IMG/VR virus record: IMGVR_UViG_3300004463_000262
Coordinates: 1 to 64,000 of that record
DNA length: 64,000 nucleotides
Origin: a virus
Strand: one strand, 5' to 3'
In this document: in pieces, positions 1 to 64,000 of the stretch
Numbering within the stretch: position 1 is the first letter of the stretch
Layout of the letters: each line of letters begins with the position of its first letter
The notes under the pieces: model-generated
Seen by the model: only the letters and a program-made list of their open reading frames with translations
Database searches by the model: none
Told to the model about the DNA's origin: nothing
Made by a program: the position numbers and the translations under genes

Positions 1-8
1 CCATTGAG

Positions 9-1433
9 ATGGAAGATGCCAAAACAGACACATTCAAGTTCAATACCTCTTTGCATAGTGTGACTTCAGGTGGCGACACCTATCTACAATTCCCCCTCTC
101 TTCAGTAGTCAATGCAGATCCCTCTAATATCCAAGCTGTTCGCTTTAGAGCACGAGTGATAGGTGCAGGAGCGTCTACTCTCGTTGTACAAGCTGTGCGT
201 ATTGTGCGAGATGACTATGAGTTTCGCGAGATTGATATCGATACCAAAACTCAAGAGTTAGCCAGAAGCATCCCACAGTCGGGCGGAACAGAACCAGCAA
301 CGACTTTTGGAGAACTCTATTTCCAGAAAGAGAAACCACGAGATCTCGTTTATGTTGTGGGGTTCAACGCTGGCCATCATCCCGTAGGAAACGACAATAA
401 GATCAAACTGTTCTTCCGCACCAAGACCAATGGAGACAGAATTGAAGTCGAGCTAGCTTCTCGCAACACACAATCCAGATTGACGATCAATCAGATCCTC
501 GGTGGATCAGGCTCTACACTAGGAGCCACATCGATTAACACTAACATCCTCACAGAGGAAGCATACTACTATCTGGTTGTGTCTGTGATCGACACATCTG
601 TTACAGCAACGATCTACAATGCCAATGGTATCAGTCTGGGATCACAAGTCTATTCGATTGGGCCACTCACCACAGGAGTTACCGGAGCAGGAAACGTGGG
701 GTACAGCTTCGAGCCATACAACTACGACTTCACAATGCAATTCCTAGGCCCGGAGAAATCATATTACGCTAAGTTTCAAACCAAGACCTTTGGTTCACGC
801 AAGTTGGTCAGTGGGGTAACTCTCTACCCGATCAATAGCCAGCCTGTAAACGTACTCAGTAACCTTACAGCCAGCCCGTGGGGAGATGCTACGGTAACAA
901 TTGATGGCAATGGTGATCTCGTGATGACTCGTCAAGGAACAGAGAATCAAGGGGGAGTACGTTGGTTGCCAGCTACATTTACAGGAGACACCAATCAACT
1001 CTTTATCCATGGTTGGTTATGGCCTACTACAGCAAGTGGAACCTATCGTGCGGCGCTTCTAGATATCTATGATAGTGTAAAATGGATTGGGAATATTCAA
1101 GGAATTCAGCCAAATATATGGAATGAATTCTCTCTTACAGTTACACCGGATCTCCTGCCAACTAATTCTGTGCTTCATATCCAACATTTGGGTCAATACA
1201 ATTCAGTTTTCAAATTGAGAGACGTGAGTCTAGGATATAAGACTGTGACCTGGAATACATCCTTTGATAACGTAACCTGGCAGCCCTTCCTCAATTCGGT
1301 TGGGGCACCATATACGGGAACACTCTTCTCGAAGCCTGTCATAAACTTCAAGATCCAAGCATATGCAACTAGTAGCCTAGGGTGGATTCAAGGCTATGAA
1401 GTGGAACCTAAATACATTTACACTCCCGCTTGA
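9..1433 (+). CDS. Putative virion structural/tail protein (probably the C-terminal part of a gene starting before the window)
   Basis: Long Thr/Ser/Gly- and aromatic-rich ORF with beta-rich character at the window edge; no catalytic motif seen. Confidence 0.5.
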   Translation: MEDAKTDTFKFNTSLHSVTSGGDTYLQFPLSSVVNADPSNIQAVRFRARVIGAGASTLVVQAVRIVRDDYEFREIDIDTKTQELARSIPQSGGTEPATTFGELYFQKEKPRDLVYVVGFNAGHHPVGNDNKIKLFFRTKTNGDRIEVELASRNTQSRLTINQILGGSGSTLGATSINTNILTEEAYYYLVVSVIDTSVTATIYNANGISLGSQVYSIGPLTTGVTGAGNVGYSFEPYNYDFTMQFLGPEKSYYAKFQTKTFGSRKLVSGVTLYPINSQPVNVLSNLTASPWGDATVTIDGNGDLVMTRQGTENQGGVRWLPATFTGDTNQLFIHGWLWPTTASGTYRAALLDIYDSVKWIGNIQGIQPNIWNEFSLTVTPDLLPTNSVLHIQHLGQYNSVFKLRDVSLGYKTVTWNTSFDNVTWQPFLNSVGAPYTGTLFSKPVINFKIQAYATSSLGWIQGYEVEPKYIYTPA

Positions 1434-1458
1434 CATTAGGGTATATCTGCGATATAAT
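1430..1458 (+). promoter_or_regulatory. Sigma70-type promoter
   Basis: TTGACA-17 nt-TATAAT perfect consensus; implies the helicase starts downstream (TTG at 1472). Confidence 0.8.
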
Positions 1459-1471
1459 AGATAGACATCCC

Positions 1472-3310
1472 TTGCAATCTATCCTTAAATGGGAGAATCT
1501 TAGGGCAGAATTTCTAGGTTGGGATAAAGAGAAACAGAGCCGGACTCTGTTTCTGGAAAATCATCCAGAATATCCGGCTTATCTTTTGGTTAACTCTTTT
1601 GACCCACTTTTTGCTCACACTCTCAAAGAGACAATAGGCGAGTATCGAGCTATTCACAAGCTCGATATCAACAAGTTACTGACTGCCGCTGATGAAGCTG
1701 AATTCGAGCCGGTGGTCTTTACAAGTAACCCCGAAGAACTCTTCAATTTCATCGATACGCTCGAAGAGCCATTGCCTGTTGAGTTAGGAGTAGAACTCTA
1801 CCCCTTCCAGCTTCGCGGCTTCAACTACCTCAAGGATCTCCCGTCCTCGATTTGCAATTGGAGCACAGGTACCGGCAAGTCTATCTTTGCTGTGGCATGG
1901 TCTAAGTACCTCTTAGAAACAGATCAAGTAGACAAGATCGTTGTACTTAGTAAGAGTCACAACAAATATAACTGGACTCGTCAGTTTGAAAACATAGGCG
2001 ATTTACAAGCTGCTGTAGATGATAGCGTCACGGGTGGGAAGACAGGAGAGCTAACCCGAACAGAAGCTCTTCGTAGGAAACGGGGCCAACTCTATATTGA
2101 TAGTCAGATCTTCATCATCAATTACGAAAAACTGCGATATCGACCAGAGGATGAGAAAGCTCGTTATCTCTCTGGACGCAAAATGCCTTCTGCTTCAGGG
2201 GATGGCCAAGAGCTTGAGGATGCATTACGGGATGAAAGAGTAGCGTGGATTCTCGATGAGGCACCGACAAAGCTCAAGTCAATGACTACAGGGTGGTACA
2301 AGGGGCTTTCTAAGCTCCAGAACTGTACAAATTCTAACAAAACCACAGCCTTAACTGCTACCAAGCTAGAGAAGAACCCGGAAGATCTCTACGCATGGGT
2401 TAAAGTACTAAATAAAGAAATCTGGCCCACAAAGGCAGCGTTCCGCTCTATGTATGCTCGTCGCATGTTGGACTGGCGTGTACTCTCTTGGGATGCAGAC
2501 AAGTTACCCGAGATCGGTATGCGACTAGCCCACATGACCTCAAGGGCTGACAAGTATCTAGATCCCGAGATCAGAGAACAGTTCCCCGAACATCATCATG
2601 AGGATGTGTTTGTAGATCTCTATCCTGGTGAGTACAAGATCTATGAAGCGGTGCGCGATGAAGTAAAGCAGATGGCCGCATTAACCACATCCGCTCTGGC
2701 GCCACTTCAAATCGTGTGCAACAACATGAGTCTCTTGAGCAAGTCTTCTAGTGGAATAGCACAAAAGGTTGCCGCTAAGTATCTTCCCTCGGACAGGAAC
2801 CTAGCAAAGCTAGAGAAACTTCAGGATATGCTTGATGAAATCCCAGGCAAAGTGGTGATCTTTTCAGCATTCACAGAATTTGGTTCTCTAATGTTGGTGC
2901 CATACATGCAAAAGTGGGGGCATCGATATGTCGTCTACAGCGGTAATGCAAAACAAAAGCAAGAAGCGCAAGATCGATTTACCAATGAACCAGGCATCAA
3001 GGTGTTCTTGTCGTCTGATCAGGGATCAGATTCAATCAACCTAGAACAAGCTTCAAGCGTAATTCATTACGATCTTCCATGGAATGCCTCTACTCTGATC
3101 CAACGACAGAATCGTATCCATAGAATCACGAGTGAACATGCCCATGTGTTTTCATACTCTTTGATCGCAAGTCGAACACTAGAAGAGAAGAAGCTAGCCC
3201 TCATCGCCAAGAAAATAGCGATGGAAAACGCGGTAGACTCTGAATTAATCTCTCAAGCAGAACTTCTAGCAGATTTCTCCGTCGTGGATCTGCGCTCTTT
3301 GATCGATTAG
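1472..3310 (+). CDS. SNF2-like SF2 helicase
   Basis: LYPFQ Q-motif, STGTGKS Walker A, ILDEA Walker B, TAT motif III, INLEQA...YDLPWN...QRQNRIHR C-terminal helicase motifs. Confidence 0.85.
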   Translation: MQSILKWENLRAEFLGWDKEKQSRTLFLENHPEYPAYLLVNSFDPLFAHTLKETIGEYRAIHKLDINKLLTAADEAEFEPVVFTSNPEELFNFIDTLEEPLPVELGVELYPFQLRGFNYLKDLPSSICNWSTGTGKSIFAVAWSKYLLETDQVDKIVVLSKSHNKYNWTRQFENIGDLQAAVDDSVTGGKTGELTRTEALRRKRGQLYIDSQIFIINYEKLRYRPEDEKARYLSGRKMPSASGDGQELEDALRDERVAWILDEAPTKLKSMTTGWYKGLSKLQNCTNSNKTTALTATKLEKNPEDLYAWVKVLNKEIWPTKAAFRSMYARRMLDWRVLSWDADKLPEIGMRLAHMTSRADKYLDPEIREQFPEHHHEDVFVDLYPGEYKIYEAVRDEVKQMAALTTSALAPLQIVCNNMSLLSKSSSGIAQKVAAKYLPSDRNLAKLEKLQDMLDEIPGKVVIFSAFTEFGSLMLVPYMQKWGHRYVVYSGNAKQKQEAQDRFTNEPGIKVFLSSDQGSDSINLEQASSVIHYDLPWNASTLIQRQNRIHRITSEHAHVFSYSLIASRTLEEKKLALIAKKIAMENAVDSELISQAELLADFSVVDLRSLID

Positions 3311-3489
3311 TCTCTGAATCCTCGTTGCACGAAGCGAACAGCTTCTTCTATGCCGTCCCAGGCTCGATTCCAAAAGAGGATGGGATGACGTAGATCCCAC
3401 AAGAACTCTCGCCAAGCATTTCTACCTGTCCAAGGATTTTCCATATCATTCTGGGAAGAATCCATGCTTAAGAAAACCAATGAAGACAA
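3307..3489 (-). CDS. Small hypothetical membrane-associated protein (start may be further upstream)
   Basis: ORF abuts neighbours on the minus strand; hydrophobic N-terminus. Confidence 0.4.
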   Translation of the reverse strand: MSSLVFLSMDSSQNDMENPWTGRNAWREFLWDLRHPILFWNRAWDGIEEAVRFVQRGFRD

Positions 3490-3531
3490 GAATAGCTATG
3501 ATGATTAGTGGGGTAAAGGGAATGATCTCTT

Positions 3532-4350
3532 TCATGGTAATTGTTGTAGATCCTCTGGGTGATTAGCTGAAGCGGGGCCGTTGGCATGATAAAAACCGTC
3601 ATAGGTTAACCATCGTCCTGCATTGATGTAGTCCTGCGGACTTAGATAACGACCATAAGTAGGAGAGTCAGATTGGCCTGGATAGATTCCATGAACCATG
3701 CAGACAGGAGTAACCCCACGAAAATCCTGTTGTAGCCAAGGTTGAACGTTCCAGTAATCCTCTTGCAAGAAAAGGATTTTGCCCGTTCTGACTAATTCAA
3801 GCTGTCCAAGATTCAGGGCTGATAAATTGCCAACCACCGAACGCAATCCCATTTGCACGGAGAGATCAAACTCATACGCTGTCTCTGCTTGGCCCATGAT
3901 CATGTTATGAGGGATGCTCATCTGATCCGCAAACCTAAAGAAGTGCTCTGGCCCCAACTGTGCTGGATTCCCCCAGCAGCCGACCATCCTCTTCTCTCTT
4001 AGACCATCAACAATCCTGCGCTCGACCGCATAAGCAGGATCAACAGTCAACCAGGCCGTGTACTTGACCGGTATATTGACAATCATCCATGGAGCCTCGG
4101 CACAGAATGCTGGATAGCGATAGAAATGCGCATCTGAAGCATTAGAGTACCCAGATGGAACAGGGGGCGGCGGTGGAGGCGGGGGCGGCTTATAGCCCTT
4201 ATGGATCAGATATCGTACCCACCATGCCGGTGGGATTCTGCCATATTTCTGAATGTACAAAGTGACTGAACGTGGCCTCTTCGCAGGAATACCACCCTGA
4301 TCACGCCATTTAGCCCAATCCCAGAATACTTGTGGAAAGGTAGCCATCAT
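3532..4350 (-). CDS. Two-domain protein (Trp-rich N-terminus, poly-Pro linker, enzyme-like C-terminus); candidate cell-wall hydrolase
   Basis: WDWAKW...RIPPAWW domain and KPPPPPPPPPVP linker typical of modular cell-wall enzymes; function is inference. Confidence 0.4.
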   Translation of the reverse strand: MMATFPQVFWDWAKWRDQGGIPAKRPRSVTLYIQKYGRIPPAWWVRYLIHKGYKPPPPPPPPPVPSGYSNASDAHFYRYPAFCAEAPWMIVNIPVKYTAWLTVDPAYAVERRIVDGLREKRMVGCWGNPAQLGPEHFFRFADQMSIPHNMIMGQAETAYEFDLSVQMGLRSVVGNLSALNLGQLELVRTGKILFLQEDYWNVQPWLQQDFRGVTPVCMVHGIYPGQSDSPTYGRYLSPQDYINAGRWLTYDGFYHANGPASANHPEDLQQLP

Positions 4351-4367
4351 CTATTTAGTCACGGATG

Positions 4368-4559
4368 CTACTTGATTTGAGGCTTTGGAGTACCGATTTC
4401 GTAGTCTCTGTAAGCAGGAATGAGAATATCACGAATCAGGTTGCTTCCACAATCGTCAGCAGGACAACTATCAACTTGTGAAATCACCTGTTTGACGGCA
4501 GCAACCAAGTTCTCCGTCCTTACATCCTTGCCTTGCCCGATTCTACTCATAGGCTCCAT
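4368..4559 (-). CDS. Hypothetical protein
   Basis: ORF in minus-strand run, overlaps the next gene. Confidence 0.5.
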   Translation of the reverse strand: MEPMSRIGQGKDVRTENLVAAVKQVISQVDSCPADDCGSNLIRDILIPAYRDYEIGTPKPQIK

Positions 4560-4804
4560 CCATGATCATGAATCTCTGCTGTGCTGAACTCTCCTTTCAA
4601 CCATTCAGCACAGTCATCACAGATATCAAAGTACCAATCACTTAGGTCAAAACGTGATCCATACCCAAAGCTTAAACTGAAGGAGGTTCCTTCACGAGCC
4701 GTTCCGTGTTCATCTACACCGAGATCATTAGAACAACGGTCGCAACGAACAGCCTTAACCCTTGTGATGTCTACGGTTTTTCTTTGATGTTCCGTTTCTT
4801 TCAC
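4547..4804 (-). CDS. Small zinc-finger protein
   Basis: CDRC...FGYGSRFD...DICDDC pattern common in phages. Confidence 0.65.
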   Translation of the reverse strand: MKETEHQRKTVDITRVKAVRCDRCSNDLGVDEHGTAREGTSFSLSFGYGSRFDLSDWYFDICDDCAEWLKGEFSTAEIHDHGWSL

Positions 4805-4934
4805 GCTTTATGTCCTTAGTCCCGCACTTCGACAGATCACGATTAGGACGTTGATCATACGGAAGTGGCTCTTTCTTGGGATTAACGATCTCACCGTAAG
4901 GATTACGGGGATCAGGTATAATTCTCACCTGTTC

Positions 4935-4963
4935 AGGTTAGCACAAATAGTTAAGGATGTCAA
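4935..4963 (-). promoter_or_regulatory. Sigma70-type promoter
   Basis: Reverse strand TTGACA-17 nt-TAACCT with TG extension. Confidence 0.6.
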
Positions 4964-4965
4964 AC

Positions 4966-5268
4966 TTAGCGCCCGATGCGCTCGTGTTCCCAGAGCATTC
5001 CTGAGATGATACTGCGGAAAATGTATCCCGCAATCAAGTTAGGATCAATTCCACCACGAGCCTTGATACGATCTGTGATTTCAGTCATACGCTCATGTAC
5101 GTAGCGCTTGACATCCTCTTGTTCCCAATCACCAATTTGAAGATCAATTGGCCAGACATAATCATCAGAGATATCTTCGGAGAGAAGATCTTGAGCAATT
5201 GCTTGATCAAGAGATTCAGTATAGATATTCCAGATCTCAGAAAGAGGCTGGTTAAAGTCTTTTCCCAT
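4966..5268 (-). CDS. Hypothetical protein
   Basis: ORF in minus-strand run with AGGTG RBS. Confidence 0.6.
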   Translation of the reverse strand: MGKDFNQPLSEIWNIYTESLDQAIAQDLLSEDISDDYVWPIDLQIGDWEQEDVKRYVHERMTEITDRIKARGGIDPNLIAGYIFRSIISGMLWEHERIGR

Positions 5269-5276
5269 TGCACCTA

Positions 5277-5534
5277 TTAGGTGCTAGGGAACCACTCTTT
5301 AGGTGGTTGAACGTCAGACTCAAGTTCAGCTATCACAGCTAATAATGCACGCCAAGCTATATCTGCTTTCATTACATCAGTACGACGTTTTAGATCATAT
5401 TCCTTCACAGCTTCGACAACTGCTTCAAGAAGTTCTATTCGTTCGTCGCGCGAACACACAGGACATTGACCAATCGGCCACGTTCCCTCTGGGTATACGA
5501 TGTCGCTACCGCACTGGCTGCATTCAGCACTCAT
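5277..5534 (-). CDS. Zinc-ribbon hypothetical protein
   Basis: CSQC...CPVC; likely start MSAEC at 5534. Confidence 0.55.
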   Translation of the reverse strand: MSAECSQCGSDIVYPEGTWPIGQCPVCSRDERIELLEAVVEAVKEYDLKRRTDVMKADIAWRALLAVIAELESDVQPPKEWFPST

Positions 5535-5808
5535 GACGATCCACTGATGAGAGAAGATCCCGCTGCTCACCACAATAAGGACAATACCGCGCTACTCGAT
5601 TGCCCTGTGGCGGCAATTCTTCTACATCAAGTAGTAACGAGGCAATACACATACCGTTTGCACGAACACTCAATGTCCTTCGACCGTGCCCGTTATGTAT
5701 ATCCAAATCAATATGTGGACGTTCCGGCGTCTTAATTGATACGTGCAAGTGTTCGTCCTCGGCAACGTCAATACGATGCTGAAGAAGGGATGAGATTTCC
5801 GCGCTCAT
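5524..5808 (-). CDS. Hypothetical protein with CPYCG
   Basis: Likely start MSAEISS overlapping the stop of the 5805-6335 ORF. Confidence 0.45.
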   Translation of the reverse strand: MSAEISSLLQHRIDVAEDEHLHVSIKTPERPHIDLDIHNGHGRRTLSVRANGMCIASLLLDVEELPPQGNRVARYCPYCGEQRDLLSSVDRHEC

Positions 5809-6335
5809 TGTTCCTCGGCTCTTTCGGAAGCGGCACGGATCGCGTGGCACTTCACGCATACCTCGCCGCTGATGACAGCCTCGTTGCGAGCGTCCACCCA
5901 TTCGTGCTCACACTCGGCTCTTTCGGAAGCGAGAGCGGCACGGATCGCCCGTCGCATCGCGTGGTAGATGCCAGCGCCACCTTCGCCGCGATCACGCTCG
6001 TCCTCCAACGTGAAGTAGCGGTCGGCCAGTTCGAGCGCGTCCTTGTAGCGGTCGATTTTCGCCTCAACGTCACGCAGATCACGCTGCAAGGTGTCCGCCC
6101 GTCGTCGGTCTGCCTCTGCCGCCCTCTCCGCTTCCTCGGTGCGGTTGGCGAGAGCAACAAGCTCGTCGGCATAGCGCAATACGGCTTCGGCCACATAGAG
6201 GATCTCTCGCTCCCCCTGGCTTAGAGCTTCCTGGCTGAAGTGCCAACCAGCGAGTTTGCTTCGTGCATCGTGCAACGTAAGGTGGGTGCGAGGAAGCACG
6301 AGGGCTTCGGCGTTGTTGGGGGGCGGAACAGTCAC
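5805..6335 (-). CDS. Coiled-coil hypothetical protein with internal repeat
   Basis: AAGGAG RBS; repeated AIRA(AL)ASERAE; GC-richer than flanks. Confidence 0.6.
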   Translation of the reverse strand: MTVPPPNNAEALVLPRTHLTLHDARSKLAGWHFSQEALSQGEREILYVAEAVLRYADELVALANRTEEAERAAEADRRRADTLQRDLRDVEAKIDRYKDALELADRYFTLEDERDRGEGGAGIYHAMRRAIRAALASERAECEHEWVDARNEAVISGEVCVKCHAIRAASERAEEQ

Positions 6336-6511
6336 GACGGCTCCTTATCTTGCTTCAGTTTTTCTACTGCTGCCTCAATGCGCTTAACTGCTTCTGTTGT
6401 CGTCATATGGCCAGGTTTGATCTCTTCTCCATCAATATCAGCCATCATTTCAACAAAACGTACAAGGGCTATCTCCAGTTCATGACTCATGAATTCCTCC
6501 AATGTCCAACT

Positions 6512-6751
6512 TCATGTGGACAACGAGTCCATTCGCCCTTCTTCCAAACCAAGCCTTTGCATCTCTTCTTGCGAAAAACTCTCAACCTCTTTATCTTCAT
6601 GTTTATCACCAAAATCGCGATCTGTCTCAAACCTACGTTCTACATACTGAGTCAGGATACGCTCAGCATCCTCTTCTGAGTAACCACGTTTAACCTGCTC
6701 TTCAATCGCTCTTGGCAGGCTTGCTTTGTTTAGTGTCTGTTTTACTTTCAT
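6512..6751 (-). CDS. Hypothetical protein
   Basis: ORF in minus-strand run. Confidence 0.55.
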   Translation of the reverse strand: MKVKQTLNKASLPRAIEEQVKRGYSEEDAERILTQYVERRFETDRDFGDKHEDKEVESFSQEEMQRLGLEEGRMDSLST

Positions 6752-7004
6752 CTTTTTCCTTTTCTAGGGTATCAGATTTAATCTTCGTTGTCAAACGAGT
6801 GATGCGAATATCACTACTAACCGTAGCAGCATACTCCTTGGCATCCTCGTAATCCTTAGGTTTATAAAAGGATACAGTTAAAGGGGCTTCCTTCTTATGC
6901 TTGCACTTATCACAAGTACAGGGTATCCAACCCTCTTCTGGATATAGGATCTCCCAACTGCCATCCTTCTTTTCTTTGATCTCAACGAAGCTTGTCAAAT
7001 TCAT
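6702..7004 (-). CDS. Hypothetical protein
   Basis: AGGAG RBS; first gene of the minus-strand run. Confidence 0.55.
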   Translation of the reverse strand: MNLTSFVEIKEKKDGSWEILYPEEGWIPCTCDKCKHKKEAPLTVSFYKPKDYEDAKEYAATVSSDIRITRLTTKIKSDTLEKEKDESKTDTKQSKPAKSD

Positions 7005-7188
7005 CTCCTAACATAGAGGGACGAAGTATAGTATAGCACAAATCAAGATTGTGCGCTTTGGCACTACACTCTCACTCTGTACTACATCTTATCTATTAGG
7101 GAAAAGGGTATAAGAAAACCTTTCTTTACTCTCTTGTAATATGTACAGATTACTTTCTACATCTTGTGCCCCTCGGGGGCACGTTTAG

Positions 7189-7217
7189 AGGGTAGCACAC
7201 TTATCGACGGTTGTCAA
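7189..7217 (-). promoter_or_regulatory. Sigma70-type promoter for the minus-strand gene run
   Basis: Reverse strand TTGACA-17 nt-TACCCT with TG extension. Confidence 0.6.
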
Positions 7218-7277
7218 GTAAATTTCTTCGGCTGACCGCTAAGAGAATAAGTGAAGAACCTACTTTTTCGAGGTAAC

Positions 7278-7736
7278 ATGTTACGACTTCTTTCAGAAAT
7301 GGGTCGAAGTTTCTTACGAGCATTCATTGGTGCGCTCATTGTCTTGCTTCCGAGTATTCTAGCAGCCCCCGATCTAAATGGTGCTGTTGCTCTTGGAATT
7401 GCAGCGTTGATCGCGTCTTTGGCTGCTGGTCTAAAGGCCATTCAAGTGTTTGTGCCTGCGTTGTCCTTTAAGACTATTATGACAGGATCATTGGCTCCAT
7501 ACTACACTATTGTAGATTCATTTGTGCGTGCTTTCATTGCAGCGTTGATTACGGCTGTTGTGGGTCTACTTGCTATGCCCACGGAATCATGGAACAAGGC
7601 TTTGGTCATCGCGGCCGTTACTGGTGCGATCACTGCTGGTATTCGTGCAATCCAGGGAATGCTTACGCAGGGCGATTATCCTGCTCCGTCCGCTGGTATC
7701 ACAGTTCCGGCCGAAACTAAGAATCCAGGAGTATAA
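7278..7736 (+). CDS. Holin-like membrane protein with two internal repeats
   Basis: Repeated SF(L/V)RAFI...A(GL/GI)(K/R)AIQ hydrophobic units; GAGGT RBS before ATG 7278. Confidence 0.55.
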   Translation: MLRLLSEMGRSFLRAFIGALIVLLPSILAAPDLNGAVALGIAALIASLAAGLKAIQVFVPALSFKTIMTGSLAPYYTIVDSFVRAFIAALITAVVGLLAMPTESWNKALVIAAVTGAITAGIRAIQGMLTQGDYPAPSAGITVPAETKNPGV

Positions 7737-8639
7737 ATGGCATCCGCATATCCATCTGGTCTAGATAGCCAGTCAACTTCACATCAGGATAATGTTGGTG
7801 AATTCATCCATGCTTCTACAATCAACGACCTGGCGGATGCGGTAAACAAGATTGAGGCTGAGCTTGGCACATTGCCGAAGGGTAACTTCTCTACGGTGAG
7901 TGCCAAGCTCAAGGCTCTCTTCTATGGCTCTGTAACGACGACACAGCGAGACGCTATTACCCTTGGTAACCGTCCTGCTGGTATGTTGGTGTTTAACACT
8001 ACCACTAATCGTTACGAGTACAATGCGGGTTCTGATGCTTCACCGTCGTGGCTTCCTGTGGGGCCGACAGGCCCGTGGGGCACTTCTGATATCCAGGATA
8101 ACTCGATCACATCTGCCAAGATTGTTAATGGTACAATTGTAGATGCAGATATTTCTTCATCTGCTGCCATCACTCTATCTAAGCTTAACACATCCGGTAC
8201 TGCTAGTTCGTCTACTTATCTCCGTGGGGATGGGCAATGGACAGCAATCACTCTTCCAGTTCTATCAAACCAGTTGGGTGCCGATGTGGCTATGACAAAT
8301 GCTAACCAGTTCTACGATGGCCCAACTATTTCATGTTCTGCTGGCACTTGGCTATTGTTAGCTAGTGTTAGTGTTATGCGTGGATCAAGTGGACTTCTGT
8401 ATACTGCGAAGCTATGGGATGGTACCACTACAGCGGCTTCGGCCGGTGATAACATTGGTTCAGGTAGCTCTGGTCAGATTACACCGATCCCCTTAATGGG
8501 TATTGTCTCGCCGGGTTCTACAACGGCCTATAAGGTCAGTGTGGCCGCTGATAGTACAGGCGGTACAATTAAGGCGGCGAGCACACCAAACGGTGCCGGA
8601 AACACAGCATCAACGCTTCTCGGTATCAAGATTGGCTAA
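7737..8639 (+). CDS. Tail fibre/minor virion protein
   Basis: INDLADAVNKIEAELG, TTTQRDAI...GMLVFNTTTNRYEY, SITSAKIVNGTIVDADIS and TYLRGDGQW motifs typical of fibre proteins. Confidence 0.7.
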   Translation: MASAYPSGLDSQSTSHQDNVGEFIHASTINDLADAVNKIEAELGTLPKGNFSTVSAKLKALFYGSVTTTQRDAITLGNRPAGMLVFNTTTNRYEYNAGSDASPSWLPVGPTGPWGTSDIQDNSITSAKIVNGTIVDADISSSAAITLSKLNTSGTASSSTYLRGDGQWTAITLPVLSNQLGADVAMTNANQFYDGPTISCSAGTWLLLASVSVMRGSSGLLYTAKLWDGTTTAASAGDNIGSGSSGQITPIPLMGIVSPGSTTAYKVSVAADSTGGTIKAASTPNGAGNTASTLLGIKIG

Positions 8640-8668
8640 TTGACATCCTCCTAGGAGTTTGCTATCAT
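8640..8668 (+). promoter_or_regulatory. Sigma70-type promoter of infA
   Basis: TTGACA-17 nt-TATCAT with TG extension. Confidence 0.75.
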
Positions 8669-8699
8669 ACTCTGTGTTGAGTAACTATTGGAGGTTTGT

Positions 8700-8915
8700 T
8701 TGGCTACAGATAGGTTAGAGTTCGAAGGTGAGGTTACCGAGTCACTACCGGGTACCGTATTCCGCGTTAAGCTGGATGAGGGAGTGGAAGTGGTGGCGAC
8801 GATCTCTGGTAAGATGAGGAAGAACTATATCCGAATTCTTCCGGGTGATCGCGTAAAGGTGGAATTATCGCAATACGATCTCACTAAGGGCCGTGTGACT
8901 TATCGTTACCGTTAG
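8700..8915 (+). CDS. infA: Translation initiation factor IF-1
   Basis: [18 protein letters not shown]...[35 protein letters not shown]; GGAGG RBS and TTG start. Confidence 0.95.
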
Positions 8916-8921
8916 GCACGG

Positions 8922-9194
8922 ATGAAATTTATCGATATAACAGGTGAAAGATTCGGTCGCTTGACAGTGATCGAGCAAAATGGTAAACTTGGTGATCAGA
9001 TCGCTTGGAGATGTAAATGCGATTGCGGGAATTTTACCACAGTAAGATCGTCCTCGCTTCGTACTGGTAAGACAACATCTTGTGGTTGTTTCGCCAAGGA
9101 CATTAGAAGTTTGTATGGTGCGATGAAGTATGGTAAAACGAATGTTCATCCTAATTCGATGGCCGCAAAGAAATTAAGGCTTCGGACACTATAA
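8922..9194 (+). CDS. N-terminal domain of an AP2/HNH-type phage endonuclease (apparently truncated)
   Basis: DITGERFGRLTV...WRCKCDCGN...LRTGKTTSCGC; no nuclease domain follows. Confidence 0.65.
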   Translation: MKFIDITGERFGRLTVIEQNGKLGDQIAWRCKCDCGNFTTVRSSSLRTGKTTSCGCFAKDIRSLYGAMKYGKTNVHPNSMAAKKLRLRTL

Positions 9195-9228
9195 AATGTT
9201 CGAGTTGAAGAACTAATCTATACAAGAC

Positions 9229-9257
9229 TTGACAAGTCCTGAGAAGTTTGTTACACT
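9229..9257 (+). promoter_or_regulatory. Sigma70-type promoter at the start of the tRNA array
   Basis: TTGACA-17 nt-TACACT. Confidence 0.75.
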
Positions 9258-9263
9258 AGATAA

Positions 9264-9335
9264 GTCCCTGTAGTTCAGCGGAAGAACAACGGTCTTCTAA
9301 ACCGTATGTCGGGAGTTCGATTCTCTCCAGGGATG
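9264..9335 (+). tRNA. tRNA-Arg(TCT)
   Basis: GTCCCTG/CAGGGAT acceptor; ACGGT-CT TCT AA-ACCGT; TTCGA T-loop. Confidence 0.9.
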
Positions 9336-9394
9336 CTAGAAGGTAAAGGCGGTTCGACTCCGTTGTAAGATTTCGGTAAACCCCTTCGAGTCAC

Positions 9395-9423
9395 TTGACA
9401 GAAAGATCGTCAGGTGGTATGAT
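9395..9423 (+). promoter_or_regulatory. Sigma70-type promoter
   Basis: TTGACA-17 nt-TATGAT with TG extension. Confidence 0.75.
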
Positions 9424-9623
9424 GTACAAGTACGACAAGTAAGGCCAGCGCGGGAACTGGTATCCCGTGTGATCTTAGGGGATGGGACTTGAGGATACCT
9501 CAAAGAAGCCCTCTAAGTGATCGGAGTCAGAACCAAGCCTTTGGGGCAAGGGGGAGACGAGCCTTCACTTTACAATAGGGAAACCTATTGTCGAGAATTG
9601 GTTGTAATAACGCTATGCCATGT

Positions 9624-9697
9624 TTGAATGTAGCTCAGTCAGGGAGAGTGCGCGGCTGCAAACCGCGAGGTCGCAGGTTCAAATCCTGTCGTTCGAT
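9624..9697 (+). tRNA. tRNA-Cys(GCA), atypical body
   Basis: TTGAATG/CGTTCGA acceptor with wobbles; CGCGG-CT GCA AA-CCGCG. Confidence 0.75.
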
Positions 9698-9840
9698 TGG
9701 GAGACTCATAATCTTCTAGTTGCGTTCGAAGCAATGACACCGGGAACGTCTTAATCTCTACACTAAATAGGGATGATTAGCGAGGTCTGGTCGAGTGGTT
9801 GATCGTAGGTATTGCGTGATTAGAGCCAAGGCTCATAAAT

Positions 9841-9914
9841 GGGGATATAGTGCTAATTTGGGAACACGCTAGGTTTGCACCCTGGTATTCCGGGTTCGAG
9901 TCCCGGTGTCTCCA
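9841..9914 (+). tRNA. tRNA-Ala(TGC)
   Basis: GGGGATA/TGTCTCC with G3:U70; CTAGG-TT TGC AC-CCTGG. Confidence 0.9.
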
Positions 9915-10240
9915 CTAGCAGAAAGTACGGTAACGGCAGCCAGTCGGTTAGTGTGCGTGGCCGGATCTTGTGTAGAAGTGTCGCTCTCAAATTGTGCTTC
10001 TACTAAGCGGACTAACATTCTTTCTGCTTAAATCCGCAACTGCTGTGCCGGTCACCCCGGCGAAGAGGGGATAGTCCCTGTCCGGCAGTTGCGATAATGG
10101 TTGCGGTTTGGCCACCGTCGTGTCCGGCGATTAGTACATAGGAGCCGTCCTACGAAAATGGATCGGGGCAATGTACAAATATTGATCCCCTCACAGAGAT
10201 TACCAGCGGTGATGGTTGGGGGCAAGAAAGATCTCATCAT

Positions 10241-10313
10241 AGGCGAGTAGCTCAGAGGGACGAGCGTCCGGTTTACACCCGGAAGGTCGTGGGTTCGACC
10301 CCCACCTTGCCTA
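10241..10313 (+). tRNA. tRNA-Val(TAC)
   Basis: AGGCGAG/CTTGCCT; TCCGG-TT TAC AC-CCGGA. Confidence 0.9.
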
Positions 10314-10581
10314 CTACGGTAAGCCCAACCTCCCACGTCAGGGTGAGGGCCGGATTTCGTCCCTAGCGGCGAGTTAGGGGTTGCGTGCCGGTATAGTATC
10401 TAGGAGTGACGCCTTAGAGTTGTTGGGTAACCGATTTTGCTCCACCCTCCACGGGTAGTGGCTCGACTATAAGCGAGAGACTTATGGCGTAGCGTTGGAT
10501 ACGAGAATCCAATATCGAAGCGGGGGTGGGAGATGATCTTCATTCGCGCAGTTCGATTCGGGAGGGCTTAGCCCTCCCCAT

Positions 10582-10663
10582 GCCCTCTTGGTGGAATTGG
10601 TTTACACGGCAGCCTTAGAAGCTGTGCCCGCAAGGGTTGCGAGTTCGAGTCTCGCAGAGGGTA
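10582..10663 (+). tRNA. tRNA-Leu(TAG)
   Basis: GCCCTCT/AGAGGGT; GCAGC-CT TAG AA-GCTGT; long variable arm. Confidence 0.9.
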
Positions 10664-10792
10664 CTTTGAGACAACCGGGGCGAATGAGCCTAAGGTAGGC
10701 GTATGCCGAGGCGCGACTTATACTGCGAGCAGGATTCTAATATCCTGCCCCTAAGTTGTCTCAATTATCGTACTGTTAATGTGTAGGATGCA

Positions 10793-11077
10793 ATGGCACT
10801 TTCATACGGAGATAACTTCTATGACAGCGGCCCTTACGGAGGGTTTTATCTACCTATGGCAACAGAGTCGGTAGTACAGCAACGCGGAGTAGAGTATACT
10901 GATACGGCTGATATCCCGAGATGGGCTATCCAGTCGTCTGGTGCTTCACCCGCTTATCCTGCACAGACACGAACCTACACCGTTCAAACCAGGAATTGGG
11001 ATCAGATTGCCGATCCTAGTGGCGCTGGCTTTCAAGCTACGCTTGCCTCCTGGACACGAACCGAACTACACAATTAA
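10793..11077 (+). CDS. Hypothetical, possibly virion protein
   Basis: AGGA RBS; adjacent to 11087 gene. Confidence 0.55.
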   Translation: MALSYGDNFYDSGPYGGFYLPMATESVVQQRGVEYTDTADIPRWAIQSSGASPAYPAQTRTYTVQTRNWDQIADPSGAGFQATLASWTRTELHN

Positions 11078-11086
11078 GAGGTTTCA

Positions 11087-11707
11087 ATGGCTGGTAAGAG
11101 AAAGTTTGACGACAAAGCAACGTGGCGCAATGATCAGTGGGGAATTGATCAGGATCAGCCTGCACGTGCAGAGAAGATTTTTGATCCTGCTGACACTGTG
11201 ACTGATGATCCTACTGCCGGTGGTATTGGTGGAGGTACATCCTTCTCTAGAAGTCCGGTTCAGATGACTGGTACGATGTATACCGGCCTGAATGATAATC
11301 CTACCGCAATGGTGGATCAAGCGTATCGTCTTGGTGACACGCTTCTAGGAAACACCTACGCCTCTCTAACAACTGATTTAACCGGTGATGACAATGATCT
11401 TGTTTTCACTGCTAATGCTAGAGGCTCAGGTGGCAATGCGATCACCGTAGAGTATGTTGATCCGGCTGACACAGATCAGTCATTAGACGTGAGTGTTACA
11501 GATCTTGCTATCGTGGTAAGTCTTGCTACGGATAGTGGTGGTATCATTACTACTGTGGCTGATGATATTTCTGCTGCGATTGGTTTGGACACAGAGGCGA
11601 ATGCTCTTGTCTCTGTAGAAGATGCTGCTAGCAATGATGGTTCTGGCCTCGTTACAGCGATGGATGAGACGAATTTGTCTGGTGGATCTGACGCTCATTA
11701 CGCATAA
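11087..11707 (+). CDS. Acidic virion-like protein resembling tail-sheath-associated domains
   Basis: LVFTANARGSGGNAITVEY...TNLSGGSD motifs; GAGGT RBS. Confidence 0.55.
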   Translation: MAGKRKFDDKATWRNDQWGIDQDQPARAEKIFDPADTVTDDPTAGGIGGGTSFSRSPVQMTGTMYTGLNDNPTAMVDQAYRLGDTLLGNTYASLTTDLTGDDNDLVFTANARGSGGNAITVEYVDPADTDQSLDVSVTDLAIVVSLATDSGGIITTVADDISAAIGLDTEANALVSVEDAASNDGSGLVTAMDETNLSGGSDAHYA

Positions 11708-11711
11708 ATAC

Positions 11712-11740
11712 TTGACATAGCCCTCCCTTTTTGATATAAT
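11712..11740 (+). promoter_or_regulatory. Sigma70-type promoter
   Basis: TTGACA-17 nt-TATAAT perfect consensus. Confidence 0.85.
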
Positions 11741-11776
11741 ACCTGTACAAGGTAATCAAGGAAAGGATTAGGGATC

Positions 11777-12127
11777 ATGGCACTTACAGCAGCGGAGCGC
11801 GAAACGGTCATCAGCATCAGCGACGATGAGAACGAGTGGACGATCCATACGTCTCAGCGCAAGATGGTCACGCAGCTTCTCAAGAATCCGTCCGCGACGA
11901 TCCTGGAGGATACGACTTTCCAGGGTACGCGCATGCTGGTCGCGACGGTTCCTGCCAACGGTATTACCGTCCGCAAGGGCAAGGGTACGCCTCGTAAGGT
12001 AGCTGGTCGTGCCCCTCGTAACATCGATGCCCCGACGTGCGGCGGTGTCAAGTCTGATGGTAGTAAGTGTGGTATGGTCGCCAAGAACGGTAGTGGGTTT
12101 TGCCGTCACCATCAGGATCAGAAGTAA
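11777..12127 (+). CDS. Hypothetical protein with C-terminal Cys/His zinc finger
   Basis: CGGVKSDGSKC...FCRHHQ; has its own promoter and RBS. Confidence 0.7.
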   Translation: MALTAAERETVISISDDENEWTIHTSQRKMVTQLLKNPSATILEDTTFQGTRMLVATVPANGITVRKGKGTPRKVAGRAPRNIDAPTCGGVKSDGSKCGMVAKNGSGFCRHHQDQK

Positions 12128-12233
12128 TCACGTTTCTCTGGAGAGGGCACCGTTCGGTCATATCCTCCAACAATTAAGGGGGTGTGGTTAGTAGCAGGAA
12201 GAGGGAGCGGTGCCCTCGCAGGGGAACATTTTA

Positions 12234-12307
12234 GGCTCCATAGCTTAGTTTGGTAGAGCAGGGGACTCTTAATCCCAAGGTCGAAGGTTCGAATCCTTCT
12301 GGGGTCA
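12234..12307 (+). tRNA. tRNA-Lys(CTT)
   Basis: GGCTCCA/TGGGGTC; GGGA-CT CTT AA-TCCC. Confidence 0.9.
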
Positions 12308-12421
12308 TAGGCGGTGCTATCGTTGTTGGTAATCATTCCATTGCCCTCGAAGCCGGGGACTTCTGTGATAGCAATTCTAGATCCGCAGGCTTCCTTATTT
12401 GTAAACAATCAAGGGGATGTT

Positions 12422-12790
12422 TTGAAGTTAATCATCGCAAGTATCTGTGTCTTAATGACACTCTTACTCCCGGATGTATCGAACGCAAACATCGCAACAA
12501 CAAAGAAAGCAATCATCTGGGCATTTTGTGGTCACTCATACAAGCCGTGTTGGTTAGGACGAGAGGCCATCAAGGTATCGGACTGTGAAACAGGCGGTAC
12601 CTTTTCTATTTGGGCAGGCGTTGGTAAGCATGACTATTGGGGTCTTTTCCAAATGGGATCATCAGAAAGAGAGACATGGGGATACGGCAATGATCCCTGG
12701 GAACAGGCACGTTCAGCCTATCGCATGTATATGGCGACTCGTTACGAGGATCGTTCTGATAGATGGAGTCGTTGGGATTGCAAGCCTTAA
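12422..12790 (+). CDS. Secreted lysozyme-fold transglycosylase (SLT/Rpf-like)
   Basis: Signal-peptide-like N-terminus after AAGGGG RBS (TTG start); CETGG catalytic Glu, GLFQM, EQARSAY, WSRWDC motifs. Confidence 0.7.
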   Translation: MKLIIASICVLMTLLLPDVSNANIATTKKAIIWAFCGHSYKPCWLGREAIKVSDCETGGTFSIWAGVGKHDYWGLFQMGSSERETWGYGNDPWEQARSAYRMYMATRYEDRSDRWSRWDCKP

Positions 12791-12873
12791 GTCGATATGC
12801 TGGAATCTGGTAGACAGGCACGGTTGAGAGCCGTGTGCAGTAATGCGTCCGAGTTCGACTCTCGGTATCGACA
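12791..12873 (+). tRNA. tRNA-Leu(GAG)
   Basis: GTCGATA/TATCGAC; CACGG-TT GAG AG-CCGTG; long variable arm. Confidence 0.9.
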
Positions 12874-12928
12874 TGTTTGACCACCTATAAAGGCAACATC
12901 TCATCCTAAATAGGTAGGTGATATACAT

Positions 12929-13045
12929 ATGAGTGCAGCAGTTTTCATTGTACTAGTACTATTACTAGCTCTATTACTTGGAGTTGGAGTCAATTTCTGG
13001 TTCTTCTTGCTTCTTCTGCTCCTACTCCTGCTGTTCTTCCTTTAA
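12929..13045 (+). CDS. 38-aa uncharged, almost wholly hydrophobic membrane peptide
   Basis: Translated by hand: MSAAVFIVLVLLLALLLGVGVNFWFFLLLLLLLLLFFL; AGGTAGGTG RBS. Confidence 0.6.
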   Translation: MSAAVFIVLVLLLALLLGVGVNFWFFLLLLLLLLLFFL

Positions 13046-13075
13046 GAACAGTTCGATCCTCTGTGGAGGCGCGAT

Positions 13076-13097
13076 GACAGTCGGGAAAGACCGGCAC
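13076..13097 (+). repeat. 22-nt hairpin element repeated exactly at 17511-17532 (inside tmRNA)
   Basis: GACAGTCGGGAAAGACCGGCAC occurs twice. Confidence 0.9.
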
Positions 13098-13132
13098 CCC
13101 GTATAAGCCCGAGGGTACATATCGGGCACCAT

Positions 13133-13204
13133 TCCACTGTAGCTCAGCGGTAGAGCGGTTGGTTGAAGCCCAGCGCGTCGGCGGTTCGATTCCGTCCGGT
13201 GGAA
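13133..13204 (+). tRNA. tRNA-Phe(GAA)
   Basis: TCCACTG/CGGTGGA; GTTGG-TT GAA GC-CCAGC. Confidence 0.9.
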
Positions 13205-13289
13205 CCTAGAGCGAGAGGTTACAACCCTAGGATGCTTAGGGGACGACAGTCGTTGAGCATCAAACGTTCTGTTAATATGCTTGCTCTTA

Positions 13290-13534
13290 TTTTTGTAGTC
13301 AAAGACCCTTGGAAACTCGTGCTGGAGACTTTTCTCTTATCAGGGATTGCATACGAGGCAGAGCAAAGTTCAAGGCGAGACGAAATGGGCGCCGAAGCGC
13401 CCAGATTTTGTAATCGAAGACCCTAGAAACTCTTTGGTTCTTGTGGAGAGAGAGTTTAGTCTCAGTGAAGCATCCTAAGGAGCAAGTCTAGGCGAGATGA
13501 AATTGCGGTCAAACAGTATACTATCGGCCGCAAG
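13290..13534 (+). ncRNA. Two tandem homologous kink-turn RNA modules (L10-leader/KT-42-like)
   Basis: GTC-AAA-GAC-CCTTGGA...TTCAAGG-CGA-GAC and ATC-GAA-GAC-CCTAGA...TCTAGG-CGA-GAT, with covarying stems, each followed by a hairpin. Confidence 0.6.
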
Positions 13535-13541
13535 ATTTTAC

Positions 13542-13616
13542 GTCCCGTTGGTCTAGTTGGTTTAGGACGCGGCCCTCTCACGGCTGAGGTCATCGGTTCG
13601 AATCCGATACGGGATA
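13542..13616 (+). tRNA. tRNA-Glu(CTC)
   Basis: GTCCCGT/ACGGGAT; CGGCC-CT CTC AC-GGCTG. Confidence 0.9.
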
Positions 13617-13618
13617 CT

Positions 13619-13943
13619 ATGGCTTACAAAGATCCAGAAAAACAGAAAGTTGCTCAACGTGAATGGTATGAGCGGAATGATATTTGCAGAAAGCGACGTG
13701 AACGTAAGAAAAGCATCCAGCGATTCTTACGTGCAGTTAAAGTAACTGCTGGGTGTCGAGATTGTGGATATGATGCGCATGCAGTGGCATTAGACTTTGA
13801 TCATCGAGATGATGAAGAGAAGAAGTTCTTTTCGATCTTCTGAATTAGGTGCTCATGGTTGGAAAGCTATTGTCGAAGAAGTCATGAAATGCGATGTTCG
13901 ATGCGCAAATTGTCATCGCGTTAGACATTCCGATGTCGTCTAA
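13619..13943 (+). pseudogene. Frameshifted HNH endonuclease
   Basis: CRDCG...LDFDH ORF stops at 13843; the +1 frame continues KCDVRCANCHRVRH to TAA 13941-43 inside tRNA-Asn. Confidence 0.8.
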
Positions 13944-13999
13944 TGGTAAGGCGCGTGGCTGTTAACCACGCTATCAAGGTTCGAATCCTTGCGTCGGAG
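13929..13999 (+). tRNA. tRNA-Asn(GTT)
   Basis: TCCGATG/CGTCGGA; CGTGG-CT GTT AA-CCACG. Confidence 0.9.
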
Positions 14000-14373
14000 C
14001 TACACAATACGATTGGGCCGACACAATCGTGCCATATGTGGTGTAATGATCGGCAATTGTATGAATACAATCATGAGGATAACACTAATGTAAATGCTAT
14101 TTCAGCATTAGGGGTTAAATGATTGGGGAGTGTGTGTACCGAAGAGGAAGCTGCTAGAGGCCGGAAACGACTAGCAGGGATCAAGTCCGATGACCAGTCA
14201 GCTTGATGAATCCCCTGTGACAAGCGAAAGCCGTAGCCGAGGCCAATCTTTCGACTGTAGTTAACACATGGATTAAATCACACTTTATTGTGAAGTTTGT
14301 TATATTTTAAGCTTTAGGGGATGCGCATCTTACACGCATATATTTGGTTAGTTACCCAAGAACAGCGTAGAGT

Positions 14374-14460
14374 TGGGAACGGATTCTTGGTGAAATAGAT
14401 AAATGTGAACTTCTTTGTGCCAATTGCCATCGCAAGGAAGAAATTAAGGAAATATGCTAG
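14374..14460 (+). pseudogene. HNH endonuclease C-terminal remnant
   Basis: Hand translation WERILGEIDKCELLCANCHRKEEIKEIC*, stop inside tRNA-Ser(GCT). Confidence 0.75.
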
Positions 14461-14534
14461 AGTGGCTGAATAGGCTCGCCTGCTAAGCGAGTGTGTCTTA
14501 ACCGGCACCGAAGGTTCGAATCCTTCTATTTCCG
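14448..14534 (+). tRNA. tRNA-Ser(GCT)
   Basis: GGAAATA/TATTTCC G73; CTCGC-CT GCT AA-GCGAG; long variable arm. Confidence 0.9.
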
Positions 14535-14537
14535 TAT

Positions 14538-14582
14538 GGTTAGGGTCGAGAGGCCGCGTGAGTTCGAATCTCACACTAACCG
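14538..14582 (+). ncRNA. tRNA remnant/minihelix lacking D and anticodon arms
   Basis: GGTTAG/CTAACC acceptor-like stem, GTCGAGAGGC variable-arm-like hairpin, GTGAG-TTCGAAT-CTCAC T arm. Confidence 0.55.
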
Positions 14583-14704
14583 TAGTCGGTTGAAGCCTAG
14601 GTTCGCCGTGGGATAAGACTGATGAACGAAGGAATCGCAGCACGAGGTCGTGCCCCGGCTTTACGGGAGGCTATGGTATCCGATCCCATAGGTGATTCTA
14701 ACTA

Positions 14705-14786
14705 GGAATGTGTCCGGGTGGTGAGGACGCTGCCTTGAAAGCAGTCGCGTCGAGAGGCGTTGCAGGTTCGAATCCTGTGCATTCCG
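14705..14786 (+). tRNA. tRNA-Ser(TGA)
   Basis: GGAATGT/GCATTCC; GCTGC-CT TGA AA-GCAGT. Confidence 0.9.
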
Positions 14787-14788
14787 TA

Positions 14789-14864
14789 CCCGTGCGTATG
14801 AGGTTCAAGTCCTCATCATCAGGATATCCTAGGCTGATGTAGCTTAACTGGCAGAGCGAGCGGG
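14789..14864 (+). ncRNA. Circularly permuted tRNA-like RNA (YrlA-like order)
   Basis: CCCGT, T arm TGAGG-TTCAAGT-CCTCA, closed acceptor hairpin CATCAG...CTGATG, D arm TAGCTTAACTGGCAGAGC, then GCGGG pairing back to CCCGT. Confidence 0.7.
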
Positions 14865-14971
14865 CGTTATTTGTAGGGCAATGGATAGCGGGCCGGACTA
14901 GTTGACTCGCTACTCCATCCCTACTGCGCACACATCAAATCCCGAATGATCCCCTCCGTAATCATTGGAAG

Positions 14972-15289
14972 GTGATTACAATGGTAGATAGATCGCAGGG
15001 AGAACCGGGTAAGCCCGGACAACCGGCTGTCGGCCCGACCGGTGGTAGGGGCGGCGAAGGTGGTCGTGGTGGCGAAGGAACAGAGATTGGCGGTGCTGGT
15101 GGTGTCGGCGGCGAAGGTGGCGCTGTCTATGTCAGAGATTCAGTCGAAGACATTAGACAGAGACTAGCTGAAGCTGGTTCTCAGATCCGAAAGCATGCTG
15201 ATGCTGCACAGTCTGAGCTAGACGCACTCAAACTTGTTGTTGAAGAGATTGACGCAAGAGTCAAGGTTCTAGAAGATCTACAGATTTAG
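14972..15289 (+). CDS. Gly-rich (collagen-like) plus coiled-coil small protein
   Basis: GEPGKPGQP...GGRGGEGG repeats followed by a heptad-like C-terminus. Confidence 0.65.
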   Translation: MITMVDRSQGEPGKPGQPAVGPTGGRGGEGGRGGEGTEIGGAGGVGGEGGAVYVRDSVEDIRQRLAEAGSQIRKHADAAQSELDALKLVVEEIDARVKVLEDLQI

Positions 15290-15374
15290 GAAACGTGGCG
15301 AAATTGGTAGCCGCGCTCGCCTGGAAAGCGGGTTGGGTTGATAGCCCTTGGAGGTTCAAGTCCTCTCGTTTCCG
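15289..15374 (+). tRNA. tRNA-Ser(GGA)
   Basis: GGAAACG/CGTTTCC G73; CTCGC-CT GGA AA-GCGGG. Confidence 0.9.
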
Positions 15375-15458
15375 TAACGAGTGTAATCCGTAGAGTCGGC
15401 TGTGGAGGTCATGGCCCACGGGCGCAGGAGAGGTTCATTACCTAACACTCGTATTCTT

Positions 15459-15540
15459 GGAAGATATCCGAATGGTTAGGGAACCGCTTCGAAAGCGGCT
15501 GCGTCGAAAGGCGTTGAGGGTTCGAGTCCCTTGTCTTCCG
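15459..15540 (+). tRNA. tRNA-Ser(CGA)
   Basis: GGAAGAT/GTCTTCC; CCGC-TT CGA AA-GCGG. Confidence 0.9.
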
Positions 15541-15676
15541 TAATGGCAGTAGTCTATGACCTACGTAAGCTGCTGCAAGTCCATGCCTCTTGATCGTAGG
15601 CCACTGAGGGTGGACGAATCTTATCGGCTAGGTCATGGCGACCCTAAGAAACCATGACCTACCAACTTAAACTAGT

Positions 15677-16009
15677 ATGGCTCTACAAGGACAAGCTAAA
15701 CTGGATTACATGCGTGATTACCAGAAGCGAAATCGTGAGAGATTACTGGTTGAGAAGAAGAAGCGTCGTGAAGAACAGCGACGTTTTATTCAAGTAGCAA
15801 AATCAAAACCATGTGCAGATTGCGGAATTCAGTATAGTACCTGGGTGATGGATTTCGATCATGTCCGTGGCGAGAAACGATACAATCTCAACAGACTAAC
15901 TAAGATGTCTGCTTCTTGGCAGACAATCATAGATGAAATTGCTAAGTGCGATGTGGTCTGTTCGAATTGTCATCGAGAACGAGAACATAAACGAAGGGGT
16001 ATCGGTTAA
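15677..16009 (+). CDS. HNH endonuclease
   Basis: CADCG...MDFDH...KCDVVCSNCHRER; stop lies in the tRNA-Trp D arm. Confidence 0.85.
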   Translation: MALQGQAKLDYMRDYQKRNRERLLVEKKKRREEQRRFIQVAKSKPCADCGIQYSTWVMDFDHVRGEKRYNLNRLTKMSASWQTIIDEIAKCDVVCSNCHREREHKRRGIG

Positions 16010-16065
16010 CGGTAAACCAACGGATTCCAAACCCGTGACTGCGAGTTCGACTCTTGCTACCCCTG
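15995..16065 (+). tRNA. tRNA-Trp(CCA)
   Basis: AGGGGTA/TACCCCT; ACGG-A TT CCA AA C-CCGT. Confidence 0.85.
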
Positions 16066-16163
16066 TAGGTGGGCCAATGAACGCATAGAGGGTTGAAATC
16101 ACCCCGCTCGGCAAGATATTGTTCTGGCGAAATAAATTGGTAAGAAGGATGGAGCGCCCTTCC

Positions 16164-16239
16164 GCACTGGAGGCAGACATAAGGTTAACGCGCCACTCTT
16201 ATAAGGTGGAAAGAGAAGGTTCGATTCCTTCCCGGTGCA
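16164..16239 (+). tRNA. tRNA-Ile(TAT)
   Basis: GCACTGG/CCGGTGC A73; CCACT-CT TAT AA-GGTGG; A at position 8 and irregular D arm. Confidence 0.8.
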
Positions 16240-16260
16240 TATCTGTGCTATAATGCATCC

Positions 16261-16779
16261 ATGCGTGAGAAAGCATGGCAGGAGTACTTCAGATCAGGGG
16301 ACACAGAACCGCTGATCAAGGCGTATTGGGATTCTATTCAATACATGGCGTGGGATTTCAATGAGCGTAATCAGGACGATTTATTCCAGGTAGGATTGCT
16401 CGGACTAATCAAGGCGGCGAAGACCGTCGATGTCAAGCGCGTGAGATCTCTAGACGCTTGGGTGTTTTTGAACGTCCGAGGCGCTATGAGGAATCTCCGA
16501 CGATTCAAGCAGGATTACTCCCTTGATATCCTCTACGATATCACTACAGATGAGGATAGTTTGGAGCGTCGTATTGATCTGAAGATCGCATTGGAGACTA
16601 GATCTATCGAAAAGGCTAGAGGGTATCTGCAAGGATACGAGCCGATGCGAGGAAACCCAGATGACAGCATAGAGAGATATCATCGCGGCAAGATCTCACT
16701 AAGAGCCTTGTCCGATGAATTAGGAATTAGTAAGAGGCAGACTTACAAGCTTCTCGGTAAGCTGCCAGATAGTTGGTAA
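16261..16779 (+). CDS. Sigma70-family sigma factor-like protein
   Basis: Region-2-like DDLFQVGLLGLIKAA...AWVFLNVRGAM and C-terminal HTH SLRALSDELGISKRQTYK; TG-C-TATAAT ends 6 nt before the ATG (leaderless). Confidence 0.75.
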   Translation: MREKAWQEYFRSGDTEPLIKAYWDSIQYMAWDFNERNQDDLFQVGLLGLIKAAKTVDVKRVRSLDAWVFLNVRGAMRNLRRFKQDYSLDILYDITTDEDSLERRIDLKIALETRSIEKARGYLQGYEPMRGNPDDSIERYHRGKISLRALSDELGISKRQTYKLLGKLPDSW

Positions 16780-16785
16780 AGATAC

Positions 16786-16858
16786 ACACCGGTAGCTCAG
16801 GGGTTAGAGCACCGCTCTGATACGGCGGGTGTCGGTAGTTCGATTCTACCTCGGTGTA
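16786..16858 (+). tRNA. tRNA-Ile(GAT)
   Basis: ACACCGG/TCGGTGT; CCGCT-CT GAT AC-GGCGG. Confidence 0.9.
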
Positions 16859-16887
16859 CTTTCTTGTGAAGACCAAAGGAACGTCTT

Positions 16888-16972
16888 CGGTATGTGGCGA
16901 AATTGGTAGCCGCATCCGGCTGGAAACCGGACAGCACTTTGTGCTTTGCGGGTTCGACTCCCGTCATACTTA
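16888..16972 (+). tRNA. Atypical class II tRNA with GGA anticodon, identity uncertain
   Basis: TCCGG-CT GGA AA-CCGGA; acceptor CGGTATG/CATACTT with C1xU72 mismatch and A73. Confidence 0.7.
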
Positions 16973-17332
16973 ACAGCGTATAGTCTTTGAGAGCAAGAAA
17001 AGATATCACTGATGATAATGCTTTGTGCGCATCGGTGAAGACTCGTGAACAACCTGCTGATTGGGTTAGAGACTAACGAAGATCAGGGAAACGACTGTAT
17101 GAAAGCGCCCACGACATGTTCGTGTTCGGCCAAGGCGGTATATACTTGCTAAGTTCTCATTAGAGGGCCGTTATTCATCCGAGGCGGCGCCTCATGACTA
17201 GAAAGCTTAAGATCCTTTCGGTGATGAGCGTAGGATGGGCCACTTAGCGAAGGATGTAATCGCGTTGGGATTTGCAGCGAAAGTTCTTGTAGTTGCTCAG
17301 CTAATTCAACCAGTAAGGCACAGCGAGTCCAA

Positions 17333-17637
17333 GGGGATGTATTGGTTTCGACGTGGAACTGATGTATCAACTGCGATCCGTGTTGATCAGGCACGTAAAA
17401 GGATCAATCAAATAGAAGCAAACGCCATTAAGAGCGTATCGGCATGGCTTCGCGGTTCAGTCCGCCAGCCTGCCTTGGTTGCAGCATAACCAGGAAACCT
17501 AATATGCTGAGACAGTCGGGAAAGACCGGCACGTAAGTTGCAATATCCGTTGTAAGTTGCTACACTTTACGTAGCTATGATCGTAGTAAGTTGGTACTTA
17601 GGTTGTACGGACGCCGGTTCGAGTCCGGCCATCTCCA
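17333..17637 (+). ncRNA. ssrA: tmRNA
   Basis: GGGGATG-TATTGGTTTCGAC 5' end, G3:U70, 3' GCCGG-TTCGAGT-CCGGC-CATCTCC-A; tag ORF 17418-17489 ANAIKSVSAWLRGSVRQPALVAA*. Confidence 0.92.
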
Positions 17638-17659
17638 TATAACGTGACAGGAAGGAAAC

Positions 17660-17860
17660 ATGGCTAGATTGAGCAAGGTATATGTGGCTTTCTTCCACGA
17701 CAAGGGAAAGCGTTCTTTCGCGACAGAGAAGATTGCTGCCCGTAATTACGAAGCGGCTATGGAAGTGGCCGAGACATGGGCGATCAGCAAGTATCATGGT
17801 CGTGTAAAGGAAATCAAGATCGAGAAGTCCAAAGGAGAGATTCTACTTGGCGACGATTAA
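17660..17860 (+). CDS. Hypothetical protein
   Basis: AGGAAGGA RBS; overlaps the rpsL start. Confidence 0.65.
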
Positions 17861-18239
17861 TCAGTTGGTCAGAAAGGGCAGGAGCAAGCCGAAGCCGAAG
17901 AGCAAGGCACCGGCTCTGGACGCCAATCCGCAACTACGTGGAACCGTTGTCCGCACGATGGCTCTTGATCCGAAGAAGCCTAACTCTGCGAAGCGTCATT
18001 GTTGTCGCGTCAGGCTATCGAACGGCAAAGAAGTGAACGCATACGTCCCTGGTCGTGGGATGAACATCCAGGAGCATCACTCGGTGCTCATTCGTGGTGG
18101 TCGAGTCCCGGATCTACCTGGGGTTCGCTACAAGGTCATCCGAGGCACGATGGATTGCCAGGGTGTCTCCGATGAAGAGGGTAACGTTCCTCGCAGGCAG
18201 AGTCGTTCGAAGTACGGAGTGAAGAAGAACGTCAAATGA
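17847..18239 (+). CDS. rpsL: 30S ribosomal protein uS12 (divergent)
   Basis: [51 protein letters not shown]; AAGGAG RBS and TTG start. Confidence 0.95.
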
Positions 18240-18415
18240 GTGAGCATTTCCATCAAGACGAAGAAGGTATCTGGCACAAGTGTTACCATAAGTCTCGTGG
18301 TTTGCTTACCAATTTGCAGTTCTGGATAGGACTCACTCTAGGTTTTCCTGTTGAGCATTTGCTCTGGGAAAAGGTTTGGCCCTTCTACCATCTCACAAGA
18401 TGGTGGGGTCTATAG
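18236..18415 (+). CDS. 59-aa hypothetical Trp-rich protein
   Basis: ATGA overlap with the rpsL stop; [19 protein letters not shown]...[22 protein letters not shown]. Confidence 0.6.
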
Positions 18416-18503
18416 CAACGTACCGGGTGTCATAAAGTGGCATCAGTTCTGGAAAATCCAACCAGAGGCGGACATTAGTTTTGCTGGGCGAATGGGTAAA
18501 CTA

Positions 18504-18574
18504 GGTACCTTGGCCGAGTGGTTAGGTATGAGGCTGCAACCCTCATTATGTCGGTTCGATTCCGACAGGTACCT
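18504..18574 (+). tRNA. tRNA-Cys(GCA)
   Basis: GGTACCT/AGGTACC U73; TGAGG-CT GCA AC-CCTCA. Confidence 0.9.
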
Positions 18575-18714
18575 CTGCACCACTCTATTCCTTGTTTGAA
18601 TAGGGTCTATTGAACGCTCGTCCCGACGCGACTGCCATCGTTAGAGGGAGCAGCAAGCTGAGTTTGGCAGAACTAACAGGTAATATCGGTACGAATCCGA
18701 AGCGTTCAAATTTT

Positions 18715-18796
18715 GCCCCCTTGCTGGAATTGGCATACAGGAGCGGCTTAAACCCGCTTGCCGCAAGGCTTCAGGGTTCGAGTCCCTGAGGGGGTA
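18715..18796 (+). tRNA. tRNA-Leu(TAA)
   Basis: GCCCCCT/AGGGGGT; AGCGG-CT TAA AC-CCGCT. Confidence 0.9.
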
Positions 18797-18798
18797 TT

Positions 18799-18906
18799 AT
18801 GTACAAGTTATATCTCTGGATAATATCCAGAAGAATTAGATCAAGAAGATTAGAGCGACTATTACAATCCTATTTAGGAAAGAGATGGCGCTTAGGTAAG
18901 TTATAA
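18799..18906 (+). CDS. 35-aa Arg-rich peptide filling the spacer between two Leu tRNAs
   Basis: MYKLYLWIISRRIRSRRLERLLQSYLGKRWRLGKL*; SD-like GAGGGG supplied by the upstream tRNA 3' end. Confidence 0.4.
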   Translation: MYKLYLWIISRRIRSRRLERLLQSYLGKRWRLGKL

Positions 18907-18981
18907 GCCCGCTTAGCAGAATTGGTATATGCACTGCTCTCAAAAAGCAGGATTTTCTGAGTTCGAATCTCAGAGCGGGTA
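18907..18981 (+). tRNA. tRNA-Leu(CAA) with short variable loop
   Basis: GCCCGCT/AGCGGGT; CTGCT-CT CAA AA-AGCAG; variable region only GATTTT. Confidence 0.85.
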
Positions 18982-19104
18982 CTTACCCACGAGTCTAGTA
19001 ACATCTACCCCTAGGGCCATGAACAGGCGAGTCCGTGGTTTACTAGTGATCGGCGGTAGAACGTCTAGGGGCGTTCGAGATGTTGTTGGTGAGCGTGGGT
19101 TTAC

Positions 19105-19178
19105 GGCCGTATAGCTCAATCAGGCAGAGCAAGGGACTTTTAATCCTTAGGTTGTGGGTTCGATTCCTACTGCGGTCA
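19105..19178 (+). tRNA. tRNA-Lys(TTT)
   Basis: GGCCGTA/TGCGGTC; AGGGA-CT TTT AA-TCCTT. Confidence 0.9.
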
Positions 19179-19236
19179 ACGAAGGGTTCATATTCTATAC
19201 TCTAATATGAACCTTATCTATTACAGAATAGATAGA

Positions 19237-19659
19237 ATGCCATATAAAGATCCTATTAGACAGAAACAAGCACAACGTGAATCCTATCTTAGGAACAAAG
19301 AGAAAGTTTTGGGAGTAAGGGTCAGGGCGATTCAAAGGAATAAAGAATATGTCTTGAATTATTTGCTGAACAATCCTTGTGTTGATTGCGGAGAAGATGA
19401 TCCAGTCGTGTTAGAGTTTGATCATCTACGAGATAAATCTTGGAATGTTTCTGCTCTAATAAAGAGAACATATTCTACTGATCGTATACAGGAAGAGATT
19501 GAGAAATGCGAAGTAGTCTGTGCAAACTGTCATCGAAGACGAGAAGCAGTTAAAGGTAATCATTTTCGCCTCATTAGCTCAGTGGACAGAGCACGAGCCT
19601 TCGACACTAGAAATTTGTTCGAATCAAACAAGAGACTATATGATGGATACGCTTGGTAG
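19237..19659 (+). CDS. HNH endonuclease
   Basis: MPYKDP...CVDCG...LEFDH...[13 protein letters not shown]; reads through a degenerate tRNA and stops inside tRNA-Arg(TCG). Confidence 0.85.
19568..19638 (+). pseudogene. Degenerate tRNA-Arg(TCG)
   Basis: Shares TAGCTCAGTGGACAGAGC with the intact copy; CT TCG AC loop and TTCGAAT retained but stems broken. Confidence 0.65.
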
Positions 19660-19724
19660 CTCAGTGGACAGAGCGGTGCGCTTCGAACGCACGTCAGTCG
19701 CGGGTTCGACTCCTGCCCAGGCGA
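19650..19724 (+). tRNA. tRNA-Arg(TCG)
   Basis: CGCTTGG/CCAGGCG; GTGCG-CT TCG AA-CGCAC. Confidence 0.9.
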
Positions 19725-19760
19725 TGAAGATGAGTCCTTCCAGGGGTATATGTGGTCTGA

Positions 19761-19991
19761 TCAGGTTAGGATGTTGGCCTAGAAGTAGCCATCATTTAAA
19801 GAGTGGGCGATGGCGGCGGCGGTGCGGCGGGCCGCATCATTTGGGTGGTCGTCGGTAAGCGTATTAGCGAAAGCCTTTGAGAATCAGAAGAATGCCACGG
19901 TCGGAGGACATGGATTCTGTGCGATCTGATGAAGACCAAGGAAACGTCTTTAAGCGTGTAGTCCTTTGGTGTAATAGCACACTATCCTTGA
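19761..19991 (+). ncRNA. RNA containing a 23S rRNA L11-binding domain (H43-H44) mimic split by a ~164-nt insertion
   Basis: GTTAGGATGTTGGCCTAGAAGTAGCCATCATTTAAAGAGT (19765-19804) and GTGTAATAGCACACTA (19969-19984) match 23S nt ~1051-1108 as recalled. Confidence 0.8.
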
Positions 19992-20016
19992 CAGACACTA
20001 TGTTTCGTGATACACT
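19988..20016 (+). promoter_or_regulatory. Sigma70-type promoter
   Basis: TTGACA-17 nt-TACACT with TG extension; 7 nt before GTG 20024. Confidence 0.7.
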
Positions 20017-20023
20017 ACATCCT

Positions 20024-20236
20024 GTGGCACGAAAAAAGAAAGAAGCCAAAAAGGAAGACGTAAAGTTTGCGAAGTACCTTCCGGGTGAAGCACGTTGGAA
20101 GGGTCGAGTGAACAAGACACGTCAAGATCGTTTGGCTATTGATGATAGGGATCGCGTACATAACGCAGATCGCGTAAGAAGTTTTTCGCAGAAGCATAAG
20201 CCAGCACGTTCGGCGGATTGGCTTAAGTTTCGCTAG
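20024..20236 (+). CDS. 70-aa highly basic hypothetical protein (probably leaderless)
   Basis: MARKKKEAKK...; the longer ORF-track start overlaps the structured RNA. Confidence 0.6.
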   Translation: MARKKKEAKKEDVKFAKYLPGEARWKGRVNKTRQDRLAIDDRDRVHNADRVRSFSQKHKPARSADWLKFR

Positions 20237-20261
20237 AACATTGACAATTTAGGAAGAATTA

Positions 20262-20338
20262 CAGGATGAGGGTGTGCCTGGTTCACCACTCGCCTTGGAC
20301 GCGAGACATTCTCGTGGGTTCGAATCCCACCATCCTGA
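20262..20338 (+). tRNA. tRNA-Pro(TGG)
   Basis: CAGGATG/CATCCTG A73; CTCGC-CT TGG AC-GCGAG. Confidence 0.85.
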
Positions 20339-20433
20339 TCGGGGACTGCTACTGACAAACGACCCAAGGGCTAACCCTAGCGGGCACGTTGGAAACGAGC
20401 GGCTGCATGCGCTGACCGCGCAGTTCCTAACTA

Positions 20434-20508
20434 CTAGTTGTAGGATAGCTTGGTTATTCCACCTGTCTGGGGGACAGGAGATCGGGGGTTCGAATCCCTC
20501 CAACTAGA
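20434..20508 (+). tRNA. tRNA-Pro(GGG)
   Basis: CTAGTTG/CAACTAG; CCTGT-CT GGG GG-ACAGG. Confidence 0.9.
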
Positions 20509-20511
20509 TAA

Positions 20512-20587
20512 CGGAATATGGGAAAGTCTGGTTTAATCCACTCGCTTCGGGAGCGAGAGATCGAAGGTTCGAATCCTTCTATTCCGA
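20512..20587 (+). tRNA. tRNA-Pro(CGG)
   Basis: CGGAATA/TATTCCG; CTCGC-TT CGG GA-GCGAG. Confidence 0.9.
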
Positions 20588-20995
20588 CTGTCGCGGACAC
20601 GCCGCGCAATCGAAGGTGCGTGTTATAATCAGCCCATTAAATCCTGGTTGAATGGCCAGTGGGTGTAGGAACGGTGTAACCTACTAAATCCTCCGCTGAA
20701 ATGCGGGCGCTAGAGAGGTTCTTCGAGCCATTGACCTAGCGTGTGGTGGAAGCCGTACCTGCCGGATCGGCCATTGCCGGTTCGGGTGAGCCAGGTGGAG
20801 GCACGTCTAGTCAACGTGTCGAAAGCGTAGGGCAGCGCGGCGGTTGCTGGTGGTCGAGGGCGCAGCAACGTATTGACTAAATGGCCTGTCTGTTCGGAGC
20901 AGCGGGTACCAGCAGGGGTATGGTGTCAAAACCTGCCCCTGCTCTAGAGCGACGAGACATTGTTCAGTTACTCCTGATAGATTATCGTCGCTCAT
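20588..20995 (+). ncRNA. Unidentified structured RNA region
   Basis: CTGTCGCG/CGCGGCGG closes 20588-20843 around several hairpins; further strong hairpins to ~20992; no credible ORF. Confidence 0.45.
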
Positions 20996-20998
20996 CTT

Positions 20999-21069
20999 TC
21001 CAAGGTACACTAATGGTAGGTGACGAGACTCTGAATCTCGTGGTGTTGGTTCGACCCCAGCCCTTGGAG
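20999..21069 (+). tRNA. tRNA-Gln(CTG)
   Basis: TCCAAGG/CCTTGGA; CGAGA-CT CTG AA-TCTCG. Confidence 0.85.
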
Positions 21070-21247
21070 CTAAGGCACATGGTAGGTACTCTTGGCCTTT
21101 AGGAGTAATAAGCCTGCCAACTATGCTCCCTGCGCACCGCCCAATTTACAGGCGGGAGGTGGGGGAGCGCCACTCCCCGGAGGCGATCACTTCAAATCTG
21201 GGGAGCCAAGGCCAGGGTGCGATCACTTGTCAATCTCTGGTCGCCAA

Positions 21248-21330
21248 GGGAGTATTACCTAAGTGGACAACAGGTTCCGGCTGTAACCCGGATGCTTCTA
21301 GCTTCGGAGGTTCGAATCCTTCTGCTCCCA
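21248..21330 (+). tRNA. tRNA-Tyr(GTA)
   Basis: GGGAGTA/TGCTCCC; TCCGG-CT GTA AC-CCGGA; long variable arm. Confidence 0.9.
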
Positions 21331-21396
21331 TCGTCACACAGCGGCACCAAGGCCATGCTCGCGAGCAAGCCAAGTGATCGTAACGTGTGACACCTT

Positions 21397-21468
21397 TCCG
21401 GGATCGTCTAATGGTAGTGACCTTGGACTTTGAATCCAATGATCTAGGTTCGAATCCTAGTCCCGGAG
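21397..21468 (+). tRNA. tRNA-Gln(TTG)
   Basis: TCCGGGA/TCCCGGA; TTGGA-CT TTG AA-TCCAA. Confidence 0.9.
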
Positions 21469-21619
21469 CTATGGACTATCCGGTTCATATCACCCTAAAT
21501 CTTGCAAGTGTGATATGAGTAGTCGATCTGTCGTATTTCCATGGTTACGCGGCAGGGAGTGTGGGTTCGATTCCCTAAACCGCCATAGTGCGGGGACTGG
21601 CGAGATAGTTCCAGATTTT

Positions 21620-21692
21620 GGCCCGTTAGTTCAGCGGTTAGAGCGCCTGCCTGTCGAGCAGGATGTCACCAGTTCGAATCTGGTACGGGTCG
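21620..21692 (+). tRNA. tRNA-Asp(GTC)
   Basis: GGCCCGT/ACGGGTC; CCTGC-CT GTC GA-GCAGG. Confidence 0.9.
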
Positions 21693-21787
21693 TATGGTGC
21701 GCTAGGGGGAGTACTACCCCTAGCAGGGAGGTAGCTCGAAAGAGAGAGTTCATTCGCCGTGGTGAAGGGCGGGATGACAACAACATT

Positions 21788-21862
21788 GGAGTGGTAGTTC
21801 AATTCGGTTAGAGCACTGCCCTGTCACGGCAGAAGTTGCGGGTTCGAGTCCCGTCCATTCCG
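21788..21862 (+). tRNA. tRNA-Asp(GTC), second divergent copy
   Basis: GGAGTGG/CCATTCC; CTGCC-CT GTC AC-GGCAG. Confidence 0.9.
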
Positions 21863-22080
21863 TAGTCATAGCCCTGCACGCCACGAGGGGTAGATAGTGA
21901 GTCTGGTCGGACTCCCGTTTGAGGGTAGATACAGGCTTTAAACAGTTAGGTACCATCGCGAGTAACGGCTTTCGTTCTATGACTCAGGAGAGGGATTGCA
22001 GAGGCACGGTATATGCCCCTTCTAGGACTTCACCGTGAGTAATACGCCTGGGTTTGGCGCAAGACAGATTCAGGCTCCAT

Positions 22081-22154
22081 ATCAGAGTCGTCTAATGGTC
22101 AAGGACTTCAGACTTTCAATCTGAACAATGCGGGTTCGACTCCCGTCTCTGATA
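22081..22154 (+). tRNA. tRNA-Glu(TTC)
   Basis: ATCAGAG/CTCTGAT; TCAGA-CT TTC AA-TCTGA. Confidence 0.9.
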
Positions 22155-22157
22155 CTA

Positions 22158-22231
22158 CAGGAGTTAGCATAATTGGTTAATGCCCCAGACTGTGAATCTG
22201 GACGATTTGGGTTCGAATCCCCTGCTCCTGA
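22158..22231 (+). tRNA. tRNA with His (GTG) anticodon, atypical
   Basis: CCAGA-CT GTG AA-TCTGG; acceptor CAGGAGT/GCTCCTG A73, no G-1:C73; weak T stem. Confidence 0.65.
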
Positions 22232-22234
22232 TAC

Positions 22235-22309
22235 CCTTTGGTAGCTCAATGGCAGAGCACTGCGCTGTAAGGAACGCAGAGGTTGCGAGTTCGATTCTCG
22301 TCCTTAGGT
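22235..22309 (+). tRNA. tRNA-like gene with a 10-nt anticodon loop
   Basis: Canonical D and T arms; CTGCG-CTGTAAGGAA-CGCAG; acceptor has two U-U mismatches. Confidence 0.6.
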
Positions 22310-22313
22310 CTTC

Positions 22314-22385
22314 GCCGAAATAGCTCAGCGGTAGAGCACCTGTTTTGTAAGCAGGGTGTCCAGAGTTCGATTCTCTGTTTCGGCT
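22314..22385 (+). tRNA. tRNA-Thr(TGT)
   Basis: GCCGAAA/TTTCGGC; CCTGT-TT TGT AA-GCAGG. Confidence 0.9.
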
Positions 22386-22489
22386 TACGCCAGTGGATCA
22401 AGTAGATAGCACGAAGCCTTATCTTCGAGTAGATCCTCCTAAGAATAATCAGTCCAGTAAAATACGTTGGGCTAAAGATTACGAGCTTC

Positions 22490-22562
22490 GCCTGCTTGGT
22501 GCTAACGGATAGCATACTGCTTTGGTATAGCAGGGGAGACAGTTCGATTCTGTCAGTGGGCT
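22490..22562 (+). tRNA. tRNA-Thr(GGT)
   Basis: GCCTGCT/AGTGGGC; CTGCT-TT GGT AT-AGCAG. Confidence 0.85.
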
Positions 22563-22564
22563 TA

Positions 22565-22600
22565 TGGAAGGGGTCTTGGGTTCGAATCCCAAAGTTAGCT
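22565..22600 (+). pseudogene. 3' half remnant of a tRNA (Thr-like)
   Basis: GGAAGGGGTC-TTGGG-TTCGAAT-CCCAA-AGTTAGCT with no 5' half. Confidence 0.55.
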
Positions 22601-22681
22601 TTGCGCTTATCAGACGTAGCAGACGCCGCACGGATAGCGTAACCGTGTCCTGATCGTGGGTCAGGTTATCTCCCACGCCAC

Positions 22682-22753
22682 GCTAATCAGGTGTTTCAGG
22701 TGGCACACGTCTTTCGTAAGGACGGAGACAGAGTTCGATTCTCTGGATTAGCT
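22682..22753 (+). tRNA. tRNA-Thr(CGT)
   Basis: GCTAATC/GATTAGC; CGTCT-TT CGT AA-GGACG. Confidence 0.85.
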
Positions 22754-22756
22754 TAC

Positions 22757-22829
22757 AGACTCATAGCTCAGATGGGAGAGCGCTTCCTTGACGTGGAAGA
22801 GGTCACAGGTTCGATCCCTGTTGGGTCTA
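22757..22829 (+). tRNA. tRNA-Val(GAC)
   Basis: AGACTCA/TGGGTCT; CTTCC-TT GAC GT-GGAAG. Confidence 0.9.
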
Positions 22830-22912
22830 TTGGGTAAGACTACAGAGCCGTGTGCAGCACGGTAAGGCAGCTAGCACTTGTCTTCCCACCATTTTATGGT
22901 ATACTGTACTCA

Positions 22913-23170
22913 ATGTGTGAGAAGAGAGAGAAGTTGATCAAGGAGATTGCCGAGGCAATCAAGCAGGCCGACCTTGAGATGGAACGTCGTCAAGATCTGT
23001 TCCATCAAGATTGGGATTGGCAGTTTGAGCAGAGAGCCGAAGCCGCATTACGTGTAATCGAGCGCAAGGCTGACGTAACTCAAGATAGGATTCTTCCTTG
23101 CACTTGTGGTCATAATGGATATGGAGCACATAAAGAAGGGTGCGCGTTATATGAACAAAGCAGACTATGA
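22913..23170 (+). CDS. Hypothetical protein with CTCGH...H...C motif
   Basis: TG-G-TATACT 7 nt upstream of the ATG (leaderless-type). Confidence 0.6.
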   Translation: MCEKREKLIKEIAEAIKQADLEMERRQDLFHQDWDWQFEQRAEAALRVIERKADVTQDRILPCTCGHNGYGAHKEGCALYEQSRL

Positions 23171-23528
23171 ATATAAAGCCGGTTATGCTTGTGGTTTTTG
23201 GGCCGACGAATTGATCGAAGCGAAAAGGAGAGGATATTCTTCTTTTCATTATAATCCTGATACTCTTCGGGGAGATCCTAAGTTTGAAATGGGTCGTGCA
23301 GATGGCATCGGGGATCGTGAACTAGTTGATGTAGAAAATGATGACTCCTTTTTCTTCGCTTTTGATCAGAGCGGTTTTCCGTGGGGGAGCCATATAGAAC
23401 AGGAGTTCAAAAGGCGAGGATATGAGTTTGAATACCTAGATATTTACGGCAAAGTCATCAAAGAACGTCCCGCTCCTATAAAATCCTTATTGCAGTCTTA
23501 TCGTCTCGTCAAACCAAAGCAGGTATAG
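23151..23528 (+). CDS. RMF-like family hypothetical protein
   Basis: YKAGYACG...FEMGRADGIGD motif. Confidence 0.55.
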   Translation: MNKADYEYKAGYACGFWADELIEAKRRGYSSFHYNPDTLRGDPKFEMGRADGIGDRELVDVENDDSFFFAFDQSGFPWGSHIEQEFKRRGYEFEYLDIYGKVIKERPAPIKSLLQSYRLVKPKQV

Positions 23529-23612
23529 TGGCGGCAATCGTATTTCCGCAAACCTCGTATATTACCTCCGGGGCACGTAGGGATCAGGGAAGTGGGTTGA
23601 CCTACAAACTAA

Positions 23613-23686
23613 GCAATAGTAGCTCAGACTGGTAGAGCGTCACCTTGCCAAGGTGAAAGTCGAGGGTTCGAGTCCTTCTTTGTCTG
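23613..23686 (+). pseudogene. tRNA-Gly(GCC) with disrupted 3' acceptor strand
   Basis: Intact D arm, TCACC-TT GCC AA-GGTGA and T arm, but GCAATAG has no complement (TTTGTCT follows). Confidence 0.75.
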
Positions 23687-23711
23687 GGACTCCTACCTCG
23701 TAATAACTGAG

Positions 23712-24077
23712 ATGGCATACAAAGACAAAGAGAAGCAGAGAGAAGCATCCCTCGCCTCTTATCATCGTAGAAGAAAGAGTGATATAGAGAGAATGAGGCT
23801 CGTTAAGAATGAAGCAAAGAAGCGTAGGCGCAAAGAGAATTCTGAGTACGTCAACGCTCTGAAAGCGCAACCTTGTGTGGATTGTGGGAATTGTTATCTA
23901 CCATGTGTGATGGATTTTGATCATGTTCGTGGTGAGAAAACTAAGAACATCGCTTTCATGTTAATCAACGATACTTCTCTCGAAAAAATTAAAGAGGAAA
24001 TTGAGAAGTGCGAATTGGTATGCTCAAATTGTCATCGAATTCGCACGCATCAGCGCAGATATAGTGCCAATGGTTAG
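23712..24077 (+). CDS. HNH endonuclease
   Basis: MAYKDKEKQ...CVDCG...MDFDH...KCELVCSNCHRIR; stop in the D loop of tRNA-Gly(GCC). Confidence 0.85.
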   Translation: MAYKDKEKQREASLASYHRRRKSDIERMRLVKNEAKKRRRKENSEYVNALKAQPCVDCGNCYLPCVMDFDHVRGEKTKNIAFMLINDTSLEKIKEEIEKCELVCSNCHRIRTHQRRYSANG

Positions 24078-24127
24078 CATACCAGATTGCCATTCTGGTG
24101 GTACGAGTTCGAATCTCGTTATCTGCT
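24055..24127 (+). tRNA. tRNA-Gly(GCC)
   Basis: GCAGATA/TATCTGC U73; CCAGA-TT GCC AT-TCTGG. Confidence 0.9.
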
Positions 24128-24225
24128 TGAAGACTATTGATAGAGACTAGAAACTCTAGGGTGCAAGTCCCTGGCTCTCCCATAGCTCTGTGTAGGTTAT
24201 GGGTACACAGTGATAGTCTTCTCCA

Positions 24226-24298
24226 GCACCTATGATGTTAATGGTTAGCATCTCAGACTTCCAATCTGATCGTGTCGGTTCGAGTCCGACTAGGTGCT
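24226..24298 (+). tRNA. tRNA-Gly(TCC)
   Basis: GCACCTA/TAGGTGC; TCAGA-CT TCC AA-TCTGA. Confidence 0.9.
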
Positions 24299-24304
24299 CT
24301 GAAC

Positions 24305-24377
24305 GTCCTAGTAGCTCAGTGGATAGAGTGCCACCCTGCGAAGGTGGAAGTCGTTGGTTCGAGTCCAACTTAGGACG
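24305..24377 (+). tRNA. tRNA-Arg(GCG)
   Basis: GTCCTAG/TTAGGAC; CCACC-CT GCG AA-GGTGG. Confidence 0.9.
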
Positions 24378-24381
24378 CTAG

Positions 24382-24791
24382 AACAGGGACATACGCAGCA
24401 CCCGTTGATCCATGCGTCGTGGGTAACTCCCCGGCCGAAAATTGGGCGTCTTCACGGCGCAGAGATGAGCGGGTGTTGAGGAACTTCAGGACTACTGAAC
24501 CGCGTGGTGCCAAGAGAGCGCGGGGAGCGTTTAGACGATGAGGGAGATGGCCGGTTAGCCGGTAATGCCCGTAATGATGTGTAGGGCTGATAGCGTGAGC
24601 GGGAGCCATCGCGTACCTCTAAGCGGACGATATGTAGCGATTCCAAGTTCGTCCTGAGCACACAGGACAAGGTAGGGAGCAGCCACTTTATCGAGACGGG
24701 TGGCCATTGGTCGAAAGCCCTTCAACGGACGTGAGGGTAGAGGGCTGAAAACCCCACGCTGACCAGTGAGATAGATGTATGTCATCTTGTT
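24382..24791 (+). ncRNA. ~410-nt large ornate ncRNA (possibly ROOL/GOLLD class)
   Basis: Terminal stem AACAGG-GACATAC/GTATGTC-AT-CTTGTT encloses many helices; exactly fills the gap between a tRNA and the next promoter. Confidence 0.65.
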
Positions 24792-24793
24792 AC

Positions 24794-24822
24794 TTGACAA
24801 GACACAGAATCCTGGGTATACT
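24794..24822 (+). promoter_or_regulatory. Sigma70-type promoter
   Basis: TTGACA-17 nt-TATACT. Confidence 0.75.
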
Positions 24823-24837
24823 GTTCTAGATACACAA

Positions 24838-24910
24838 ACCTCCGTAGCTCAGCGGTCAGAGCGCTGGCCTCATAAGCCAGATGTCGTCGGTTCGAATCCA
24901 ACCGGAGGGA
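24838..24910 (+). tRNA. tRNA with CAT anticodon (elongator Met or Ile2)
   Basis: CTGGC-CT CAT AA-GCCAG; CCTCCG/CGGAGG acceptor with 1-72 mismatch. Confidence 0.8.
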
Positions 24911-24912
24911 AT

Positions 24913-25131
24913 ATGAATCAAATTGATAAGAACAAAGTCGTAGAGGTTCCGCTTAGTTCTAAGTACCTTACTCATGATGGATTGTATATGGCAGGCTATC
25001 ATTGGGGTCGGCATATTAGAAGTCCAGAAAGCGCCCCTAGTGGTGCGCCGGTAGCCTTTCTTCAAGGTGTTCGGGATGGATATGGAGACGGCTTGGAAGA
25101 AATCCGAGAAAGGATGAGATCAGGAACATGA
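24913..25131 (+). CDS. RMF-like family hypothetical protein
   Basis: YMAGYHWG...FLQGVRDGYGD; SD GGAGGG supplied by the tRNA 3' end. Confidence 0.6.
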   Translation: MNQIDKNKVVEVPLSSKYLTHDGLYMAGYHWGRHIRSPESAPSGAPVAFLQGVRDGYGDGLEEIRERMRSGT

Positions 25132-25331
25132 AGAAGATAGATCAGAAAGCCGAAAAGGCTGAGCGTAACAAGATCTACGCGCTCAAGTTCAAGAAGAAGG
25201 AAAAGGAGAAGAAGGGCAAGCGCGAGGTTTCTCGTTTCGCCAATTGGTGCAGAACCGAGGGTCATGATCCTAGTTGTAGTTGCGCCTATCCTTCTCGCGA
25301 AGAAGTCATTGAGGCTTCACGCAGAAAGTAA
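25128..25331 (+). CDS. Small Lys-rich protein
   Basis: ATGA overlap with the upstream gene; C/H cluster at the C-terminus. Confidence 0.6.
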   Translation: MKKIDQKAEKAERNKIYALKFKKKEKEKKGKREVSRFANWCRTEGHDPSCSCAYPSREEVIEASRRK

Positions 25332-25404
25332 TTCCCTGTAGCTCAGTGGAAAGAGCATCTGTTTCCTAAACAGAGTGTCGGAGGTTCGATTCCTCTCAGG
25401 GAAG
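25332..25404 (+). tRNA. tRNA-Arg(CCT)
   Basis: TTCCCTG/CAGGGAA; TCTGT-TT CCT AA-ACAGA. Confidence 0.9.
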
Positions 25405-25405
25405 T

Positions 25406-25651
25406 ATGAAAAGAAAGCTTAAGTGTGGTACTTGTGGTACCACCAAAAATAAAGCAACAGGCAAAACGCTCTACATGTTTGGTGACTCGCCTGCATCTAT
25501 GATGATCCTCCCTGATTCTATCGAGTGTTGGGATTGTGGTGAGGCTCGTCGTGAGGCAGAAGAAAAGAAAAAGCAGGAGCGCAACAAGAGCCTGGTTGAT
25601 AAGTTCGCTGTCGAAAGCGATAAACTAGCACGCGGAGTAGAGCACTGGTAG
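25406..25651 (+). CDS. Small zinc-ribbon protein
   Basis: CGTC...CWDC; stop lies inside the next tRNA. Confidence 0.6.
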   Translation: MKRKLKCGTCGTTKNKATGKTLYMFGDSPASMMILPDSIECWDCGEARREAEEKKKQERNKSLVDKFAVESDKLARGVEHW

Positions 25652-25702
25652 CTCGTCAGCCTCATAAGCTGAAGGTAGCTGGTTCAATTCCAGCCTCCGC
25701 TA
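25631..25702 (+). tRNA. Initiator-like tRNA-fMet(CAT)
   Basis: CGCGGAG/CTCCGCT with C1xU72 mismatch and A11-U24-type D stem; TCAGC-CT CAT AA-GCTGA. Confidence 0.85.
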
Positions 25703-25721
25703 TAGAGTAAAGTGAAGGTTC

Positions 25722-25754
25722 AAGCCCGTGGCGTTCTTGCGCCACGGGCTTTTT
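25722..25754 (+). terminator. Intrinsic terminator ending the tRNA array
   Basis: AAGCCCGTGGCG-TTCTTG-CGCCACGGGCTT hairpin ending in a T run. Confidence 0.8.
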
Positions 25755-25771
25755 CGTGCTATAATAAACTG

Positions 25772-26053
25772 ATGGAGCTACATCATAGGAAAGCTAGAGA
25801 GATCTGGCGGGAGATGAGACTAGAGAATGGTATAGATCCTGATTCAGTCACTTCTAGTGATCCAGGACACCCCAAGTGGTCTACAATTAAGTACATCGGG
25901 GGATATTATCATGGTTTAGTGGGTCTTTATATTCCCCCTGATCGTCGTAACGATTCTAATAATGCCAAGGGAACTTTTGGCACGACTGAGGATGAGTGGG
26001 ATATGGGTTATTGGGACGCTCAAGGAGATTTAGAAAATGGCAAATATAACTAA
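25772..26053 (+). CDS. RMF-like family hypothetical protein
   Basis: YIGGYYHGLVG...WDMGYWDAQGD; TG-C-TATAAT just upstream. Confidence 0.6.
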   Translation: MELHHRKAREIWREMRLENGIDPDSVTSSDPGHPKWSTIKYIGGYYHGLVGLYIPPDRRNDSNNAKGTFGTTEDEWDMGYWDAQGDLENGKYN

Positions 26054-27416
26054 GGATTTGAAGGTTTTTAGCCCGCAGGGTGTGGGTATTGATCAGGGCG
26101 CGGTTGAGCAGATTGAACGCTGCCTAGAGCATCCTAACGCCGTTGCCGGTGCATTGATGGCTGACCATCATCTAGGCTATTCTATGCCTATTGGTGGTGT
26201 TGTCGCCTACGAGGATGCTATTTCTCCTACAGGAGTAGGATTCGATATCGCCTGTGGGAACATGGCGGTCAAGACTGATCTGAATATCTCTAGTTTCGGT
26301 TCTGAGTCTGCCAAGAGTGGGGACATCGTTCCTAATCCTAAGGTATTCAAGGGACTGATGCGTGAAATCCAGCGCCAGGTATCTTTCGGTATTGGTCGTT
26401 CTAACGCGAATCCTATTGATCATCCTCTCTTCGACAATCCTGTTTGGGTTGAGATTGATAACCAGTTTGGTCGTGAGCTAGAGGCTAAGGCTCGCAACCA
26501 GTTGGGTACCGTGGGTTCTGGTAATCACTATGTGGATATTCTCGTTGACGAGAAGGGTGCTCTCTGGATTGCTAACCACTTTGGCTCTCGTGGTCTAGGT
26601 CATACTATCGCTTCTGGCTTTATGGCTGCTGCCGCTGGTAGGAAGTTCACGGATCGCGTTCCTGAGTCCGAGGATGCAGTAGTTCTTACTAAGAATGACC
26701 CTCTAATCTACGAGTTCTACATCGAGGCTATGCAGCTAGCTGGCGAGTACGCTTATGCTGGTCGTGAGTACGTCATCGATCAGGTTCTTAAGATCCTCGG
26801 TGCTGAAGCTGTTTGGTCAGTCCACAATCATCACAACTACGCTTGGCTGGAAGATGGCAAGTGGGTAGTTCGCAAGGGTGCCACTCCGCTAACGAATTCT
26901 CCTGCATTTATTGGAGGTTCTATGGGTGATATCTCCGTGATTGTTCGTGGTCGAACGGCTGGTGGCGAAATGTTGCGCTGGACTCGCACGGAAGATGTTG
27001 GCGCATTGGGTTCTGCGCCTCATGGTGCTGGTCGTATCATGAGCCGCACAAAGGCCGCTGGTAAGTTACGCAAGATGTGGGTATGTCCTAATCGTAACTG
27101 TGGTAAGTTTGAGGAAAGAGCAGTAGCAAATACGCCTGCTTCTGCTGGTTCTCGCTGCCCGGATTGCAACATCGTTTTGCGCAAGGTTCGCAAGCGCGAT
27201 ACCTCTGATGCTGCTATCGATTGGACTGCAACCCGTCAGGATCTAAAGGATCGTGGGATCATTGTTCTGGGTGCTGGTGCTGATGAGGCACCGGGAGTCT
27301 ATAAGCCTCTCGCTGAGGTTATCGAAGCACATCCTAACATCGAAATCCTACATACTCTTCGTCCGCTTGGTGTGGTAATGGCAGGTGCGGATGAATTTGA
27401 CCCTTATGCTGATTGA
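26037..27416 (+). CDS. rtcB: RNA ligase RtcB with zinc-ribbon insertion
   Basis: DHHLGY, GVGFDIACG, GTVGSGNHY, HFGSRGLG, HNHHNYA, RKGAT, GSMG, HGAGR and DEAPGVYK motifs. Confidence 0.93.
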   Translation: MANITKDLKVFSPQGVGIDQGAVEQIERCLEHPNAVAGALMADHHLGYSMPIGGVVAYEDAISPTGVGFDIACGNMAVKTDLNISSFGSESAKSGDIVPNPKVFKGLMREIQRQVSFGIGRSNANPIDHPLFDNPVWVEIDNQFGRELEAKARNQLGTVGSGNHYVDILVDEKGALWIANHFGSRGLGHTIASGFMAAAAGRKFTDRVPESEDAVVLTKNDPLIYEFYIEAMQLAGEYAYAGREYVIDQVLKILGAEAVWSVHNHHNYAWLEDGKWVVRKGATPLTNSPAFIGGSMGDISVIVRGRTAGGEMLRWTRTEDVGALGSAPHGAGRIMSRTKAAGKLRKMWVCPNRNCGKFEERAVANTPASAGSRCPDCNIVLRKVRKRDTSDAAIDWTATRQDLKDRGIIVLGAGADEAPGVYKPLAEVIEAHPNIEILHTLRPLGVVMAGADEFDPYAD

Positions 27417-27553
27417 TCCTTACCAAGGACGATCAGATGCCTGAATGGTTCTTCGGTGGTAGCGAAAACTAGTATAATTGTTGGCACGTGATGCAGGAGA
27501 GAGGCGGACACTAATAGAAGACATCGTTAGAACAGAAATAGGAGACTTTCAGA

Positions 27554-29359
27554 GTGACAGAATTCGAGCCTACAGGGCTAGGAGCTACGATTTTCTCAGA
27601 TAGGTACGCGAGAGAACCAGAAGAGACGTGGCCCGAAGCATGTGACAGGGTGGCCCGCCATGTGGCCCAAGCAGAAGATAATGGCAAAGTAAAGCAGTAC
27701 ACAGAAAGGTTTTATGAGCAGTTAGCAAGTGGTAGGTTTAGTCCTGGAGGTCGAATTTGGTACGGATCGGGACGCCCTAAGGCGCAGCTTCTAAATTGCT
27801 TCGTGGTTCCTACTGGAGATAGTCGAGAGGCGTGGGGTAAAACCGCTTCTGACACGATTATCATCAGTGGGCTTATGGGTGGAATCGGAATAAATCTCTC
27901 GCCTATACGTGGTCGAGGTTACTCGATTAAAGGCACTGGTGGCGTAGCTACTGGTGCTGTTTCTTATGGTCAGTTGATCAATGGCATTGGAGATGTGATC
28001 GTCGGCGGCGGTGGTCGAAGGATGGCTCTTATGTTGGCCCTTGAGCTAACCCATCCAGACGTAGAAGAGTTCCTCTCGGCTAAGCTAGATCGTGACGAGT
28101 TGAACAATGCGAATATTTCGCTGATCATCCCGGACAATCTTTCCACAGATGACTTTGTGAGAATGATTGAGAACGGGGAAGACATTGAATTAGAGTTCAA
28201 TGGTGTTCCTTCTGGTAAGGCCATCAATGCTAAGTGGCTCTGGGATAAGCTAGTAGAGAATGCTTATGAGTCTGGGGAGCCAGGGGTGTTGAATGGTTAT
28301 CTGGCGAATCAGATGAACAACCTCTACTATTACAAGTCGCTTGTTTGTACTAATCCCTGTGGAGAGATCTGGTTGGAACCTTACGGGTGCTGTGATTTGG
28401 GCGCTCTCGTTCTTCCAAGGTTTGTTTTTGACGGTAGAATGGATTGGGATATGCTGGAAGAGACTATCCGCCTAGGGGTACGATTCCTAGATAACGTTTT
28501 AACGGTAAACCATTATCCTATCCAGGAGATCAAGGATAATAATGAGAACGTTCGTCGTCTAGGATTAGGAGTTATGGGTTTGCACACAATGCTTCTCGAA
28601 CTAGGCATGACTTATGATAGCGAAGAGTCTTTTTCTTTTGTGGATAAGCTTTTCAGTGTCATCAAGAACACAGCTTACGACACGAGCATCAATCTGGCCA
28701 TCGAGAAGGGGCCATTCCCTGCTTATGATCCGAAGTTCCTGGAGAGCGGATTTGCTAAAACACTAAAGCGTGGCATCCGTAATAAGATCAAGGAGTATGG
28801 CATCCGTAACTGTGCTCTTCTGACAATAGCCCCAACTGGTACAACCTCTATGGTTCAAGGTGTAAGTTCTGGTGTCGAGCCGATTCCTTCACCTGTTTAT
28901 TGGAGAAATTACTTCAAGCCAACAGATGATGGTACGAGGGTTCTTGAGCGAGAGCTAGTTGTAGAGGATGCATTTCACAAGTATCGAGACATCGTTCAAT
29001 CTGCGATTGATATCCCGGTTGAGAATCACTTCCGCATGCAAGCTATTGTTCAGGAGCACATCGATAATGCTGTTTCCAAGACCATTAACATGGCAAAAGA
29101 TGCTGATAAGCAGGAATTTTCTGCTGCATGGTTGAAGTATCTTCCGAGTTGTAAAGGCACGACGGTCTATCGCTTTGGTTCTAGAGAGAATGAACCGATT
29201 AACCCTGTTCCTCGTGAGCAATGGGATGAAGTTGTTGGACAGGATCATGCTTCAGAGATGAGTGTCGAGGAATTTATGTTTGGTGACTGTCCTGATGGAG
29301 CATGTTCTGTAGAACTTGTCCCGCAGAGTTGGCAAGATCGCGAGATTGTGCTAAAATAG
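27554..29359 (+). CDS. nrdJ: Class II (B12-dependent) ribonucleotide reductase
   Basis: SPGGRIW, LLNCFV, TNPCGEIWL..YGCCDLG, RRLGLGVMG, TIAPTGT, AVSKTIN, C-terminal CPDGAC; no beta subunit nearby. Confidence 0.88.
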   Translation: MTEFEPTGLGATIFSDRYAREPEETWPEACDRVARHVAQAEDNGKVKQYTERFYEQLASGRFSPGGRIWYGSGRPKAQLLNCFVVPTGDSREAWGKTASDTIIISGLMGGIGINLSPIRGRGYSIKGTGGVATGAVSYGQLINGIGDVIVGGGGRRMALMLALELTHPDVEEFLSAKLDRDELNNANISLIIPDNLSTDDFVRMIENGEDIELEFNGVPSGKAINAKWLWDKLVENAYESGEPGVLNGYLANQMNNLYYYKSLVCTNPCGEIWLEPYGCCDLGALVLPRFVFDGRMDWDMLEETIRLGVRFLDNVLTVNHYPIQEIKDNNENVRRLGLGVMGLHTMLLELGMTYDSEESFSFVDKLFSVIKNTAYDTSINLAIEKGPFPAYDPKFLESGFAKTLKRGIRNKIKEYGIRNCALLTIAPTGTTSMVQGVSSGVEPIPSPVYWRNYFKPTDDGTRVLERELVVEDAFHKYRDIVQSAIDIPVENHFRMQAIVQEHIDNAVSKTINMAKDADKQEFSAAWLKYLPSCKGTTVYRFGSRENEPINPVPREQWDEVVGQDHASEMSVEEFMFGDCPDGACSVELVPQSWQDREIVLK

Positions 29360-29363
29360 ACAG

Positions 29364-29651
29364 ATGGCCAAAGTGGTGGTCTGCGAGAGCTTACTCAAGC
29401 CGCAGATAATCCCGGTAGAATCTAGTCAAGGCGATGGCACGTATTACACGGTCATCGCCTCTACTCTTTTCAATGATCCTGTCTGTGATTGCAGAGGATT
29501 TGAGTTTCGAGGGACATGTAGGCATATCCAGATGATCGAGCAGGCTAGATGTGATTTTCATCGTCTACCCATGGAGGAAGAAGAGCTAGGCCATTGTCCG
29601 CAATGTCGTAACCCGCTGGTGCTGTTTGAAATGGAGCCTGAGTTTGACTGA
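29364..29651 (+). CDS. SWIM zinc-finger protein
   Basis: CDCRGFEFRGTCRH plus CPQC. Confidence 0.75.
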   Translation: MAKVVVCESLLKPQIIPVESSQGDGTYYTVIASTLFNDPVCDCRGFEFRGTCRHIQMIEQARCDFHRLPMEEEELGHCPQCRNPLVLFEMEPEFD

Positions 29652-29868
29652 TCTAGAGCCAGACAACCAAGAACGAATCACTAGTCTTGCTGAGTCGTTA
29701 AATATTTCCAGAAAAAGCTGGGATGACCCTGACAATCTTTCTTACTTTGCAGGATACTATGATGCTTACCTTGAATTCCCTCATACTCCTACTGGCTTTA
29801 CTTCATTTTACGCAATGGGATATGAGGATGGAACGGGGGATCTAGACATAGATTTGGAAAATGAATAG
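29644..29868 (+). CDS. RMF-like family hypothetical protein
   Basis: SYFAGYYDA...YAMGYEDGTGD. Confidence 0.55.
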   Translation: MTDLEPDNQERITSLAESLNISRKSWDDPDNLSYFAGYYDAYLEFPHTPTGFTSFYAMGYEDGTGDLDIDLENE

Positions 29869-30454
29869 AGAAGAGAGATTACAGCACATAGCCAGGGAAC
29901 TGTACGAGGCCAAGTCTGATGAGAAAATGGTCAAAGAAGATGTGGGCAGGCTACGAGAAGAGTTCTTTAGACTTCATGATGAGGGCTTCAAGGGGCAGAC
30001 TTATAGGTTGCCGGTGAAGACTATAGAGGTTCCCGATGCGTTCTTTGAGATAACCGATATGGGCATTGATGAGTTTGTGGAGTCGCGCTTCCCTAACTGG
30101 AATGTAGAGCACATCGAGAAGAATACGGCTTTGAATAAAACGGTAATTGTGTTGAAGCAGGACTATAGGTATGTTCCTGGTGTTGTGGATGTGCAGGATG
30201 GGGACAAGACGATTCGTGTTTCCAAAGAAGTTTCCGAATATACGCCTGAGATCGATTGGACTACCCTTAAGGAAGAGCGCCCTGATCTCTTTGAGCGTAT
30301 CGCACAACCAATTACGAGCTATGAAATAGATGAAGTGGGTTTTTCAAAGCTGATTGATGAGTCACCTGAAGAACTAGCGACTCTACAGCGACACATGAGA
30401 GTGAAGCCGCCGACCATAAGGGCGACGGCTAGGAGAATCAAGACAGATGAATGA
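29861..30454 (+). CDS. Hypothetical protein
   Basis: Tightly packed ORF in the replication operon. Confidence 0.7.
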   Translation: MNREERLQHIARELYEAKSDEKMVKEDVGRLREEFFRLHDEGFKGQTYRLPVKTIEVPDAFFEITDMGIDEFVESRFPNWNVEHIEKNTALNKTVIVLKQDYRYVPGVVDVQDGDKTIRVSKEVSEYTPEIDWTTLKEERPDLFERIAQPITSYEIDEVGFSKLIDESPEELATLQRHMRVKPPTIRATARRIKTDE

Positions 30455-30758
30455 CCAAGAGTTTTTTGAGCAGCGAGATAAACTGGCAGAAGACCTTTAT
30501 GGTGATCGTTATCATAGGTTGAGTGCATGGGGCAGGAGTTCTGTAGATAGAGCAATAAGACAGAAAGTTTTTGAACCATTGCAGGGCAACTTGCCAACGC
30601 AGCCGGAAGCTGCTACACTACGACAAGAGAATGAGCGTCTCGCTCGTCTATTAGAGAACGCTCAGCAGGAGAGTTTGGAATTATGGGAAGAAGTGACGGA
30701 ATTGAAGACGGAGTTGGCGACACTGAGATCGGAGTTGAACCTTCCCTCTACCTCGTAG
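30447..30758 (+). CDS. Coiled-coil hypothetical protein
   Basis: Overlapping start; heptad C-terminus. Confidence 0.55.
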   Translation: MNDQEFFEQRDKLAEDLYGDRYHRLSAWGRSSVDRAIRQKVFEPLQGNLPTQPEAATLRQENERLARLLENAQQESLELWEEVTELKTELATLRSELNLPSTS

Positions 30759-31267
30759 GAGCGCCGGGTACAAAGAAAGACGAGATTGCTCGTGCTTTGG
30801 AAGAACGTTTTCCAAACAATCTTACTTATAAGACAGAGAATCTCGAAAATACACCCTACGCCCTAGGTTCGGTCGCGGACTATCGAATTGAACTTAAACT
30901 AGCGTTAGAACGAAGCTTAGAGAAGCCCTCTGGGGCCACCCTCTACACTCACTCCGTGCTAGACAACCTCGCATACCTCTCTTTTGCCATTTCTAGGTAT
31001 CAGATGGGCACTGTGGGTGAAGAAACCGTGCAGAGAGCCGTTCTGGCATGGACTCTTACTGGCCTGATTCTAACTGACTCATTTAAGAACGATCATGTGT
31101 TTCTCTTGCAGGGTAAGTTTGATCCCGAGGATGACTATGAGTCGGCTGAACTACAGATCATTCTTCAAATGATCCTGGATCAGTATCAGGTGAACTATTC
31201 GATCATCGATGTGGATGATGATCCCGTCGAGAAGATCGCGGAGACTTTGGGGACGTATCTTGACTAA
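30683..31267 (+). CDS. Nucleotide-kinase-like protein with degenerate P-loop
   Basis: LYLVGAPGTKKDEIARAL and HSVLDNLAY; start probably later than annotated. Confidence 0.55.
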   Translation: MGRSDGIEDGVGDTEIGVEPSLYLVGAPGTKKDEIARALEERFPNNLTYKTENLENTPYALGSVADYRIELKLALERSLEKPSGATLYTHSVLDNLAYLSFAISRYQMGTVGEETVQRAVLAWTLTGLILTDSFKNDHVFLLQGKFDPEDDYESAELQIILQMILDQYQVNYSIIDVDDDPVEKIAETLGTYLD

Positions 31268-31475
31268 GAGAGAGGCATTTCTGTATTGGAAATCTTTATG
31301 GATTGAGCCAGGTTGTAATGATTCCTATGCGGCTGGGTACTATGGCTTTCTTCTTGGTGTGGCAAGAGAAAACGCTCATCGCGGTGATAGGCGTCATCTT
31401 TATTGTATGGGGTGGGATGATGCTAAGGGAGATTGGGGAACTTCATTGCCGCACAAGGAGCAAGCATTTGACTAA
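31260..31475 (+). CDS. RMF-like family protein (tandem copy 1)
   Basis: SYAAGYYG...YCMGWDDAKGDWG. Confidence 0.65.
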   Translation: MTKREAFLYWKSLWIEPGCNDSYAAGYYGFLLGVARENAHRGDRRHLYCMGWDDAKGDWGTSLPHKEQAFD

Positions 31476-31659
31476 GGCAGAGGCGCTCGAATATTGGGAG
31501 GATTATTGGGCATTTCGGCGTCCAGGATTAGATCATAGAAGCATATCGTATATTGGTGGCTATTTAGTTGGACTCAGAGGTCATGCAAGACAGCAGTCTG
31601 GATACACTAATGATTGGTATATGGGATGGGATGATGCAAAAGGAGATTGGGGAGATTGA
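31468..31659 (+). CDS. RMF-like family protein (tandem copy 2)
   Basis: SYIGGYLVGLRG...WYMGWDDAKGDWG; AAGGAG RBS. Confidence 0.65.
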   Translation: MTKAEALEYWEDYWAFRRPGLDHRSISYIGGYLVGLRGHARQQSGYTNDWYMGWDDAKGDWGD

Positions 31660-31888
31660 GACAGTTAAAGCCTACTGGAGTGATCTTTGGGAAAAAACAG
31701 AGGCAGCCAAAACGGAATTGGGTTTCAAATCTGATCATATTGAGGATTCTCAAGATTGGTATATTGCTGGTTATTGGTCAAAATTGCGTTTAATATCAAG
31801 AGAAGGTACATATTTGCGAGGCAAGAATAGAGAATTCTGGCAGGCTGGATGGGATGACGCTGAGGGAGATTGGAAAGAGAAACTTTAA
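31655..31888 (+). CDS. RMF-like family protein (tandem copy 3; start uncertain)
   Basis: WYIAGYW...FWQAGWDDAEGDW. Confidence 0.55.
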   Translation: METVKAYWSDLWEKTEAAKTELGFKSDHIEDSQDWYIAGYWSKLRLISREGTYLRGKNREFWQAGWDDAEGDWKEKL

Positions 31889-32664
31889 TCGCTAACTTGC
31901 GGCAACGCAAGATTGACGACACAACATATGATAGGATCACTACTCTTTATCCGGTAGCTGTAAGCTGCCCGACTTGTGGGGGTCGAGGAAAGTATAACCT
32001 TGATCTGCTTCCCAATGAGTGTGATTGTGAAGTACAAAAACTCCTGCAAAAGCACTACTTTGCTGCCAACATTGGTCGTGAGTACCACGATATTTGTTTG
32101 AAGGATTTTAGTGGCTCGGATACCAATTCTGTAGTGCCGGTTACGCAAGAGTACATTTCCAATTTCGAAAACAACTTCCACTATGGTCTGGGGTTGACCT
32201 TTAGTGGCCCCGTGGGCACAGGGAAGACCTTTGCTATGACCTGTGTGCTGAAGGAGTTGATTAAGCAGGGGGTGGATGTCTATTTCATCACCTTTGAAGA
32301 GCTAATCAATGTCTGGGGCAAATCGTGGCATGATGATGATGCCAAACGACTCTTGGAGCAACGTTTAAAAACGGCCTCTGTTTTGGGGCTAGACGAATTA
32401 CGTACAGATCCGAGAAATGCGGGTGGATTCTTGGCCAATGGGCTAGACTCAGTGATTAGACATCGTACTTCTAACCTGCTCCCAACTTTAGTTACTACTA
32501 ACATGAATCGAGAGGCGGAACTAGATCAGTTCGGCAAGGTTTACAGTCTGTTGTCAGCCAAGAACACAAGAGTGGAGACTCATGGTCATGATCGTCGCAT
32601 GCGCGAGGTAAGGAATCGTAACTTCGAGCTAAATCAGCGGGGGGAACGAAGACCAATATGTTAA
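31870..32664 (+). CDS. DnaC/IstB-like helicase loader ATPase
   Basis: CPTC...CDC zinc site, GPVGTGKT, LGLDEL, RHRTSNLLPTLVTTN. Confidence 0.85.
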   Translation: MERETLIANLRQRKIDDTTYDRITTLYPVAVSCPTCGGRGKYNLDLLPNECDCEVQKLLQKHYFAANIGREYHDICLKDFSGSDTNSVVPVTQEYISNFENNFHYGLGLTFSGPVGTGKTFAMTCVLKELIKQGVDVYFITFEELINVWGKSWHDDDAKRLLEQRLKTASVLGLDELRTDPRNAGGFLANGLDSVIRHRTSNLLPTLVTTNMNREAELDQFGKVYSLLSAKNTRVETHGHDRRMREVRNRNFELNQRGERRPIC

Positions 32665-32858
32665 GATTTGTAGAAATGCTCCTAAGACCATTCGATAACG
32701 AGGATAGAGAGTTGATTCTGCGTTTTCGTTTGTGGAAATCAGATTGGTTTCCTTATCGCACTTACGTGATGGGCGATGAAAAGGAGTTTCTGGATATGTT
32801 GGATGGCAAGATACAACCAAAGTGGCAATGGAATAGGCCATGCAGGTGGATAAGATGA
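32658..32858 (+). CDS. Hypothetical protein
   Basis: Fills the gap between loader and helicase. Confidence 0.5.
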   Translation: MLRFVEMLLRPFDNEDRELILRFRLWKSDWFPYRTYVMGDEKEFLDMLDGKIQPKWQWNRPCRWIR

Positions 32859-34108
32859 CTGAATCTGCAATGCTCAATATCGAGAATGAATTTGTCAACC
32901 ATCTTCTAGATCAGACCGATCTAGAGTTCATCCTGCGTGAAGGTGTATCTCCAGAGCTACTCGTGTCGCCTCTTTCGAAGAGTATCTACAATTTCGTTCA
33001 GCATCACTTCACAGAAACGGGCAAAACTCCCTCAAAGAAAGTGTTAGAGGCTGAGTTTTCTGCTTTCGCGTTTGAAGATCCAGAGACAACGGCGCATTAT
33101 GTGGTTGATAAGCTTCGAGAGCGCTTCCAGAAGAACGAGGTTGGCAAGGTTCTAACCGATGTGGCTCAGGTGGCCGACAAAGATCCTTCTTTGGCCATGA
33201 CAAAGCTGCGCGATAAAGTGTTCGAGATCGAGCGAACCAGTATGTCTCAGCGTCATATTTGGAAGCCGGGAGATCATCCTCTTTTCATCGAGAACTTGAA
33301 GCAGAAGATCCTCAAAGGGCATCATAAGGGTGTCTCGACAGGGTTTCAGGACATTGATTACTTCACTGGTGGAGTGAAACCAGGGAATGTGGCTTATATC
33401 TTGGCTCGTATGAAGAGGCAGAAGACCTTCTTGACCTTGAATTCATTTATACAGCAAGTTTTGGATGATCAGGAGCCATATCTCTTTACTCTGGAGAACA
33501 CGGCAGATGAGATCAACCTGCGATTGTCTTGTATGCTTTCTGGTGTATCGTGGGATCGTGCTCAGAAGGGTCACTTGACGGGTCAGGATTATAGAGAGAT
33601 TACTAGGGCTTGGGAAAGTTTTGATCAGCACAAGTATTGGATTGAAATGCCCCCTCTTGATGAGCGCACTGTGAATCACTTCATAATGAAAGCCGATAAG
33701 GTAGATGCAGGCCCGGTTTTGATCTCACAGTTTAAGTACATCAGAGGCACAAAGGAATGGTATCGTCATGAGTTTGAAGAGAATGCAGAGGTAGCAGTGG
33801 ATATCAAGAGGGCAGCTATCCGTCCAGGAAACGAGCGCCCGATCATTGTGGAGGCTCAGTTTAACAGAGGCGGCGATTCAATGGAAGAATTGGAGGATTT
33901 CACTGGCTCTAAGGTAGGTTTGACTGACATGATTCCTCAGTCAGCAGACATTCTCTTTGGTATCTTTCAGAACAAAGACATGCGTTCGAACAACACGCTT
34001 GAATTTGGCATTCTAGAGAGTCGCAACACGGGCAAAGCTGCATGGTTTGTCACCTACGATTACATCAACAATACCCACATCACAATGCAGTCAGGAAGTC
34101 AACACTAA
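32840..34108 (+). CDS. DnaB-like replicative helicase (divergent motifs)
   Basis: GVSTGFQDIDYFTGGVKPG, ARMKRQKT, FTLEN, AQFNR, IPQSADILFG; lies between loader and primase. Confidence 0.8.
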   Translation: MQVDKMTESAMLNIENEFVNHLLDQTDLEFILREGVSPELLVSPLSKSIYNFVQHHFTETGKTPSKKVLEAEFSAFAFEDPETTAHYVVDKLRERFQKNEVGKVLTDVAQVADKDPSLAMTKLRDKVFEIERTSMSQRHIWKPGDHPLFIENLKQKILKGHHKGVSTGFQDIDYFTGGVKPGNVAYILARMKRQKTFLTLNSFIQQVLDDQEPYLFTLENTADEINLRLSCMLSGVSWDRAQKGHLTGQDYREITRAWESFDQHKYWIEMPPLDERTVNHFIMKADKVDAGPVLISQFKYIRGTKEWYRHEFEENAEVAVDIKRAAIRPGNERPIIVEAQFNRGGDSMEELEDFTGSKVGLTDMIPQSADILFGIFQNKDMRSNNTLEFGILESRNTGKAAWFVTYDYINNTHITMQSGSQH

Positions 34109-34293
34109 TGGCTCAGTATCGTCACCCAGAAGATCACTATGAATGTACTTTGTGTGGGTGGACTGGCTATCCAGAGATCCCAGAGGGAGGATGGTGTCAG
34201 ACTGAATCAATCATTTGCCCTGAGTGTGGAGAATATGATGATGAACCTTGGGTACCAATTCCCGAGCCGGATCTAAGGGGTTACTTTTTATGA
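34108..34293 (+). CDS. Small zinc-ribbon protein
   Basis: CTLCGW...CPECG. Confidence 0.55.
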   Translation: MAQYRHPEDHYECTLCGWTGYPEIPEGGWCQTESIICPECGEYDDEPWVPIPEPDLRGYFL

Positions 34294-34305
34294 CAAGTCA
34301 ACACA

Positions 34306-34509
34306 ATGCGTAGAATACTTAGAACAGCAACGTATCGCATTGGTCGTCAAACATTAGAAGTTGAGGACGGCCCGCTTTGTCCAGATTGTGGATTTAAGCA
34401 TTCGGATACGGCACATGATCGTTACTTTCTGACAATTAGGAATCGTACCTATCGATCTGAAGTAGAGATCTCCAAGGAAAGAGCGGATTGGTATTTAGAG
34501 AACCTTTAA
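34306..34509 (+). CDS. Hypothetical protein
   Basis: CPDCG motif. Confidence 0.5.
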   Translation: MRRILRTATYRIGRQTLEVEDGPLCPDCGFKHSDTAHDRYFLTIRNRTYRSEVEISKERADWYLENL

Positions 34510-34532
34510 ATGTTTGATATTGGTGATAGAAA

Positions 34533-35696
34533 ATGATGACACGTAAATTTAGACGTGGCATCAAAGTAGACGCTGTTGATTACAGTCATCTACGAGGCAT
34601 TATAGACACTGAAGCTTTGCTTTCGGATCTTGGTGTGGACTTTAGCTTTTGGCATAAGGAGCATCAAGCCATGTGTCACTGTCCAAACCTCTATGGTCTT
34701 CATGAGAATGGAGATCGTAATCCATCCTTTGGCTTCAATGACGAGAAGCTCGCCTACAACTGTTTCACTTGTGGAGGCGGCAATGTAATTGAGCTAGTTC
34801 AGATGATGAAGCCTGAATACGCTCGTAGATTCAAGGGCGACACACAGAAGGATCAAGAGGCAATCACCTATCTAGAGCAGTTCGCAGATTTCAATCAACA
34901 GAGTGGCATTGCAGCTAAGGTCAGTGAGATCCTGCATGCTAAAGAAGAGAAACCAATGCCGTTGCCTGACTATCCTGCCGATAGCCTGTTTCAGTATCAC
35001 AAGATACATCCTTATCTCTATGAAAGAGGCTTGACTAAGGATGTGATTGTTGAGATGCAGGTTGGTTTCGATGATGAACATGGAGCTATTGTGATTCCTC
35101 ATTTCTTTCAAAACAAACTGGTCGGAATTCAAAGACGGCACCTTGCGCAGGACTCGAATGGTGACTTTATCTGCCCGAGATGTGAGCAGAATAAGAAGTC
35201 TGTTCCTAAATACTGGAATACACCCAACTTCCCTAAAGTCAACACACTTTATGGCTACGATCATATGAAGCAGGCGCTTGTGGAAGAGGATGGTCGTTCG
35301 GTGATCGTGGTTGAGTCGCCTTTCTCCGCGCTCAAGTTGAAGTCTCTTGGTTTCAATCGAGTTGTTGCGACTTTCGGGCAGTTCAGTAGAGAGCAAGGCA
35401 TGTTGTTGATCGCTATTCCGACGATACTCTACTGGCCGGACAACGATTATGCTGGTCATCAGAATACGTGGCGCACAATCTCTAGTTTGGGACAATATAC
35501 AACGGTTAAGATTGTCCCCGTGTTGCCTAAATTGAAGGGAGATCCAGGGGACTTAGAGACTTCAGATGAGGTTCTAAAGTACCTGCAAAATGCCTATTCT
35601 GCTTCGCTTTTTCCGTTATATTCAGCCGAAAAACTAGCAACATTGGAGGCTGTAGCGAACACTAATCAGAGTAGGTCTACTACGTCGAGGGATTAA
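34533..35696 (+). CDS. DNA primase (DnaG-like)
   Basis: CPN...H..GDRNPSF...YNCFTCGGGN zinc domain; TOPRIM VVES...WPDNDYAG; KGDPGDL. Confidence 0.85.
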   Translation: MMTRKFRRGIKVDAVDYSHLRGIIDTEALLSDLGVDFSFWHKEHQAMCHCPNLYGLHENGDRNPSFGFNDEKLAYNCFTCGGGNVIELVQMMKPEYARRFKGDTQKDQEAITYLEQFADFNQQSGIAAKVSEILHAKEEKPMPLPDYPADSLFQYHKIHPYLYERGLTKDVIVEMQVGFDDEHGAIVIPHFFQNKLVGIQRRHLAQDSNGDFICPRCEQNKKSVPKYWNTPNFPKVNTLYGYDHMKQALVEEDGRSVIVVESPFSALKLKSLGFNRVVATFGQFSREQGMLLIAIPTILYWPDNDYAGHQNTWRTISSLGQYTTVKIVPVLPKLKGDPGDLETSDEVLKYLQNAYSASLFPLYSAEKLATLEAVANTNQSRSTTSRD

Positions 35697-35697
35697 A

Positions 35698-35892
35698 ATG
35701 GGAATGCAAAAATTTGGTGATGTCGAGAAGATCGAGGTACTTCAGGGCAAAGAAGCACAAGTGTTGAACAAGCACATGAGCAAGCTGGGCAAGTACAAGG
35801 TCAGTGACTTTTCGAAGGATGAAAAGGAAGCACTCGCCGCAGAATTAGAATCTGTCCGTCCGAAAGAAGAAGAGACGGAAGATGGCTCCTAA
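35698..35892 (+). CDS. Hypothetical protein
   Basis: GAGGG RBS. Confidence 0.55.
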   Translation: MGMQKFGDVEKIEVLQGKEAQVLNKHMSKLGKYKVSDFSKDEKEALAAELESVRPKEEETEDGS

Positions 35893-36071
35893 CCCATTAG
35901 CGGTTTGGGCCGCTGATCATGGATTTGATCCGATGGATAGTGATCAGCAGACAGAGCTAGCTTGGGCGCTGCTTGCAGCAGTCATGGAGCTAGAACACAA
36001 GCTTGAAGATTGTCGATTAGAGATGGATCTGATGGCTCGTATGGATAGCAACGAATAAGTAGTTGTTATAG

Positions 36072-36099
36072 TTGACAATAATAGAGTCAATGCTATAAT
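36072..36099 (+). promoter_or_regulatory. Sigma70-type promoter
   Basis: TTGACA-16 nt-TATAAT with TG extension. Confidence 0.65.
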
Positions 36100-36129
36100 A
36101 GAGGGATTTTCGATAGAGTAATAGGTGTT

Positions 36130-36555
36130 ATGATACAACATGGAAAAGCTAGCACCTATTCAAATCGGAAATGTCGTTGTGATGAGTGTCGAGAAGCGTG
36201 GAGAATCTATCAAGGTGCGAGGATGAAAGCTAATCCTCAATATAGGATAGCTAAGCGTAAAAGGAGGAAGGCATATTTTGGAAAATCCCCGGAAGAATAT
36301 CAAGAGTACATAGCCGCTTGGCGCAGGCAGAGGATAAAGGAGAATCAAGAATTCTTGCGGGAGTATAAAGAGAGTAAGCCATGTAAGGATTGCGGGAATT
36401 TCTATCCCGCAAGAGCTATGGACTTTCATCATCGAAATATCGAAGAGAAGAAATATGCAGTGAGTGGAATGTTACATCATTCGAGAGCAAAAATAGAAGA
36501 AGAAATAGCAAAATGTGATCTACTTTGTGCGGTGCATCATAGATTAAGGCATTAA
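36130..36555 (+). CDS. HNH endonuclease (same family as those in the tRNA array)
   Basis: HG..STY...CRCDEC N-terminus; CKDCG...MDFHH...KCDLLCAVHHRLRH. Confidence 0.85.
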   Translation: MIQHGKASTYSNRKCRCDECREAWRIYQGARMKANPQYRIAKRKRRKAYFGKSPEEYQEYIAAWRRQRIKENQEFLREYKESKPCKDCGNFYPARAMDFHHRNIEEKKYAVSGMLHHSRAKIEEEIAKCDLLCAVHHRLRH

Positions 36556-36561
36556 TGTTAC

Positions 36562-36590
36562 TTGACATCTAGATCATAAGGTGCTATCAT
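36562..36590 (+). promoter_or_regulatory. Sigma70-type promoter
   Basis: TTGACA-17 nt-TATCAT with TG extension. Confidence 0.75.
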
Positions 36591-36623
36591 AGACAAGTAA
36601 ACTCAATAGGAGATACATATTAG

Positions 36624-37436
36624 ATGAGCACACGAACGTACCGTCGCGGTACTGAAGTAATCAAGGAATTAGGAGAAAGAAAGAAGGGTGGAAGTAGGTT
36701 TACTCCAAATATCTACTGGAAGCCTGGGGATGTGCGAACGGTTGCCTTCCTTACAGAGGCCAGTGAGATTCCAACTGTATTGATGCATCAGATGGTGAAG
36801 GTACCGGATGATAATTTCGATTCCGGGTTCCGCTATGAGAACATCATCTGCAAGCGCGACCCATCGATGATCGATGAGTTTAGTGGACGCTGTGAGCTTT
36901 GTGAGAACGTGAAGGTTGATCCCACAGAGCGCCAGATTGCTCTTGCTGTTGAGCTTGAGCCGGTTAGAGAAGGAAAGCGGGTTACTAGCTTGAAGGTCAA
37001 GACGAACCGCGTGAAGAATCGTGAAGGTGTCGAGCAGGATTATCCTCAGTGGGGATTGATCATGCAGGCGTCCTCTAACTTCTTCTCGTACTTTGCTAAC
37101 TACAGTGATACCAACGGAGATATCCGCGAGGTAGCCTGGGAGATTCAGCGCGAGGGTGGTTCGACTGATACCAAGTATCATCCGTTCCTCGTAATGAATG
37201 GTTCTAGCGCTGTCCCTCTACCCGATCTCTCTGAGATCGTAGAGAACATTCCAACGCTTGATGATCTACTTGAAAAGATGGCTTCTGAAGAGAAGTATGC
37301 AGAGGTAGCTGACCTCGATCCTAACTCTCAGCCCTCATGGGGTGGGAAGAAGAAGGTTGAGTCGGGTAATGTCCCCTCTGGCGACAGAGCTACCGAGTTT
37401 GAGAAGATCAAGCAGGAAACGATCAACGCATACTAA
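36624..37436 (+). CDS. Single-stranded DNA-binding protein (gp32-like)
   Basis: C...CELC zinc site, WEIQREGGSTDTKY motif, position upstream of RNase H and polymerase. Confidence 0.65.
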   Translation: MSTRTYRRGTEVIKELGERKKGGSRFTPNIYWKPGDVRTVAFLTEASEIPTVLMHQMVKVPDDNFDSGFRYENIICKRDPSMIDEFSGRCELCENVKVDPTERQIALAVELEPVREGKRVTSLKVKTNRVKNREGVEQDYPQWGLIMQASSNFFSYFANYSDTNGDIREVAWEIQREGGSTDTKYHPFLVMNGSSAVPLPDLSEIVENIPTLDDLLEKMASEEKYAEVADLDPNSQPSWGGKKKVESGNVPSGDRATEFEKIKQETINAY

Positions 37437-38027
37437 GTGATCACTGTCATCACTGACGGTTCCGCCTGCAATAAGTCGAAAAAGGGTGGTTGGGCAGCCA
37501 TTGTGCGCAATTCAACCACCCTGATCGAGCTAACAGGTTGGGCCGAAGATACTACTTCGAATAGGATGGAATTGACAGCGGCAGTTGAAGCGCTTAGAGC
37601 CATCCCTGTCCCCTCTGAGATCACTGTAGTTACTGACTCAGCTTACTTGCGAAACACGATGATACGCAAGTGGTATGAGCGATGGTTCACAGAGGAACGA
37701 AGCAAGCCTCGGCCCAATCTTGATCTTTGGGAAGCACTAGCTGGTCTTGCAAGTTTTCATACCATCACGTGGGTGAAGGTGAAGGGTCACTCTGGAGATT
37801 ATTGGAATACCCGAGTGGATCACTTGGCTTCGTGGGCACGAACAGATAAGAAAGAGATGAGCAATGAGATCATCTTGGATGATTTTCAGTGCTCGACCCT
37901 GAATACTGAGTTTTGGCGAGACACACAATTTGTAAAGCGATGTGGGCTTTATGCTAATCATGTCGGGAAATGTGATTTTCGTGGACAGCCAGCAATCAAG
38001 GATATAGATGCCGACTCCATTACATAA
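37437..38027 (+). CDS. rnhA: Ribonuclease HI
   Basis: TDGSAC, GGWAAIV, TTSNRMELTAA, TDSAYL, NLDLW, WVKVKGHSGDYWNTRVDHLA. Confidence 0.92.
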   Translation: MITVITDGSACNKSKKGGWAAIVRNSTTLIELTGWAEDTTSNRMELTAAVEALRAIPVPSEITVVTDSAYLRNTMIRKWYERWFTEERSKPRPNLDLWEALAGLASFHTITWVKVKGHSGDYWNTRVDHLASWARTDKKEMSNEIILDDFQCSTLNTEFWRDTQFVKRCGLYANHVGKCDFRGQPAIKDIDADSIT

Positions 38028-41000
38028 TCATACGCATGCCTCTGCGCTCGATGGTCTGGCTAAGCCAGAAGAAATCGTGCAGCGCTGCACTGAATGTGAT
38101 TTTGGTGCGGTGGGTATCACTGATCACGATGTAGTGGCTGGTCATGTAGAGTTCTATAAAGAGGTATCCAAGTCAGAGATTAAGCCTATCCTGGGTATTG
38201 AGACATATCAGACGATTGAAAGTCGTTACCAGAACTACGGTGGTCTGAGCAAGCGCACTGATGAGGGTGAGAAGGAGAGGATTGATAACTTTCATCTCAT
38301 CTTGATCGCTATGAATAACACGGGGTTGCGCAACCTGTGGACTATGAATTCTGAGGCTCATTGTACAGGGTTCTACTACAATGGCCGAGTTGATTGGGAT
38401 CTCTTAGAGCGATACAATGAGGGTATCCTCTGTACCTCAGCTTGCGGGCTTGGTATGCTCTCTCAGGCGTTACGAAATAACTCAAATTTGCCCGATGTTC
38501 ATGATCTGGTGGCACGATACCAGAACATCTTTGGAGATCGCTTTTACATAGAACTTTCTACGTATTCTGAGGCGTGGCAACGTGATATGAACTACCAGCT
38601 ATCAAAATTGGCGGCTGATTATGGCATTCCAGTGGTTTATGCCAATGATGCACACTATGCTTTCTCTGGTCAATACGATTTGCATGAGACATTGCTCTGC
38701 ATGCAGTATCAGGAGAAGAGATCGCAACTAGCTGAGCCACATCATACTCCTGACCTTTACATCATGAGTGAGAAAGAGATCAACGACTCCTTTTACTATC
38801 TCCCGCAGGCAGTCGTTGACGAGGCAATTGATAACACTGATGAGATTGCCTCGATGTGCTCTGTGACTATGCCAGAGCATCGAATGCATGTCCCGACTTT
38901 TGTTCCCGAAAGCAAGTGGGCTACGAGCCGGGACATGCTCTTTGATCTTGCGGTGGAAGGGTATGAAAAGAAGATTGCCGCACGTGGATTGCCGGACGAT
39001 GTGTATATGGAACGTTTCAAGATGGAGATGGCTGTTATTACGCAGGCTAATTTGACTGATTACCTCTTGATGGTGCGGGATTTCATCATATGGGCCAAAG
39101 AAGAGAAAGAGATTCTCGTTGGCCCCGGTCGTGGTTCTATCGGTGGTTCCTTGATTGCTTATCTGATTGGAATCCATGAACTAGATCCGATCCGTTATGG
39201 TCTGATCTTTGAGCGCTTCTATAACATCGGTCGTGAGTCAAGTCTTCCTGATATTGATGTCGATTTCCCGACGTGGGCAAGAGAATTGATCAAGGAGTAT
39301 CTGATCAAGAAATATGGCGAAGAGCATTGCGCTGATATTGGAACTATTTCGTCCTTCCAGGGGCGCAATGCCATCCAGAAGCTAGGTGTGGCTATGGAGA
39401 TTCCGTACCCAGATGTACGAGCTATTTCTAATATCATCGAGAAAGCTATCGAGTCTGGCCAGCAGCCAAAGTGGAAGGATATCTATCTCAAAGGTGGAGA
39501 AACTCTTCAAGCTTACAAGCGTAGGTATCCTAAGCTGTTTGAGTATGCCGAGACACTTTTCGAACGTACTTCTAACTATGGTGTTCATGCCTCTGGATTT
39601 GTCATCGCTGACGTTCCGTTGAACGAGAACTTTCCGGTTCGCTGGAATACCAAGGAGAAGAAGCCTGTAACGCAGTGGGACATGCGTGTGGCTGAGGATC
39701 TCGGTTACATGAAGATGGATATTCTTGGGTTGCGTAACCTCGATACTCTGATGGAGTACAACAAGATCCTGAAAGATCAGGGCAAGGAGCAAGTTGATTT
39801 CTATGATGTGCTCCGCATGGATGAGGATGGGGAGTTACCTGAAGAGATGTGGGAGATGTTAGATAACGGTAGAACTGTTGGTGTATTTCAGATTGAGGAT
39901 GCGGCTTATGTTAAGAGGATTACAAAGAAGATCAAGCCCAGGAATCTAGAAGAGTTGGCCTTGATCACAGCGCTTAACCGACCTGGGCCGATGAAGTCTG
40001 GTGCAGGCGACCGATACATCAAGGCTCGTCATGGAGAACCAACCAAGCCTCCGCACCCTATCTTTCTTGATGTCGCCCCCGAATCTCATGGAGAGATCGT
40101 ATATCAGGAGCAGTTTATTAGGTTCTTTGAAGCGCTTGGTTACGATCCTAAGGAAGCTGATGGTATCCGTGCCATTGTGGGCAAGAAGAAGCGAGATGCG
40201 ATGGCTAAGATCAAGCCGGATTACATCGAGCGTTTTAAGAAGATGGATTGGGGCTTTCAAGTTGAAGGGAGAGAACACCTTGCCGAAACGAAGACCATGG
40301 ATATGTTTGTCCGTGCGATCATCGAGAAAGTCTGGGAGGATCTTGAAGCTTTTGCTGATTATGCCTTTAACAAGGCCCATTCTGTCGAGTATGGATTGAT
40401 CTCTTTGTGGACTCTCTATGCTAAGTGGCTTAATCCAGTTGAGTACTATCTTGCTTCTATCCGCACACTCGTGGCTGAAGGAAAGAAGGGTGAAGTCCCC
40501 CGTTATGTGCGCGAGGCGCGTACACTGGACATCCCTGTGTTACCGGTAGATATGAACCGCTCTAAGGCAGAGACTTCCATTGAGCATGGCGGCATTCGTT
40601 ATGGTTTTCGTGATATCAAGGGGATTGGGGCTGGTGTTGCACGATGGCTAATTGAACATAGGCCCTACACCGATCTGGATGAGATCATTGAGAAAGCAGA
40701 AGAGCCAGACAACAAGATCATGCTCAAAAATGGAGTCATGACCATGGCTGTAAATCGTGGCCATGTTGAGAAGCTTCGACGCCTTGTAGAAACAGATGGC
40801 GACGAACTTTTAGAAGCCGAGGAAGAACTGTTAGGGTATGCTTTGTCTGATACCTCTGCTAACATCCTGGATGATTATCAGGATGAGATCTCACAAGAGT
40901 GTGAGCCATTCTCTGAGTTGGACAAGATTGGTGTTCATACCATTGCAGGCATCATCACTAACATCAAAGAGACTAAGACCAAGGCGGGGAAACCTATGGC

Positions 41001-41178
41001 CTGGGTTACTATTGAAAGTGATGGTGAGTCTGCTGATTTTACTGTCTGGGATTCAGAGTTGACAAGACTTGCATTCATTTGGCGTAGACGACAAGCCGTG
41101 ATAGCCAGAGTAAAGGTTAATGAAAGGGGGATGAATATTATCGGCGCAAAAGTATTGAATTCAAAACAAACTGTTTAA
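38008..41178 (+). CDS. dnaE: DNA polymerase III alpha subunit
   Basis: PHP HNHT..SALDG/TDH, GPGRGS, PDIDVDF, GVHASG, KMDILGL, YAFNKAHS, C-terminal OB fold. Confidence 0.95.
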   Translation: MPTPLHNHTHASALDGLAKPEEIVQRCTECDFGAVGITDHDVVAGHVEFYKEVSKSEIKPILGIETYQTIESRYQNYGGLSKRTDEGEKERIDNFHLILIAMNNTGLRNLWTMNSEAHCTGFYYNGRVDWDLLERYNEGILCTSACGLGMLSQALRNNSNLPDVHDLVARYQNIFGDRFYIELSTYSEAWQRDMNYQLSKLAADYGIPVVYANDAHYAFSGQYDLHETLLCMQYQEKRSQLAEPHHTPDLYIMSEKEINDSFYYLPQAVVDEAIDNTDEIASMCSVTMPEHRMHVPTFVPESKWATSRDMLFDLAVEGYEKKIAARGLPDDVYMERFKMEMAVITQANLTDYLLMVRDFIIWAKEEKEILVGPGRGSIGGSLIAYLIGIHELDPIRYGLIFERFYNIGRESSLPDIDVDFPTWARELIKEYLIKKYGEEHCADIGTISSFQGRNAIQKLGVAMEIPYPDVRAISNIIEKAIESGQQPKWKDIYLKGGETLQAYKRRYPKLFEYAETLFERTSNYGVHASGFVIADVPLNENFPVRWNTKEKKPVTQWDMRVAEDLGYMKMDILGLRNLDTLMEYNKILKDQGKEQVDFYDVLRMDEDGELPEEMWEMLDNGRTVGVFQIEDAAYVKRITKKIKPRNLEELALITALNRPGPMKSGAGDRYIKARHGEPTKPPHPIFLDVAPESHGEIVYQEQFIRFFEALGYDPKEADGIRAIVGKKKRDAMAKIKPDYIERFKKMDWGFQVEGREHLAETKTMDMFVRAIIEKVWEDLEAFADYAFNKAHSVEYGLISLWTLYAKWLNPVEYYLASIRTLVAEGKKGEVPRYVREARTLDIPVLPVDMNRSKAETSIEHGGIRYGFRDIKGIGAGVARWLIEHRPYTDLDEIIEKAEEPDNKIMLKNGVMTMAVNRGHVEKLRRLVETDGDELLEAEEELLGYALSDTSANILDDYQDEISQECEPFSELDKIGVHTIAGIITNIKETKTKAGKPMAWVTIESDGESADFTVWDSELTRLAFIWRRRQAVIARVKVNERGMNIIGAKVLNSKQTV

Positions 41179-41188
41179 CGAGAAGAAT

Positions 41189-42295
41189 ATGAGTGAACAA
41201 AAGAGAATAATTGACAAATTGTACGCCGAAATGAAGAAGGAATACGGCGACAGATACTTTCGAGCAAGTGAGGCACCGCCAGTGAAGGTTATTTCAACAG
41301 GAATTACCAGTCTAGATGTAGCTACCGGCGTGGGAGGTATCCCACGTGGCACTTTAGTTGAAGTCTTTGGTCGCGAGTCTGTTGGTAAGACAGCGCTAGC
41401 TATCTATGCTATGGCTGAAGTCCATAAACAGAACGGTTTCACGGGGCTGATCAATCTTGAATCAGACATCACTAAAGAAGGTTGGCTAGAATGGGCAGAG
41501 TCTATTGCCCCGGAGGGTTGGGATTCAGATCGTTGTCACATTGTCAACCCACCTACCTCTGAGACAGCAATCAAGTTGTTCAGTAAGTGGGTGTCTAGCG
41601 GCGGGTTTGATATTGTGGTTTATGATTCTATTGGAGCTATGTCAACTGAGAAGGAGTTGGAGATCGGAGAGAAGAAACAAGCTTATGGTCAGTCTGCTCT
41701 CGTAACACAGCTAATCAAACAGGCTGCGCACTATGCGTATGAGAAGAAGTGTGTCCCGATTCTACTAAACCAAGTTAGAGATCAGGCAACTATGTATTCT
41801 CCTATCGAGAAAGCCCCTGGTGGTCATGCTAAGGATCATTTCGCATCATTGCGTATTCATTTGAAGCCGAATTATCAAGAGTTCAAGAACAAGAAGATCA
41901 AAATGGATGACAAGGAGATCGCTCCAGGTTTTCGTGTGCAAGCTGAGATTGTGAAAAATAAGGTCGGTGCGCCACGTCGCTTTGCGGGATGGAACTACTG
42001 GAATTACCCATCACCCGATGGTGTAATCGGTATCGATACCTTTCAGGATACCGTTGACGTTGCCCTACGACAAAATGTCTTCAGGGCATCGGGAACATGG
42101 TACTATCATGATGATTTCCCCGATGGGAAACTTCAGGGTGGACAGAAGGTGATTGACTTCTTGCGTATCAATCCTAGTCTAATGAAAGAGGTACGTCAGC
42201 AGCTAGTTATGCAGGCATACCATACTACGGGGAGTGTGATGGATGACGAACCAGTGGAAGACAACGTTATCATTCATGATGGGGCCACTTCCTAA
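41189..42295 (+). CDS. recA: RecA-like recombinase
   Basis: ISTGITSLDVATGVGGIPRG, GRESVGKT, YDSIGA, LNQVRD, PGGHA, KNKVGAP. Confidence 0.9.
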   Translation: MSEQKRIIDKLYAEMKKEYGDRYFRASEAPPVKVISTGITSLDVATGVGGIPRGTLVEVFGRESVGKTALAIYAMAEVHKQNGFTGLINLESDITKEGWLEWAESIAPEGWDSDRCHIVNPPTSETAIKLFSKWVSSGGFDIVVYDSIGAMSTEKELEIGEKKQAYGQSALVTQLIKQAAHYAYEKKCVPILLNQVRDQATMYSPIEKAPGGHAKDHFASLRIHLKPNYQEFKNKKIKMDDKEIAPGFRVQAEIVKNKVGAPRRFAGWNYWNYPSPDGVIGIDTFQDTVDVALRQNVFRASGTWYYHDDFPDGKLQGGQKVIDFLRINPSLMKEVRQQLVMQAYHTTGSVMDDEPVEDNVIIHDGATS

Positions 42296-42449
42296 CAAAC
42301 CAATCAACGCTAATGGTCTATATGGATTGCCAATGGACGTGGCTATGTCTGATATTATCAGACAGATAAATACTACGCTTGATTCGCTTTCTGATAGGCT
42401 AAGAGCGCTGGAAGAAAGAATCGAACTCTTTGAGGATGAAAATGTCTAA
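42279..42449 (+). CDS. Small coiled-coil hypothetical protein
   Basis: Overlaps the recA stop. Confidence 0.45.
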   Translation: MGPLPNKPINANGLYGLPMDVAMSDIIRQINTTLDSLSDRLRALEERIELFEDENV

Positions 42450-42786
42450 GACAACTAGTACTACAACAGCAATTAATGAGATTAAAACTACTATAAAGGA
42501 CTTGCAGAATTCATTGGGAAGTTCCTCTACGAATTATTGGACAACAACAACAGTGGGTGGTAATATAGCTCCCTCTTATCCAAGGAACAGAACCACTCCT
42601 TACACAAGTCCACCACAGCCACCACAACCATATGTAAATACACCATTTCAGCAACAGATACAATTTGATGATCCACGAGTAGATGGATTGCTTGAGAGGA
42701 TTGCAGCTTTGGAGGATGCGCTGAGTGACAAGTTGACTGCGGTGATGGAACGCCTAGAGATGATCGAGGACGAACTTGAGGGCTAA
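42442..42786 (+). CDS. Low-complexity/coiled-coil hypothetical protein
   Basis: GAGG RBS; Thr/Pro/Gln-rich centre. Confidence 0.55.
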   Translation: MSKTTSTTTAINEIKTTIKDLQNSLGSSSTNYWTTTTVGGNIAPSYPRNRTTPYTSPPQPPQPYVNTPFQQQIQFDDPRVDGLLERIAALEDALSDKLTAVMERLEMIEDELEG

Positions 42787-43135
42787 ATCTACTATGGGGA
42801 TGGGCAAAAAGCACGAGGAAAGTGTCGTCAAGGAGTTTGAGTGGGCTTCAGCGTATCGTAGTAGGAGTTCTGGCGCCTCTTTTCATGCGCCTGTAGATGT
42901 AACGTGTGATGTTGCCGTGATTGAGTGTGAGGCTACCGAGGGACAGAGCTATAGTTTGAAGGAAAGCTTTTGGAATGAGGTAGTTGAGAAGCAGCATAGT
43001 GGGAAGATTCCTATGCTTGCTGTGCGCTTCGATAGAGCGGATCATAACGTTGATCTTGCCGTGGTTAGCCTAGATATGTTGTCAGGATTGCTGGCAGAAG
43101 TGGAAGAATATAGAGATGAGGCTCTTAGATCCTAG
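42776..43135 (+). CDS. Holliday-junction-resolvase-like PD-(D/E)XK protein
   Basis: GKKHE...SRSSGA...DV...IECEAT...SYSL...KIPMLAVRF. Confidence 0.65.
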   Translation: MRAKSTMGMGKKHEESVVKEFEWASAYRSRSSGASFHAPVDVTCDVAVIECEATEGQSYSLKESFWNEVVEKQHSGKIPMLAVRFDRADHNVDLAVVSLDMLSGLLAEVEEYRDEALRS

Positions 43136-43842
43136 TGGACAGTAAAAAGCTACGTAAGACTATGACCGCAGGGCATGGAGCCATCCTTGTCCCTCACATT
43201 GAGGCATATCAACAGAAAGCTAAGTTTCCTACCGAATGGAGTATCACTATTCGCAATGAGAAGAAGGATGATGGTCATTTCCACCCGTCGTCTCACTGTT
43301 TCATGCCCGTTCGCGATCTTTGGCTTGATCGTCAAGGCAGATTAGCAAAGAGGCCGATCTCTCCTGCGTTGCGGAGGACGTTTGATATCGGTCACATGAT
43401 CCATGGCTATCTTCAGTCCATTCTACTTGATATGGGACTAGTTAGAGAAGAGAACATCGAGCGCTACATCAAACAGATGATCTTTGGTGCTCATGGCAAG
43501 TGCATCGGCGCTGGCACTGGAGATCTCATAGATGTTGCGATCCCTGGTCATGGCAACTGGTTAGTTGACATCAAAACCATGGGGAAGACAGAGTTTGAAC
43601 AGGGGGCTAGAGAAGATACCCTGAAGAAGTGGAATGCTCAAGTGAATTGCTATATGGATTGGTTTCAAACTACCAAGGCATTGGTGCTGGCGTTCAGTAA
43701 GGATTCTCCGCATGACATGAGGGAGTATCAGATCACCAGAGATGGTACACTGTTAATGGAAGTCTATAATCGATGGTCTTATGTGCAGCATTGCATAGAC
43801 GAAGGGATTGAGCCGAGTGAGGACACCCTACTACGGGAATAG
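43135..43842 (+). CDS. Cas4-like/PD-(D/E)XK exonuclease
   Basis: FHPSS, FDIGHMIH, GTGD...LVDIKT, QVNCYM. Confidence 0.8.
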   Translation: MDSKKLRKTMTAGHGAILVPHIEAYQQKAKFPTEWSITIRNEKKDDGHFHPSSHCFMPVRDLWLDRQGRLAKRPISPALRRTFDIGHMIHGYLQSILLDMGLVREENIERYIKQMIFGAHGKCIGAGTGDLIDVAIPGHGNWLVDIKTMGKTEFEQGAREDTLKKWNAQVNCYMDWFQTTKALVLAFSKDSPHDMREYQITRDGTLLMEVYNRWSYVQHCIDEGIEPSEDTLLRE

Positions 43843-44233
43843 TCAGGTAAACCAAGGCTTCGGCGTGGGATCGACCATGAAATACTACGATCCTCACAGT
43901 TGGGGCTTGGACAAAGAAGAGTTACCAAGCGTAGATGACTTCGATCCTGAAGTGAAGTACACTCCCTGGGAATTAGATCGCTTTGCGGATGCGTATCTCT
44001 GGGAAGTGCATAAGACTAAGCCCTGTTGGCATGATCCTGTGGTTTTGATGCATGAACATTTGCATGAGCGCCACAAGCGAGAGGTTTATAACACAGAGGG
44101 CCGAGCGGATGCCAGAATCACCAAGGATCTATCTTCAGATCGGGAAACGATGTACTGGAGAAGCCATCCTAAGGGTCGTAAATTGTCTGATCTAAAGCAA
44201 AGGAAAAAGCATAAGGCTTCCTATTATCGTTAA
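43808..44233 (+). CDS. Hypothetical protein, paralog of 45457-45795
   Basis: Shared RTPY, EH, MYxRxHPxGRK and ASYYR motifs. Confidence 0.7.
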   Translation: MSRVRTPYYGNSQVNQGFGVGSTMKYYDPHSWGLDKEELPSVDDFDPEVKYTPWELDRFADAYLWEVHKTKPCWHDPVVLMHEHLHERHKREVYNTEGRADARITKDLSSDRETMYWRSHPKGRKLSDLKQRKKHKASYYR

Positions 44234-44290
44234 CCCCTAGAAAATAGCTCCAACAAGGAGCTTAATAAGTGGAAGACATTTTGACCAGGC

Positions 44291-44320
44291 TTGACAGTCT
44301 GGTTATATTTTTGCTATAAT
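44291..44320 (+). promoter_or_regulatory. Sigma70-type promoter
   Basis: TTGACA-18 nt-TATAAT with TG extension. Confidence 0.65.
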
Positions 44321-44345
44321 AAACCCATACGAGGTAAAATTGTAA

Positions 44346-44933
44346 GTGATAGTTGTGGGTATAGACGGCGGGATGGTGCGTCTAGGTTTAGCTGCCGTAG
44401 AAGGACATCCTAATAATCAGGTAGATCTTCTTTCGTATGATCTAATTGAAAACCCCAGAGGGGAAGAGAAGTACAATGCTTTTCTTGCCGCTGGCATCAC
44501 CCGTATCACCAATACATTTCCTCGATTCTTAGATCAGATTAGACCAGACTTCATTGTCTCTGAGACTATCCCGGTGGGCAAACTTGGCTCCAGTGATAGT
44601 CAGGTGGTCGCAGCGGTAACCACGTGTCGTGTGATAGCCATCCAATTTGGCATACCTTGGCATAATATCGCTGCGAATACGGTTAAAGTGATCAATACTT
44701 CTGATGGCCGAGCATCCAAGACATTGATTAGGAACACTATGCTCTATATGTTTCCTGAGATTGCTGAGGCTCATGCAAAAGCCAAGAAGGATCAGAAGAA
44801 AGCAGGACTAAAGAGACGACCAGGACTTGCGCAGGATTACTTTGATGCAATAGCTGTAGCTGTTGCAGGGTACCGGCAATTCCACATGGAGATAAATGAA
44901 ACAGAAGCGATGCAAGAAATGCAGAAAGCTTAA
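44346..44933 (+). CDS. RuvC-like resolvase
   Basis: VVGIDGG..RLGLA, PDFIVSE, ANTVK...GRASK, DYFDAIAVA. Confidence 0.8.
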   Translation: MIVVGIDGGMVRLGLAAVEGHPNNQVDLLSYDLIENPRGEEKYNAFLAAGITRITNTFPRFLDQIRPDFIVSETIPVGKLGSSDSQVVAAVTTCRVIAIQFGIPWHNIAANTVKVINTSDGRASKTLIRNTMLYMFPEIAEAHAKAKKDQKKAGLKRRPGLAQDYFDAIAVAVAGYRQFHMEINETEAMQEMQKA

Positions 44934-45426
44934 GCGAGAAACCCTTTTCTCTTTAGGAAAGGGAGGGCGGAACAATACTTGTCGATCATGTAACTATGAT
45001 GGACTAACCGCTACGGACAAACACAAGATATTGCGTGAAGCATATCGGAATTACCTTTCTTGGAAAGATCTACTTATCTACGGCGGCGGTAGTGATTCTC
45101 CAGTAAAGGATCGAGAGGCACTAGAAACAATCACTCATACAGTCCCGAAGGAACCGGGCAGTGAAGAGTACATTGAGATTTCGATCTCGTTCTATGATCT
45201 AGAACGGGCATTGAAGAGCTTCCAAGGCGAGATCCAGAGAGAAGGTACGGTTCTATCGAAGAGAAAGGAAGAAGCATTCTATCTCAATGTCATTCGTGAC
45301 ATGTTGCAGAGAGATGTGGCCCAGAAAATGGGCATCACTACGGTATCTGTGGGTCAATACGTGGATCAATCGATGTTGCAGTTGGTCAGTTATTACTTTG
45401 GTGAAGACAATGGTGCAACACTATAA
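44896..45426 (+). CDS. Zinc finger plus sigma-region-4-like HTH DNA-binding protein
   Basis: CKKC...CRSC; LSKRKEEAF...QRDVAQKMGITTVSVGQY. Confidence 0.65.
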   Translation: MKQKRCKKCRKLKRETLFSLGKGGRNNTCRSCNYDGLTATDKHKILREAYRNYLSWKDLLIYGGGSDSPVKDREALETITHTVPKEPGSEEYIEISISFYDLERALKSFQGEIQREGTVLSKRKEEAFYLNVIRDMLQRDVAQKMGITTVSVGQYVDQSMLQLVSYYFGEDNGATL

Positions 45427-45456
45427 TGTCCGCAATACGGACACGTAATAAATGAC

Positions 45457-45795
45457 ATGCCGAGAACACCTTACACCACAAGAAAAGAAGTCCTGGTAGA
45501 TCTACCAGAGTTCGATGCATCGCGCACTGATTACTCCGATATGGAGTTAACCATGTATGCTGATCAGATGTTGCGCGAGGCGGGTGCTACCGAAGAATGT
45601 CAATTCCTGTTCCAGGAGCACATCGATCCTCGATGGCGAAAAGAAGTCGCGCCTACTGAGGGTACACCGGATGCCGCCATTACATTTAGTCTCTCACCAG
45701 ATGGGCAGACGATGTATAATCGCCAGCATCCGCAAGGCCGCAAGGTGAATAGCGACCAGCAAAGAAAATCTAATGGGGCGTCTTATTACAGGTAA
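45457..45795 (+). CDS. Hypothetical protein, paralog of 43808-44233
   Basis: Shared motifs ending ASYYR. Confidence 0.7.
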   Translation: MPRTPYTTRKEVLVDLPEFDASRTDYSDMELTMYADQMLREAGATEECQFLFQEHIDPRWRKEVAPTEGTPDAAITFSLSPDGQTMYNRQHPQGRKVNSDQQRKSNGASYYR

Positions 45796-45823
45796 GTAGG
45801 GTGGGGAATAAGGAGAATAACCT

Positions 45824-46030
45824 ATGCCTTGTATGAAAGATTACGGGAAGACTTGGGATTATCAGAGAGGTTGTTATCCTCATGTCAGAATGGTGTTAGT
45901 CACAAGGGATGGCTATTCTAAGTTTGAGATGAAGGAAATGCCTCCACCGGAATTTTGTAAAGTGATTGTGGGCACGCATACTTTTGGTATAGACGAAAGA
46001 CGAATTAGATTTGTGAGGGAAGATGGCTAA
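45824..46030 (+). CDS. Hypothetical protein
   Basis: AAGGAG RBS. Confidence 0.55.
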   Translation: MPCMKDYGKTWDYQRGCYPHVRMVLVTRDGYSKFEMKEMPPPEFCKVIVGTHTFGIDERRIRFVREDG

Positions 46031-46622
46031 GAATTCGCTCGCTGTGATTGGAGAACAGTTGCCGCTCAAGACAGAGCCACGTTGTCTTGTGTGTCAGTCG
46101 GCTCATAGGACTACCATTGACAAGTTGCTGGCTCTTCAGTTCTCGTACAAGAGCGTGGCTGAAGAATTGATGACCCTTGATCCTGATTTCAAGGACAAGG
46201 ATTTAGACACAGTTAGAAAGAATGTCTCTCGCCACAGTCAGAATCATGTAGATATTCGGAGCAAGGCTATCCGTCGTCAGGTCGAGCAGCGTGCTAGAGA
46301 ACAAGGCATGCTCATTGATTCAGTCGAGGGAAAGATTACTTCAGGTCGTGCTCTTCTCGACACCCTGATTTCACAAGCGCAGGAACAACTTGCAAATCCT
46401 GACGCAAGGGTTAGATACGCAGACGCTATCGAGGCAGTCAAGCTCCTGGAAGATGTTCAAAAGGCAGAGTTCCAGACGCAGCTAGAGGTTCTTCAGCGTC
46501 AGGTTTGGGCAATCTCGGAGGCAGTTAGGAACAAGGTTCCCGCCGCGCTCCACCCAGCCATTGTAGAAGAGGCTCGTAGGCTGTTTGATAATGAGCCACT
46601 AGAGATTGAGAAGAAGAAATGA
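46023..46622 (+). CDS. Putative terminase small subunit
   Basis: CLVC...H...H zinc/HTH N-terminus, helical body, upstream of terminase large subunit (positional inference). Confidence 0.5.
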   Translation: MAKNSLAVIGEQLPLKTEPRCLVCQSAHRTTIDKLLALQFSYKSVAEELMTLDPDFKDKDLDTVRKNVSRHSQNHVDIRSKAIRRQVEQRAREQGMLIDSVEGKITSGRALLDTLISQAQEQLANPDARVRYADAIEAVKLLEDVQKAEFQTQLEVLQRQVWAISEAVRNKVPAALHPAIVEEARRLFDNEPLEIEKKK

Positions 46623-46927
46623 TAGATCTGCATGACTATGAAGCGGAGTTGATCATCTCCGCAGTGCAGATAGTTCAGCAGAAGTACGCACACAAAGAGG
46701 CAACCGGTGACAACCTGTTACGTCTTCATAATGAATTGGTTGATAGGCTAGAGGATCTAGGTTTTGGTGTTACCGTGGATGTCACGCCCTGTATGGCAGG
46801 AGAGTGGGCCACAGTTAGTATCGATTCCCGTCTAGATCCTGAGCCATTCGATGCTGAGAAGAAGAGATGGGAGGTTCAGCATCGAGACAGTCACCATCAG
46901 GCCGATCAGATTGAGGGATTGAGTTAA
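46619..46927 (+). CDS. Hypothetical protein
   Basis: ATGA overlap. Confidence 0.65.
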   Translation: MIDLHDYEAELIISAVQIVQQKYAHKEATGDNLLRLHNELVDRLEDLGFGVTVDVTPCMAGEWATVSIDSRLDPEPFDAEKKRWEVQHRDSHHQADQIEGLS

Positions 46928-46928
46928 T

Positions 46929-47180
46929 ATGGGCTACCCTATGACATGGAAGAGGGTTATCAATCGAAACGGTTTGGCTGATGGAGACTACATGTCTCCA
47001 CCAAAAAAGTATGCCAAACGAGTTAATATTGGTGACCTAGCTGGTGCTGATGATAGTGATGCGTTCTATAGACAGATGTGGCCTCATATCATTGAGAGAA
47101 TAAAGGAATATGAAAATTCGGCCCGTATGTTAGCGGGAGATATCCGTCGATTAGAGGAAGATACTCTTGATGAACAATGA
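46929..47180 (+). CDS. Hypothetical protein
   Basis: Packed ORF. Confidence 0.55.
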   Translation: MGYPMTWKRVINRNGLADGDYMSPPKKYAKRVNIGDLAGADDSDAFYRQMWPHIIERIKEYENSARMLAGDIRRLEEDTLDEQ

Positions 47181-47267
47181 ACAGGCTATTTGCTCTAGGA
47201 TTGTGCGTCAAACTGAGATAGATCCAGATGTTGTAGCTGCTGTGCTTAAAGCATACATGGAGATCTA

Positions 47268-49226
47268 ATGGCTCAAATACCCGATCTGATCGAGCAGTTT
47301 AGTGGCGCGATCATCAAGGAAAAGGTAGACATCATCACGTTTGCTGAGGATGTTAGGTTCCTTGGTCGCAGACTTTATCCACGCCAGCGTACTTTGCTGA
47401 AGATCATCTTCCTTATGGATCTGGACGACTACGATAAGGCTGTGATAGCTGAGTGGGAAGATCCAGATGGCGAGGTTACGCTCTGTCCGAAGGTCTATGA
47501 TCGGATTGATTACCTCAAGGATAAGGGTTATCCACACTTTCGTACCATCCAACTAGTCGGAGGACGACGTTCTTCTAAGGGTTATTTGACGGCTATCATC
47601 GTCGCCTACCAAGCCTACCTAGCCACACTACATGAGGATCTTCACAAGGAATACAACATCCCTTCTGGTAAGGAAATCTATTTCAACATCATCGCGGATT
47701 CTCTTGATCAGGCAAAGGCCCATCAGTTTTCAGACGCAGCCGATGCCGTCATGGATACAAAGCCCTTCCAGAAGCAGCGTTTGTACGGCAAGCTGCTAGC
47801 CGAGTCTCTAAGTATTAACACTCCAGGAGATAAGAGGCGAGTCCAGGAGTTGCGTGCCGCAGGGATGAAGATCGAGCGTGACATGGGATCGCTGATCGTC
47901 AAGGCTAATGGTACTAACTCGAAGACTATTCGAGGGTCGGCTAGTATGATCTTCATCTTCGATGAGATGGCCCATCTAGTAGCGGGCGAATCTCGCATGT
48001 CTGATGAAGAGCTATGGAAAGCTGCCGTCCCGTCAGTAAACCAGTTCCGTGAAGAAGGTATGATCTTCGCTAATTCTTCGCCCTACCAGAAGCTAGGCAA
48101 GTTCTATGAGCTTTACGAGCAGTCTATGAAGTTAGATCCTCCTGAGGATGGCAAGCCAGAATTCCCTGACCAGATTATGATTCAGTTCCCATCGTGGGCA
48201 TTGTATGAGGATTGGGAAAAGTATGACATGCCTATCCCTGCTGCATTGCCACCTGAAGAGGATTCAATCATGCGGTATGAAGAGCAGCGTGATCCTGTAG
48301 CATTCAAGGTGGAGAACCGAGCACAGTTTGCTGAAGTTGAAGACGCTTTCTTGCGTCCTGAGCTTGTAGATCGCATGTTCGATCCAGGTTTCAATGAATC
48401 TACCCTAGGTCATGAGGTTCGACCTACTGCTGGTGCCTCGGTTTGGGTCAAGTACAAGGGCCATGGCGACCCGGCATCCGTGGGAGCCAACTTTGGCCTT
48501 GCTATTGGCCACGTTGAAGAGATCATGAATGAAGACACAGAGATTCTAGAACCACATGTGGTCTTTGATTTCATTGATGCGTTTTATCCCGAAGACTTTA
48601 GAGATCCCGCATTCCCTGATCATCCAGGTACCATCGATTGGCTCGAAGTTATCCCTACTATTACTCAGTTGATCAATAACTTCCGTCCATTCGAGTGGAC
48701 GTTTGACCAGTTCGATTCCACCATGGCTATTCAGCAGCTTACAGAGAACCTGCGCAAAATGAATATCCAGGACACCATTGTCTATGAGAAGCCTGCATAT
48801 GCTAAGCTAAACCTTAGGCGAGCATACAATTTCCGTGCAGCATTAAACCTTGGCCGCGTTCACGCGCCACACCCCGAAACTTATAACCCGATAGCGACAA
48901 AGAACCCTATTGAGTTAGTGCGAAATGAACTTAAGTACCTTGTTGAGAAGAATGGCAAGGTAGATAAGCAGACTATTGGCCCCGTCAAGACGAAGGATAT
49001 TGCCGACTGTCTGATGGAGGTCACCGACGCATTGATTGGTGACTCTCTAGGATCAATCTATGATCTTGGTATGACCCCAGCCCTAGGTATGCAAGTCAAC
49101 CCTGTGGGTATGGTAATAGGCAATACTAACAGCTTCTCAGAACTACGAGAATGGTCTGATAGAAGAAGGATGGGTAAGCCTGTGAGGATGCCGGGACGTA
49201 GCATTGATCGCAGTAGGAAACACTAG
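47268..49226 (+). CDS. Terminase large subunit
   Basis: LYPRQ, GGRRSSKG Walker A, IFIFDEMAH Walker B, SSP, HGDP...DQF...KDIAD nuclease domain. Confidence 0.88.
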   Translation: MAQIPDLIEQFSGAIIKEKVDIITFAEDVRFLGRRLYPRQRTLLKIIFLMDLDDYDKAVIAEWEDPDGEVTLCPKVYDRIDYLKDKGYPHFRTIQLVGGRRSSKGYLTAIIVAYQAYLATLHEDLHKEYNIPSGKEIYFNIIADSLDQAKAHQFSDAADAVMDTKPFQKQRLYGKLLAESLSINTPGDKRRVQELRAAGMKIERDMGSLIVKANGTNSKTIRGSASMIFIFDEMAHLVAGESRMSDEELWKAAVPSVNQFREEGMIFANSSPYQKLGKFYELYEQSMKLDPPEDGKPEFPDQIMIQFPSWALYEDWEKYDMPIPAALPPEEDSIMRYEEQRDPVAFKVENRAQFAEVEDAFLRPELVDRMFDPGFNESTLGHEVRPTAGASVWVKYKGHGDPASVGANFGLAIGHVEEIMNEDTEILEPHVVFDFIDAFYPEDFRDPAFPDHPGTIDWLEVIPTITQLINNFRPFEWTFDQFDSTMAIQQLTENLRKMNIQDTIVYEKPAYAKLNLRRAYNFRAALNLGRVHAPHPETYNPIATKNPIELVRNELKYLVEKNGKVDKQTIGPVKTKDIADCLMEVTDALIGDSLGSIYDLGMTPALGMQVNPVGMVIGNTNSFSELREWSDRRRMGKPVRMPGRSIDRSRKH

Positions 49227-49276
49227 AGAATCGGCGTTACAATATTTGCTTGCACAGCAGGAGGGTAATTAGGGAG

Positions 49277-50176
49277 ATGATCATCGAAGAAGCGGGTAAA
49301 CTCTACCATATTGATGAAGAAACGGGCTTGGTCACCGAAGCTAGCATTATGGATGAAGAAACTGAATCCATTGTTGGTGAGTATAGGATCGGAGATCGTG
49401 TAGAAGTCCTAGGCCATGCGGGAGAGATCATTAGTATCATTCCGAGTATCTATGGCGCAGCCTATGGTGTCAAATTTGATGGCGGTGACGTAGATGAGTT
49501 CGGTGAGACACAGTTGAAGCGATCTTCTGTAGAAAAGAAGACGTATGAGTCACCGATCATGGAAGTCTTTGGTCGTTATGAAGACTACCAGGAGCTACCT
49601 ACCTATACAGAGGATGAGATTGAATCGAAGGAAGCTGAAGCACGATGGCTTAACCTTCAGGCTCGACAACTTCAAGAGGCTCATGCACAGCATGGTGTAA
49701 CTCGTGATCCTAAGCTTGATGAGATCGTCCTAACTACTTCTTCTGACATCAAGGACATCCAGGAGATCCGTACGAACGCAGGGCTAGAATCGAACCAGCG
49801 CTATCTCTCTTCTTTCAACAAGTATAAGCTGGCCGAAGAGATTGATTCAGGCGCGGTGATGGGTGGATCTGATGACGCATCGTGGCTTTACACTGAGACA
49901 GATGACCTAGAGACAGTTGAAACTACTGACACAGACCTAGCTGTACGAGCTACAGAGGTCGTGGCTTTCTTGTCTCGTGAGCAGCTTGAAGATGATGAGT
50001 TCATGCGTGTCGCTGGCGCTTATCAGTATGAGTATCTCCAGATGGATGAAGAACAGAGGGGCATGTTTGATCGATTGCTTGCTGATGCTCGCTCTGCCAG
50101 ACTGAAGGAACTTCCCACAGAGACTAAGACAGCTTCGACGTTCAATCTGGATGACGCTACGGATATCTATCTGTAA
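49277..50176 (+). CDS. Acidic head-module protein
   Basis: Lies between terminase and portal; GGGAG RBS before ATG 49277. Confidence 0.55.
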   Translation: MIIEEAGKLYHIDEETGLVTEASIMDEETESIVGEYRIGDRVEVLGHAGEIISIIPSIYGAAYGVKFDGGDVDEFGETQLKRSSVEKKTYESPIMEVFGRYEDYQELPTYTEDEIESKEAEARWLNLQARQLQEAHAQHGVTRDPKLDEIVLTTSSDIKDIQEIRTNAGLESNQRYLSSFNKYKLAEEIDSGAVMGGSDDASWLYTETDDLETVETTDTDLAVRATEVVAFLSREQLEDDEFMRVAGAYQYEYLQMDEEQRGMFDRLLADARSARLKELPTETKTASTFNLDDATDIYL

Positions 50177-50185
50177 GGGGGCATC

Positions 50186-51961
50186 ATGTATGACCTAACC
50201 GCTAGCGAGAAAGCTAACAAGATCGCTCTCTTGCTTGTACATGAGAGATATTCTAAGCAACTGGCACCCTTTGTAAAGAACAGCAAGACTCGTTACGACT
50301 ACGTGCAGGACACTGTAGCAAAGATCATTAATGAGATCTGTAAAGAGACTGGTGCGGATGTTGATTGGGTAACTGATCGTTTCTCCGCTCTTGATGCTGT
50401 GTTAGTTGACAACAAGAATGTTAAGCATGAAGAACTAGACTCTAAGCCTGATGGCCCCTACACTACTAACTCTGAGGCTACGATTGAAGGAATCAAGAGT
50501 ACTGATGTAGCTGATCGTGGTGATGTCCCTGGTGCTGGACGGGAAGAAGCTCTCAAGGCTGATGCTACTCAGGATCTCAACGAGGAAACTGCATCCGAGA
50601 CTGGTGAGACAGAGGTTGATAACAAGACTGCTGCATTATTGAAAGAGGCGATGACTTCTCGTGACTTTCGATTGATTGCGGGTATTCTTGCACAGACTGG
50701 TGCGGATCAGAACATGATCGAAGCTTTTGCTCAGGCATTGGGACAGACTAACCCGATGTTTGACTATGAACGATTCGTTGCAGCCGCACAAGGATCTCCA
50801 ATGAGTGGACGCGATGCTCCAGGTTACCGTCCTTACTCCTGCTTTCGATGCGGCGATGAGTTAGACGAGACTGTCAAAAACAGCAAGGTTTGTCTAAGCT
50901 GCAACCATGAATTGCTTAAGCTGGCTCTCCCTCAGCCCGATGGTACTGATGGTACGATGGGTATAGGTGCTGGCGCAGAAGGGCCAGGGGTTCAGGAGTT
51001 ACCCCAGCCGGTAAACCCTAATATCCCATACGCCTGCAAGATTTGCGGCGCTGAGGGTGAGCAAGAGGAAATTCTTGCGCACATTAACCGTGATCATGCG
51101 GACGTATTGCAACGTCAGCAGGAGATGTCTACTGACAATATGGGTCAGGACAACCTCGGTGTTACCGCCCCTTTAGCTAGTACTAAAGAGTTACCTGTCC
51201 CTCTTCAGGGCACATTGGGGTGGGAGAAATGGCCCTCGAATAATGAGTTGCTTCAGCGTGTTGCCGAGCTTCTTGAGACACATCCTGAGATAGCAACAGA
51301 GCTTGAAGCATTGATCCAGCAGCTAGGCATCACACCTACAGCTAAGACAGCAGATGTTCCTCAGCCAACAGATCAATCAGCAGAGGTTCAACCTCTTCCT
51401 GAAAACCCTGGAGATAGATTTGATGAATACGTGCAGCGCCTAGCGGAGACGGCAGCAGCACGTAAATTCTCACAGTTGACCGACGAGGATATTCATTCTA
51501 TCTCTAGCCAAATTGCTCAGTCTCCTGATGACATCAAGAATGCAATCAAGATCGTTGCAGTCTTTGGTGATCAAGTAGGAGTGAATGGTCAGCTAGGTGG
51601 AGATCCCTCAGCACCCGAAGGATACGAAGAGGTACCCGCGCAGGGATTAAGTGGTCAGCAGAATACACATGATGCGCTCGTGCCTACAGATTTGATTCTA
51701 CAACAGGTAGCTAGCGATCTAAACATGTCTCCTGATCTAGCCTACAACATGGTTAAGGATAAGTACGGAGCAGATCTCCCCGACAAGTATCATGCAAGTA
51801 TCAGTGGACAAGTCCACTACTATCTACCTTCTGGAATGGCTATGAATCAGCAGCAGCCGCAGAATCCAGAGGTCGGCCCTGCCGCGCCGCCTGCATCACA
51901 GCTTCAGCCAATGCAACAACCCATGCAGCAGCCGCAGAAGCCAATGCAACCCACGATGTAA
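50186..51961 (+). CDS. Large acidic head-module protein with zinc fingers
   Basis: CFRC...CLSC and CKIC...H...H; KTA segments; Gln/Pro-rich tail. Confidence 0.55.
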   Translation: MYDLTASEKANKIALLLVHERYSKQLAPFVKNSKTRYDYVQDTVAKIINEICKETGADVDWVTDRFSALDAVLVDNKNVKHEELDSKPDGPYTTNSEATIEGIKSTDVADRGDVPGAGREEALKADATQDLNEETASETGETEVDNKTAALLKEAMTSRDFRLIAGILAQTGADQNMIEAFAQALGQTNPMFDYERFVAAAQGSPMSGRDAPGYRPYSCFRCGDELDETVKNSKVCLSCNHELLKLALPQPDGTDGTMGIGAGAEGPGVQELPQPVNPNIPYACKICGAEGEQEEILAHINRDHADVLQRQQEMSTDNMGQDNLGVTAPLASTKELPVPLQGTLGWEKWPSNNELLQRVAELLETHPEIATELEALIQQLGITPTAKTADVPQPTDQSAEVQPLPENPGDRFDEYVQRLAETAAARKFSQLTDEDIHSISSQIAQSPDDIKNAIKIVAVFGDQVGVNGQLGGDPSAPEGYEEVPAQGLSGQQNTHDALVPTDLILQQVASDLNMSPDLAYNMVKDKYGADLPDKYHASISGQVHYYLPSGMAMNQQQPQNPEVGPAAPPASQLQPMQQPMQQPQKPMQPTM

Positions 51962-51978
51962 AACGAGGGCAACGAGAG

Positions 51979-52263
51979 TTGTCATTCAGCAATACAAGAA
52001 ACTATAAGAAGAGCTTGATCCCGAATCGTTGTGAGATTCCTGGTTGTGATTTCACAGCATTCGTGACTAGGCATCGCATCAAGCCAGGTAGGAAAGGTGG
52101 CAAATACATAGCCGGAAATGTTATAGGGCTTTGTCCTAACTGTCACATTCTAGCTGAACAAGGTGTGTTTTCACAATATGAATTGTTCCAGATCGTACAA
52201 TATAGATTACAACAAGAACAAGTTGGGGGATTAGATGGATCTATTGAAGCAGGGGGAGCTTGA
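51979..52263 (+). CDS. HNH endonuclease
   Basis: CEIPGC...HRIKPGRKGGKY..GNVIGLCPNCH. Confidence 0.8.
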   Translation: MSFSNTRNYKKSLIPNRCEIPGCDFTAFVTRHRIKPGRKGGKYIAGNVIGLCPNCHILAEQGVFSQYELFQIVQYRLQQEQVGGLDGSIEAGGA

Positions 52264-54307
52264 TAACTTTCAGAAGCTTGCTCTCCATCGAGCAAATACA
52301 CCAAGATCAGTCTTAGTACAGACCAACCATGGTCATCTTGGTAGCTCGCTCTTTCGTGATGCAACGCAAGAAGACTTGATTCAGGACTTCTCGAATCGTC
52401 GTGCGTTGTCGAGACGTACAGCATCGATGGGTGGAGACGATGTGTTTGCGGCTGTTCCTAGATTCTATAGTCCTATGGAATACTTCCAGGCGCAGAAGAT
52501 CCCCTATAGAATCAACAATGATCAGGAACGATTCAAGCTTTATCAGTGGTTAGATCTGTTCTATCGAACACACTTCCTTATCCCTATTCTTGTGGATATC
52601 TTTACTCGATTCCCGCTTGTAGGTATTGAGTTAGACTGTCCTGATCCTGAGCTTAAGACTTTCTATGAAGATCTCTTCTTTGATCGCATGGATTACGAGC
52701 ACTTCCTCGTTGATCTTGGTCGTGAATACTGGACGTTGGGTGAAGCATTCCCGCTTGGCCACTTCAATGAAACGTTAGGGATCTGGGAAGACGAAGAGCT
52801 AATCGACCCCACGATGGTAAAGGTACGTAGCTATCCGATCATTGGTGGCGAGCAGTTCTTCTTTAGTGCTGAAGGAATGGAAACTCTGCGCACTATCGTG
52901 GAGAAGAAGGAGCCGCGAGAGATCTATTACTTGCTGGAACGAGACTACCCAGAGTGGATGCCATTTCTGCGCAACAAGAAAGACATTCCTGTTAGTGATG
53001 TTTTGCTCAAGCAGGTAGCATTCAAGGTCAGTCCTCGCGATCTGCACGGTACTCCTATCTTGCTTAGAGCACTACGTACTCTGCTCCACGAAGAAAAGCT
53101 AGTTGCATCGCAGGATGCTGTAGCTGAGCGACTTTATAACCCTGCGATCCTAGTCCAAGTAGGTATTCAGGACATGGGTCAGAACAGAGGCCCATGGATT
53201 CCTACTCCCGCAGAGGTTCAAGATGTTCGAGATCAGTTTGATCTCATGCTTGCATCTGACTTCCGTCTGATGGTTCACCACTTTGGTATCCAGGTGCAGC
53301 AGATCTTTGGACGTGACCAGATGCCGAAACTTGATCAGGACTTTGATCGTATCGAGCAGCGCTTGATGATGACGTTCGGTGTTAATCCTTCACTCTTACA
53401 GGCTGGCTCTGCAACGCAACCTTACGCATCCTCAGCCCTTCAGGCAGAGTTCCTGAACCAGATCCTTAGAACCTATCAGCGGTTCCTTATAAACCATTAC
53501 AAGCAGCGAGCGATGATCGTGGCTGAAGCACAAGAGCACTATGACTATGAGAAGCGTGGTGATTCTCGTGTACCGATCATGGAAGAGGTTCTAGAATACG
53601 ACGATGATGGCAAAGAGGCAATCGTTGAGAAGAATAAACTTCTCATCCCTGAGATGCGAATGAAGGTGTTAGACTTAAGAGATGAAGCCACACAACGACA
53701 GTTCTTGCAAGCGCTCAAACAGCAGGGGGTTCCAATTCCTGATCAGGACATTGCTATGGGAATGCATTACGATTTCGTTGAAGCTCTTGGCAAGTCCGAA
53801 GAAGAGATGATCCAGAAGACTGTTAGCCAACAGGAGGCTAAGGTCAAGACTTATGATATCCTTACGGCAAAGGGTCTGCCAATCCCGGCAGATTTGAAGC
53901 AGGAAGTAGAGGGTATGTCAGGATTCCAGCCACCCGCACCGGGGACTCCGCTTAGCACGGGAGTAGATGTTCCGCAAGGTGGAGACATTGTGATGCCGCC
54001 GCCTCCTGGTGGAGGAACAGGCCCAATTAGTCCGTATGATGCTACTCGTGGCTCAAGACCCGAGCAATCTGATGAAGGTAATCCAATCCCACCGCCCGGT
54101 CAGGTACCGACACAGCCCTCGATCCCTGGAGTTCCAGGACAACCCGGTCTTCTTGGTATCCCAGGCGCACCTACGCCAGCAGTTTCATCCTCTGTGAAGA
54201 GATTGCCACGTAAGCAAGCACAAACATTCAGTGTTCCTGATTTAACAAAAGACTTGACAGAACCGTCTGATGATGCTACTATAGATCCAGATGGAAAAAC
54301 TGAGTAG
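52235..54307 (+). CDS. Portal protein
   Basis: LVDIFTRFPL, REYWTLGEAF, HGTPILLRALRTL, Pro-rich tail; near terminase. Confidence 0.78.
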   Translation: MDLLKQGELDNFQKLALHRANTPRSVLVQTNHGHLGSSLFRDATQEDLIQDFSNRRALSRRTASMGGDDVFAAVPRFYSPMEYFQAQKIPYRINNDQERFKLYQWLDLFYRTHFLIPILVDIFTRFPLVGIELDCPDPELKTFYEDLFFDRMDYEHFLVDLGREYWTLGEAFPLGHFNETLGIWEDEELIDPTMVKVRSYPIIGGEQFFFSAEGMETLRTIVEKKEPREIYYLLERDYPEWMPFLRNKKDIPVSDVLLKQVAFKVSPRDLHGTPILLRALRTLLHEEKLVASQDAVAERLYNPAILVQVGIQDMGQNRGPWIPTPAEVQDVRDQFDLMLASDFRLMVHHFGIQVQQIFGRDQMPKLDQDFDRIEQRLMMTFGVNPSLLQAGSATQPYASSALQAEFLNQILRTYQRFLINHYKQRAMIVAEAQEHYDYEKRGDSRVPIMEEVLEYDDDGKEAIVEKNKLLIPEMRMKVLDLRDEATQRQFLQALKQQGVPIPDQDIAMGMHYDFVEALGKSEEEMIQKTVSQQEAKVKTYDILTAKGLPIPADLKQEVEGMSGFQPPAPGTPLSTGVDVPQGGDIVMPPPPGGGTGPISPYDATRGSRPEQSDEGNPIPPPGQVPTQPSIPGVPGQPGLLGIPGAPTPAVSSSVKRLPRKQAQTFSVPDLTKDLTEPSDDATIDPDGKTE
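54254..54282 (+). promoter_or_regulatory. Sigma70-type promoter
   Basis: TTGACA-17 nt-TACTAT with TG extension. Confidence 0.65.
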
Positions 54308-54457
54308 TGGTTCTGCTCTGGCCTGTGGTCACGCCCAGGTCATATCTGAGCATAGAACCAAATTATCAAAAGAAGGATTAGAGCAACCGGCTGTGTGGTG
54401 CGTCGAATGTGACGGCTGGAGCCGTGTTGTACCTGAACAAACGGAGGACGCTAAATA

Positions 54458-55561
54458 GTGTATGATGACTCTGACGGTTTAACTCTGACCGAGGCCGCAG
54501 TTGAACTAGGAGTAAGCCGCAATTCACTAAAGAAGAGATGCGACAGAAAGACAATCGAGTACTTCATTGATTCCAAGGGTGCTCGTCGTATTCCTCACCA
54601 AGTAGTTTCGGGGATCGGCGTACCGGATGCTAGAGCATTCAAGGGGTACAGCCTTGATCCCAAGTTCGATATTCCTAAGGCAGAACTGTGGGGCAACGGT
54701 AAGGCTCCAGTTATAGAACCTTCTACCACAAAACAGTGGGAGGTTGTTGTTGGGGTGAATGATATCCATGTACCCTACCATGATGACATTCTATTGAAAG
54801 CTGCATTAGAATTGGCCGCAGATGTCAGTCCTGATCGCTTTATCATCAACGGAGACACCAATGATTTCTTTGGTATCTCTCGTTACAATCGTGCTATGGA
54901 GAGGCTTGATCTACTTCAGACCGAGTTGGATCAGGGCAAGGCTGTGCGTCGTGCAATTCGTGACGCTGTGCCTGATGCTCAGATTGAAGAGACGTTGGGC
55001 AATCATGAGGAAAGGCTGCTAACCTATCCGGGCTTCAATGCACCGGCTCTGCGCAGTCTTAACTCGCTTAAGCCGAACGTGTTGCTTGGTCTAGACGAGT
55101 TAGAGATTCGACACTGGCCCACGAATGGCTTTCGTCTTCGTGATGACTTTCTTGTCGAGCATGGTGCTACCATTCGCAGTCAGTCTGGAGCCACTGCTAA
55201 GGCTCGCCTTGATGCTACGTTGATCTCTGGTGTCATGGGACACACTCATAGGATGGGTGAGTCTAGGCGTAGTGGGTATCGTGAGCTAGCTTGGTTTGAA
55301 ACTGGCTGTCTTTGTAAGCTGAATCCAGATTACTTTCCGACTGAGGCAAACTGGAAGCAGGGTATCTGGATTGGTACGTTTTCGACTCAGACTAACAACT
55401 GGAATGTCCAGTTGATTCCTGCTGTCGGTCGTGGATTCATCTATGACGGTAAGCACTATGGTGATACTGCGACGGAGCTAGACATCTTCGTAGGGCCGTT
55501 GCCCAACTTTGAGGCAGACATTCCCTCGGATTATTCGAAGTACATCCTGGTCACGAGGTAG
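54458..55561 (+). CDS. Metallophosphoesterase with N-terminal HTH
   Basis: LTLTEAAVELGVSR HTH; DIHVP, NGDTND, GNHE, HG, GHTHR motifs. Confidence 0.85.
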   Translation: MYDDSDGLTLTEAAVELGVSRNSLKKRCDRKTIEYFIDSKGARRIPHQVVSGIGVPDARAFKGYSLDPKFDIPKAELWGNGKAPVIEPSTTKQWEVVVGVNDIHVPYHDDILLKAALELAADVSPDRFIINGDTNDFFGISRYNRAMERLDLLQTELDQGKAVRRAIRDAVPDAQIEETLGNHEERLLTYPGFNAPALRSLNSLKPNVLLGLDELEIRHWPTNGFRLRDDFLVEHGATIRSQSGATAKARLDATLISGVMGHTHRMGESRRSGYRELAWFETGCLCKLNPDYFPTEANWKQGIWIGTFSTQTNNWNVQLIPAVGRGFIYDGKHYGDTATELDIFVGPLPNFEADIPSDYSKYILVTR

Positions 55562-55595
55562 TTTTCGCGGCGCAGGGAAGTCTCTATGGTTGTCA
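55562..55595 (+). promoter_or_regulatory. Recurrent bipartite intergenic motif (also 59305-59339 and 60418-60451)
   Basis: TTTC-N0/2-GCGGC-N13/14-ATGGTTGTCA shortly after stop codons in three places. Confidence 0.55.
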
Positions 55596-55783
55596 GAATA
55601 GTAAACAGGAGTAGACGATAAGCGGACAAGAATACAACGAGTGGATGATCAAGCACGAATATCCTGCTCTAGGTGATAAGATGGTTGGAGAGATGGAAGC
55701 AGAAGGTATTGTATTTGAGCTACATGAAGAGAATGGGATAGAATTCCCGCAAATAAATGCAGCCAATTGGAAGAGGGTGTCAA

Positions 55784-55957
55784 GTGAAGAAGAAGAATAA
55801 AGCCATGCAGATCGCTGTCTATGATCTCGGTGGTAATCCTCTATCTCAAGCAGCGATTGAAGAGATAGAGTTGGCTGTCGTTAAGACGATCAAGAAGCTA
55901 AAGACCGAGAACAATTCGAAGTATACAACGCTCGCTCATACGGTGGTGGTAGAGTGA
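55784..55957 (+). CDS. Hypothetical protein
   Basis: GAGGG RBS; GTG start. Confidence 0.5.
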   Translation: MKKKNKAMQIAVYDLGGNPLSQAAIEEIELAVVKTIKKLKTENNSKYTTLAHTVVVE

Positions 55958-56145
55958 TTTTTAAAAGCAAAAGAGATAAGCCGATATACGAACAAGAGGT
56001 AGTTATTCTCTCTAAATTATGTAATGCTGTTGGAATTCTTGCACAGAACGGTGATCATCCAGAAGCAAGAAAGAAAGCCAATCGATTGGCTAACGAAGCG
56101 ATGGATATTTTGGATACATTGAGATCACCTTGGAGGAATTTGTGA
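55954..56145 (+). CDS. Hypothetical protein
   Basis: GTGA overlap. Confidence 0.5.
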   Translation: MIFKSKRDKPIYEQEVVILSKLCNAVGILAQNGDHPEARKKANRLANEAMDILDTLRSPWRNL

Positions 56146-56555
56146 CCAAGTTGGATTTCGGACGTGAGATCCGTCTAACTGATGAGAACACAGGTGGACA
56201 GAAGGGAAGCAAGCTAGCAAGACTTAGCCTCATCCCTATCTATGCACAAGTAGAAGAGGCAAAAGTGTATGGCATGGGTGCTGAAAAGTATGCCCCGCAT
56301 AATTGGCGCAGAGGCTATCCGTGGTCATGGTCTTATGATGCTATGCAAAGGCATCTTGTTCAGTTCTGGGCTGGCGAGGATCGAGATGAAGAAAGTGGAC
56401 TTCCTCATTTGGCTCATGCTCGATGGCACACCGGGGTGCTACTAGAAATGTGGCACTATAGTTTAGGGACTGATGATCGGTTTATTCATGAGGCAATCAA
56501 GGCAAGTACTAAACTGAAGTCGCCTCCGAAGAATCTGTCCAATAGGGGTGGATAA
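56142..56555 (+). CDS. dATP/dGTP diphosphohydrolase (DUF5664-like)
   Basis: TGGQKGSK..R.SLIP...GAEKYAPHNWRRGYPWS..YDAMQRH...GEDRDEESGLPHLAHA. Confidence 0.85.
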   Translation: MTKLDFGREIRLTDENTGGQKGSKLARLSLIPIYAQVEEAKVYGMGAEKYAPHNWRRGYPWSWSYDAMQRHLVQFWAGEDRDEESGLPHLAHARWHTGVLLEMWHYSLGTDDRFIHEAIKASTKLKSPPKNLSNRGG

Positions 56556-56763
56556 AGTGGGAAATGCCGATCTATTAAGAGAATTAACTAAGGTTCATGA
56601 CACTTTACTAAAGGTGCAGGCACATCTATATCATAAGGATGCTATGAATGCGAATTTGCATATGTCAGACAAGGTGTTGTCCACTCCCCTGTATTCAGCA
56701 GTGGAAAAAGCACTAGAGACAACCAAGTCTCTTATGGGGACTCTGATGTTGGAGGAAGATTAA
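56548..56763 (+). CDS. Hypothetical protein
   Basis: Packed ORF. Confidence 0.55.
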   Translation: MDKVGNADLLRELTKVHDTLLKVQAHLYHKDAMNANLHMSDKVLSTPLYSAVEKALETTKSLMGTLMLEED

Positions 56764-56765
56764 GA

Positions 56766-57407
56766 ATGTTAATCCAAGTGGACGTTGACAGCACACTTTA
56801 TGATGCTGATGCCCTCTTTGATGAGCTAGCAAGGGAGAATGACATCGAGTGGCCGAGGCGAGCTAAGAGTTGGCTTCCTGCGTATGAGATAAAGCGCTTC
56901 GATGGTACTCCCTGCACTGTAGAGGATCTGAAGAAGGTCTTTCGCATTGCTCATTCTCGCGAATGGGTCATGCAGAATAAGCCCTACCCTCATTCAGTCA
57001 AGGTTCTTCAGGGCATCGTGAATGACTACCCGGAAGCAGAGATCGCGTATGTTTCCGACCGTAACGAACAACAGACAGGCTCACTACGTGAATGGCTTGA
57101 TGAGAAGGGATTTCTTTTCAGCGATGACACTCACGTGGCAGCCACTAAGGACAAGCGTCATTGGATGCGTGAACGTCGTCCCGAGGTAGTGATTGATGAT
57201 CGTGTTCGTACTATGTTGATGGCCCGTTACGAGCTAGGCTCGTATGTCGTCAGTCTGGAGCACAATCACAACACTAACCTGAGGAACGAGGTTGAACACA
57301 TCTATATCATGAAGGATTGGAAGGGCATTGATGAAGTATTGCGAGAAACAATCCTTCCTAAGTTACAGCAGAAAGCTGTGACTAGAGAAAAAGAACTATC
57401 ATACTAG
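56766..57407 (+). CDS. HAD-family 5'(3')-deoxyribonucleotidase-like protein
   Basis: VDVDSTL, YVSDR, K, VIDDR motifs. Confidence 0.75.
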   Translation: MLIQVDVDSTLYDADALFDELARENDIEWPRRAKSWLPAYEIKRFDGTPCTVEDLKKVFRIAHSREWVMQNKPYPHSVKVLQGIVNDYPEAEIAYVSDRNEQQTGSLREWLDEKGFLFSDDTHVAATKDKRHWMRERRPEVVIDDRVRTMLMARYELGSYVVSLEHNHNTNLRNEVEHIYIMKDWKGIDEVLRETILPKLQQKAVTREKELSY

Positions 57408-57413
57408 GAGACA

Positions 57414-57686
57414 ATGGAAGAGAATAACGATCTAAACGTAGAGCAGGATGAGCAGGACGGACAGCGTATTCCACGAGTACAGCTAAGTCCTCATCCGCTT
57501 GGTGGGTTGTCGGTAATCGTGCGTGACCCACAGGGGCAGACTCTAGCTACTAGGATTGACTTGCCCGAGGCAACAATTCTCTACTCTCATCTAGGAGCGC
57601 TGATTACCATGGCGTTCAATGAGATGTATGTGCAGGCTGCTCAAGCATCAAATCAAAGTAAGGTTGTAGTACCAGGGAGGAATTAA
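57414..57686 (+). CDS. Hypothetical protein
   Basis: AGGAG RBS. Confidence 0.6.
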   Translation: MEENNDLNVEQDEQDGQRIPRVQLSPHPLGGLSVIVRDPQGQTLATRIDLPEATILYSHLGALITMAFNEMYVQAAQASNQSKVVVPGRN

Positions 57687-57979
57687 TGCCAGAGACACTA
57701 ACACTAGCTGAATTGGATAAACGTGTAAAACGTCTGGAAGAACGTTATCCGGGCATCACTGTTGAACAGATGTATACGTTCTACACTGATCGTGCCATTG
57801 GCACGAAGGAGTTCCGCAATTTCCTTGCCAAGCACGATCCTATATTTGCTGAGGTACGTGATACCAGTGTGGACGATGAGATTGATGAAAATGCTCGTCG
57901 TATTCAGCGAGAACGAGAGGCGCAGGCAAGTGGGCTTAGTATGATCGGCAAGGATGGGCAGGTTGTCAACCCCGAGTAA
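57686..57979 (+). CDS. Hypothetical protein
   Basis: GGAGG RBS; TAATG overlap. Confidence 0.6.
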   Translation: MPETLTLAELDKRVKRLEERYPGITVEQMYTFYTDRAIGTKEFRNFLAKHDPIFAEVRDTSVDDEIDENARRIQREREAQASGLSMIGKDGQVVNPE

Positions 57980-58017
57980 GGGTTGCGCTAACCTGCTAAG
58001 TCTGCTATCATAGACCT

Positions 58018-58260
58018 ATGGCTTATGCTAGCGAAGCAATCCTAGAGAAGATCCTGGAACTATCTGCTGACGTGGAAGCATTAAGTGTGCAGGTAGCTAA
58101 CCAGGATAAGGTCATCACTGGTATGAAGCATTACCTCAAGGTGGCTGCTGACTATCGCAATGATGATCCTGCTCAAGTATTGGGTGCGATTCAGGCTGCG
58201 CTTGGTGAAGCCGCAAAGTATGAAAAGACCAGAAGGGTTAAGCGAAAAAAGAGGAAGTAG
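58018..58260 (+). CDS. Hypothetical protein
   Basis: TG-C-TATCAT 7 nt upstream (leaderless-type). Confidence 0.6.
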   Translation: MAYASEAILEKILELSADVEALSVQVANQDKVITGMKHYLKVAADYRNDDPAQVLGAIQAALGEAAKYEKTRRVKRKKRK

Positions 58261-58262
58261 AT

Positions 58263-58994
58263 TTGAGCTTATTTAATCGAGGGCCAGAGAATGAATCTAA
58301 TCTGGTGACCTACTACTTGGGAGAGGATGATCTTCATCCCAAGATTCAAGGGGCATTCGAGTGGTTCAAAGAGGATGTCCTTCCATTTTTCCATAACGAT
58401 TGTCAGGATAAGATCATGCTTGCTGGTGGAGCATTGCGATCCCTGTTTACTGATACATCGATCAGAGATTACGATGTTTATGCTGACATAAACACCATAG
58501 AAAAACTTAGTGACAATCATTATGCCGTGTTGGCAAGCAAACATGGCGGCTGGACTCGTATTTCTAACACAGCACGATCTTATACTTATAAGAGGATGTT
58601 TTTCAATCCTCTGGAACAGAAGATTGATCATTCTCTGGTCAACTTCATCAAGACTCCATACGTGACGCCACAGTCTGTAATTGAGACGTTCGATTTCACT
58701 GTTTGCATGTGTGCTATCACAAAGGATCAGATCACCTATCATCCAGACTACTTCGTAGATCTGGCAACACGTGTCTTGCGTGTCAATAGTTTGGAAGATC
58801 CTTTGAGTACTCTTTGGCGTGTACAGAAGTACAACAAGTTGGGGTACACAATGTCACAAGAAGAGATGTGGAAGACCGTCGAGGCCGTGCATGATCTGGG
58901 CACACTGCCAAGGATTGTAGATGAGGGTGAGAAGACCAAGGCATCTTTGAAAGAGAACGTAATGACTTTGGAGGAAGTCTTTAGATCATCATGA
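58263..58994 (+). CDS. Nucleotidyltransferase of the CCA-adding/poly(A) polymerase head type
   Basis: LAGGALRSLF...IRDYDVY and FDFTVCMCA; RVQKY motif. Confidence 0.7.
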   Translation: MSLFNRGPENESNLVTYYLGEDDLHPKIQGAFEWFKEDVLPFFHNDCQDKIMLAGGALRSLFTDTSIRDYDVYADINTIEKLSDNHYAVLASKHGGWTRISNTARSYTYKRMFFNPLEQKIDHSLVNFIKTPYVTPQSVIETFDFTVCMCAITKDQITYHPDYFVDLATRVLRVNSLEDPLSTLWRVQKYNKLGYTMSQEEMWKTVEAVHDLGTLPRIVDEGEKTKASLKENVMTLEEVFRSS

Positions 58995-59293
58995 CACAAG
59001 GAGAGACAATTGAGAGCATGCGCTATGAGTTAGGGCGCGACTCTGCCCAGAAGGGAGAGCCACTCCATGAGGGAGCATCGGAAGAGTTCTATCATGGTTA
59101 CACCGATGTGAAAAAGAGCGCTTGGTCTGGCTCTTCTAACGTCATGCCGAGAACATTTGCCAGGGGAGGTAGTCAGCCCGAGGAATGGGTGTGTTTATGC
59201 GGTCATCATAATCCACGTTACGTTCAAAAGAACTGTTGGAAATGCGGAGTGGCTAAAGTCGTTGTCGAAGAAGCAAAAAGGACACACGGCTAG
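58991..59293 (+). CDS. Small protein with RMF-like N-terminus and RanBP2-type zinc finger
   Basis: YELGRDSAQKG...FYHGYTD; WVCLCG..N.....NCWKCG. Confidence 0.55.
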   Translation: MTQGETIESMRYELGRDSAQKGEPLHEGASEEFYHGYTDVKKSAWSGSSNVMPRTFARGGSQPEEWVCLCGHHNPRYVQKNCWKCGVAKVVVEEAKRTHG

Positions 59294-59363
59294 ATGGTAG
59301 GGGCTTTCTCGCGGCAGCGAAGGGGTCTAATGGTTGTCAAAAGAGCAAACACAGGGAGATAGT

Positions 59364-60413
59364 ATGTCAGTTACAGTAGATTTCATTCATGAACTTCATG
59401 GTTCCGGTGATTGGACTTATGCCTCCTTTATAAAGGCGATAGAGACTGCACAGTATCCTGTCATTAGAGCCTTTACATGGGACTGTCGTGAGTTCAAGAA
59501 CATCGAGGATGCTCAGTTCTATTTCAAGGGAAGCATGGCACGTGAAACTGTTCTTCATAATCATCAGGATGGTGTCTTCCACCTTCGTAGAGATCATGGG
59601 GAAGTTTCTGTAGTCGTAGCTGCACACTCTCATAAGCGGTGTCAGGAGCTACACGATAAGGCTAGGGAATTTGCTCCTGAGTATCAGAATTCATCAGAGA
59701 GAGAAGTATCTGTTACCTTTTGGTCTATGTCTGCCAATGGCCCGATGTCTGTGACTCGTTCTTTGGATGTACCAAGTTGGGATGAGATCAAGATCAACTA
59801 TACGGGCGATGTCAAGGAAGAACTAGACGAACTGATCAATTCAGAGTGGCGTCCTACGAGTGGAGGTCAGTTGATTCTTTGGCATGGTGTCCCTGGTACG
59901 GGCAAGACCACTGCGCTTAGAGGATTGGCTCGCGAATGGAACAATTGGTGCGATATCCATTACATTGCAGATCCCGAAGTGTTCTTCGGAGATCGCGCTG
60001 ATTACATGCTCAATGTGATGCTCGATAGGTATGACACCGAAGATAATCGGTGGCGCCTCTTGATCTTGGAAGATTGTGGCGAACTGATTGGAGCCGATGC
60101 AAAATTGAAGTCAGGCCAGGGGCTATCTCGGTTGCTTAACTCTGTTGATGGACTGATTGGCCAGGGATTGAAATTCATGGTCTTGATTACTACCAACGAA
60201 GAACTTGGCAAGCTGCACCCTGCTGTTACACGTCCCGGTCGTTGTCTGGCTCAGGTAGAGTTTCGTCCTCTGGATCATGATGAAGTGATCCAATGGCTCA
60301 AGGCCCACAAGGTAGAGTACGATGCTACCGGTGGTTTGACCATTGCTGAGTTATATGCACGAAGATACAACTTCACTAACAAGGGTAAAACCAAGGTCGT
60401 AGGATTCGGTTAG
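59364..60413 (+). CDS. AAA+ ATPase (DUF5925-like)
   Basis: LILWHGVPGTGKTTALR, LLILEDC, LSRLLNSVDGLIGQG, TTNE, RPGRC, VGF tail. Confidence 0.8.
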   Translation: MSVTVDFIHELHGSGDWTYASFIKAIETAQYPVIRAFTWDCREFKNIEDAQFYFKGSMARETVLHNHQDGVFHLRRDHGEVSVVVAAHSHKRCQELHDKAREFAPEYQNSSEREVSVTFWSMSANGPMSVTRSLDVPSWDEIKINYTGDVKEELDELINSEWRPTSGGQLILWHGVPGTGKTTALRGLAREWNNWCDIHYIADPEVFFGDRADYMLNVMLDRYDTEDNRWRLLILEDCGELIGADAKLKSGQGLSRLLNSVDGLIGQGLKFMVLITTNEELGKLHPAVTRPGRCLAQVEFRPLDHDEVIQWLKAHKVEYDATGGLTIAELYARRYNFTNKGKTKVVGFG

Positions 60414-60462
60414 GCCGTTTTCGGCGGCGCGGAGGGTTCCAATGGTTGTCAGTTTAGCTAAC

Positions 60463-60669
60463 ATGTCTAGAGAGGGTTTAAGCATAGAAAGGATGCTAGA
60501 ACAATTGGAGTATAGATTGGGATCTCTTGAACATGTGTATTGCGCAGGGTATTGGTGCGCATATAATAGTCGGGCGTTTAGGCTTAGCTCTCACTTGCCC
60601 GATCTTCATCAGAAGATATGGAAACAAGGATACGCCGATGGCGAGGGAGATATGCAAAATGTTTGTTAG
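60463..60669 (+). CDS. RMF-like family hypothetical protein
   Basis: VYCAGYWCA...WKQGYADGEGD. Confidence 0.55.
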   Translation: MSREGLSIERMLEQLEYRLGSLEHVYCAGYWCAYNSRAFRLSSHLPDLHQKIWKQGYADGEGDMQNVC

Positions 60670-61618
60670 GCCCATAGCGTTAAGTTTCGATGATGTGCTC
60701 TTAGTGCCAAAACGCGGGATTCTCGAAAAACGTGCAGATGCCGATATTGGCTCAGAAGTCGTTTCTGGCCTAAAGGTCGAAATTCCGATAATCAGCGCTC
60801 CGATGCAAAGCGTTACAGAACGCGAAATGGCGCGAGCTATGAATTATGCCGGGGCGTTTGGCATAATTCATCGATTCCTCGATATTGATCAACAGGTTAA
60901 GGAGTATCTGGCCGGTTATCCTGCTGGGGCTGCTATCGGGATCAATGAAGGGTACGAAAGATGGGAAAAACTACTAGATGTCGGCTGCAACGTCATATGT
61001 CTCGATGTTGCGCATGCACATCACGATTCTATTGAAACTTTCATTAGAAATGCGGGCACAGACCTTGTTTCGAGCACTCAACTGATCGTCGGAAACGTGG
61101 CTACGGGAGAGGGTGCTCAGTTTCTCGCAGATTTGGGTGTAGCGGCTGTGAAGGTCGGGATTGGCCCAGGAGCAGCTTGTACCACTCGTGAAGTTACTGG
61201 ATTTGGTTTTCCACAGCTTCAGGCTATCAGTGAGGTATCTAATGCTATTTACGATTGGGGTGTAAAGATCATTGCTGATGGAGGTATTCGTAACTCTGGC
61301 GATATCGTCAAGGCTCTAGCTGCGGGGGCAGATACAGTCATGATCGGTCGTCTCTTTGCGGGAGCCGATGAATCACCCCATCCAGGGATGTATTGGGGGA
61401 TGGCTTCACATCGAGTGAATGGCCATCATGCCCCAGAAGGGATAGAAGCCATAGTAGAGCGCACAGGGCCAATTAAGGATACGCTCAAGTCGTTGGCATG
61501 GGGGATTCGTAGTGGAATCTCTTATGCGGGCGCTAAGGATCTTGAAGGATTGCGTGAGAATGCAGAATTTGTCATGATAAGTGGTTTGGCATTCGAAGAG
61601 AACAAGACTAGAGTATGA
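60659..61618 (+). CDS. IMP dehydrogenase/GMP reductase family protein lacking CBS domains
   Basis: [58 protein letters not shown]. Confidence 0.9.
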
Positions 61619-61872
61619 CAGATGTAATGGATGAAGTGCGTCTTATGCGGGAAATTGCAGAGAATCTTAGACATGAGCTAATACAGGTCAAGTCTGAGTT
61701 ACAGATTGTCAGGCGAGATATTGCTGGTATTTTCGGGGAGCTAGAGGATCTCCACAAGCAAATGACTGAGCAACGCAATTCTATGGATGACAAGTTTGGT
61801 GCATTTACGGAAAGGATAGATCAAGTGGAATTCAACATCGAGGATATAGAGTATGATCAAACAGCCAGATAA
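61615..61872 (+). CDS. Coiled-coil hypothetical protein
   Basis: ATGA overlap. Confidence 0.55.
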   Translation: MTDVMDEVRLMREIAENLRHELIQVKSELQIVRRDIAGIFGELEDLHKQMTEQRNSMDDKFGAFTERIDQVEFNIEDIEYDQTAR

Positions 61873-62287
61873 AATGATGCGTAGTTTAGATGACCCAATC
61901 CTTGGAAGAGTTGTAGACGGTGCTATTGATCATATTGAGGCATTAGAGGATCAAGTTCAGGCTCTTCGAGAGCGTAATGAATCCTTGGAGGAAGAGATCC
62001 AGTACGCCAATTTGCGTGTATCTGAGATGGAAGAGAAGGTACAAGGGTTGGTAAACGATAAAGCCAACAATGATGATGAAGAGTATTGGCAACAAATTCA
62101 GAAAGCTTTGAATGATCTAACGGATTTGAATGATCGAGCGGCAACAAGTGAACCCTGGGTAAACGATAAAGCTCCCTGGATTCCCTCTCAACAAGAGATG
62201 GATATGTTTACTGAAGAAAATGATGTAGAGAAAACTGAAGAGAAGCCGGAAGGATTGTGGCGAAATGCGGCGAGGCGGTTGTGGTAG
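61853..62287 (+). CDS. Acidic coiled-coil hypothetical protein
   Basis: Packed ORF. Confidence 0.55.
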   Translation: MIKQPDKMMRSLDDPILGRVVDGAIDHIEALEDQVQALRERNESLEEEIQYANLRVSEMEEKVQGLVNDKANNDDEEYWQQIQKALNDLTDLNDRAATSEPWVNDKAPWIPSQQEMDMFTEENDVEKTEEKPEGLWRNAARRLW

Positions 62288-62961
62288 GAGAAGAGATCAA
62301 AGTGTTGGATCACGGCTTTGTCCGTCTAGATGAAGCTATGGCTTCTGATCTTAGCGTTGCGAATTCTGCTCGTGTGTCCTTTGGTGCTCGCCATACTGAG
62401 ATGGAAGAAGGAGATGACAAGTTGATCGTCTACCTGATGCGTGAGCGACATGGTACGCCGTTCGAGCACAATGCATTTCGCTTCCACGTCAAGGCTCCAA
62501 TTTTCATCTTCCGTGAATGGCAACGACATCGCATTGGTAGCTTCAATGAACTCAGCGGTCGCTACAAGCAATTCCTCAATCCAGATTTCTACATCCCAGA
62601 AGATTTCCGCTCTCAAACAGGTAAACCAGGAGCGTATACCTTTGAGAAGTGGACTGGAAACACCAAGCTGGCACAGCATACTATGTTGAATCACTTCAAA
62701 GATTGCTATGATCTGTACCTCTGGTACATGGAATCGGGCATGGCTAAAGAACAGGCCAGGATTGTGCTGCCGCTCTCAATGTATTCTGAGATGTTTTGGA
62801 CAGTGAATGCTCGTTCACTGATGAACTTTCTCTCATTGCGTAATTCGGATCAGGCGATGTGGGAGATTCAGCAATATGCTATGATTGTAGAGGAACTATT
62901 TGCTGAAGAGATGCCTATAACGCATGCGGCATTTGTGGAACAAGAAAGGATTGCACCGTGA
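62281..62961 (+). CDS. thyX: Flavin-dependent thymidylate synthase
   Basis: ARVSF, HGTPFEH, REWQRHRIGSFNELSGRY, KEQARIVLP, NARSLMNFLSLR, AMWEI. Confidence 0.95.
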   Translation: MVGEEIKVLDHGFVRLDEAMASDLSVANSARVSFGARHTEMEEGDDKLIVYLMRERHGTPFEHNAFRFHVKAPIFIFREWQRHRIGSFNELSGRYKQFLNPDFYIPEDFRSQTGKPGAYTFEKWTGNTKLAQHTMLNHFKDCYDLYLWYMESGMAKEQARIVLPLSMYSEMFWTVNARSLMNFLSLRNSDQAMWEIQQYAMIVEELFAEEMPITHAAFVEQERIAP

Positions 62962-63305
62962 ACATAATGAGGAATGCTCGTTTCTTGAAGATATATATCA
63001 GTGTTTGGTATGCCTTTAGTTTAGGACTTCTTGTTTGGGAGACATGGCGTCATGAGATCACGCTTTCTGTAATTCAGGCTCTTGTATTAATTGTTGCATC
63101 TGTTCTGCTTGGTCATGCATGGTGGCCAAGGAAAGAGGTTGAGATGCATACGCTAAGAGTCCCTATGCCTCCTGAGTATCCTGCTGACAAGGATAGCCAT
63201 AATTATAAGATGGGTTACGAGGATGGCAAGGCTGATGCTCAATCATTGGAGAAGGTGCCAGTGGGTACGCCGTTTGATTGGGATGATATGGGGCCATATC
63301 CATGA
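62958..63305 (+). CDS. Membrane protein with C-terminal YKMGYEDGKAD motif
   Basis: Two hydrophobic segments followed by half of the RMF-like family motif. Confidence 0.55.
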   Translation: MNIMRNARFLKIYISVWYAFSLGLLVWETWRHEITLSVIQALVLIVASVLLGHAWWPRKEVEMHTLRVPMPPEYPADKDSHNYKMGYEDGKADAQSLEKVPVGTPFDWDDMGPYP

Positions 63306-63862
63306 TCGGTAGCCTAACTGTTATCACAGGCCCAATGTATTCGGGGAAAAGCGAGGAACTGATCCGTCTGCTTCGTCGTGCCGCGATTGGTGGCAAGACA
63401 ACTATTCTGCTTCGACCTAACATTGATGATCGTTATAGCAAGAAGGATCTCGTATCTCATGCTGGTATCTCACACAAGGCCCATTCGATCAAGCCCACGG
63501 CTGATGAGATTTGGGTGGCTGGAACACATTTTGATGTGATCGGTATTGATGAGGTTCAGTTCTTTGAGAATCAGGATTGGACAATAGAGTCCACCATAGA
63601 TTTTCTGATAGACAGTGGGAAAGAGATTATCGTCTCTGGACTCGATATGACGTATCGAAAAGAACCATTTGGGCATATGCCAAATCTTCTAGCTATGGCA
63701 GATAGGGTGTTTAAACTGGATGCTGTATGTCATAGATGCAAGGGAGTAGCTACATTGACACAGAGACTAGTCAATGGTAAACCTGCGCCTCATTCTGGCC
63801 CAACAATTCAGATAGGAGGGGAAGAGAGCTATGAAGCCCGATGCCGCGAATGTTTCGAATGA
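63302..63862 (+). CDS. tdk: Thymidine kinase
   Basis: GPMYSGKSEELIR, IGIDEVQFF, GLD, CHRC...GGEESYEARCREC. Confidence 0.95.
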   Translation: MIGSLTVITGPMYSGKSEELIRLLRRAAIGGKTTILLRPNIDDRYSKKDLVSHAGISHKAHSIKPTADEIWVAGTHFDVIGIDEVQFFENQDWTIESTIDFLIDSGKEIIVSGLDMTYRKEPFGHMPNLLAMADRVFKLDAVCHRCKGVATLTQRLVNGKPAPHSGPTIQIGGEESYEARCRECFE

Positions 63863-64000
63863 CCCTATTGAACGTCGTTTGAATGAGATAGAGGAAGTGC
63901 TAGTCAGTCTGTCCGGTAGAGATCTTGTCTATTTCTGTGGCTATTGGGACGCATTCGCGAAGATTCAGAACTCCAAGTTTCCCAAACCAGATGAAGAAGA
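63831..64000 (+). CDS. Partial ORF, probable RMF-like family member
   Basis: Hand translation ...LVYFCGYWDAF...; GGAGGGG RBS; runs off the window. Confidence 0.4.
   Translation, partial: MKPDAANVSNDPIERRLNEIEEVLVSLSGRDLVYFCGYWDAFAKIQNSKFPKPDEE

What the first reader, a model, noticed from the sequence alone, without database searches (positions are those of the whole stretch)
8640..27416. Phage 'ribosome parts and mimics' island: IF-1, uS12, rRNA-site mimics, full tRNA set, tmRNA and RNA repair
Seen: one co-directional ~19 kb block carries infA, rpsL, about 45 tRNA-like genes, tmRNA, RtcB, a 23S L11-site copy, L10-site-like kink-turns, several RMF-like ORFs and many unexplained structured RNAs. 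Known: IF-1 and uS12 are direct neighbours at the 30S A site; L10 and L11 form the stalk base where translational GTPases and RelA act. Inference: this goes beyond a tRNA array and may be a coordinated system that remodels the decoding centre and decoys stalk-base ligands during infection.
Basis: partly seen in the sequence, partly recalled or inferred. Interest (0 to 1): 0.92.

Follow-up and report, generated by a model that had tools for sequence, protein, structure and literature searches.

The report
Phage tRNA island with rRNA mimic
A large soil phage carries a one-directional block of translation parts (46 tRNAs, tmRNA, IF-1, a variant ribosomal protein S12, an RNA ligase) and a conserved small RNA that copies the ribosome's L11-binding site, which also sits unannotated in many cultured giant phages.

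Summary
The window is a phage record of about 160 kb estimated full size. Positions 8688-27416 hold, all on the + strand, infA, rpsL, RtcB, a tmRNA and 46 tRNA-like genes covering all 20 amino acids.

The claimed 23S L11-site copy is real and is the main result. At 19762-19989 lies a non-coding RNA. It has the helix 42-44 three-way junction of 23S rRNA, with a roughly 160-nt structured insert in helix 44.

The same design occurs in 16 other IMG/VR phage records and in cultured jumbo phages, including GAP32, CBB, XbC2, ME3 and Astolliot. It is unannotated there and usually lies next to tRNA genes. Helices covary, and so does the recalled 1072/1092-1099 tertiary triple. An insert-free version sits in cyanobacterial genomes, sometimes inside tRNA arrays.

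The phage S12 belongs to a distinct clade with Pro at the streptomycin-site lysine K87.

Not confirmed: RMF-like ORFs (no Pfam hit) and L10-site identity of the kink-turn-like repeats.

The "coordinated system" reading is not supported. infA occurs in 0 of 19 related records. S12 occurs in 1 of 16 mimic-bearing phages. RtcB is absent from the closest complete relative.

Earlier scan notes exist only for this same window.

The parts
8688..8915 (+). infA, translation initiation factor IF-1 (75 aa)
   Evidence: PF01176, E 2e-25, 88.6 bits. Aligns over residues 7-75 to solved IF-1 chains, E 3e-24. No infA in 19 other virus records.
9229..9257 (+). Sigma-70-like promoter just upstream of the first tRNA
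   Evidence: The TTGACA-N16-18-TAYAMT pattern gives 7 matches in the window, all on the + strand, against 0.13 expected by chance. Four lie in the block: 9229, 11712, 19988 and 24794. This is a consensus match only.
9264..25702 (+). tRNA array: 46 tRNA-like genes for all 20 amino acids, interleaved with small ORFs and HNH endonuclease genes
   Evidence: ARAGORN finds 44 tRNAs. Rfam finds 43, including two extra ones. The gene order is shared with L002/G001.
13290..13534 (+).
   Evidence: Unit 2 aligns with a single copy in L002. MFE z -1.8. No Rfam hit at E<=5. Identity unresolved.
14156..14242 (+). Conserved non-coding block
   Evidence: 82% identical to L002 5267-5352. No tRNA or Rfam call.
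15677..16009 (+). HNH-type homing endonuclease-like ORF, one of a family
   Evidence: A 65-nt C-terminal repeat family has 5 copies, at 13855, 14369, 15912, 19472 and 23974. 19207-19659 gives a weak PF01844 hit, E 0.005. tblastn hits among these ORFs and in L002.
16261..16779 (+). Sigma-70 region-2-containing ORF (172 aa)
   Evidence: PF04542, E 3e-7, above the cut-off. Conserved in L002, 41% identity.
17333..17640 (+). tmRNA
   Evidence: RF00023, 114.4 bits. ARAGORN reads a tag peptide. No SmpB in G000 or G001.
17847..18239 (+). rpsL, ribosomal protein uS12 (130 aa), with Pro in place of the K87 lysine and a 6-aa C-terminal insert
   Evidence: PF00164, E 6e-32. Alignment to solved S12 chains shows a P where the bacterial RVKDLPG motif has its K. 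The 20 closest homologues all have Pro there. The clade is monophyletic, support 100/96.
19762..19989 (+). GAC-mimic RNA. Closing stem 19762-19769 with 19982-19989. Helix 43 and junction 19769-19804. Structured insert 19805-19964. Helix 44 hairpin 19965-19982.
   Evidence: Rfam LSU local hit. 15-sequence alignment A1. 95.8% of cells paired against 73.3% in shuffles, 11 pairs with changes on both sides. Triple covariation in 15 of 15 rows. RNAalifold recovers the core on its own.
20000..20236 (+). Small basic ORF (78 aa) with its own promoter at 19988
   Evidence: 56% identical to an ORF in L002. No Pfam family at E<=10. It lies on the other side of the mimic RNA in L002.
20691..20866 (+). Conserved block, non-coding or a very small ORF
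   Evidence: 74% identical to L002 12328-12478, with a 24-nt indel and runs of 20-30 identical bases. No Rfam hit.
22235..22310 (+). tRNA-like gene with an enlarged anticodon loop
   Evidence: ARAGORN reads a 4-base anticodon. Rfam tRNA 50.8 bits. A homologue in L002 is called tRNA-His(atg).
26037..27416 (+). RtcB RNA ligase (459 aa)
   Evidence: PF01139, E 1e-56. Absent from the 100%-complete relative G001.

Best explanation
WHAT THE BLOCK IS
The block is the translation-support island of a myovirus-like phage of about 160 kb. It is a multi-promoter, one-directional tRNA array with tmRNA and homing HNH endonucleases. This array has picked up separate cargo modules: IF-1, a variant uS12, an RtcB ligase and a non-coding RNA that copies the 23S rRNA GTPase-associated centre (helices 42-44).

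WHAT IS SHOWN
- All these parts are intact.
- The tRNA order, tmRNA, rpsL and the mimic RNA are shared with one diverged complete phage.
- The mimic RNA is a conserved, covarying family found in many large phages.

WHAT IS INFERRED
- The tRNAs, tmRNA and RtcB keep translation running when host tRNAs are limiting or are cut by defence nucleases.
- IF-1 and S12 enter host 30S subunits.
- The mimic RNA is cut out of the tRNA transcript and folds on its own into the L11-binding tertiary structure. It then acts in trans as a binding site for host uL11, or for a ligand of the uL11-RNA cleft. I put about 0.45 on this last step.
- The modules are independently gained and lost. They are not one obligate machine.
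For: THE RECORD IS A PHAGE
- Helicase, RNR, DnaB, primase, DNA polymerase, terminase and portal flank the block.
- It is an IMG/VR record of 72,439 b, about 45% complete.
- The portal is 38-41% identical to those of roughly 135-155-kb actinophage myoviruses.

THE ASSEMBLY IS NOT A CHIMERA
- The complete 158-kb relative G001 has the same tRNA order, tmRNA, rpsL and mimic RNA.
- Contigs of two runs from separate studies cover all 30 bins at 100% identity.

THE PARTS

THE MIMIC RNA
- 16 further IMG/VR records carry it.
- 20 tested pairs are 95.8% paired against 73.3% +/- 2.0 in shuffles (0 of 500 shuffles reach this). Slid controls give 31-59%.
- Position 1072 follows pair 1092-1099 in 15 of 15 rows.
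- RNAalifold finds the core and four insert helices on its own, with 33 of 50 pairs showing compensatory changes.
- Cultured phages carry it unannotated.
- A tRNA lies within 5 kb in 12 of 16 IMG/VR loci, and within 60 nt in 6 of them and in the window.
- No phage L11 gene occurs in 16 records, so any L11 partner would be the host's.

MODULARITY
- infA in 0 of 19 records.
- S12 in 1 of 16 records.
- RtcB absent from G001.

LITERATURE
- tRNAs plus RtcB as an answer to tRNA-cutting defence: passages of PMC7824862.
- IF1, tmRNA and ribosomal proteins in huge phages: passages of PMC7162821.
Against: - No expression data exist. No RNA run holds the stretch.
- Binding of the RNA to uL11 could not be tested.
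- A1067 is G in 3 of 15 family members. Cultured-phage copies vary at otherwise conserved core positions. Not every ligand contact of the rRNA site is therefore kept.
- Thermodynamic folding of the window copy is no better than shuffles, z -0.64.
- uS12 is not one of the loosely bound, exchangeable proteins that Mizuno et al. found enriched in viruses (passages, PMC6375957). How it would enter host ribosomes is unclear.
- The host is unknown.
Confidence: 0.7

Rival explanations
1. IF-1, uS12 and the rRNA-site mimics form one co-evolved system. Together they remodel the 30S A site and decoy stalk-base ligands during infection.
For: All three lie in one co-directional block with shared promoters. 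S12 is altered at a decoding-site residue. The mimic RNA is under selection. rpsL and the mimic RNA are both kept in G001.
Against: infA occurs in 0 of 19 other records, including G001. S12 occurs in 1 of 16 mimic-bearing records. Three other large viral records with S12 (L019, L020, L024) have no mimic match in the stretches held and at most one tRNA nearby. No RMF-like ORFs were found.
Confidence: 0.1
2. The mimic RNA does not act through uL11. Either its rRNA-like fold is a self-folding chassis that presents the insert domain, which would be the functional part, or it is a decoy for an enzyme, antibiotic or toxin that attacks the ribosomal GTPase centre. Thiopeptide-type compounds in soil are one example.
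For: The insert is itself structured and covaries: four helices, with 33 of 50 pairs compensatory overall. It holds strongly conserved motifs. A1095 is invariant, and A1067 is kept in 12 of 15 members. The window comes from rhizosphere samples. Cyanobacterial tRNA arrays are induced by translation inhibitors (abstract, PMC8421152).
Against: Cyanobacterial copies lack the insert yet keep the core, so the core carries a function on its own. A1067 is G in 3 of 15 members. By recalled knowledge this would weaken thiostrepton-type binding. I know of no toxin that targets this site (recalled; not searched).
Confidence: 0.25
3. The phage IF-1 and S12 serve mainly as RNA chaperones for the many structured RNAs of the island, not as ribosome parts.
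For: Both are small OB-fold RNA binders. RNA-chaperone activity of E. coli S12 and IF1 is recalled from the literature; I did not see those papers here. The block is unusually rich in structured RNA.
Against: Both proteins keep full-length, high-scoring similarity to the ribosomal forms. This includes the PNSA loop and the D88 context in S12. The S12 clade stays 60-67% identical to bacterial S12, which fits continued ribosome binding.
Confidence: 0.12
4. Artefact. The ribosomal genes and the 23S-like piece are host DNA joined to phage DNA by misassembly, or a decaying relic of captured rRNA.
For: Bacterial S12 and 23S fragments do contaminate 'phage' records.
Against: rpsL is not followed by rpsG or fusA and sits between tRNAs and phage ORFs. 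The same layout occurs in G001. The Rfam LSU match covers only about 50 nt, with no other rRNA nearby. Covariation across 13 distinct sequences rules out a decaying relic. Contigs from a second study are identical.
Confidence: 0.02

Closest known systems
23S rRNA GTPase-associated centre (helices 42-44, the uL11/thiostrepton site)
   Same: Closing stem, helix 43 with its loop, the junction and the helix 44 hairpin are all kept. The column-14/column-391 pair and the column-44 A match the G1055=C1104/A1085 junction triple named in PMC1919483 (passage). The 1072 with 1092-1099 covariation is present.
   Different: It is not part of an rRNA gene. A 114-311-nt structured insert enters the 5' strand of helix 44. 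C rather than U stands at 1065 in all 15 aligned members. It is encoded by phages next to tRNAs.
Ribosomal-protein leaders that mimic rRNA sites (for example L10_leader, RF00557)
   Same: An RNA outside the ribosome copies an rRNA protein-binding site of the stalk base.
   Different: No Rfam leader model matches at E<=5. Downstream genes differ between loci and are not ribosomal. Some copies have their own promoter (L010). No L11 gene occurs in 16 carrier records. It therefore looks trans-acting, not a cis regulator.
Translation gene sets of huge phages (Al-Shayeb et al. 2020, PMC7162821) and tRNA+tmRNA arrays of ~155-kb myoviruses
   Same: Many tRNAs, tmRNA, IF1 and ribosomal proteins carried by large phages (passages). 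The portal is related to cluster-C-like mycobacteriophages. That these carry tRNAs and a tmRNA is recalled.
   Different: The passages list S4, S1, S21 and L7/L12, not S12. No rRNA mimic is mentioned ('rRNA' occurs 0 times in the main text). Supplements were closed and may list more.
Virus-encoded ribosomal proteins (Mizuno et al. 2019, PMC6375957)
   Same: A phage carries a host-type ribosomal protein that stays highly conserved (60-67% identical to bacterial S12), which fits purifying selection.
   Different: S12/uS12 occurs 0 times in the main text. S12 is a core decoding-site protein, not one of the exchangeable surface proteins stressed there. The phage clade carries Pro at K87.
Cyanobacterial long tRNA arrays (Santamaria-Gomez et al. 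2021, PMC8421152)
   Same: Horizontally moving arrays of supernumerary tRNAs with HNH endonucleases (abstract and passages). In 4 of 9 cyanobacterial loci inspected, the insert-free mimic lies among tRNAs, as it also does in L025 and L027.
   Different: That paper does not mention 23S or L11 (0 occurrences). The cyanobacterial copies lack the insert.
GOLLD and ROOL large RNAs near phage tRNA genes
   Same: Large structured non-coding RNAs found beside tRNAs in phages. This association is recalled; PMC12286853 was seen only as a search listing.
   Different: No Rfam match to either family in the block at E<=5. This RNA is smaller and is built around an rRNA domain.

Membership tests
23S rRNA GAC domain (as a fold) | Three-way junction closed by a helix-42-like stem | tested here: met
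   7 stem pairs, 6 of them with changes on both sides, 90% of cells paired.
23S rRNA GAC domain (as a fold) | Helix 43 hairpin and the U-turn junction with conserved sequence | tested here: met
   cmscan alignment to model positions 1096-1145. 36 invariant columns in A1. Pair 1058-1080 occurs as GC, AU and UA.
23S rRNA GAC domain (as a fold) | Helix 44 hairpin with a six-base loop and A1095 | tested here: met
   Present in 15 of 15 rows. A1095 is invariant. Pair 1092-1099 occurs as UA, CG and UG.
23S rRNA GAC domain (as a fold) | Tertiary triple: 1072 covaries with 1092-1099 (feature recalled from Conn, Gutell and Draper 1998; paper not seen) | tested here: met
   C with C-G in 6 rows, U with U-A in 8 rows, U with U.G in 1 row, so 15 of 15 consistent. 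The same rule holds by eye in GAP32, CBB, XbC2 and Astolliot and in 9 cyanobacterial copies.
23S rRNA GAC domain (as a fold) | Helices 43 and 44 contiguous, as in rRNA | tested here: not met
   A 114-311-nt insert separates them in all phage copies. They are contiguous only in the cyanobacterial copies.
23S rRNA GAC domain (as a fold) | Binds uL11 | not testable with these tools
   No RNA-protein prediction or assay was available.
23S rRNA gene or fragment | Flanked by further 23S sequence | tested here: not met
   The LSU match covers about 50 nt only. Real 23S contigs diverge at 19802/19805.
Ribosomal-protein leader (cis regulator) | Lies in the 5' UTR of a ribosomal-protein gene and matches a leader model | tested here: not met
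   Downstream ORFs are unrelated between loci. No leader family at E<=5. No L11 gene in 16 records.
uS12 | Pfam S12/S23 above cut-off, full length, PNSA loop | tested here: met
   110 bits against a cut-off of 22.3. Aligns over residues 1-127 to solved S12 chains. KPNSA is invariant.
uS12 | Lysine K87 in the RVKDLPG motif | tested here: not met
   Pro in the window, in L002 and in all 20 closest homologues. K or R in the 7 bacterial-type rows of A3.
IF-1 | Pfam eIF-1a/IF-1 above cut-off, full OB fold | tested here: met
   88.6 bits against a cut-off of 30.2. Aligns over residues 7-75 to solved IF-1.
RtcB ligase | Pfam RtcB above cut-off | tested here: met
   193.5 bits against a cut-off of 27. 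Active-site residues were not examined.
tmRNA | Rfam model above gathering score and a tag reading frame | tested here: met
   114.4 bits. Tag peptide read by ARAGORN. A partner SmpB was not found in G000 or G001.
Ribosome modulation factor (RMF) | Match to the Pfam RMF family | tested here: not met
   No RMF hit in 22 distinct ORFs at E<=0.01, nor in 10 of them at E<=10.
L10 binding site / kink-turn 42 | Match to L10_leader or to the 23S helix 42 region | tested here: not met
   No such Rfam hit at E<=5 in 8400-27600. Kink-turn geometry itself was not tested.
Long tRNA array | Tens of co-directional tRNA genes with HNH endonucleases | tested here: met
   46 tRNA-like genes on the + strand. 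Five HNH-like repeats.

The most novel reading that the evidence does not exclude
The GAC-mimic RNA is a general companion of horizontally moving tRNA arrays, in large phages and in cyanobacteria. It works in trans at the ribosomal stalk base. By soaking up host uL11, or a factor that reads the uL11-RNA cleft, it stops the cell from sensing or answering the flood of extra and often uncharged tRNAs, for example through the RelA-dependent stringent response. Alternatively, it shields the GTPase centre from an inhibitor. The phage S12 with Pro at K87 would be a second, independent way of retuning the same ribosomes.
Probability: 0.2. Interest if true: 0.93.

Novelty: new variant of a known kind. 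Interest (0 to 1): 0.8.

Why it matters
A free-standing copy of an rRNA functional centre, kept by selection in phages, would be a new way for viruses to interfere with ribosomes. The ribosome's own RNA site would be used as a trans-acting lure. Covariation here includes a tertiary contact, which is stronger evidence of selection than paired helices alone.

The RNA also sits unannotated in culturable jumbo phages of Cronobacter, Pectobacterium, Serratia, Erwinia, Xanthomonas, Acinetobacter and Pseudomonas. The idea can therefore be tested at the bench now.

The RNA's link with tRNA arrays occurs in both phages and cyanobacteria. This gives a handle on the open question of what these arrays need in order to work.

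A phage clade of uS12 with a fixed change at a streptomycin and accuracy site adds a core decoding-site protein to the list of virus-borne ribosomal proteins.

Tried and rejected
CHECKS THAT GAVE NOTHING OR WERE BLOCKED
- Rfam at permissive thresholds found no L10 leader, GOLLD, ROOL, Y RNA (YrlA 20.7 bits, E 2.8, only over tRNA 22277-22343) or other family in the block. It found only tRNAs, tmRNA and the LSU piece.
- Thermodynamic folding did not recover the GAC fold of the window copy, z -0.64. I set this aside because the fold depends on tertiary contacts.
- tblastn of S12 against cultured-phage records gave 15 records. They look like host contamination or unannotated small records. No cultured phage with this S12 was found.
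The contexts of the short-contig S12 homologues P0003-P0019 and P0021 therefore remain unknown. 'Phage-like clade' is shown only for P0001 and P0020. Three short contigs (L058, L060, L061) hold 1-2 tRNAs.

THE METAGENOME SCAN FOR Pro-TYPE S12
- I first took its tRNA-rich loci for phage arrays. Pfam on 10 downstream ORFs from 6 loci showed S7, COX3, ATP synthase A, NADH dehydrogenase subunits and L16 in 9 of 10. These loci are organelle genomes, so I dropped that reading.
- 8 other loci show a 155-165-aa ORF followed by a 690-700-aa ORF downstream. That is the str-operon pattern. It is judged from ORF sizes only.
- Pro at K87 is therefore not phage-only.

OTHER
- No RNA holder was listed for the stretch, so nothing can be said on expression.
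- The PA5oct RNA-seq paper lists four ncRNAs but ties none to rRNA. PA5oct was not among my blastn hits.
- Host tracking of the 1058-1080 pair was considered and dropped. Pseudomonas phage Astolliot has G-C, while the window has U-A.
- Searches for prior description of a phage GAC mimic found nothing relevant. Supplements of all papers were closed and may bear on which ribosomal proteins were seen in phages.

Full report
WHAT THE WINDOW IS

The window is the first 64,000 b of a 72,439-b IMG/VR virus record that CheckV rates about 45% complete. This implies a genome of roughly 160 kb.

Phage genes lie on both sides of the block. A helicase lies upstream. Downstream lie ribonucleotide reductase, a DnaB-like helicase, primase, DNA polymerase, large terminase and portal. 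The portal is 38-41% identical to portals of roughly 135-155-kb myoviruses of mycobacteria, Rhodococcus and Gordonia. G+C is 0.45-0.53 throughout, and GC skew is steadily positive from 8 kb onward.

A misassembly is unlikely for two reasons:
- A 158,106-b record rated 100% complete (G001, locus L002) has the same order of tRNA genes, a tmRNA, rpsL, most of the small ORFs and the reductase gene next to the array.
- Contigs from two runs filed under different studies cover all 30 bins of 7800-27700 without a difference. One of these runs may be the source sample.

THE PARTS

Confirmed parts:
- infA at 8688-8915.
- rpsL at 17847-18239.
- RtcB at 26037-27416.
- tmRNA at 17333-17640.
- 46 tRNA-like genes: 44 by ARAGORN plus two found only by Rfam. 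All are on the + strand and cover all 20 amino acids.

Also present:
- A sigma-70 region-2 ORF.
- A family of HNH-type endonuclease ORFs and remnants, with five copies of a 65-nt repeat. This is a known feature of tRNA arrays (passage of PMC8421152).

Seven strong sigma-70-like promoter matches lie on the + strand, against 0.13 expected by chance. Four are in the block, at 9229, 11712, 19988 and 24794. The block therefore looks like several co-directional transcription units. These are consensus matches only.

THE rRNA MIMIC IN THE WINDOW

Rfam's bacterial LSU model matches 19769-19817 at model positions 1096-1145. blastn finds the same 35-39 nt in all 5,426 E. coli genomes, under 23S genes, at 90-94% identity. 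When public contigs are laid on the window, real 23S sequences from other organisms pile up here. They leave the window sequence at 19802/19805, where they run straight on into helix 44.

In the window the helix 44 hairpin comes about 160 nt later. The layout is:
- 5' closing strand, 19762-19769.
- Helix 43 and junction, 19769-19804.
- Insert, 19805-19964.
- Helix 44, 19965-19982.
- 3' closing strand, 19982-19989.

The element starts 38 nt after tRNA-Arg(tcg) and has no promoter match of its own. Its end overlaps the -35 box of the promoter for the next small ORF.

THE MIMIC IS A FAMILY UNDER SELECTION

L002 has the same element, but on the other side of tRNA-Pro(tgg). A pattern scan of IMG/VR found it in 16 further records of 9-371 kb.

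I aligned 15 full-length copies, 13 of them distinct. Three loci were left out:
- L003, cut by the locus end.
- L017, where my expression found no helix 44 within 600 nt.
- L004, the same contig as L002.

For 20 pairs that I named from the rRNA model plus a 3-bp helix closing the insert:
- 95.8% of cells pair, against 73.3% +/- 2.0 in shuffles (0 of 500 shuffles reach this).
- Slid controls give 31-59%.
- 11 pairs change on both sides.

The base at 1072 in the helix 43 loop follows the 1092-1099 pair of helix 44 in all 15 rows: C with C-G in 6, U with U-A in 8, U with U.G in the window. This is the tertiary base triple of the L11-binding domain as I recall it from Conn, Gutell and Draper (1998). 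I could not find that paper in the library. The invariant G at column 14, C at column 391 and A at column 44 fit the G1055=C1104/A1085 junction triple named in PMC1919483 (passage).

RNAalifold was run on 11 sequences, three of them from cultured phages, without my structure. It returns the same core and four further helices inside the insert, with 33 of 50 pairs showing compensatory changes.

Against a strict copy of the ribosomal site:
- A1067 is G in 3 of 15 members.
- All 15 have C where the bacterial consensus has U at 1065.
- GAP32, CBB and XbC2 differ at other core positions.

WHERE THE MIMIC OCCURS

blastn against cultured-phage records finds full-length copies in these phages:
- Xanthomonas phage XbC2.
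- Erwinia phage Kaldavass.
- Cronobacter phage GAP32.
- Pectobacterium phage CBB.
- Serratia phage BF.
- Six Erwinia pEa_SNUABM phages.
- Pseudomonas phages Astolliot and Milchi.

Two-piece matches to both core halves occur in Yersinia fHe-Yen9-03/04, Acinetobacter ME3, Pseudomonas pf16 and UNO-G1W1, and Aeromonas 4_4572. Matches to the 5' core alone occur in Xanthomonas XaC1 and XacN1. I read the sequence itself only for GAP32, CBB, XbC2, ME3 and Astolliot. All these sites are unannotated or called hypothetical. Paenibacillus phage Pd_22F (read) holds a true 23S fragment; I take the similar short core-only matches in several small 'phage' records to be the same kind, but I did not read those.

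Association with tRNAs:
- Of the 16 IMG/VR loci, 12 have a tRNA within 5 kb. Six have one within 60 nt, as does the window.
- The four loci without a tRNA hold only 0.6-7.6 kb of flank.
- One copy (L010) has its own strong promoter match just upstream.
- Downstream ORFs differ between loci, so this is not a leader of one gene.
- None of the 16 records encodes L11.

Bacterial genomes:
- A scan gave 25 loci. 21 are true 23S genes of lineages with C at 1065. Three filamentous cyanobacteria have a stand-alone copy without the insert, and one planctomycete has an odd variant.
- Two of the three cyanobacterial copies lie inside tRNA arrays, with no rRNA nearby.
- In a sample of 301 cyanobacterial genomes, 22 match a 30-nt probe with up to 2 mismatches. 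18 of them show the non-rRNA form (20 places) and 4 show their own 23S.
- Of 9 non-rRNA loci fetched, 4 have 3-8 tRNAs within 3 kb.
- All 9 keep U at 1072 with U-A at 1092-1099. The true 23S in the set has C with C-G.

The paper on cyanobacterial long tRNA arrays does not mention 23S or L11 (0 occurrences). It shows that such an array is induced when translation is impaired (abstract).

S12

The phage S12 aligns over its whole length with solved bacterial uS12 chains and keeps the PNSA loop. It reads P where the bacterial RVKDLPG motif has its K, and it has a 6-aa insert near the C-terminus. L002 has the same Pro, plus changes at two neighbouring sites.

In K. pneumoniae, changes at K42, K87, D88 and P90 give streptomycin resistance or dependence (table passages of PMC4182516).

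- The 20 closest homologues in the large protein collection (64-99% identical) all have this Pro. Seven bacterial-type sequences aligned with them have K or R.
- In a tree of 69 rows, the 23 phage-like rows form one group (100/96). This group is nested among Lys-type bacterial S12 and is separated by a supported branch (95/82) from other Pro-type S12. I chose the rows for the tree and left most of the 8,000 hits out.
- Those other Pro-type sequences are organelle and bacterial str-operon genes. Pro at this site is therefore a natural variant that arose separately in the phage-like clade.
- Only the window and G001 copies are shown to be on phage DNA.
- Three other large viral records carry S12. 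Two have Lys and one has Pro, and none has a tRNA array beside it.

DO THE PARTS FORM ONE SYSTEM?

- infA is found in 0 of 19 records searched. These were the 16 mimic carriers plus three S12 carriers, and 8 of them are at least 90% complete. They include G001.
- RtcB is absent from G001.
- S12 is present in 1 of 16 mimic carriers.
- No SmpB accompanies the tmRNA in either phage.

The shared core of the two related phages is the tRNA array, tmRNA, rpsL, the mimic RNA, the sigma-like ORF and several small ORFs. infA and RtcB are extras of this phage. This pattern fits separately acquired cargo in a hospitable locus. It does not fit one co-evolved machine.

CLAIMS NOT BORNE OUT

- No ORF resembles RMF.
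- The two kink-turn-like units at 13290-13534 are real repeats, with one homologue in L002. Nothing ties them to the L10 site.
- Other conserved non-coding blocks exist, at 14156-14242 and 20691-20866, but remain unexplained.

HOW IT MOST LIKELY WORKS

Shown: the parts are intact and conserved, and the mimic keeps the pairings and a tertiary contact of the L11-binding fold.

Inferred:
- The tRNAs, tmRNA and RtcB sustain translation against codon mismatch and tRNA-cutting defences. This role is set out for jumbo phages in PMC7824862 (passages).
- IF-1 and S12 join host 30S subunits.
- The mimic is released from the tRNA transcript and binds host uL11, or a ligand of the uL11-RNA cleft, in trans.

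That the insert-free cyanobacterial form keeps the core argues that the core itself is the active part. The insert must add something phage-specific.

Rivals are a chassis role for the core, a decoy for an inhibitor of the GTPase centre, and a chaperone role for IF-1 and S12.

NOVELTY

Large tRNA sets, tmRNA, IF1, RtcB and some ribosomal proteins in big phages are in print. I found no description of a phage-borne GAC mimic in four searches. S12 is not named in the main texts of the two surveys of phage ribosomal proteins I read in passages; their supplements were closed. No Rfam family other than the local LSU hit covers the RNA.

Earlier notes of this scan concern only this same window.

Noticed in passing
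L025, L027, L030, L136-L145 (cyanobacterial genomes): A stand-alone, insert-free copy of the 23S helix 42-44 domain with strongly conserved flanks. It occurs in 18 of 301 sampled cyanobacterial genomes and lies inside tRNA arrays in several. It keeps U1072 with U1092-A1099, unlike the organisms' own 23S.
   Followed up: partly
window 22235-22310; L002 14211-14287: A conserved tRNA-like gene with an enlarged anticodon loop of 10-11 nt between the stem strands. ARAGORN reads it as a 4-base anticodon in the window and as tRNA-His(atg) in L002.
   Followed up: partly
window 20691-20866; L002 12328-12478: A block conserved at 74%, with runs of 20-30 identical bases and an in-frame 24-nt indel. It overlaps a possible 45-aa ORF, but a stop codon in the window interrupts the longer L002 frame. 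Whether it is an RNA or a peptide is undecided.
   Followed up: partly
window 14156-14242; L002 5267-5352: An 82%-conserved non-coding stretch with a GAAA-capped hairpin. No tRNA or Rfam call.
   Followed up: no
window 19930-19950 and 13290-13330, 13410-13440: A similar short motif, a purine-rich run followed by GGAAAC, appears both in the insert of the mimic RNA (window and L002) and in the kink-turn-like repeat units. It may be a shared module.
   Followed up: no
window 24379-24837: A 459-nt gap without a credible ORF folds better than 99 of 100 shuffles (z -2.78) and ends in a promoter match for tRNA-Met. It has no blastn match in L002.
   Followed up: partly
window 14557-14574, 21558-21587, 22561-22589: T-arm-like sequences lie outside any called tRNA. 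They suggest further degenerate or unusual tRNA-like genes.
   Followed up: no
L063-L135 (metagenome loci): A protein-pattern scan for Pro-type S12 mostly returned organelle genomes (S7, cox3, atp6, nad genes, rpl16, many tRNAs) and bacterial str operons. This is a caution that tRNA-rich contigs with rpsL need not be phages.
   Followed up: yes
L037 (Planctomycetaceae MAG): An odd variant of the helix 43-like hairpin and junction, followed by an unrelated sequence. It was not examined further.
   Followed up: no
'phages' collection hits H1-H15, H42-H60: Several records filed as phages hold bacterial rpsL or 23S sequence, on small contigs or in whole Salmonella assemblies. Hits there need checking before being called phage genes.
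   Followed up: partly

Follow-up and report, generated by a model that had tools for sequence, protein, structure and literature searches.

A free-standing phage RNA with the fold of the ribosomal GTPase-associated centre and its possible role as an off-ribosome mimic

The stretch of DNA analysed here, referred to as the window, comprises 64,000 nucleotides of a viral record of 72 kb and contains an extended tRNA island. Its 43 tRNA matches and its tmRNA span 9.2-25.7 kb and are without exception on the + strand, and RtcB is encoded in the island as well. A non-coding RNA of ~230 bases is embedded between the tRNA genes of this uncultured phage. Positions 19761-19991 of the + strand hold both halves of the uL11-binding domain (H43/H44) of 23S rRNA, with an insert of 164 nt between them and a closing stem of their own (Table 1). 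In the ribosome, this domain belongs to the GTPase-associated centre (GAC), which is made up of the top of H42, H43 and H44 (E. coli positions 1051-1108), constitutes the minimal domain for the binding of uL11 and thiostrepton, and meets the translation GTPases. The E. coli numbering of the element is anchored on the Rfam LSU consensus and on the true 23S rRNA in locus L002.

Table 1. Positions of the GAC-like element, its parts and the neighbouring genes in the window; equivalent positions are in E. coli 23S rRNA numbering.
Feature	Position	Strand	Remarks
HNH-like ORF	19207-19659
tRNA (Arg, ARAGORN)	19650..19724	+	Rfam tRNA 56.3 bits; upstream, 44 nt before the domain
Closing stem, 5' strand	19761..19768	+	pairs with 19983-19991 (one mismatch, one bulge); stands where the end of H42 would be; sequence not rRNA-like
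GAC copy, 5' half	19769..19804	+	equivalent to 1055-1090; Rfam LSU match, R2 alignment
H43	19771-19795	+	loop 19779-19787
A1067 equivalent	19781	+	in H43 loop
1072 equivalent (U)	19786	+	in H43 loop
1082-1086 turn	19796-19800	+
GAGU (GAGT in DNA)	19801-19804	+	equivalent to 1087-1090
Extra arm, family-specific	19805..19968	+	164 nt exactly; between the 1090 and 1091 equivalents
Arm basal stem	19805-19808 (GGGC) with 19961-19964 (GUCC)	+	4 pairs
Linker UUUG	19965-19968	+	single-stranded, conserved
GAC copy, 3' half	19969..19982	+	equivalent to 1091-1104; contains top of H44
U1092.G1099	19970/19977	+
H44 loop	19971-19976	+	A1095 equivalent at 19973
1101 equivalent (A)	19979	+	family-specific
Closing stem, 3' strand	19983..19991	+	partner of 19761-19768
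ORF	20000-20236		begins 9 nt past the closing stem; no Pfam match
tRNA (Pro, ARAGORN)	20262..20338	+	next downstream tRNA

The resemblance of the element to 23S rRNA is close. Over positions 1057-1102, 42 of 46 are the same as in the true 23S rRNA of L002, the four departures being U1065C, C1072U, C1092U and U1101A. The Rfam bacterial LSU model aligns 19769-19817 with model positions 1096-1145, at 15.1 bits (E 0.012) when 351 nt are searched and at 20.2 bits (E 1.2e-5) when the whole 72-kb record is searched, both scores lying under the gathering score of 50, as is expected for a piece of 49 nt. Since this is the sole LSU-like match in the record, the GAC copy stands alone. Continuity with the rest of 23S rRNA (H42 and the flanking domains) is absent, the flanks being phage tRNA genes. 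These results agree with a preliminary description made from the letters of the sequence, which had proposed a stand-alone L11-binding domain split by an insertion of about 164 nt; the sequence confirms the split, with halves equivalent to 1055-1090 and 1091-1104. R2, a covariance model trained on 38 phage elements that did not include the window, finds 19759-19992 at 80.1 bits (E 1.4e-24) as its sole match in the 64 kb. With a second family model (R1), true 23S rRNAs score 45-61 bits and cultured-phage copies outside the training set 78-101 bits. The thermodynamic fold (MFE) of the element alone has z = -0.70 and does not reproduce H43/H44, a calculation that is uninformative for a domain folded through tertiary contacts.

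The element is a member of a family. Pattern scans recovered at least 128 distinct elements, from phages or metagenomes, that share the split architecture, complete ones accounting for 14 of 16 matches in the viral scan and 45 of 80 in the metagenome scan, and for at least 96 among the 114 scored matches listed in a 3'-anchored scan. The preliminary description had suggested that both halves be compared with LSU rRNA and phage sequences, and this comparison returned, besides the Rfam LSU match, the 128 homologues, which keep both halves. The 128 unique elements share one insertion site, a short stem at the base of the insert, a linker and a closing stem that covaries. Each of the 43 unique elements detected by way of the 5' half has A as its 1101 equivalent, as against T in every true rRNA met in the same scans; this A, together with GAGU at 1087-1090, forms a family signature that the window carries. 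The signature is unlike the rRNA of enterobacterial hosts (L019, L024), and the elements are therefore not fresh host captures. The family is present in phages of Enterobacterales, Pseudomonas, Xanthomonas, Acinetobacter and Aeromonas and in many uncultured lineages. Cultured phages that carry it without annotation include Cronobacter phage GAP32, Pectobacterium phage CBB, Pseudomonas phage pf16 and Yersinia phage fHe-Yen9-04, among others, and each of four complete phage genomes has one copy. Aeromonas phage 4_4572 is a further cultured carrier. GenBank phage records either misannotate the element or leave it unannotated, and Rfam 15 has no entry for it.

Covariation, whose analysis among homologues the preliminary description had also proposed, supports every helix of the element. 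In the alignment designated A1, 92.6% of cells are paired compared with 69.9% after shuffling (0 of 500 shuffles as high), and 18 of 24 pairs change on both sides, slid controls giving 35-54%. Such both-side changes are seen at 8 of the 9 pairs of helix 1, the closing stem, and in 4 of the 6 pairs of H43, the latter being 100% paired. The eight domain-proximal positions of the closing stem are paired in 70-99% of the 128 elements, compared with 39-75% for shuffled partners, with each of the four Watson-Crick types represented; the mutual pairing of flanks that do not resemble rRNA, first noticed in the window, thus holds for the family. In the 85 elements found through the 3' half, 1057-1081, 1058-1080, 1062-1076, 1064-1074 and the 1082-1086 pair covary and are paired in 81-85, the last of these being U-A, C-G or A-U. 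The same behaviour reaches the tertiary level. Changes at position 1056 accompany those of the 1082-1086 pair, and the triple 1072/(1092-1099), which is known from structural work on rRNA, changes as a set: it is C-C-G in 121 elements, U-U-A in six and U-U-G in one, namely the window, and mixed forms do not occur. This tertiary-level covariation points towards the rRNA fold. It had been claimed that the differences from rRNA mostly keep pairing; this stands at the family level for C1092U, which gives U-G, whereas a pair between U1101A and U1090 is possible, U-A being seen in 124 of 128 elements and Watson-Crick covariation being absent. RNAalifold, applied to an alignment without the window, recovers four helices unaided, namely the closing stem, H43, the top of H44 and the stem at the base of the arm. 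It also offers an alternative in which the UG of the linker pairs with the 1102-1103 equivalents, altering the base of H44 in competition with a G1087-C1102 pair, and the positions concerned are invariant.

The pattern of conservation at single positions bears on what the RNA could bind. The core of the fold (G1059, U1060, G1063, C1075) is invariant in 85/85 elements of the unbiased set, and U1061 is free to vary, as it is in rRNA too. In the H44 loop, G1093, U1094, A1095 and A1098 are invariant in 43/43 elements found through the 5' half, and 1096/1097 vary. Position 1067 is A in 72 of 85 elements, and 61 and 70 of the 85 keep G1068 and A1070, respectively. These relaxed loop nucleotides are contacts of factors and thiopeptides, which weakens the case for a factor or thiopeptide decoy and leaves binding of the uL11 C-terminal domain unaffected. 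Taken together, the 128 elements, the compensatory changes in helices and triple, and the separate signature strongly support the earlier reading of the locus as a purpose-built mimic and not a scrap of rRNA. The roles listed with that reading, a decoy or scaffold for L11, RelA, GTPases, thiopeptides or rRNA-targeting toxins, are candidate functions. Positions 19761-19991 are almost certainly a stand-alone non-coding RNA gene of a large phage family with the GAC fold (H42 top, H43 and H44). A family that is large, widespread and preserved down to its tertiary contacts must matter for infection.

The extra arm is obligatory across the family yet free to vary. Its length over the 128 unique elements ranges from 29 to 369 nt, always at the same site. 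A basal stem of 3-5 bp is present in 103 of 128 elements, the four pairs being formed in 98, 95, 91 and 64% of elements (37-61% when shuffled), so the pairing of the insert ends proposed for the window (GGGC/GUCC) is also a family trait. Of the 128 linkers, 123 read TTTG, four TTTA and one CTTG. The shortest arms are a 25-nt hairpin (L118, L205). Diversity is considerable, with 74 similarity groups among 128, although modules recur, GGTAAGG being found in 27 arms and TGCGAAA in 19. We read the arm as a handle that marks the mimic off from real rRNA and that carries further modules in some members. Excision of the insert, which had been raised for the window, finds no support: inserts can be as small as a 29-nt hairpin, intron models give no match and the arm is constant in the family. 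MFE predictions give a putative internal structure for the window's 164-nt arm, on which none of the readings here depends. This arm matches no Rfam family, and two of its sequence modules are found elsewhere only in L181; a 16-mer common to the two arms matched 39 viral loci, with the element in none of the 38 new ones. A sarcin-ricin-like hairpin (S-turn and GNRA loop) occurs in 3 of 128 arms (L151, L168, L215), the shuffled arms giving a mean of 0.2 and a maximum of 3, and is absent from the window's arm. A specifier-like conserved element was sought in the arms and none was found. The arms were also considered as copies of, or antisense to, other parts of rRNA, but a blastn-short comparison of the 128 arms with four rRNA-holding loci gave only chance-level similarity on both strands.

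The genomic context of the family is dominated by tRNA genes. A tRNA or tmRNA lies within 2 kb of 80 of the 128 elements and, family-wide, 401 flanking tRNA genes are on the strand of the element and 0 on the opposite one. In 32 elements the domain begins 6-32 nt past the end of the closest tRNA upstream, and in 24 it is followed after 8-22 nt by the start of the closest tRNA downstream. In GAP32-like phages, the element is located away from any tRNA. No conserved partner protein gene is found beside the element, the best cluster being present at 8 of 128 loci and not encoding a ribosomal protein; neighbouring endonuclease genes are of the HNH type at 7 of 128 loci and of the GIY-YIG type at 6. 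A phage-encoded uL11 was found in 0 of 4 complete genomes and is absent from the record of the window, from which it follows that any uL11 bound would be that of the host. The same record holds no Ro60/TROVE domain. Promoter and terminator scans gave counts equal to those of shuffled sequences.

We propose that the RNA is probably co-transcribed with the surrounding tRNA genes and released by tRNA-processing enzymes. It would then most likely act off the ribosome by molecular mimicry, being folded like the stalk base. To our knowledge, uL11 is the only protein that binds the isolated GAC domain tightly. It is predicted, as a reasonably likely event, that the RNA takes up host uL11, which would create a ribosome-free copy of the stalk base. 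Such a copy could titrate uL11, or a factor obliged to dock there, and this function as a putative decoy or sponge is suggested tentatively, the arguments for it being close to balanced. The H42 kink-turn and the uL10 site are swapped for an arbitrary stem, with the consequence that the full stalk (uL10/bL12) is unable to assemble on the element RNA. The explanation as a whole, an off-ribosome copy of the stalk base acting as a mimic, is one in which we place moderate confidence.

Simple sponging of uL11 leaves the obligatory arm and the virtually invariant UUUG linker unexplained. It can be hypothesised, more speculatively and with considerable doubt on our part, that a putative portable stalk base loaded with uL11 traps RelA, a translational GTPase, or a toxin of abortive infection or of a competitor that is aimed at the GAC or the sarcin-ricin site. 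If this were true, it would be the first RNA counter-defence to pose as the ribosome itself, with the rapid evolution of the arm recording an arms race. The family provides a handle on the manipulation by phages of the stalk base, uL11, the stringent response and ribosome-directed toxins, for which cultured carriers exist. It also offers, for structural work, a natural self-folding variant of the GAC with an arm built in.

An anti-defence decoy would differ in its target. The element would be a pseudo-substrate or trap for a toxin of the host or of a competitor (ADP-ribosyltransferase or nuclease) that hits the GAC or factor-binding site, and would shield the ribosomes during infection. The Tre23 toxin is reported to ADP-ribosylate H44 of the GAC around 1095-1098 and thus aims at exactly the H44 loop (PMC8661411), and the conservation of G1093, U1094, A1095 and A1098 in 43/43 elements is in keeping with such a target. 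A reported phage precedent for RNA mimicry directed against a toxin is pseudo-ToxI (PMC3475682). The 43 tRNAs, the tmRNA and RtcB alongside fit a theme of repair and replacement, and the 3 of 128 arms with a sarcin-ricin-like hairpin add another classic toxin target. However, this hairpin is missing from the window's own arm, positions 1096/1097 vary within the stretch targeted by Tre23, and a stoichiometric decoy is weak against a catalytic toxin. We know of no defence system that targets the GAC in phage infection, which also counts against a decoy of this kind, and we consider it unlikely.

It is still less probable that the GAC fold, whether or not uL11 is bound, does no more than provide a very stable folding platform or protection cap, and that the arm does the work by binding another protein or RNA, in the manner of modular Y-RNA-like or cassette RNAs. 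The extreme diversity of the arms (29-369 nt, 74 groups among 128), with their recurrent modules, would be expected of such a scaffold, but the 25-nt hairpin of the smallest members (L118, L205) implies that an elaborate arm is unnecessary. Moreover, the GAC is conserved to its tertiary contacts and surface loops, beyond the needs of a scaffold, and the similarity of the arms to rRNA, sense or antisense, is at the level of chance.

The ribosomal GAC touches the elbow of the incoming tRNA. The free domain might accordingly bind tRNA elbows or ternary complexes and chaperone, sense or sequester the phage tRNAs, a proposition that draws on the tight and exclusively same-strand association with tRNA arrays. 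We regard it as improbable, given that the element lies away from any tRNA in GAP32-like phages, that A1067, the base stacking on the elbow, is not invariant (72/85), and that the arms yielded no specifier-like conserved element.

A cis-acting leader, exerting r-protein feedback on the ORF at 20000-20236, a captured fragment of host rRNA and an assembly artefact are together very improbable. The ORF does start 9 nt after the closing stem, and classical r-protein leaders copy rRNA sites; however, the downstream gene is not conserved in the family, whose neighbours are mostly tRNAs, and the ORF itself has no Pfam match. The fragment and the artefact are countered by the presence of the element in complete genomes of cultured phages and by a signature unlike that of host rRNA.

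Least credible of all is a relic of a mobile intron with rRNA exon flanks, or a spliced RNA: in 124 of 128 elements the insert does indeed have a U before it and a G as its last base, and HNH and GIY-YIG genes are common nearby (7 and 6 of 128 loci, with the HNH-like ORF 19207-19659 in the window), but no intron family is matched at E up to 10 (19700-20050) or at E up to 1 (18 other loci), 29-nt inserts could not accommodate a self-splicing core, the flanks pair in a covarying stem of their own with no run-on into rRNA, an insert at the same site is present in 0 of 10 true 23S genes of a genome scan, and the bulge-helix-bulge register is not conserved. Some metagenome contigs gave the appearance of an rRNA with an insert. 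In four of them (L032, L050, L086, L106), little or no rRNA continues, and a further one (L066), in which unrelated sequence of coding-like character adjoins a short end of rRNA, was read as a chimera. With group I introns, the element shares an insertion in conserved rRNA sequence after U and ending in G, as well as homing-endonuclease genes nearby; it differs from them in having no catalytic core, in being as small as 29 nt, in matching no Rfam intron family and in not residing in an rRNA gene.

The mimic reading can be placed among known systems. Compared with the bacterial 23S GAC, the element has the same helices, loop sequences and tertiary covariation (the 1072/1092-1099 triple, and 1056 with 1082-1086). 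It differs in being free-standing in a phage, with its own closing stem and an obligatory arm and UUUG linker, in having A instead of U at 1101, in lacking the H42 kink-turn and uL10 site, and in the partial relaxation of its factor-contact loops. The leaders of r-protein operons, which exert autogenous control in cis before cellular r-protein genes, are loose copies of rRNA sites. The element likewise copies an rRNA protein-binding site in a non-ribosomal transcript; unlike these leaders, it is near-exact and phage-made, is probably processed together with tRNAs and has no conserved downstream gene. We know of no r-protein leader that binds uL11. Phages are known to carry translation genes, namely tRNAs, tmRNA and a few ribosomal proteins. 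We found no published free-standing, near-exact copy of an rRNA functional centre encoded by a virus.

A description of the family was likewise found neither in Rfam 15 nor in the open-access literature searched, which included passages of PMC5737381, PMC10690425 and PMC6375957; the family could be among the candidates that PMC10690425 leaves unnamed. Pseudo-ToxI resembles the element as a phage-encoded RNA that imitates a host RNA, the difference being that it imitates an antitoxin RNA repeat and the element a ribosomal functional centre (PMC3475682). ROOL and GOLLD are reported as large structured phage-associated non-coding RNAs of unknown function beside tRNAs (PMC5737381), and the element is comparable to them in being structured, often phage-borne, tRNA-adjacent and possibly co-transcribed. 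It is unrelated to both in sequence and structure (they are in Rfam 15, with no match to the element), and the GAC family is smaller and has a core derived from rRNA.

The element at 19761-19991 of the window belongs to a family of phage RNAs in which a conserved, self-closed domain with the fold of the GTPase-associated centre (GAC) of 23S rRNA carries an obligatory extra arm and lies among tRNA genes. The anatomy set out in the preliminary description, namely two halves of the uL11-binding domain (H43/H44), a 164-nt insert, pairing flanks and pairing insert ends, was found again at the same coordinates on re-reading the sequence. Across H43-H44, 42 of 46 positions are identical to the true 23S rRNA of a Paenibacillus phage record (L002), the reference for this count, the differences being U1065C, C1072U, C1092U and U1101A, in E. 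coli numbering as assigned through our own alignment. Positions 1096-1145 of the Rfam bacterial LSU model align to 19769-19817 (E 0.012 locally, E 1.2e-5 for the whole record), the sole LSU-like match in the whole virus record, and beyond this weak match no family of Rfam 15 matches the element. The source record, a viral entry of IMG/VR, has 72,439 bp and an estimated completeness of 45%. Within its tRNA array, the element follows a tRNA at 19650-19724 and precedes further tRNAs from 20262 on, with gaps of 44 nt upstream and 279 nt downstream.

Features of the element and its surroundings in the window
Feature	Position	Strand	Remarks
tRNA array	9264-25702	+	43 tRNA matches and a tmRNA, one strand only, small ORFs interspersed
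Sigma-70-like ORF	16261-16779	+	172 aa, region 2 match, E 3.3e-7; inside tRNA array
tmRNA	17333-17640	+	114 bits; within tRNA array
uS12 ORF	17847-18239	+	130 aa, ribosomal protein S12/S23, Pfam PF00164, E 5.6e-32
HNH-like ORF	19207-19659	+	weak HNH hit at E 0.005, short of the Pfam threshold
Closing stem (flanks)	19761-19768 with 19983-19991
5' half of GAC copy	19769-19804
Insert (arm)	19805-19968		exactly 164 nt
Basal stem of arm (insert ends)	19805-19808 with 19961-19964
3' half of GAC copy	19969-19982
RtcB RNA ligase gene	26127-27377		3' of tRNA array

The same split layout was found by BLAST against named phages in Yersinia phage fHe-Yen9-04, with a 172-nt insert at the identical site and flanks that differ in sequence from those of the window, yet are likewise self-complementary. 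A degenerate pattern of the 5' half detected 16 loci in viral contigs (14 complete split elements, one cut by the locus end and one true rRNA). An extended pattern, designed to exclude uninterrupted rRNA, detected 11 loci in 185,579 species genomes, ten of them true 23S variants without the insert and one an element, and at least 80 in metagenomes (at least 45 complete split elements, at least three cut by contig ends and at least 32 of rRNA type). Anchoring on the 3' half yielded at least 120 loci in viral contigs; in 96 of the 114 matches scored, those in newly fetched loci, a 5' half resembling the GAC (up to 11 mismatches in 36) lies 29-369 nt upstream. After pooling and deduplication at least 157 elements were retained, and the recurrence of the split architecture in at least 128 unique ones, with homologues of both halves, bears out the earlier proposal that the element is not a random rRNA scrap. 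Within these scans the family is restricted to phages, since the sole species-genome element is on a 204-kb contig that is also present among the viral contigs. This contig, locus L025 (204,271 bp), was assigned to a Bacteroidales MAG; over the compared region it is identical to the viral contigs L013 (204,214 bp) and L085, so its placement in a bacterial bin probably reflects misassignment of a phage genome. Among the cultured carriers are GAP32, CBB, Serratia phage BF, several Erwinia phages, Xanthomonas phages XbC2, XaC1 and XacN1, fHe-Yen9-03 and -04, Acinetobacter phage ME3, Aeromonas phage 4_4572 and Pseudomonas phage pf16. The element region is annotated as RNA in none of the four records of fHe-Yen9-04, pf16, 4_4572 and GAP32, and those of the other cultured carriers show no feature, or a 'hypothetical protein', at the match. 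Exactly one copy is present in each of four complete phage genomes, and one in the window's record. Full-text searches of the main text of open-access papers yielded no description of the family.

A covariance model trained on 38 other members, the window excluded, identifies a single site in the 64 kb, at 19759-19992 (80.1 bits, E 1.4e-24). With a model that includes the window, the untrained copies of pf16, 4_4572, Cronobacter phage GAP32 and fHe-Yen9-04 score 101, 90, 88.5 and 78 bits; true 23S rRNAs outside the training set score 45-61 bits, which shows homology between the family and the genuine rRNA domain. Enterobacterial host 23S rRNA (L019, L024) has a different sequence from the family at 1088-1090 and 1101, and the family therefore represents a lineage of its own and not repeated host capture. 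Readings of the window element as a host rRNA fragment, an intron or a chimera were rejected. Five metagenome contigs (L032, L050, L066, L086 and L106), in which short 23S ends are joined to unrelated sequence right after the GAC 5' half, L066 running on into coding-like sequence, look like assembly chimeras broken at one conserved spot.

In every family member the insert occupies one fixed site and measures 29-369 nt, opening with a brief helix (3-5 bp for 103 of 128 members) and ending with a single-stranded linker (TTTG in 123, TTTA in four and CTTG in one, n=128); in the smallest members, L118 and L205, the arm is reduced to a 25-nt hairpin and UUUG. The eight flank positions beside the domain are paired in 70-99% of elements, versus 39-75% with shuffled partners, and use all four Watson-Crick pair types. 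Covariation among homologues, the check suggested in the preliminary description, supports the helices: in a MAFFT alignment of 39 members, on which the structure that we had named was counted, the paired fraction of cells is 92.6% versus 69.9% in shuffles, none of 500 shuffles reaches the observed value, both sides change at 18 of 24 pairs, and sliding the partners by 1-3 columns leaves 35-54% paired. RNAalifold, applied to an alignment built without the window, independently yields four helical parts: the closing stem, H43, the stem at the base of the arm and the upper part of H44. The elements found through their 3' half, in which the 5' half is unbiased, show compensatory changes at 1057-1081, 1058-1080, 1062-1076, 1064-1074 and 1082-1086, with G1059, U1060, G1063 and C1075 invariant. 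Positions 1072, 1092 and 1099, which interact as a base triple in rRNA, change only jointly (C-C-G in 121 elements, U-U-A in six, U-U-G in the window), and covariation also links position 1056 to the pair 1082-1086; both are signals beyond secondary structure. It follows from the covariation that these RNAs are under selection to adopt the rRNA fold. A description of the Haloarcula GAC mentions triads at the equivalent hinge (PMC1919483). True 23S genes of Patescibacteria, members of the candidate phyla radiation (L022, L023, L026, L028-L030), carry the U1072/U1092/A1099 variant of the triple, an alternative shared with six phage elements. Position 1101 is A in all 43 unique elements found via the 5' half and T in every true rRNA of the same scans. 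The pf16 copy (L225 1187-1383, between tRNA-Asn and tRNA-Pro) has G at this position, giving U.G with 1090, and L099 combines C1090 with a CUUG linker; both offer hints on junction pairing. If the linker UG competes with G1087 for C1102, the base of H44 might behave as a switch.

A tRNA or tmRNA lies within 2 kb of 80 of the 128 unique elements, and all 401 nearby tRNA genes are on the element's own strand. Distances to the tRNAs are bimodally distributed: 32 elements have an upstream tRNA ending 6-32 nt ahead of the domain (within 19 nt in 30), 24 have a downstream tRNA starting 8-22 nt after it, and these closely spaced tRNAs abut the 8-bp closing stem. Such spacing fits co-transcription with the tRNAs and release by tRNA-processing enzymes. 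No neighbouring protein gene is conserved among the 128 loci, the commonest clusters being metallophosphoesterase-like (eight loci), HNH (seven, the window among them), GIY-YIG (six) and CCA-adding enzyme (four).

We propose that a stable processed RNA would be made from the element, that it would take up host uL11, for which binding is predicted, and that it may imitate the stalk base away from the ribosome. Tight binding of uL11 is a property of the isolated 58-nt rRNA domain; neither the four complete carrier genomes nor the window's record contains a phage uL11 gene. The base equivalent to A1067 is A in no more than 72 of 85 elements, and positions 1068-1070 and 1096/1097 vary while the core is invariant; this conservation favours the fold and the surface for the uL11 C-terminal domain over the bases contacted by factors and thiopeptides. 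The H42 kink-turn is absent, and therefore uL10/bL12 should not assemble on the RNA. The resulting RNP might titrate uL11 and thereby affect RelA activation, capture a factor docking at the stalk base, or absorb a GAC-directed toxin, a class of which Tre23 is an example (PMC8661411). In sense as in antisense orientation, the arms resemble rRNA no more than expected by chance. Sarcin-ricin-like hairpins occur in three of 128 arms (L151, L168 and L215; shuffles, mean 0.2, maximum 3), all longer than 300 nt, at about position 225 of 314 in L151 and 223 of 313 in L168; none was found in the window's arm. These hairpins closely resemble the 23S sarcin-ricin loop, with S-turn and GNRA loop, so that in these three RNAs both halves of the factor-binding site are imitated, and these rare arms tip the reading towards imitation of the whole site.

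A promoter-like TTGACA-17-TACACT with TG (19988-20016, +, 10/12 matches) overlaps both the 3' side of the closing stem and the beginning of an ORF at 20000-20236, and may be due to chance since such sites are equally many in shuffles. The main text of a survey of virus-encoded ribosomal proteins does not contain the term uS12 (PMC6375957); in the window, a phage-encoded uS12 is located inside the tRNA array. The HNH-like ORF overlaps a weak tRNA-like match (19568-19637, 29.4 bits) and extends into the first nucleotides of the tRNA that begins at 19650.
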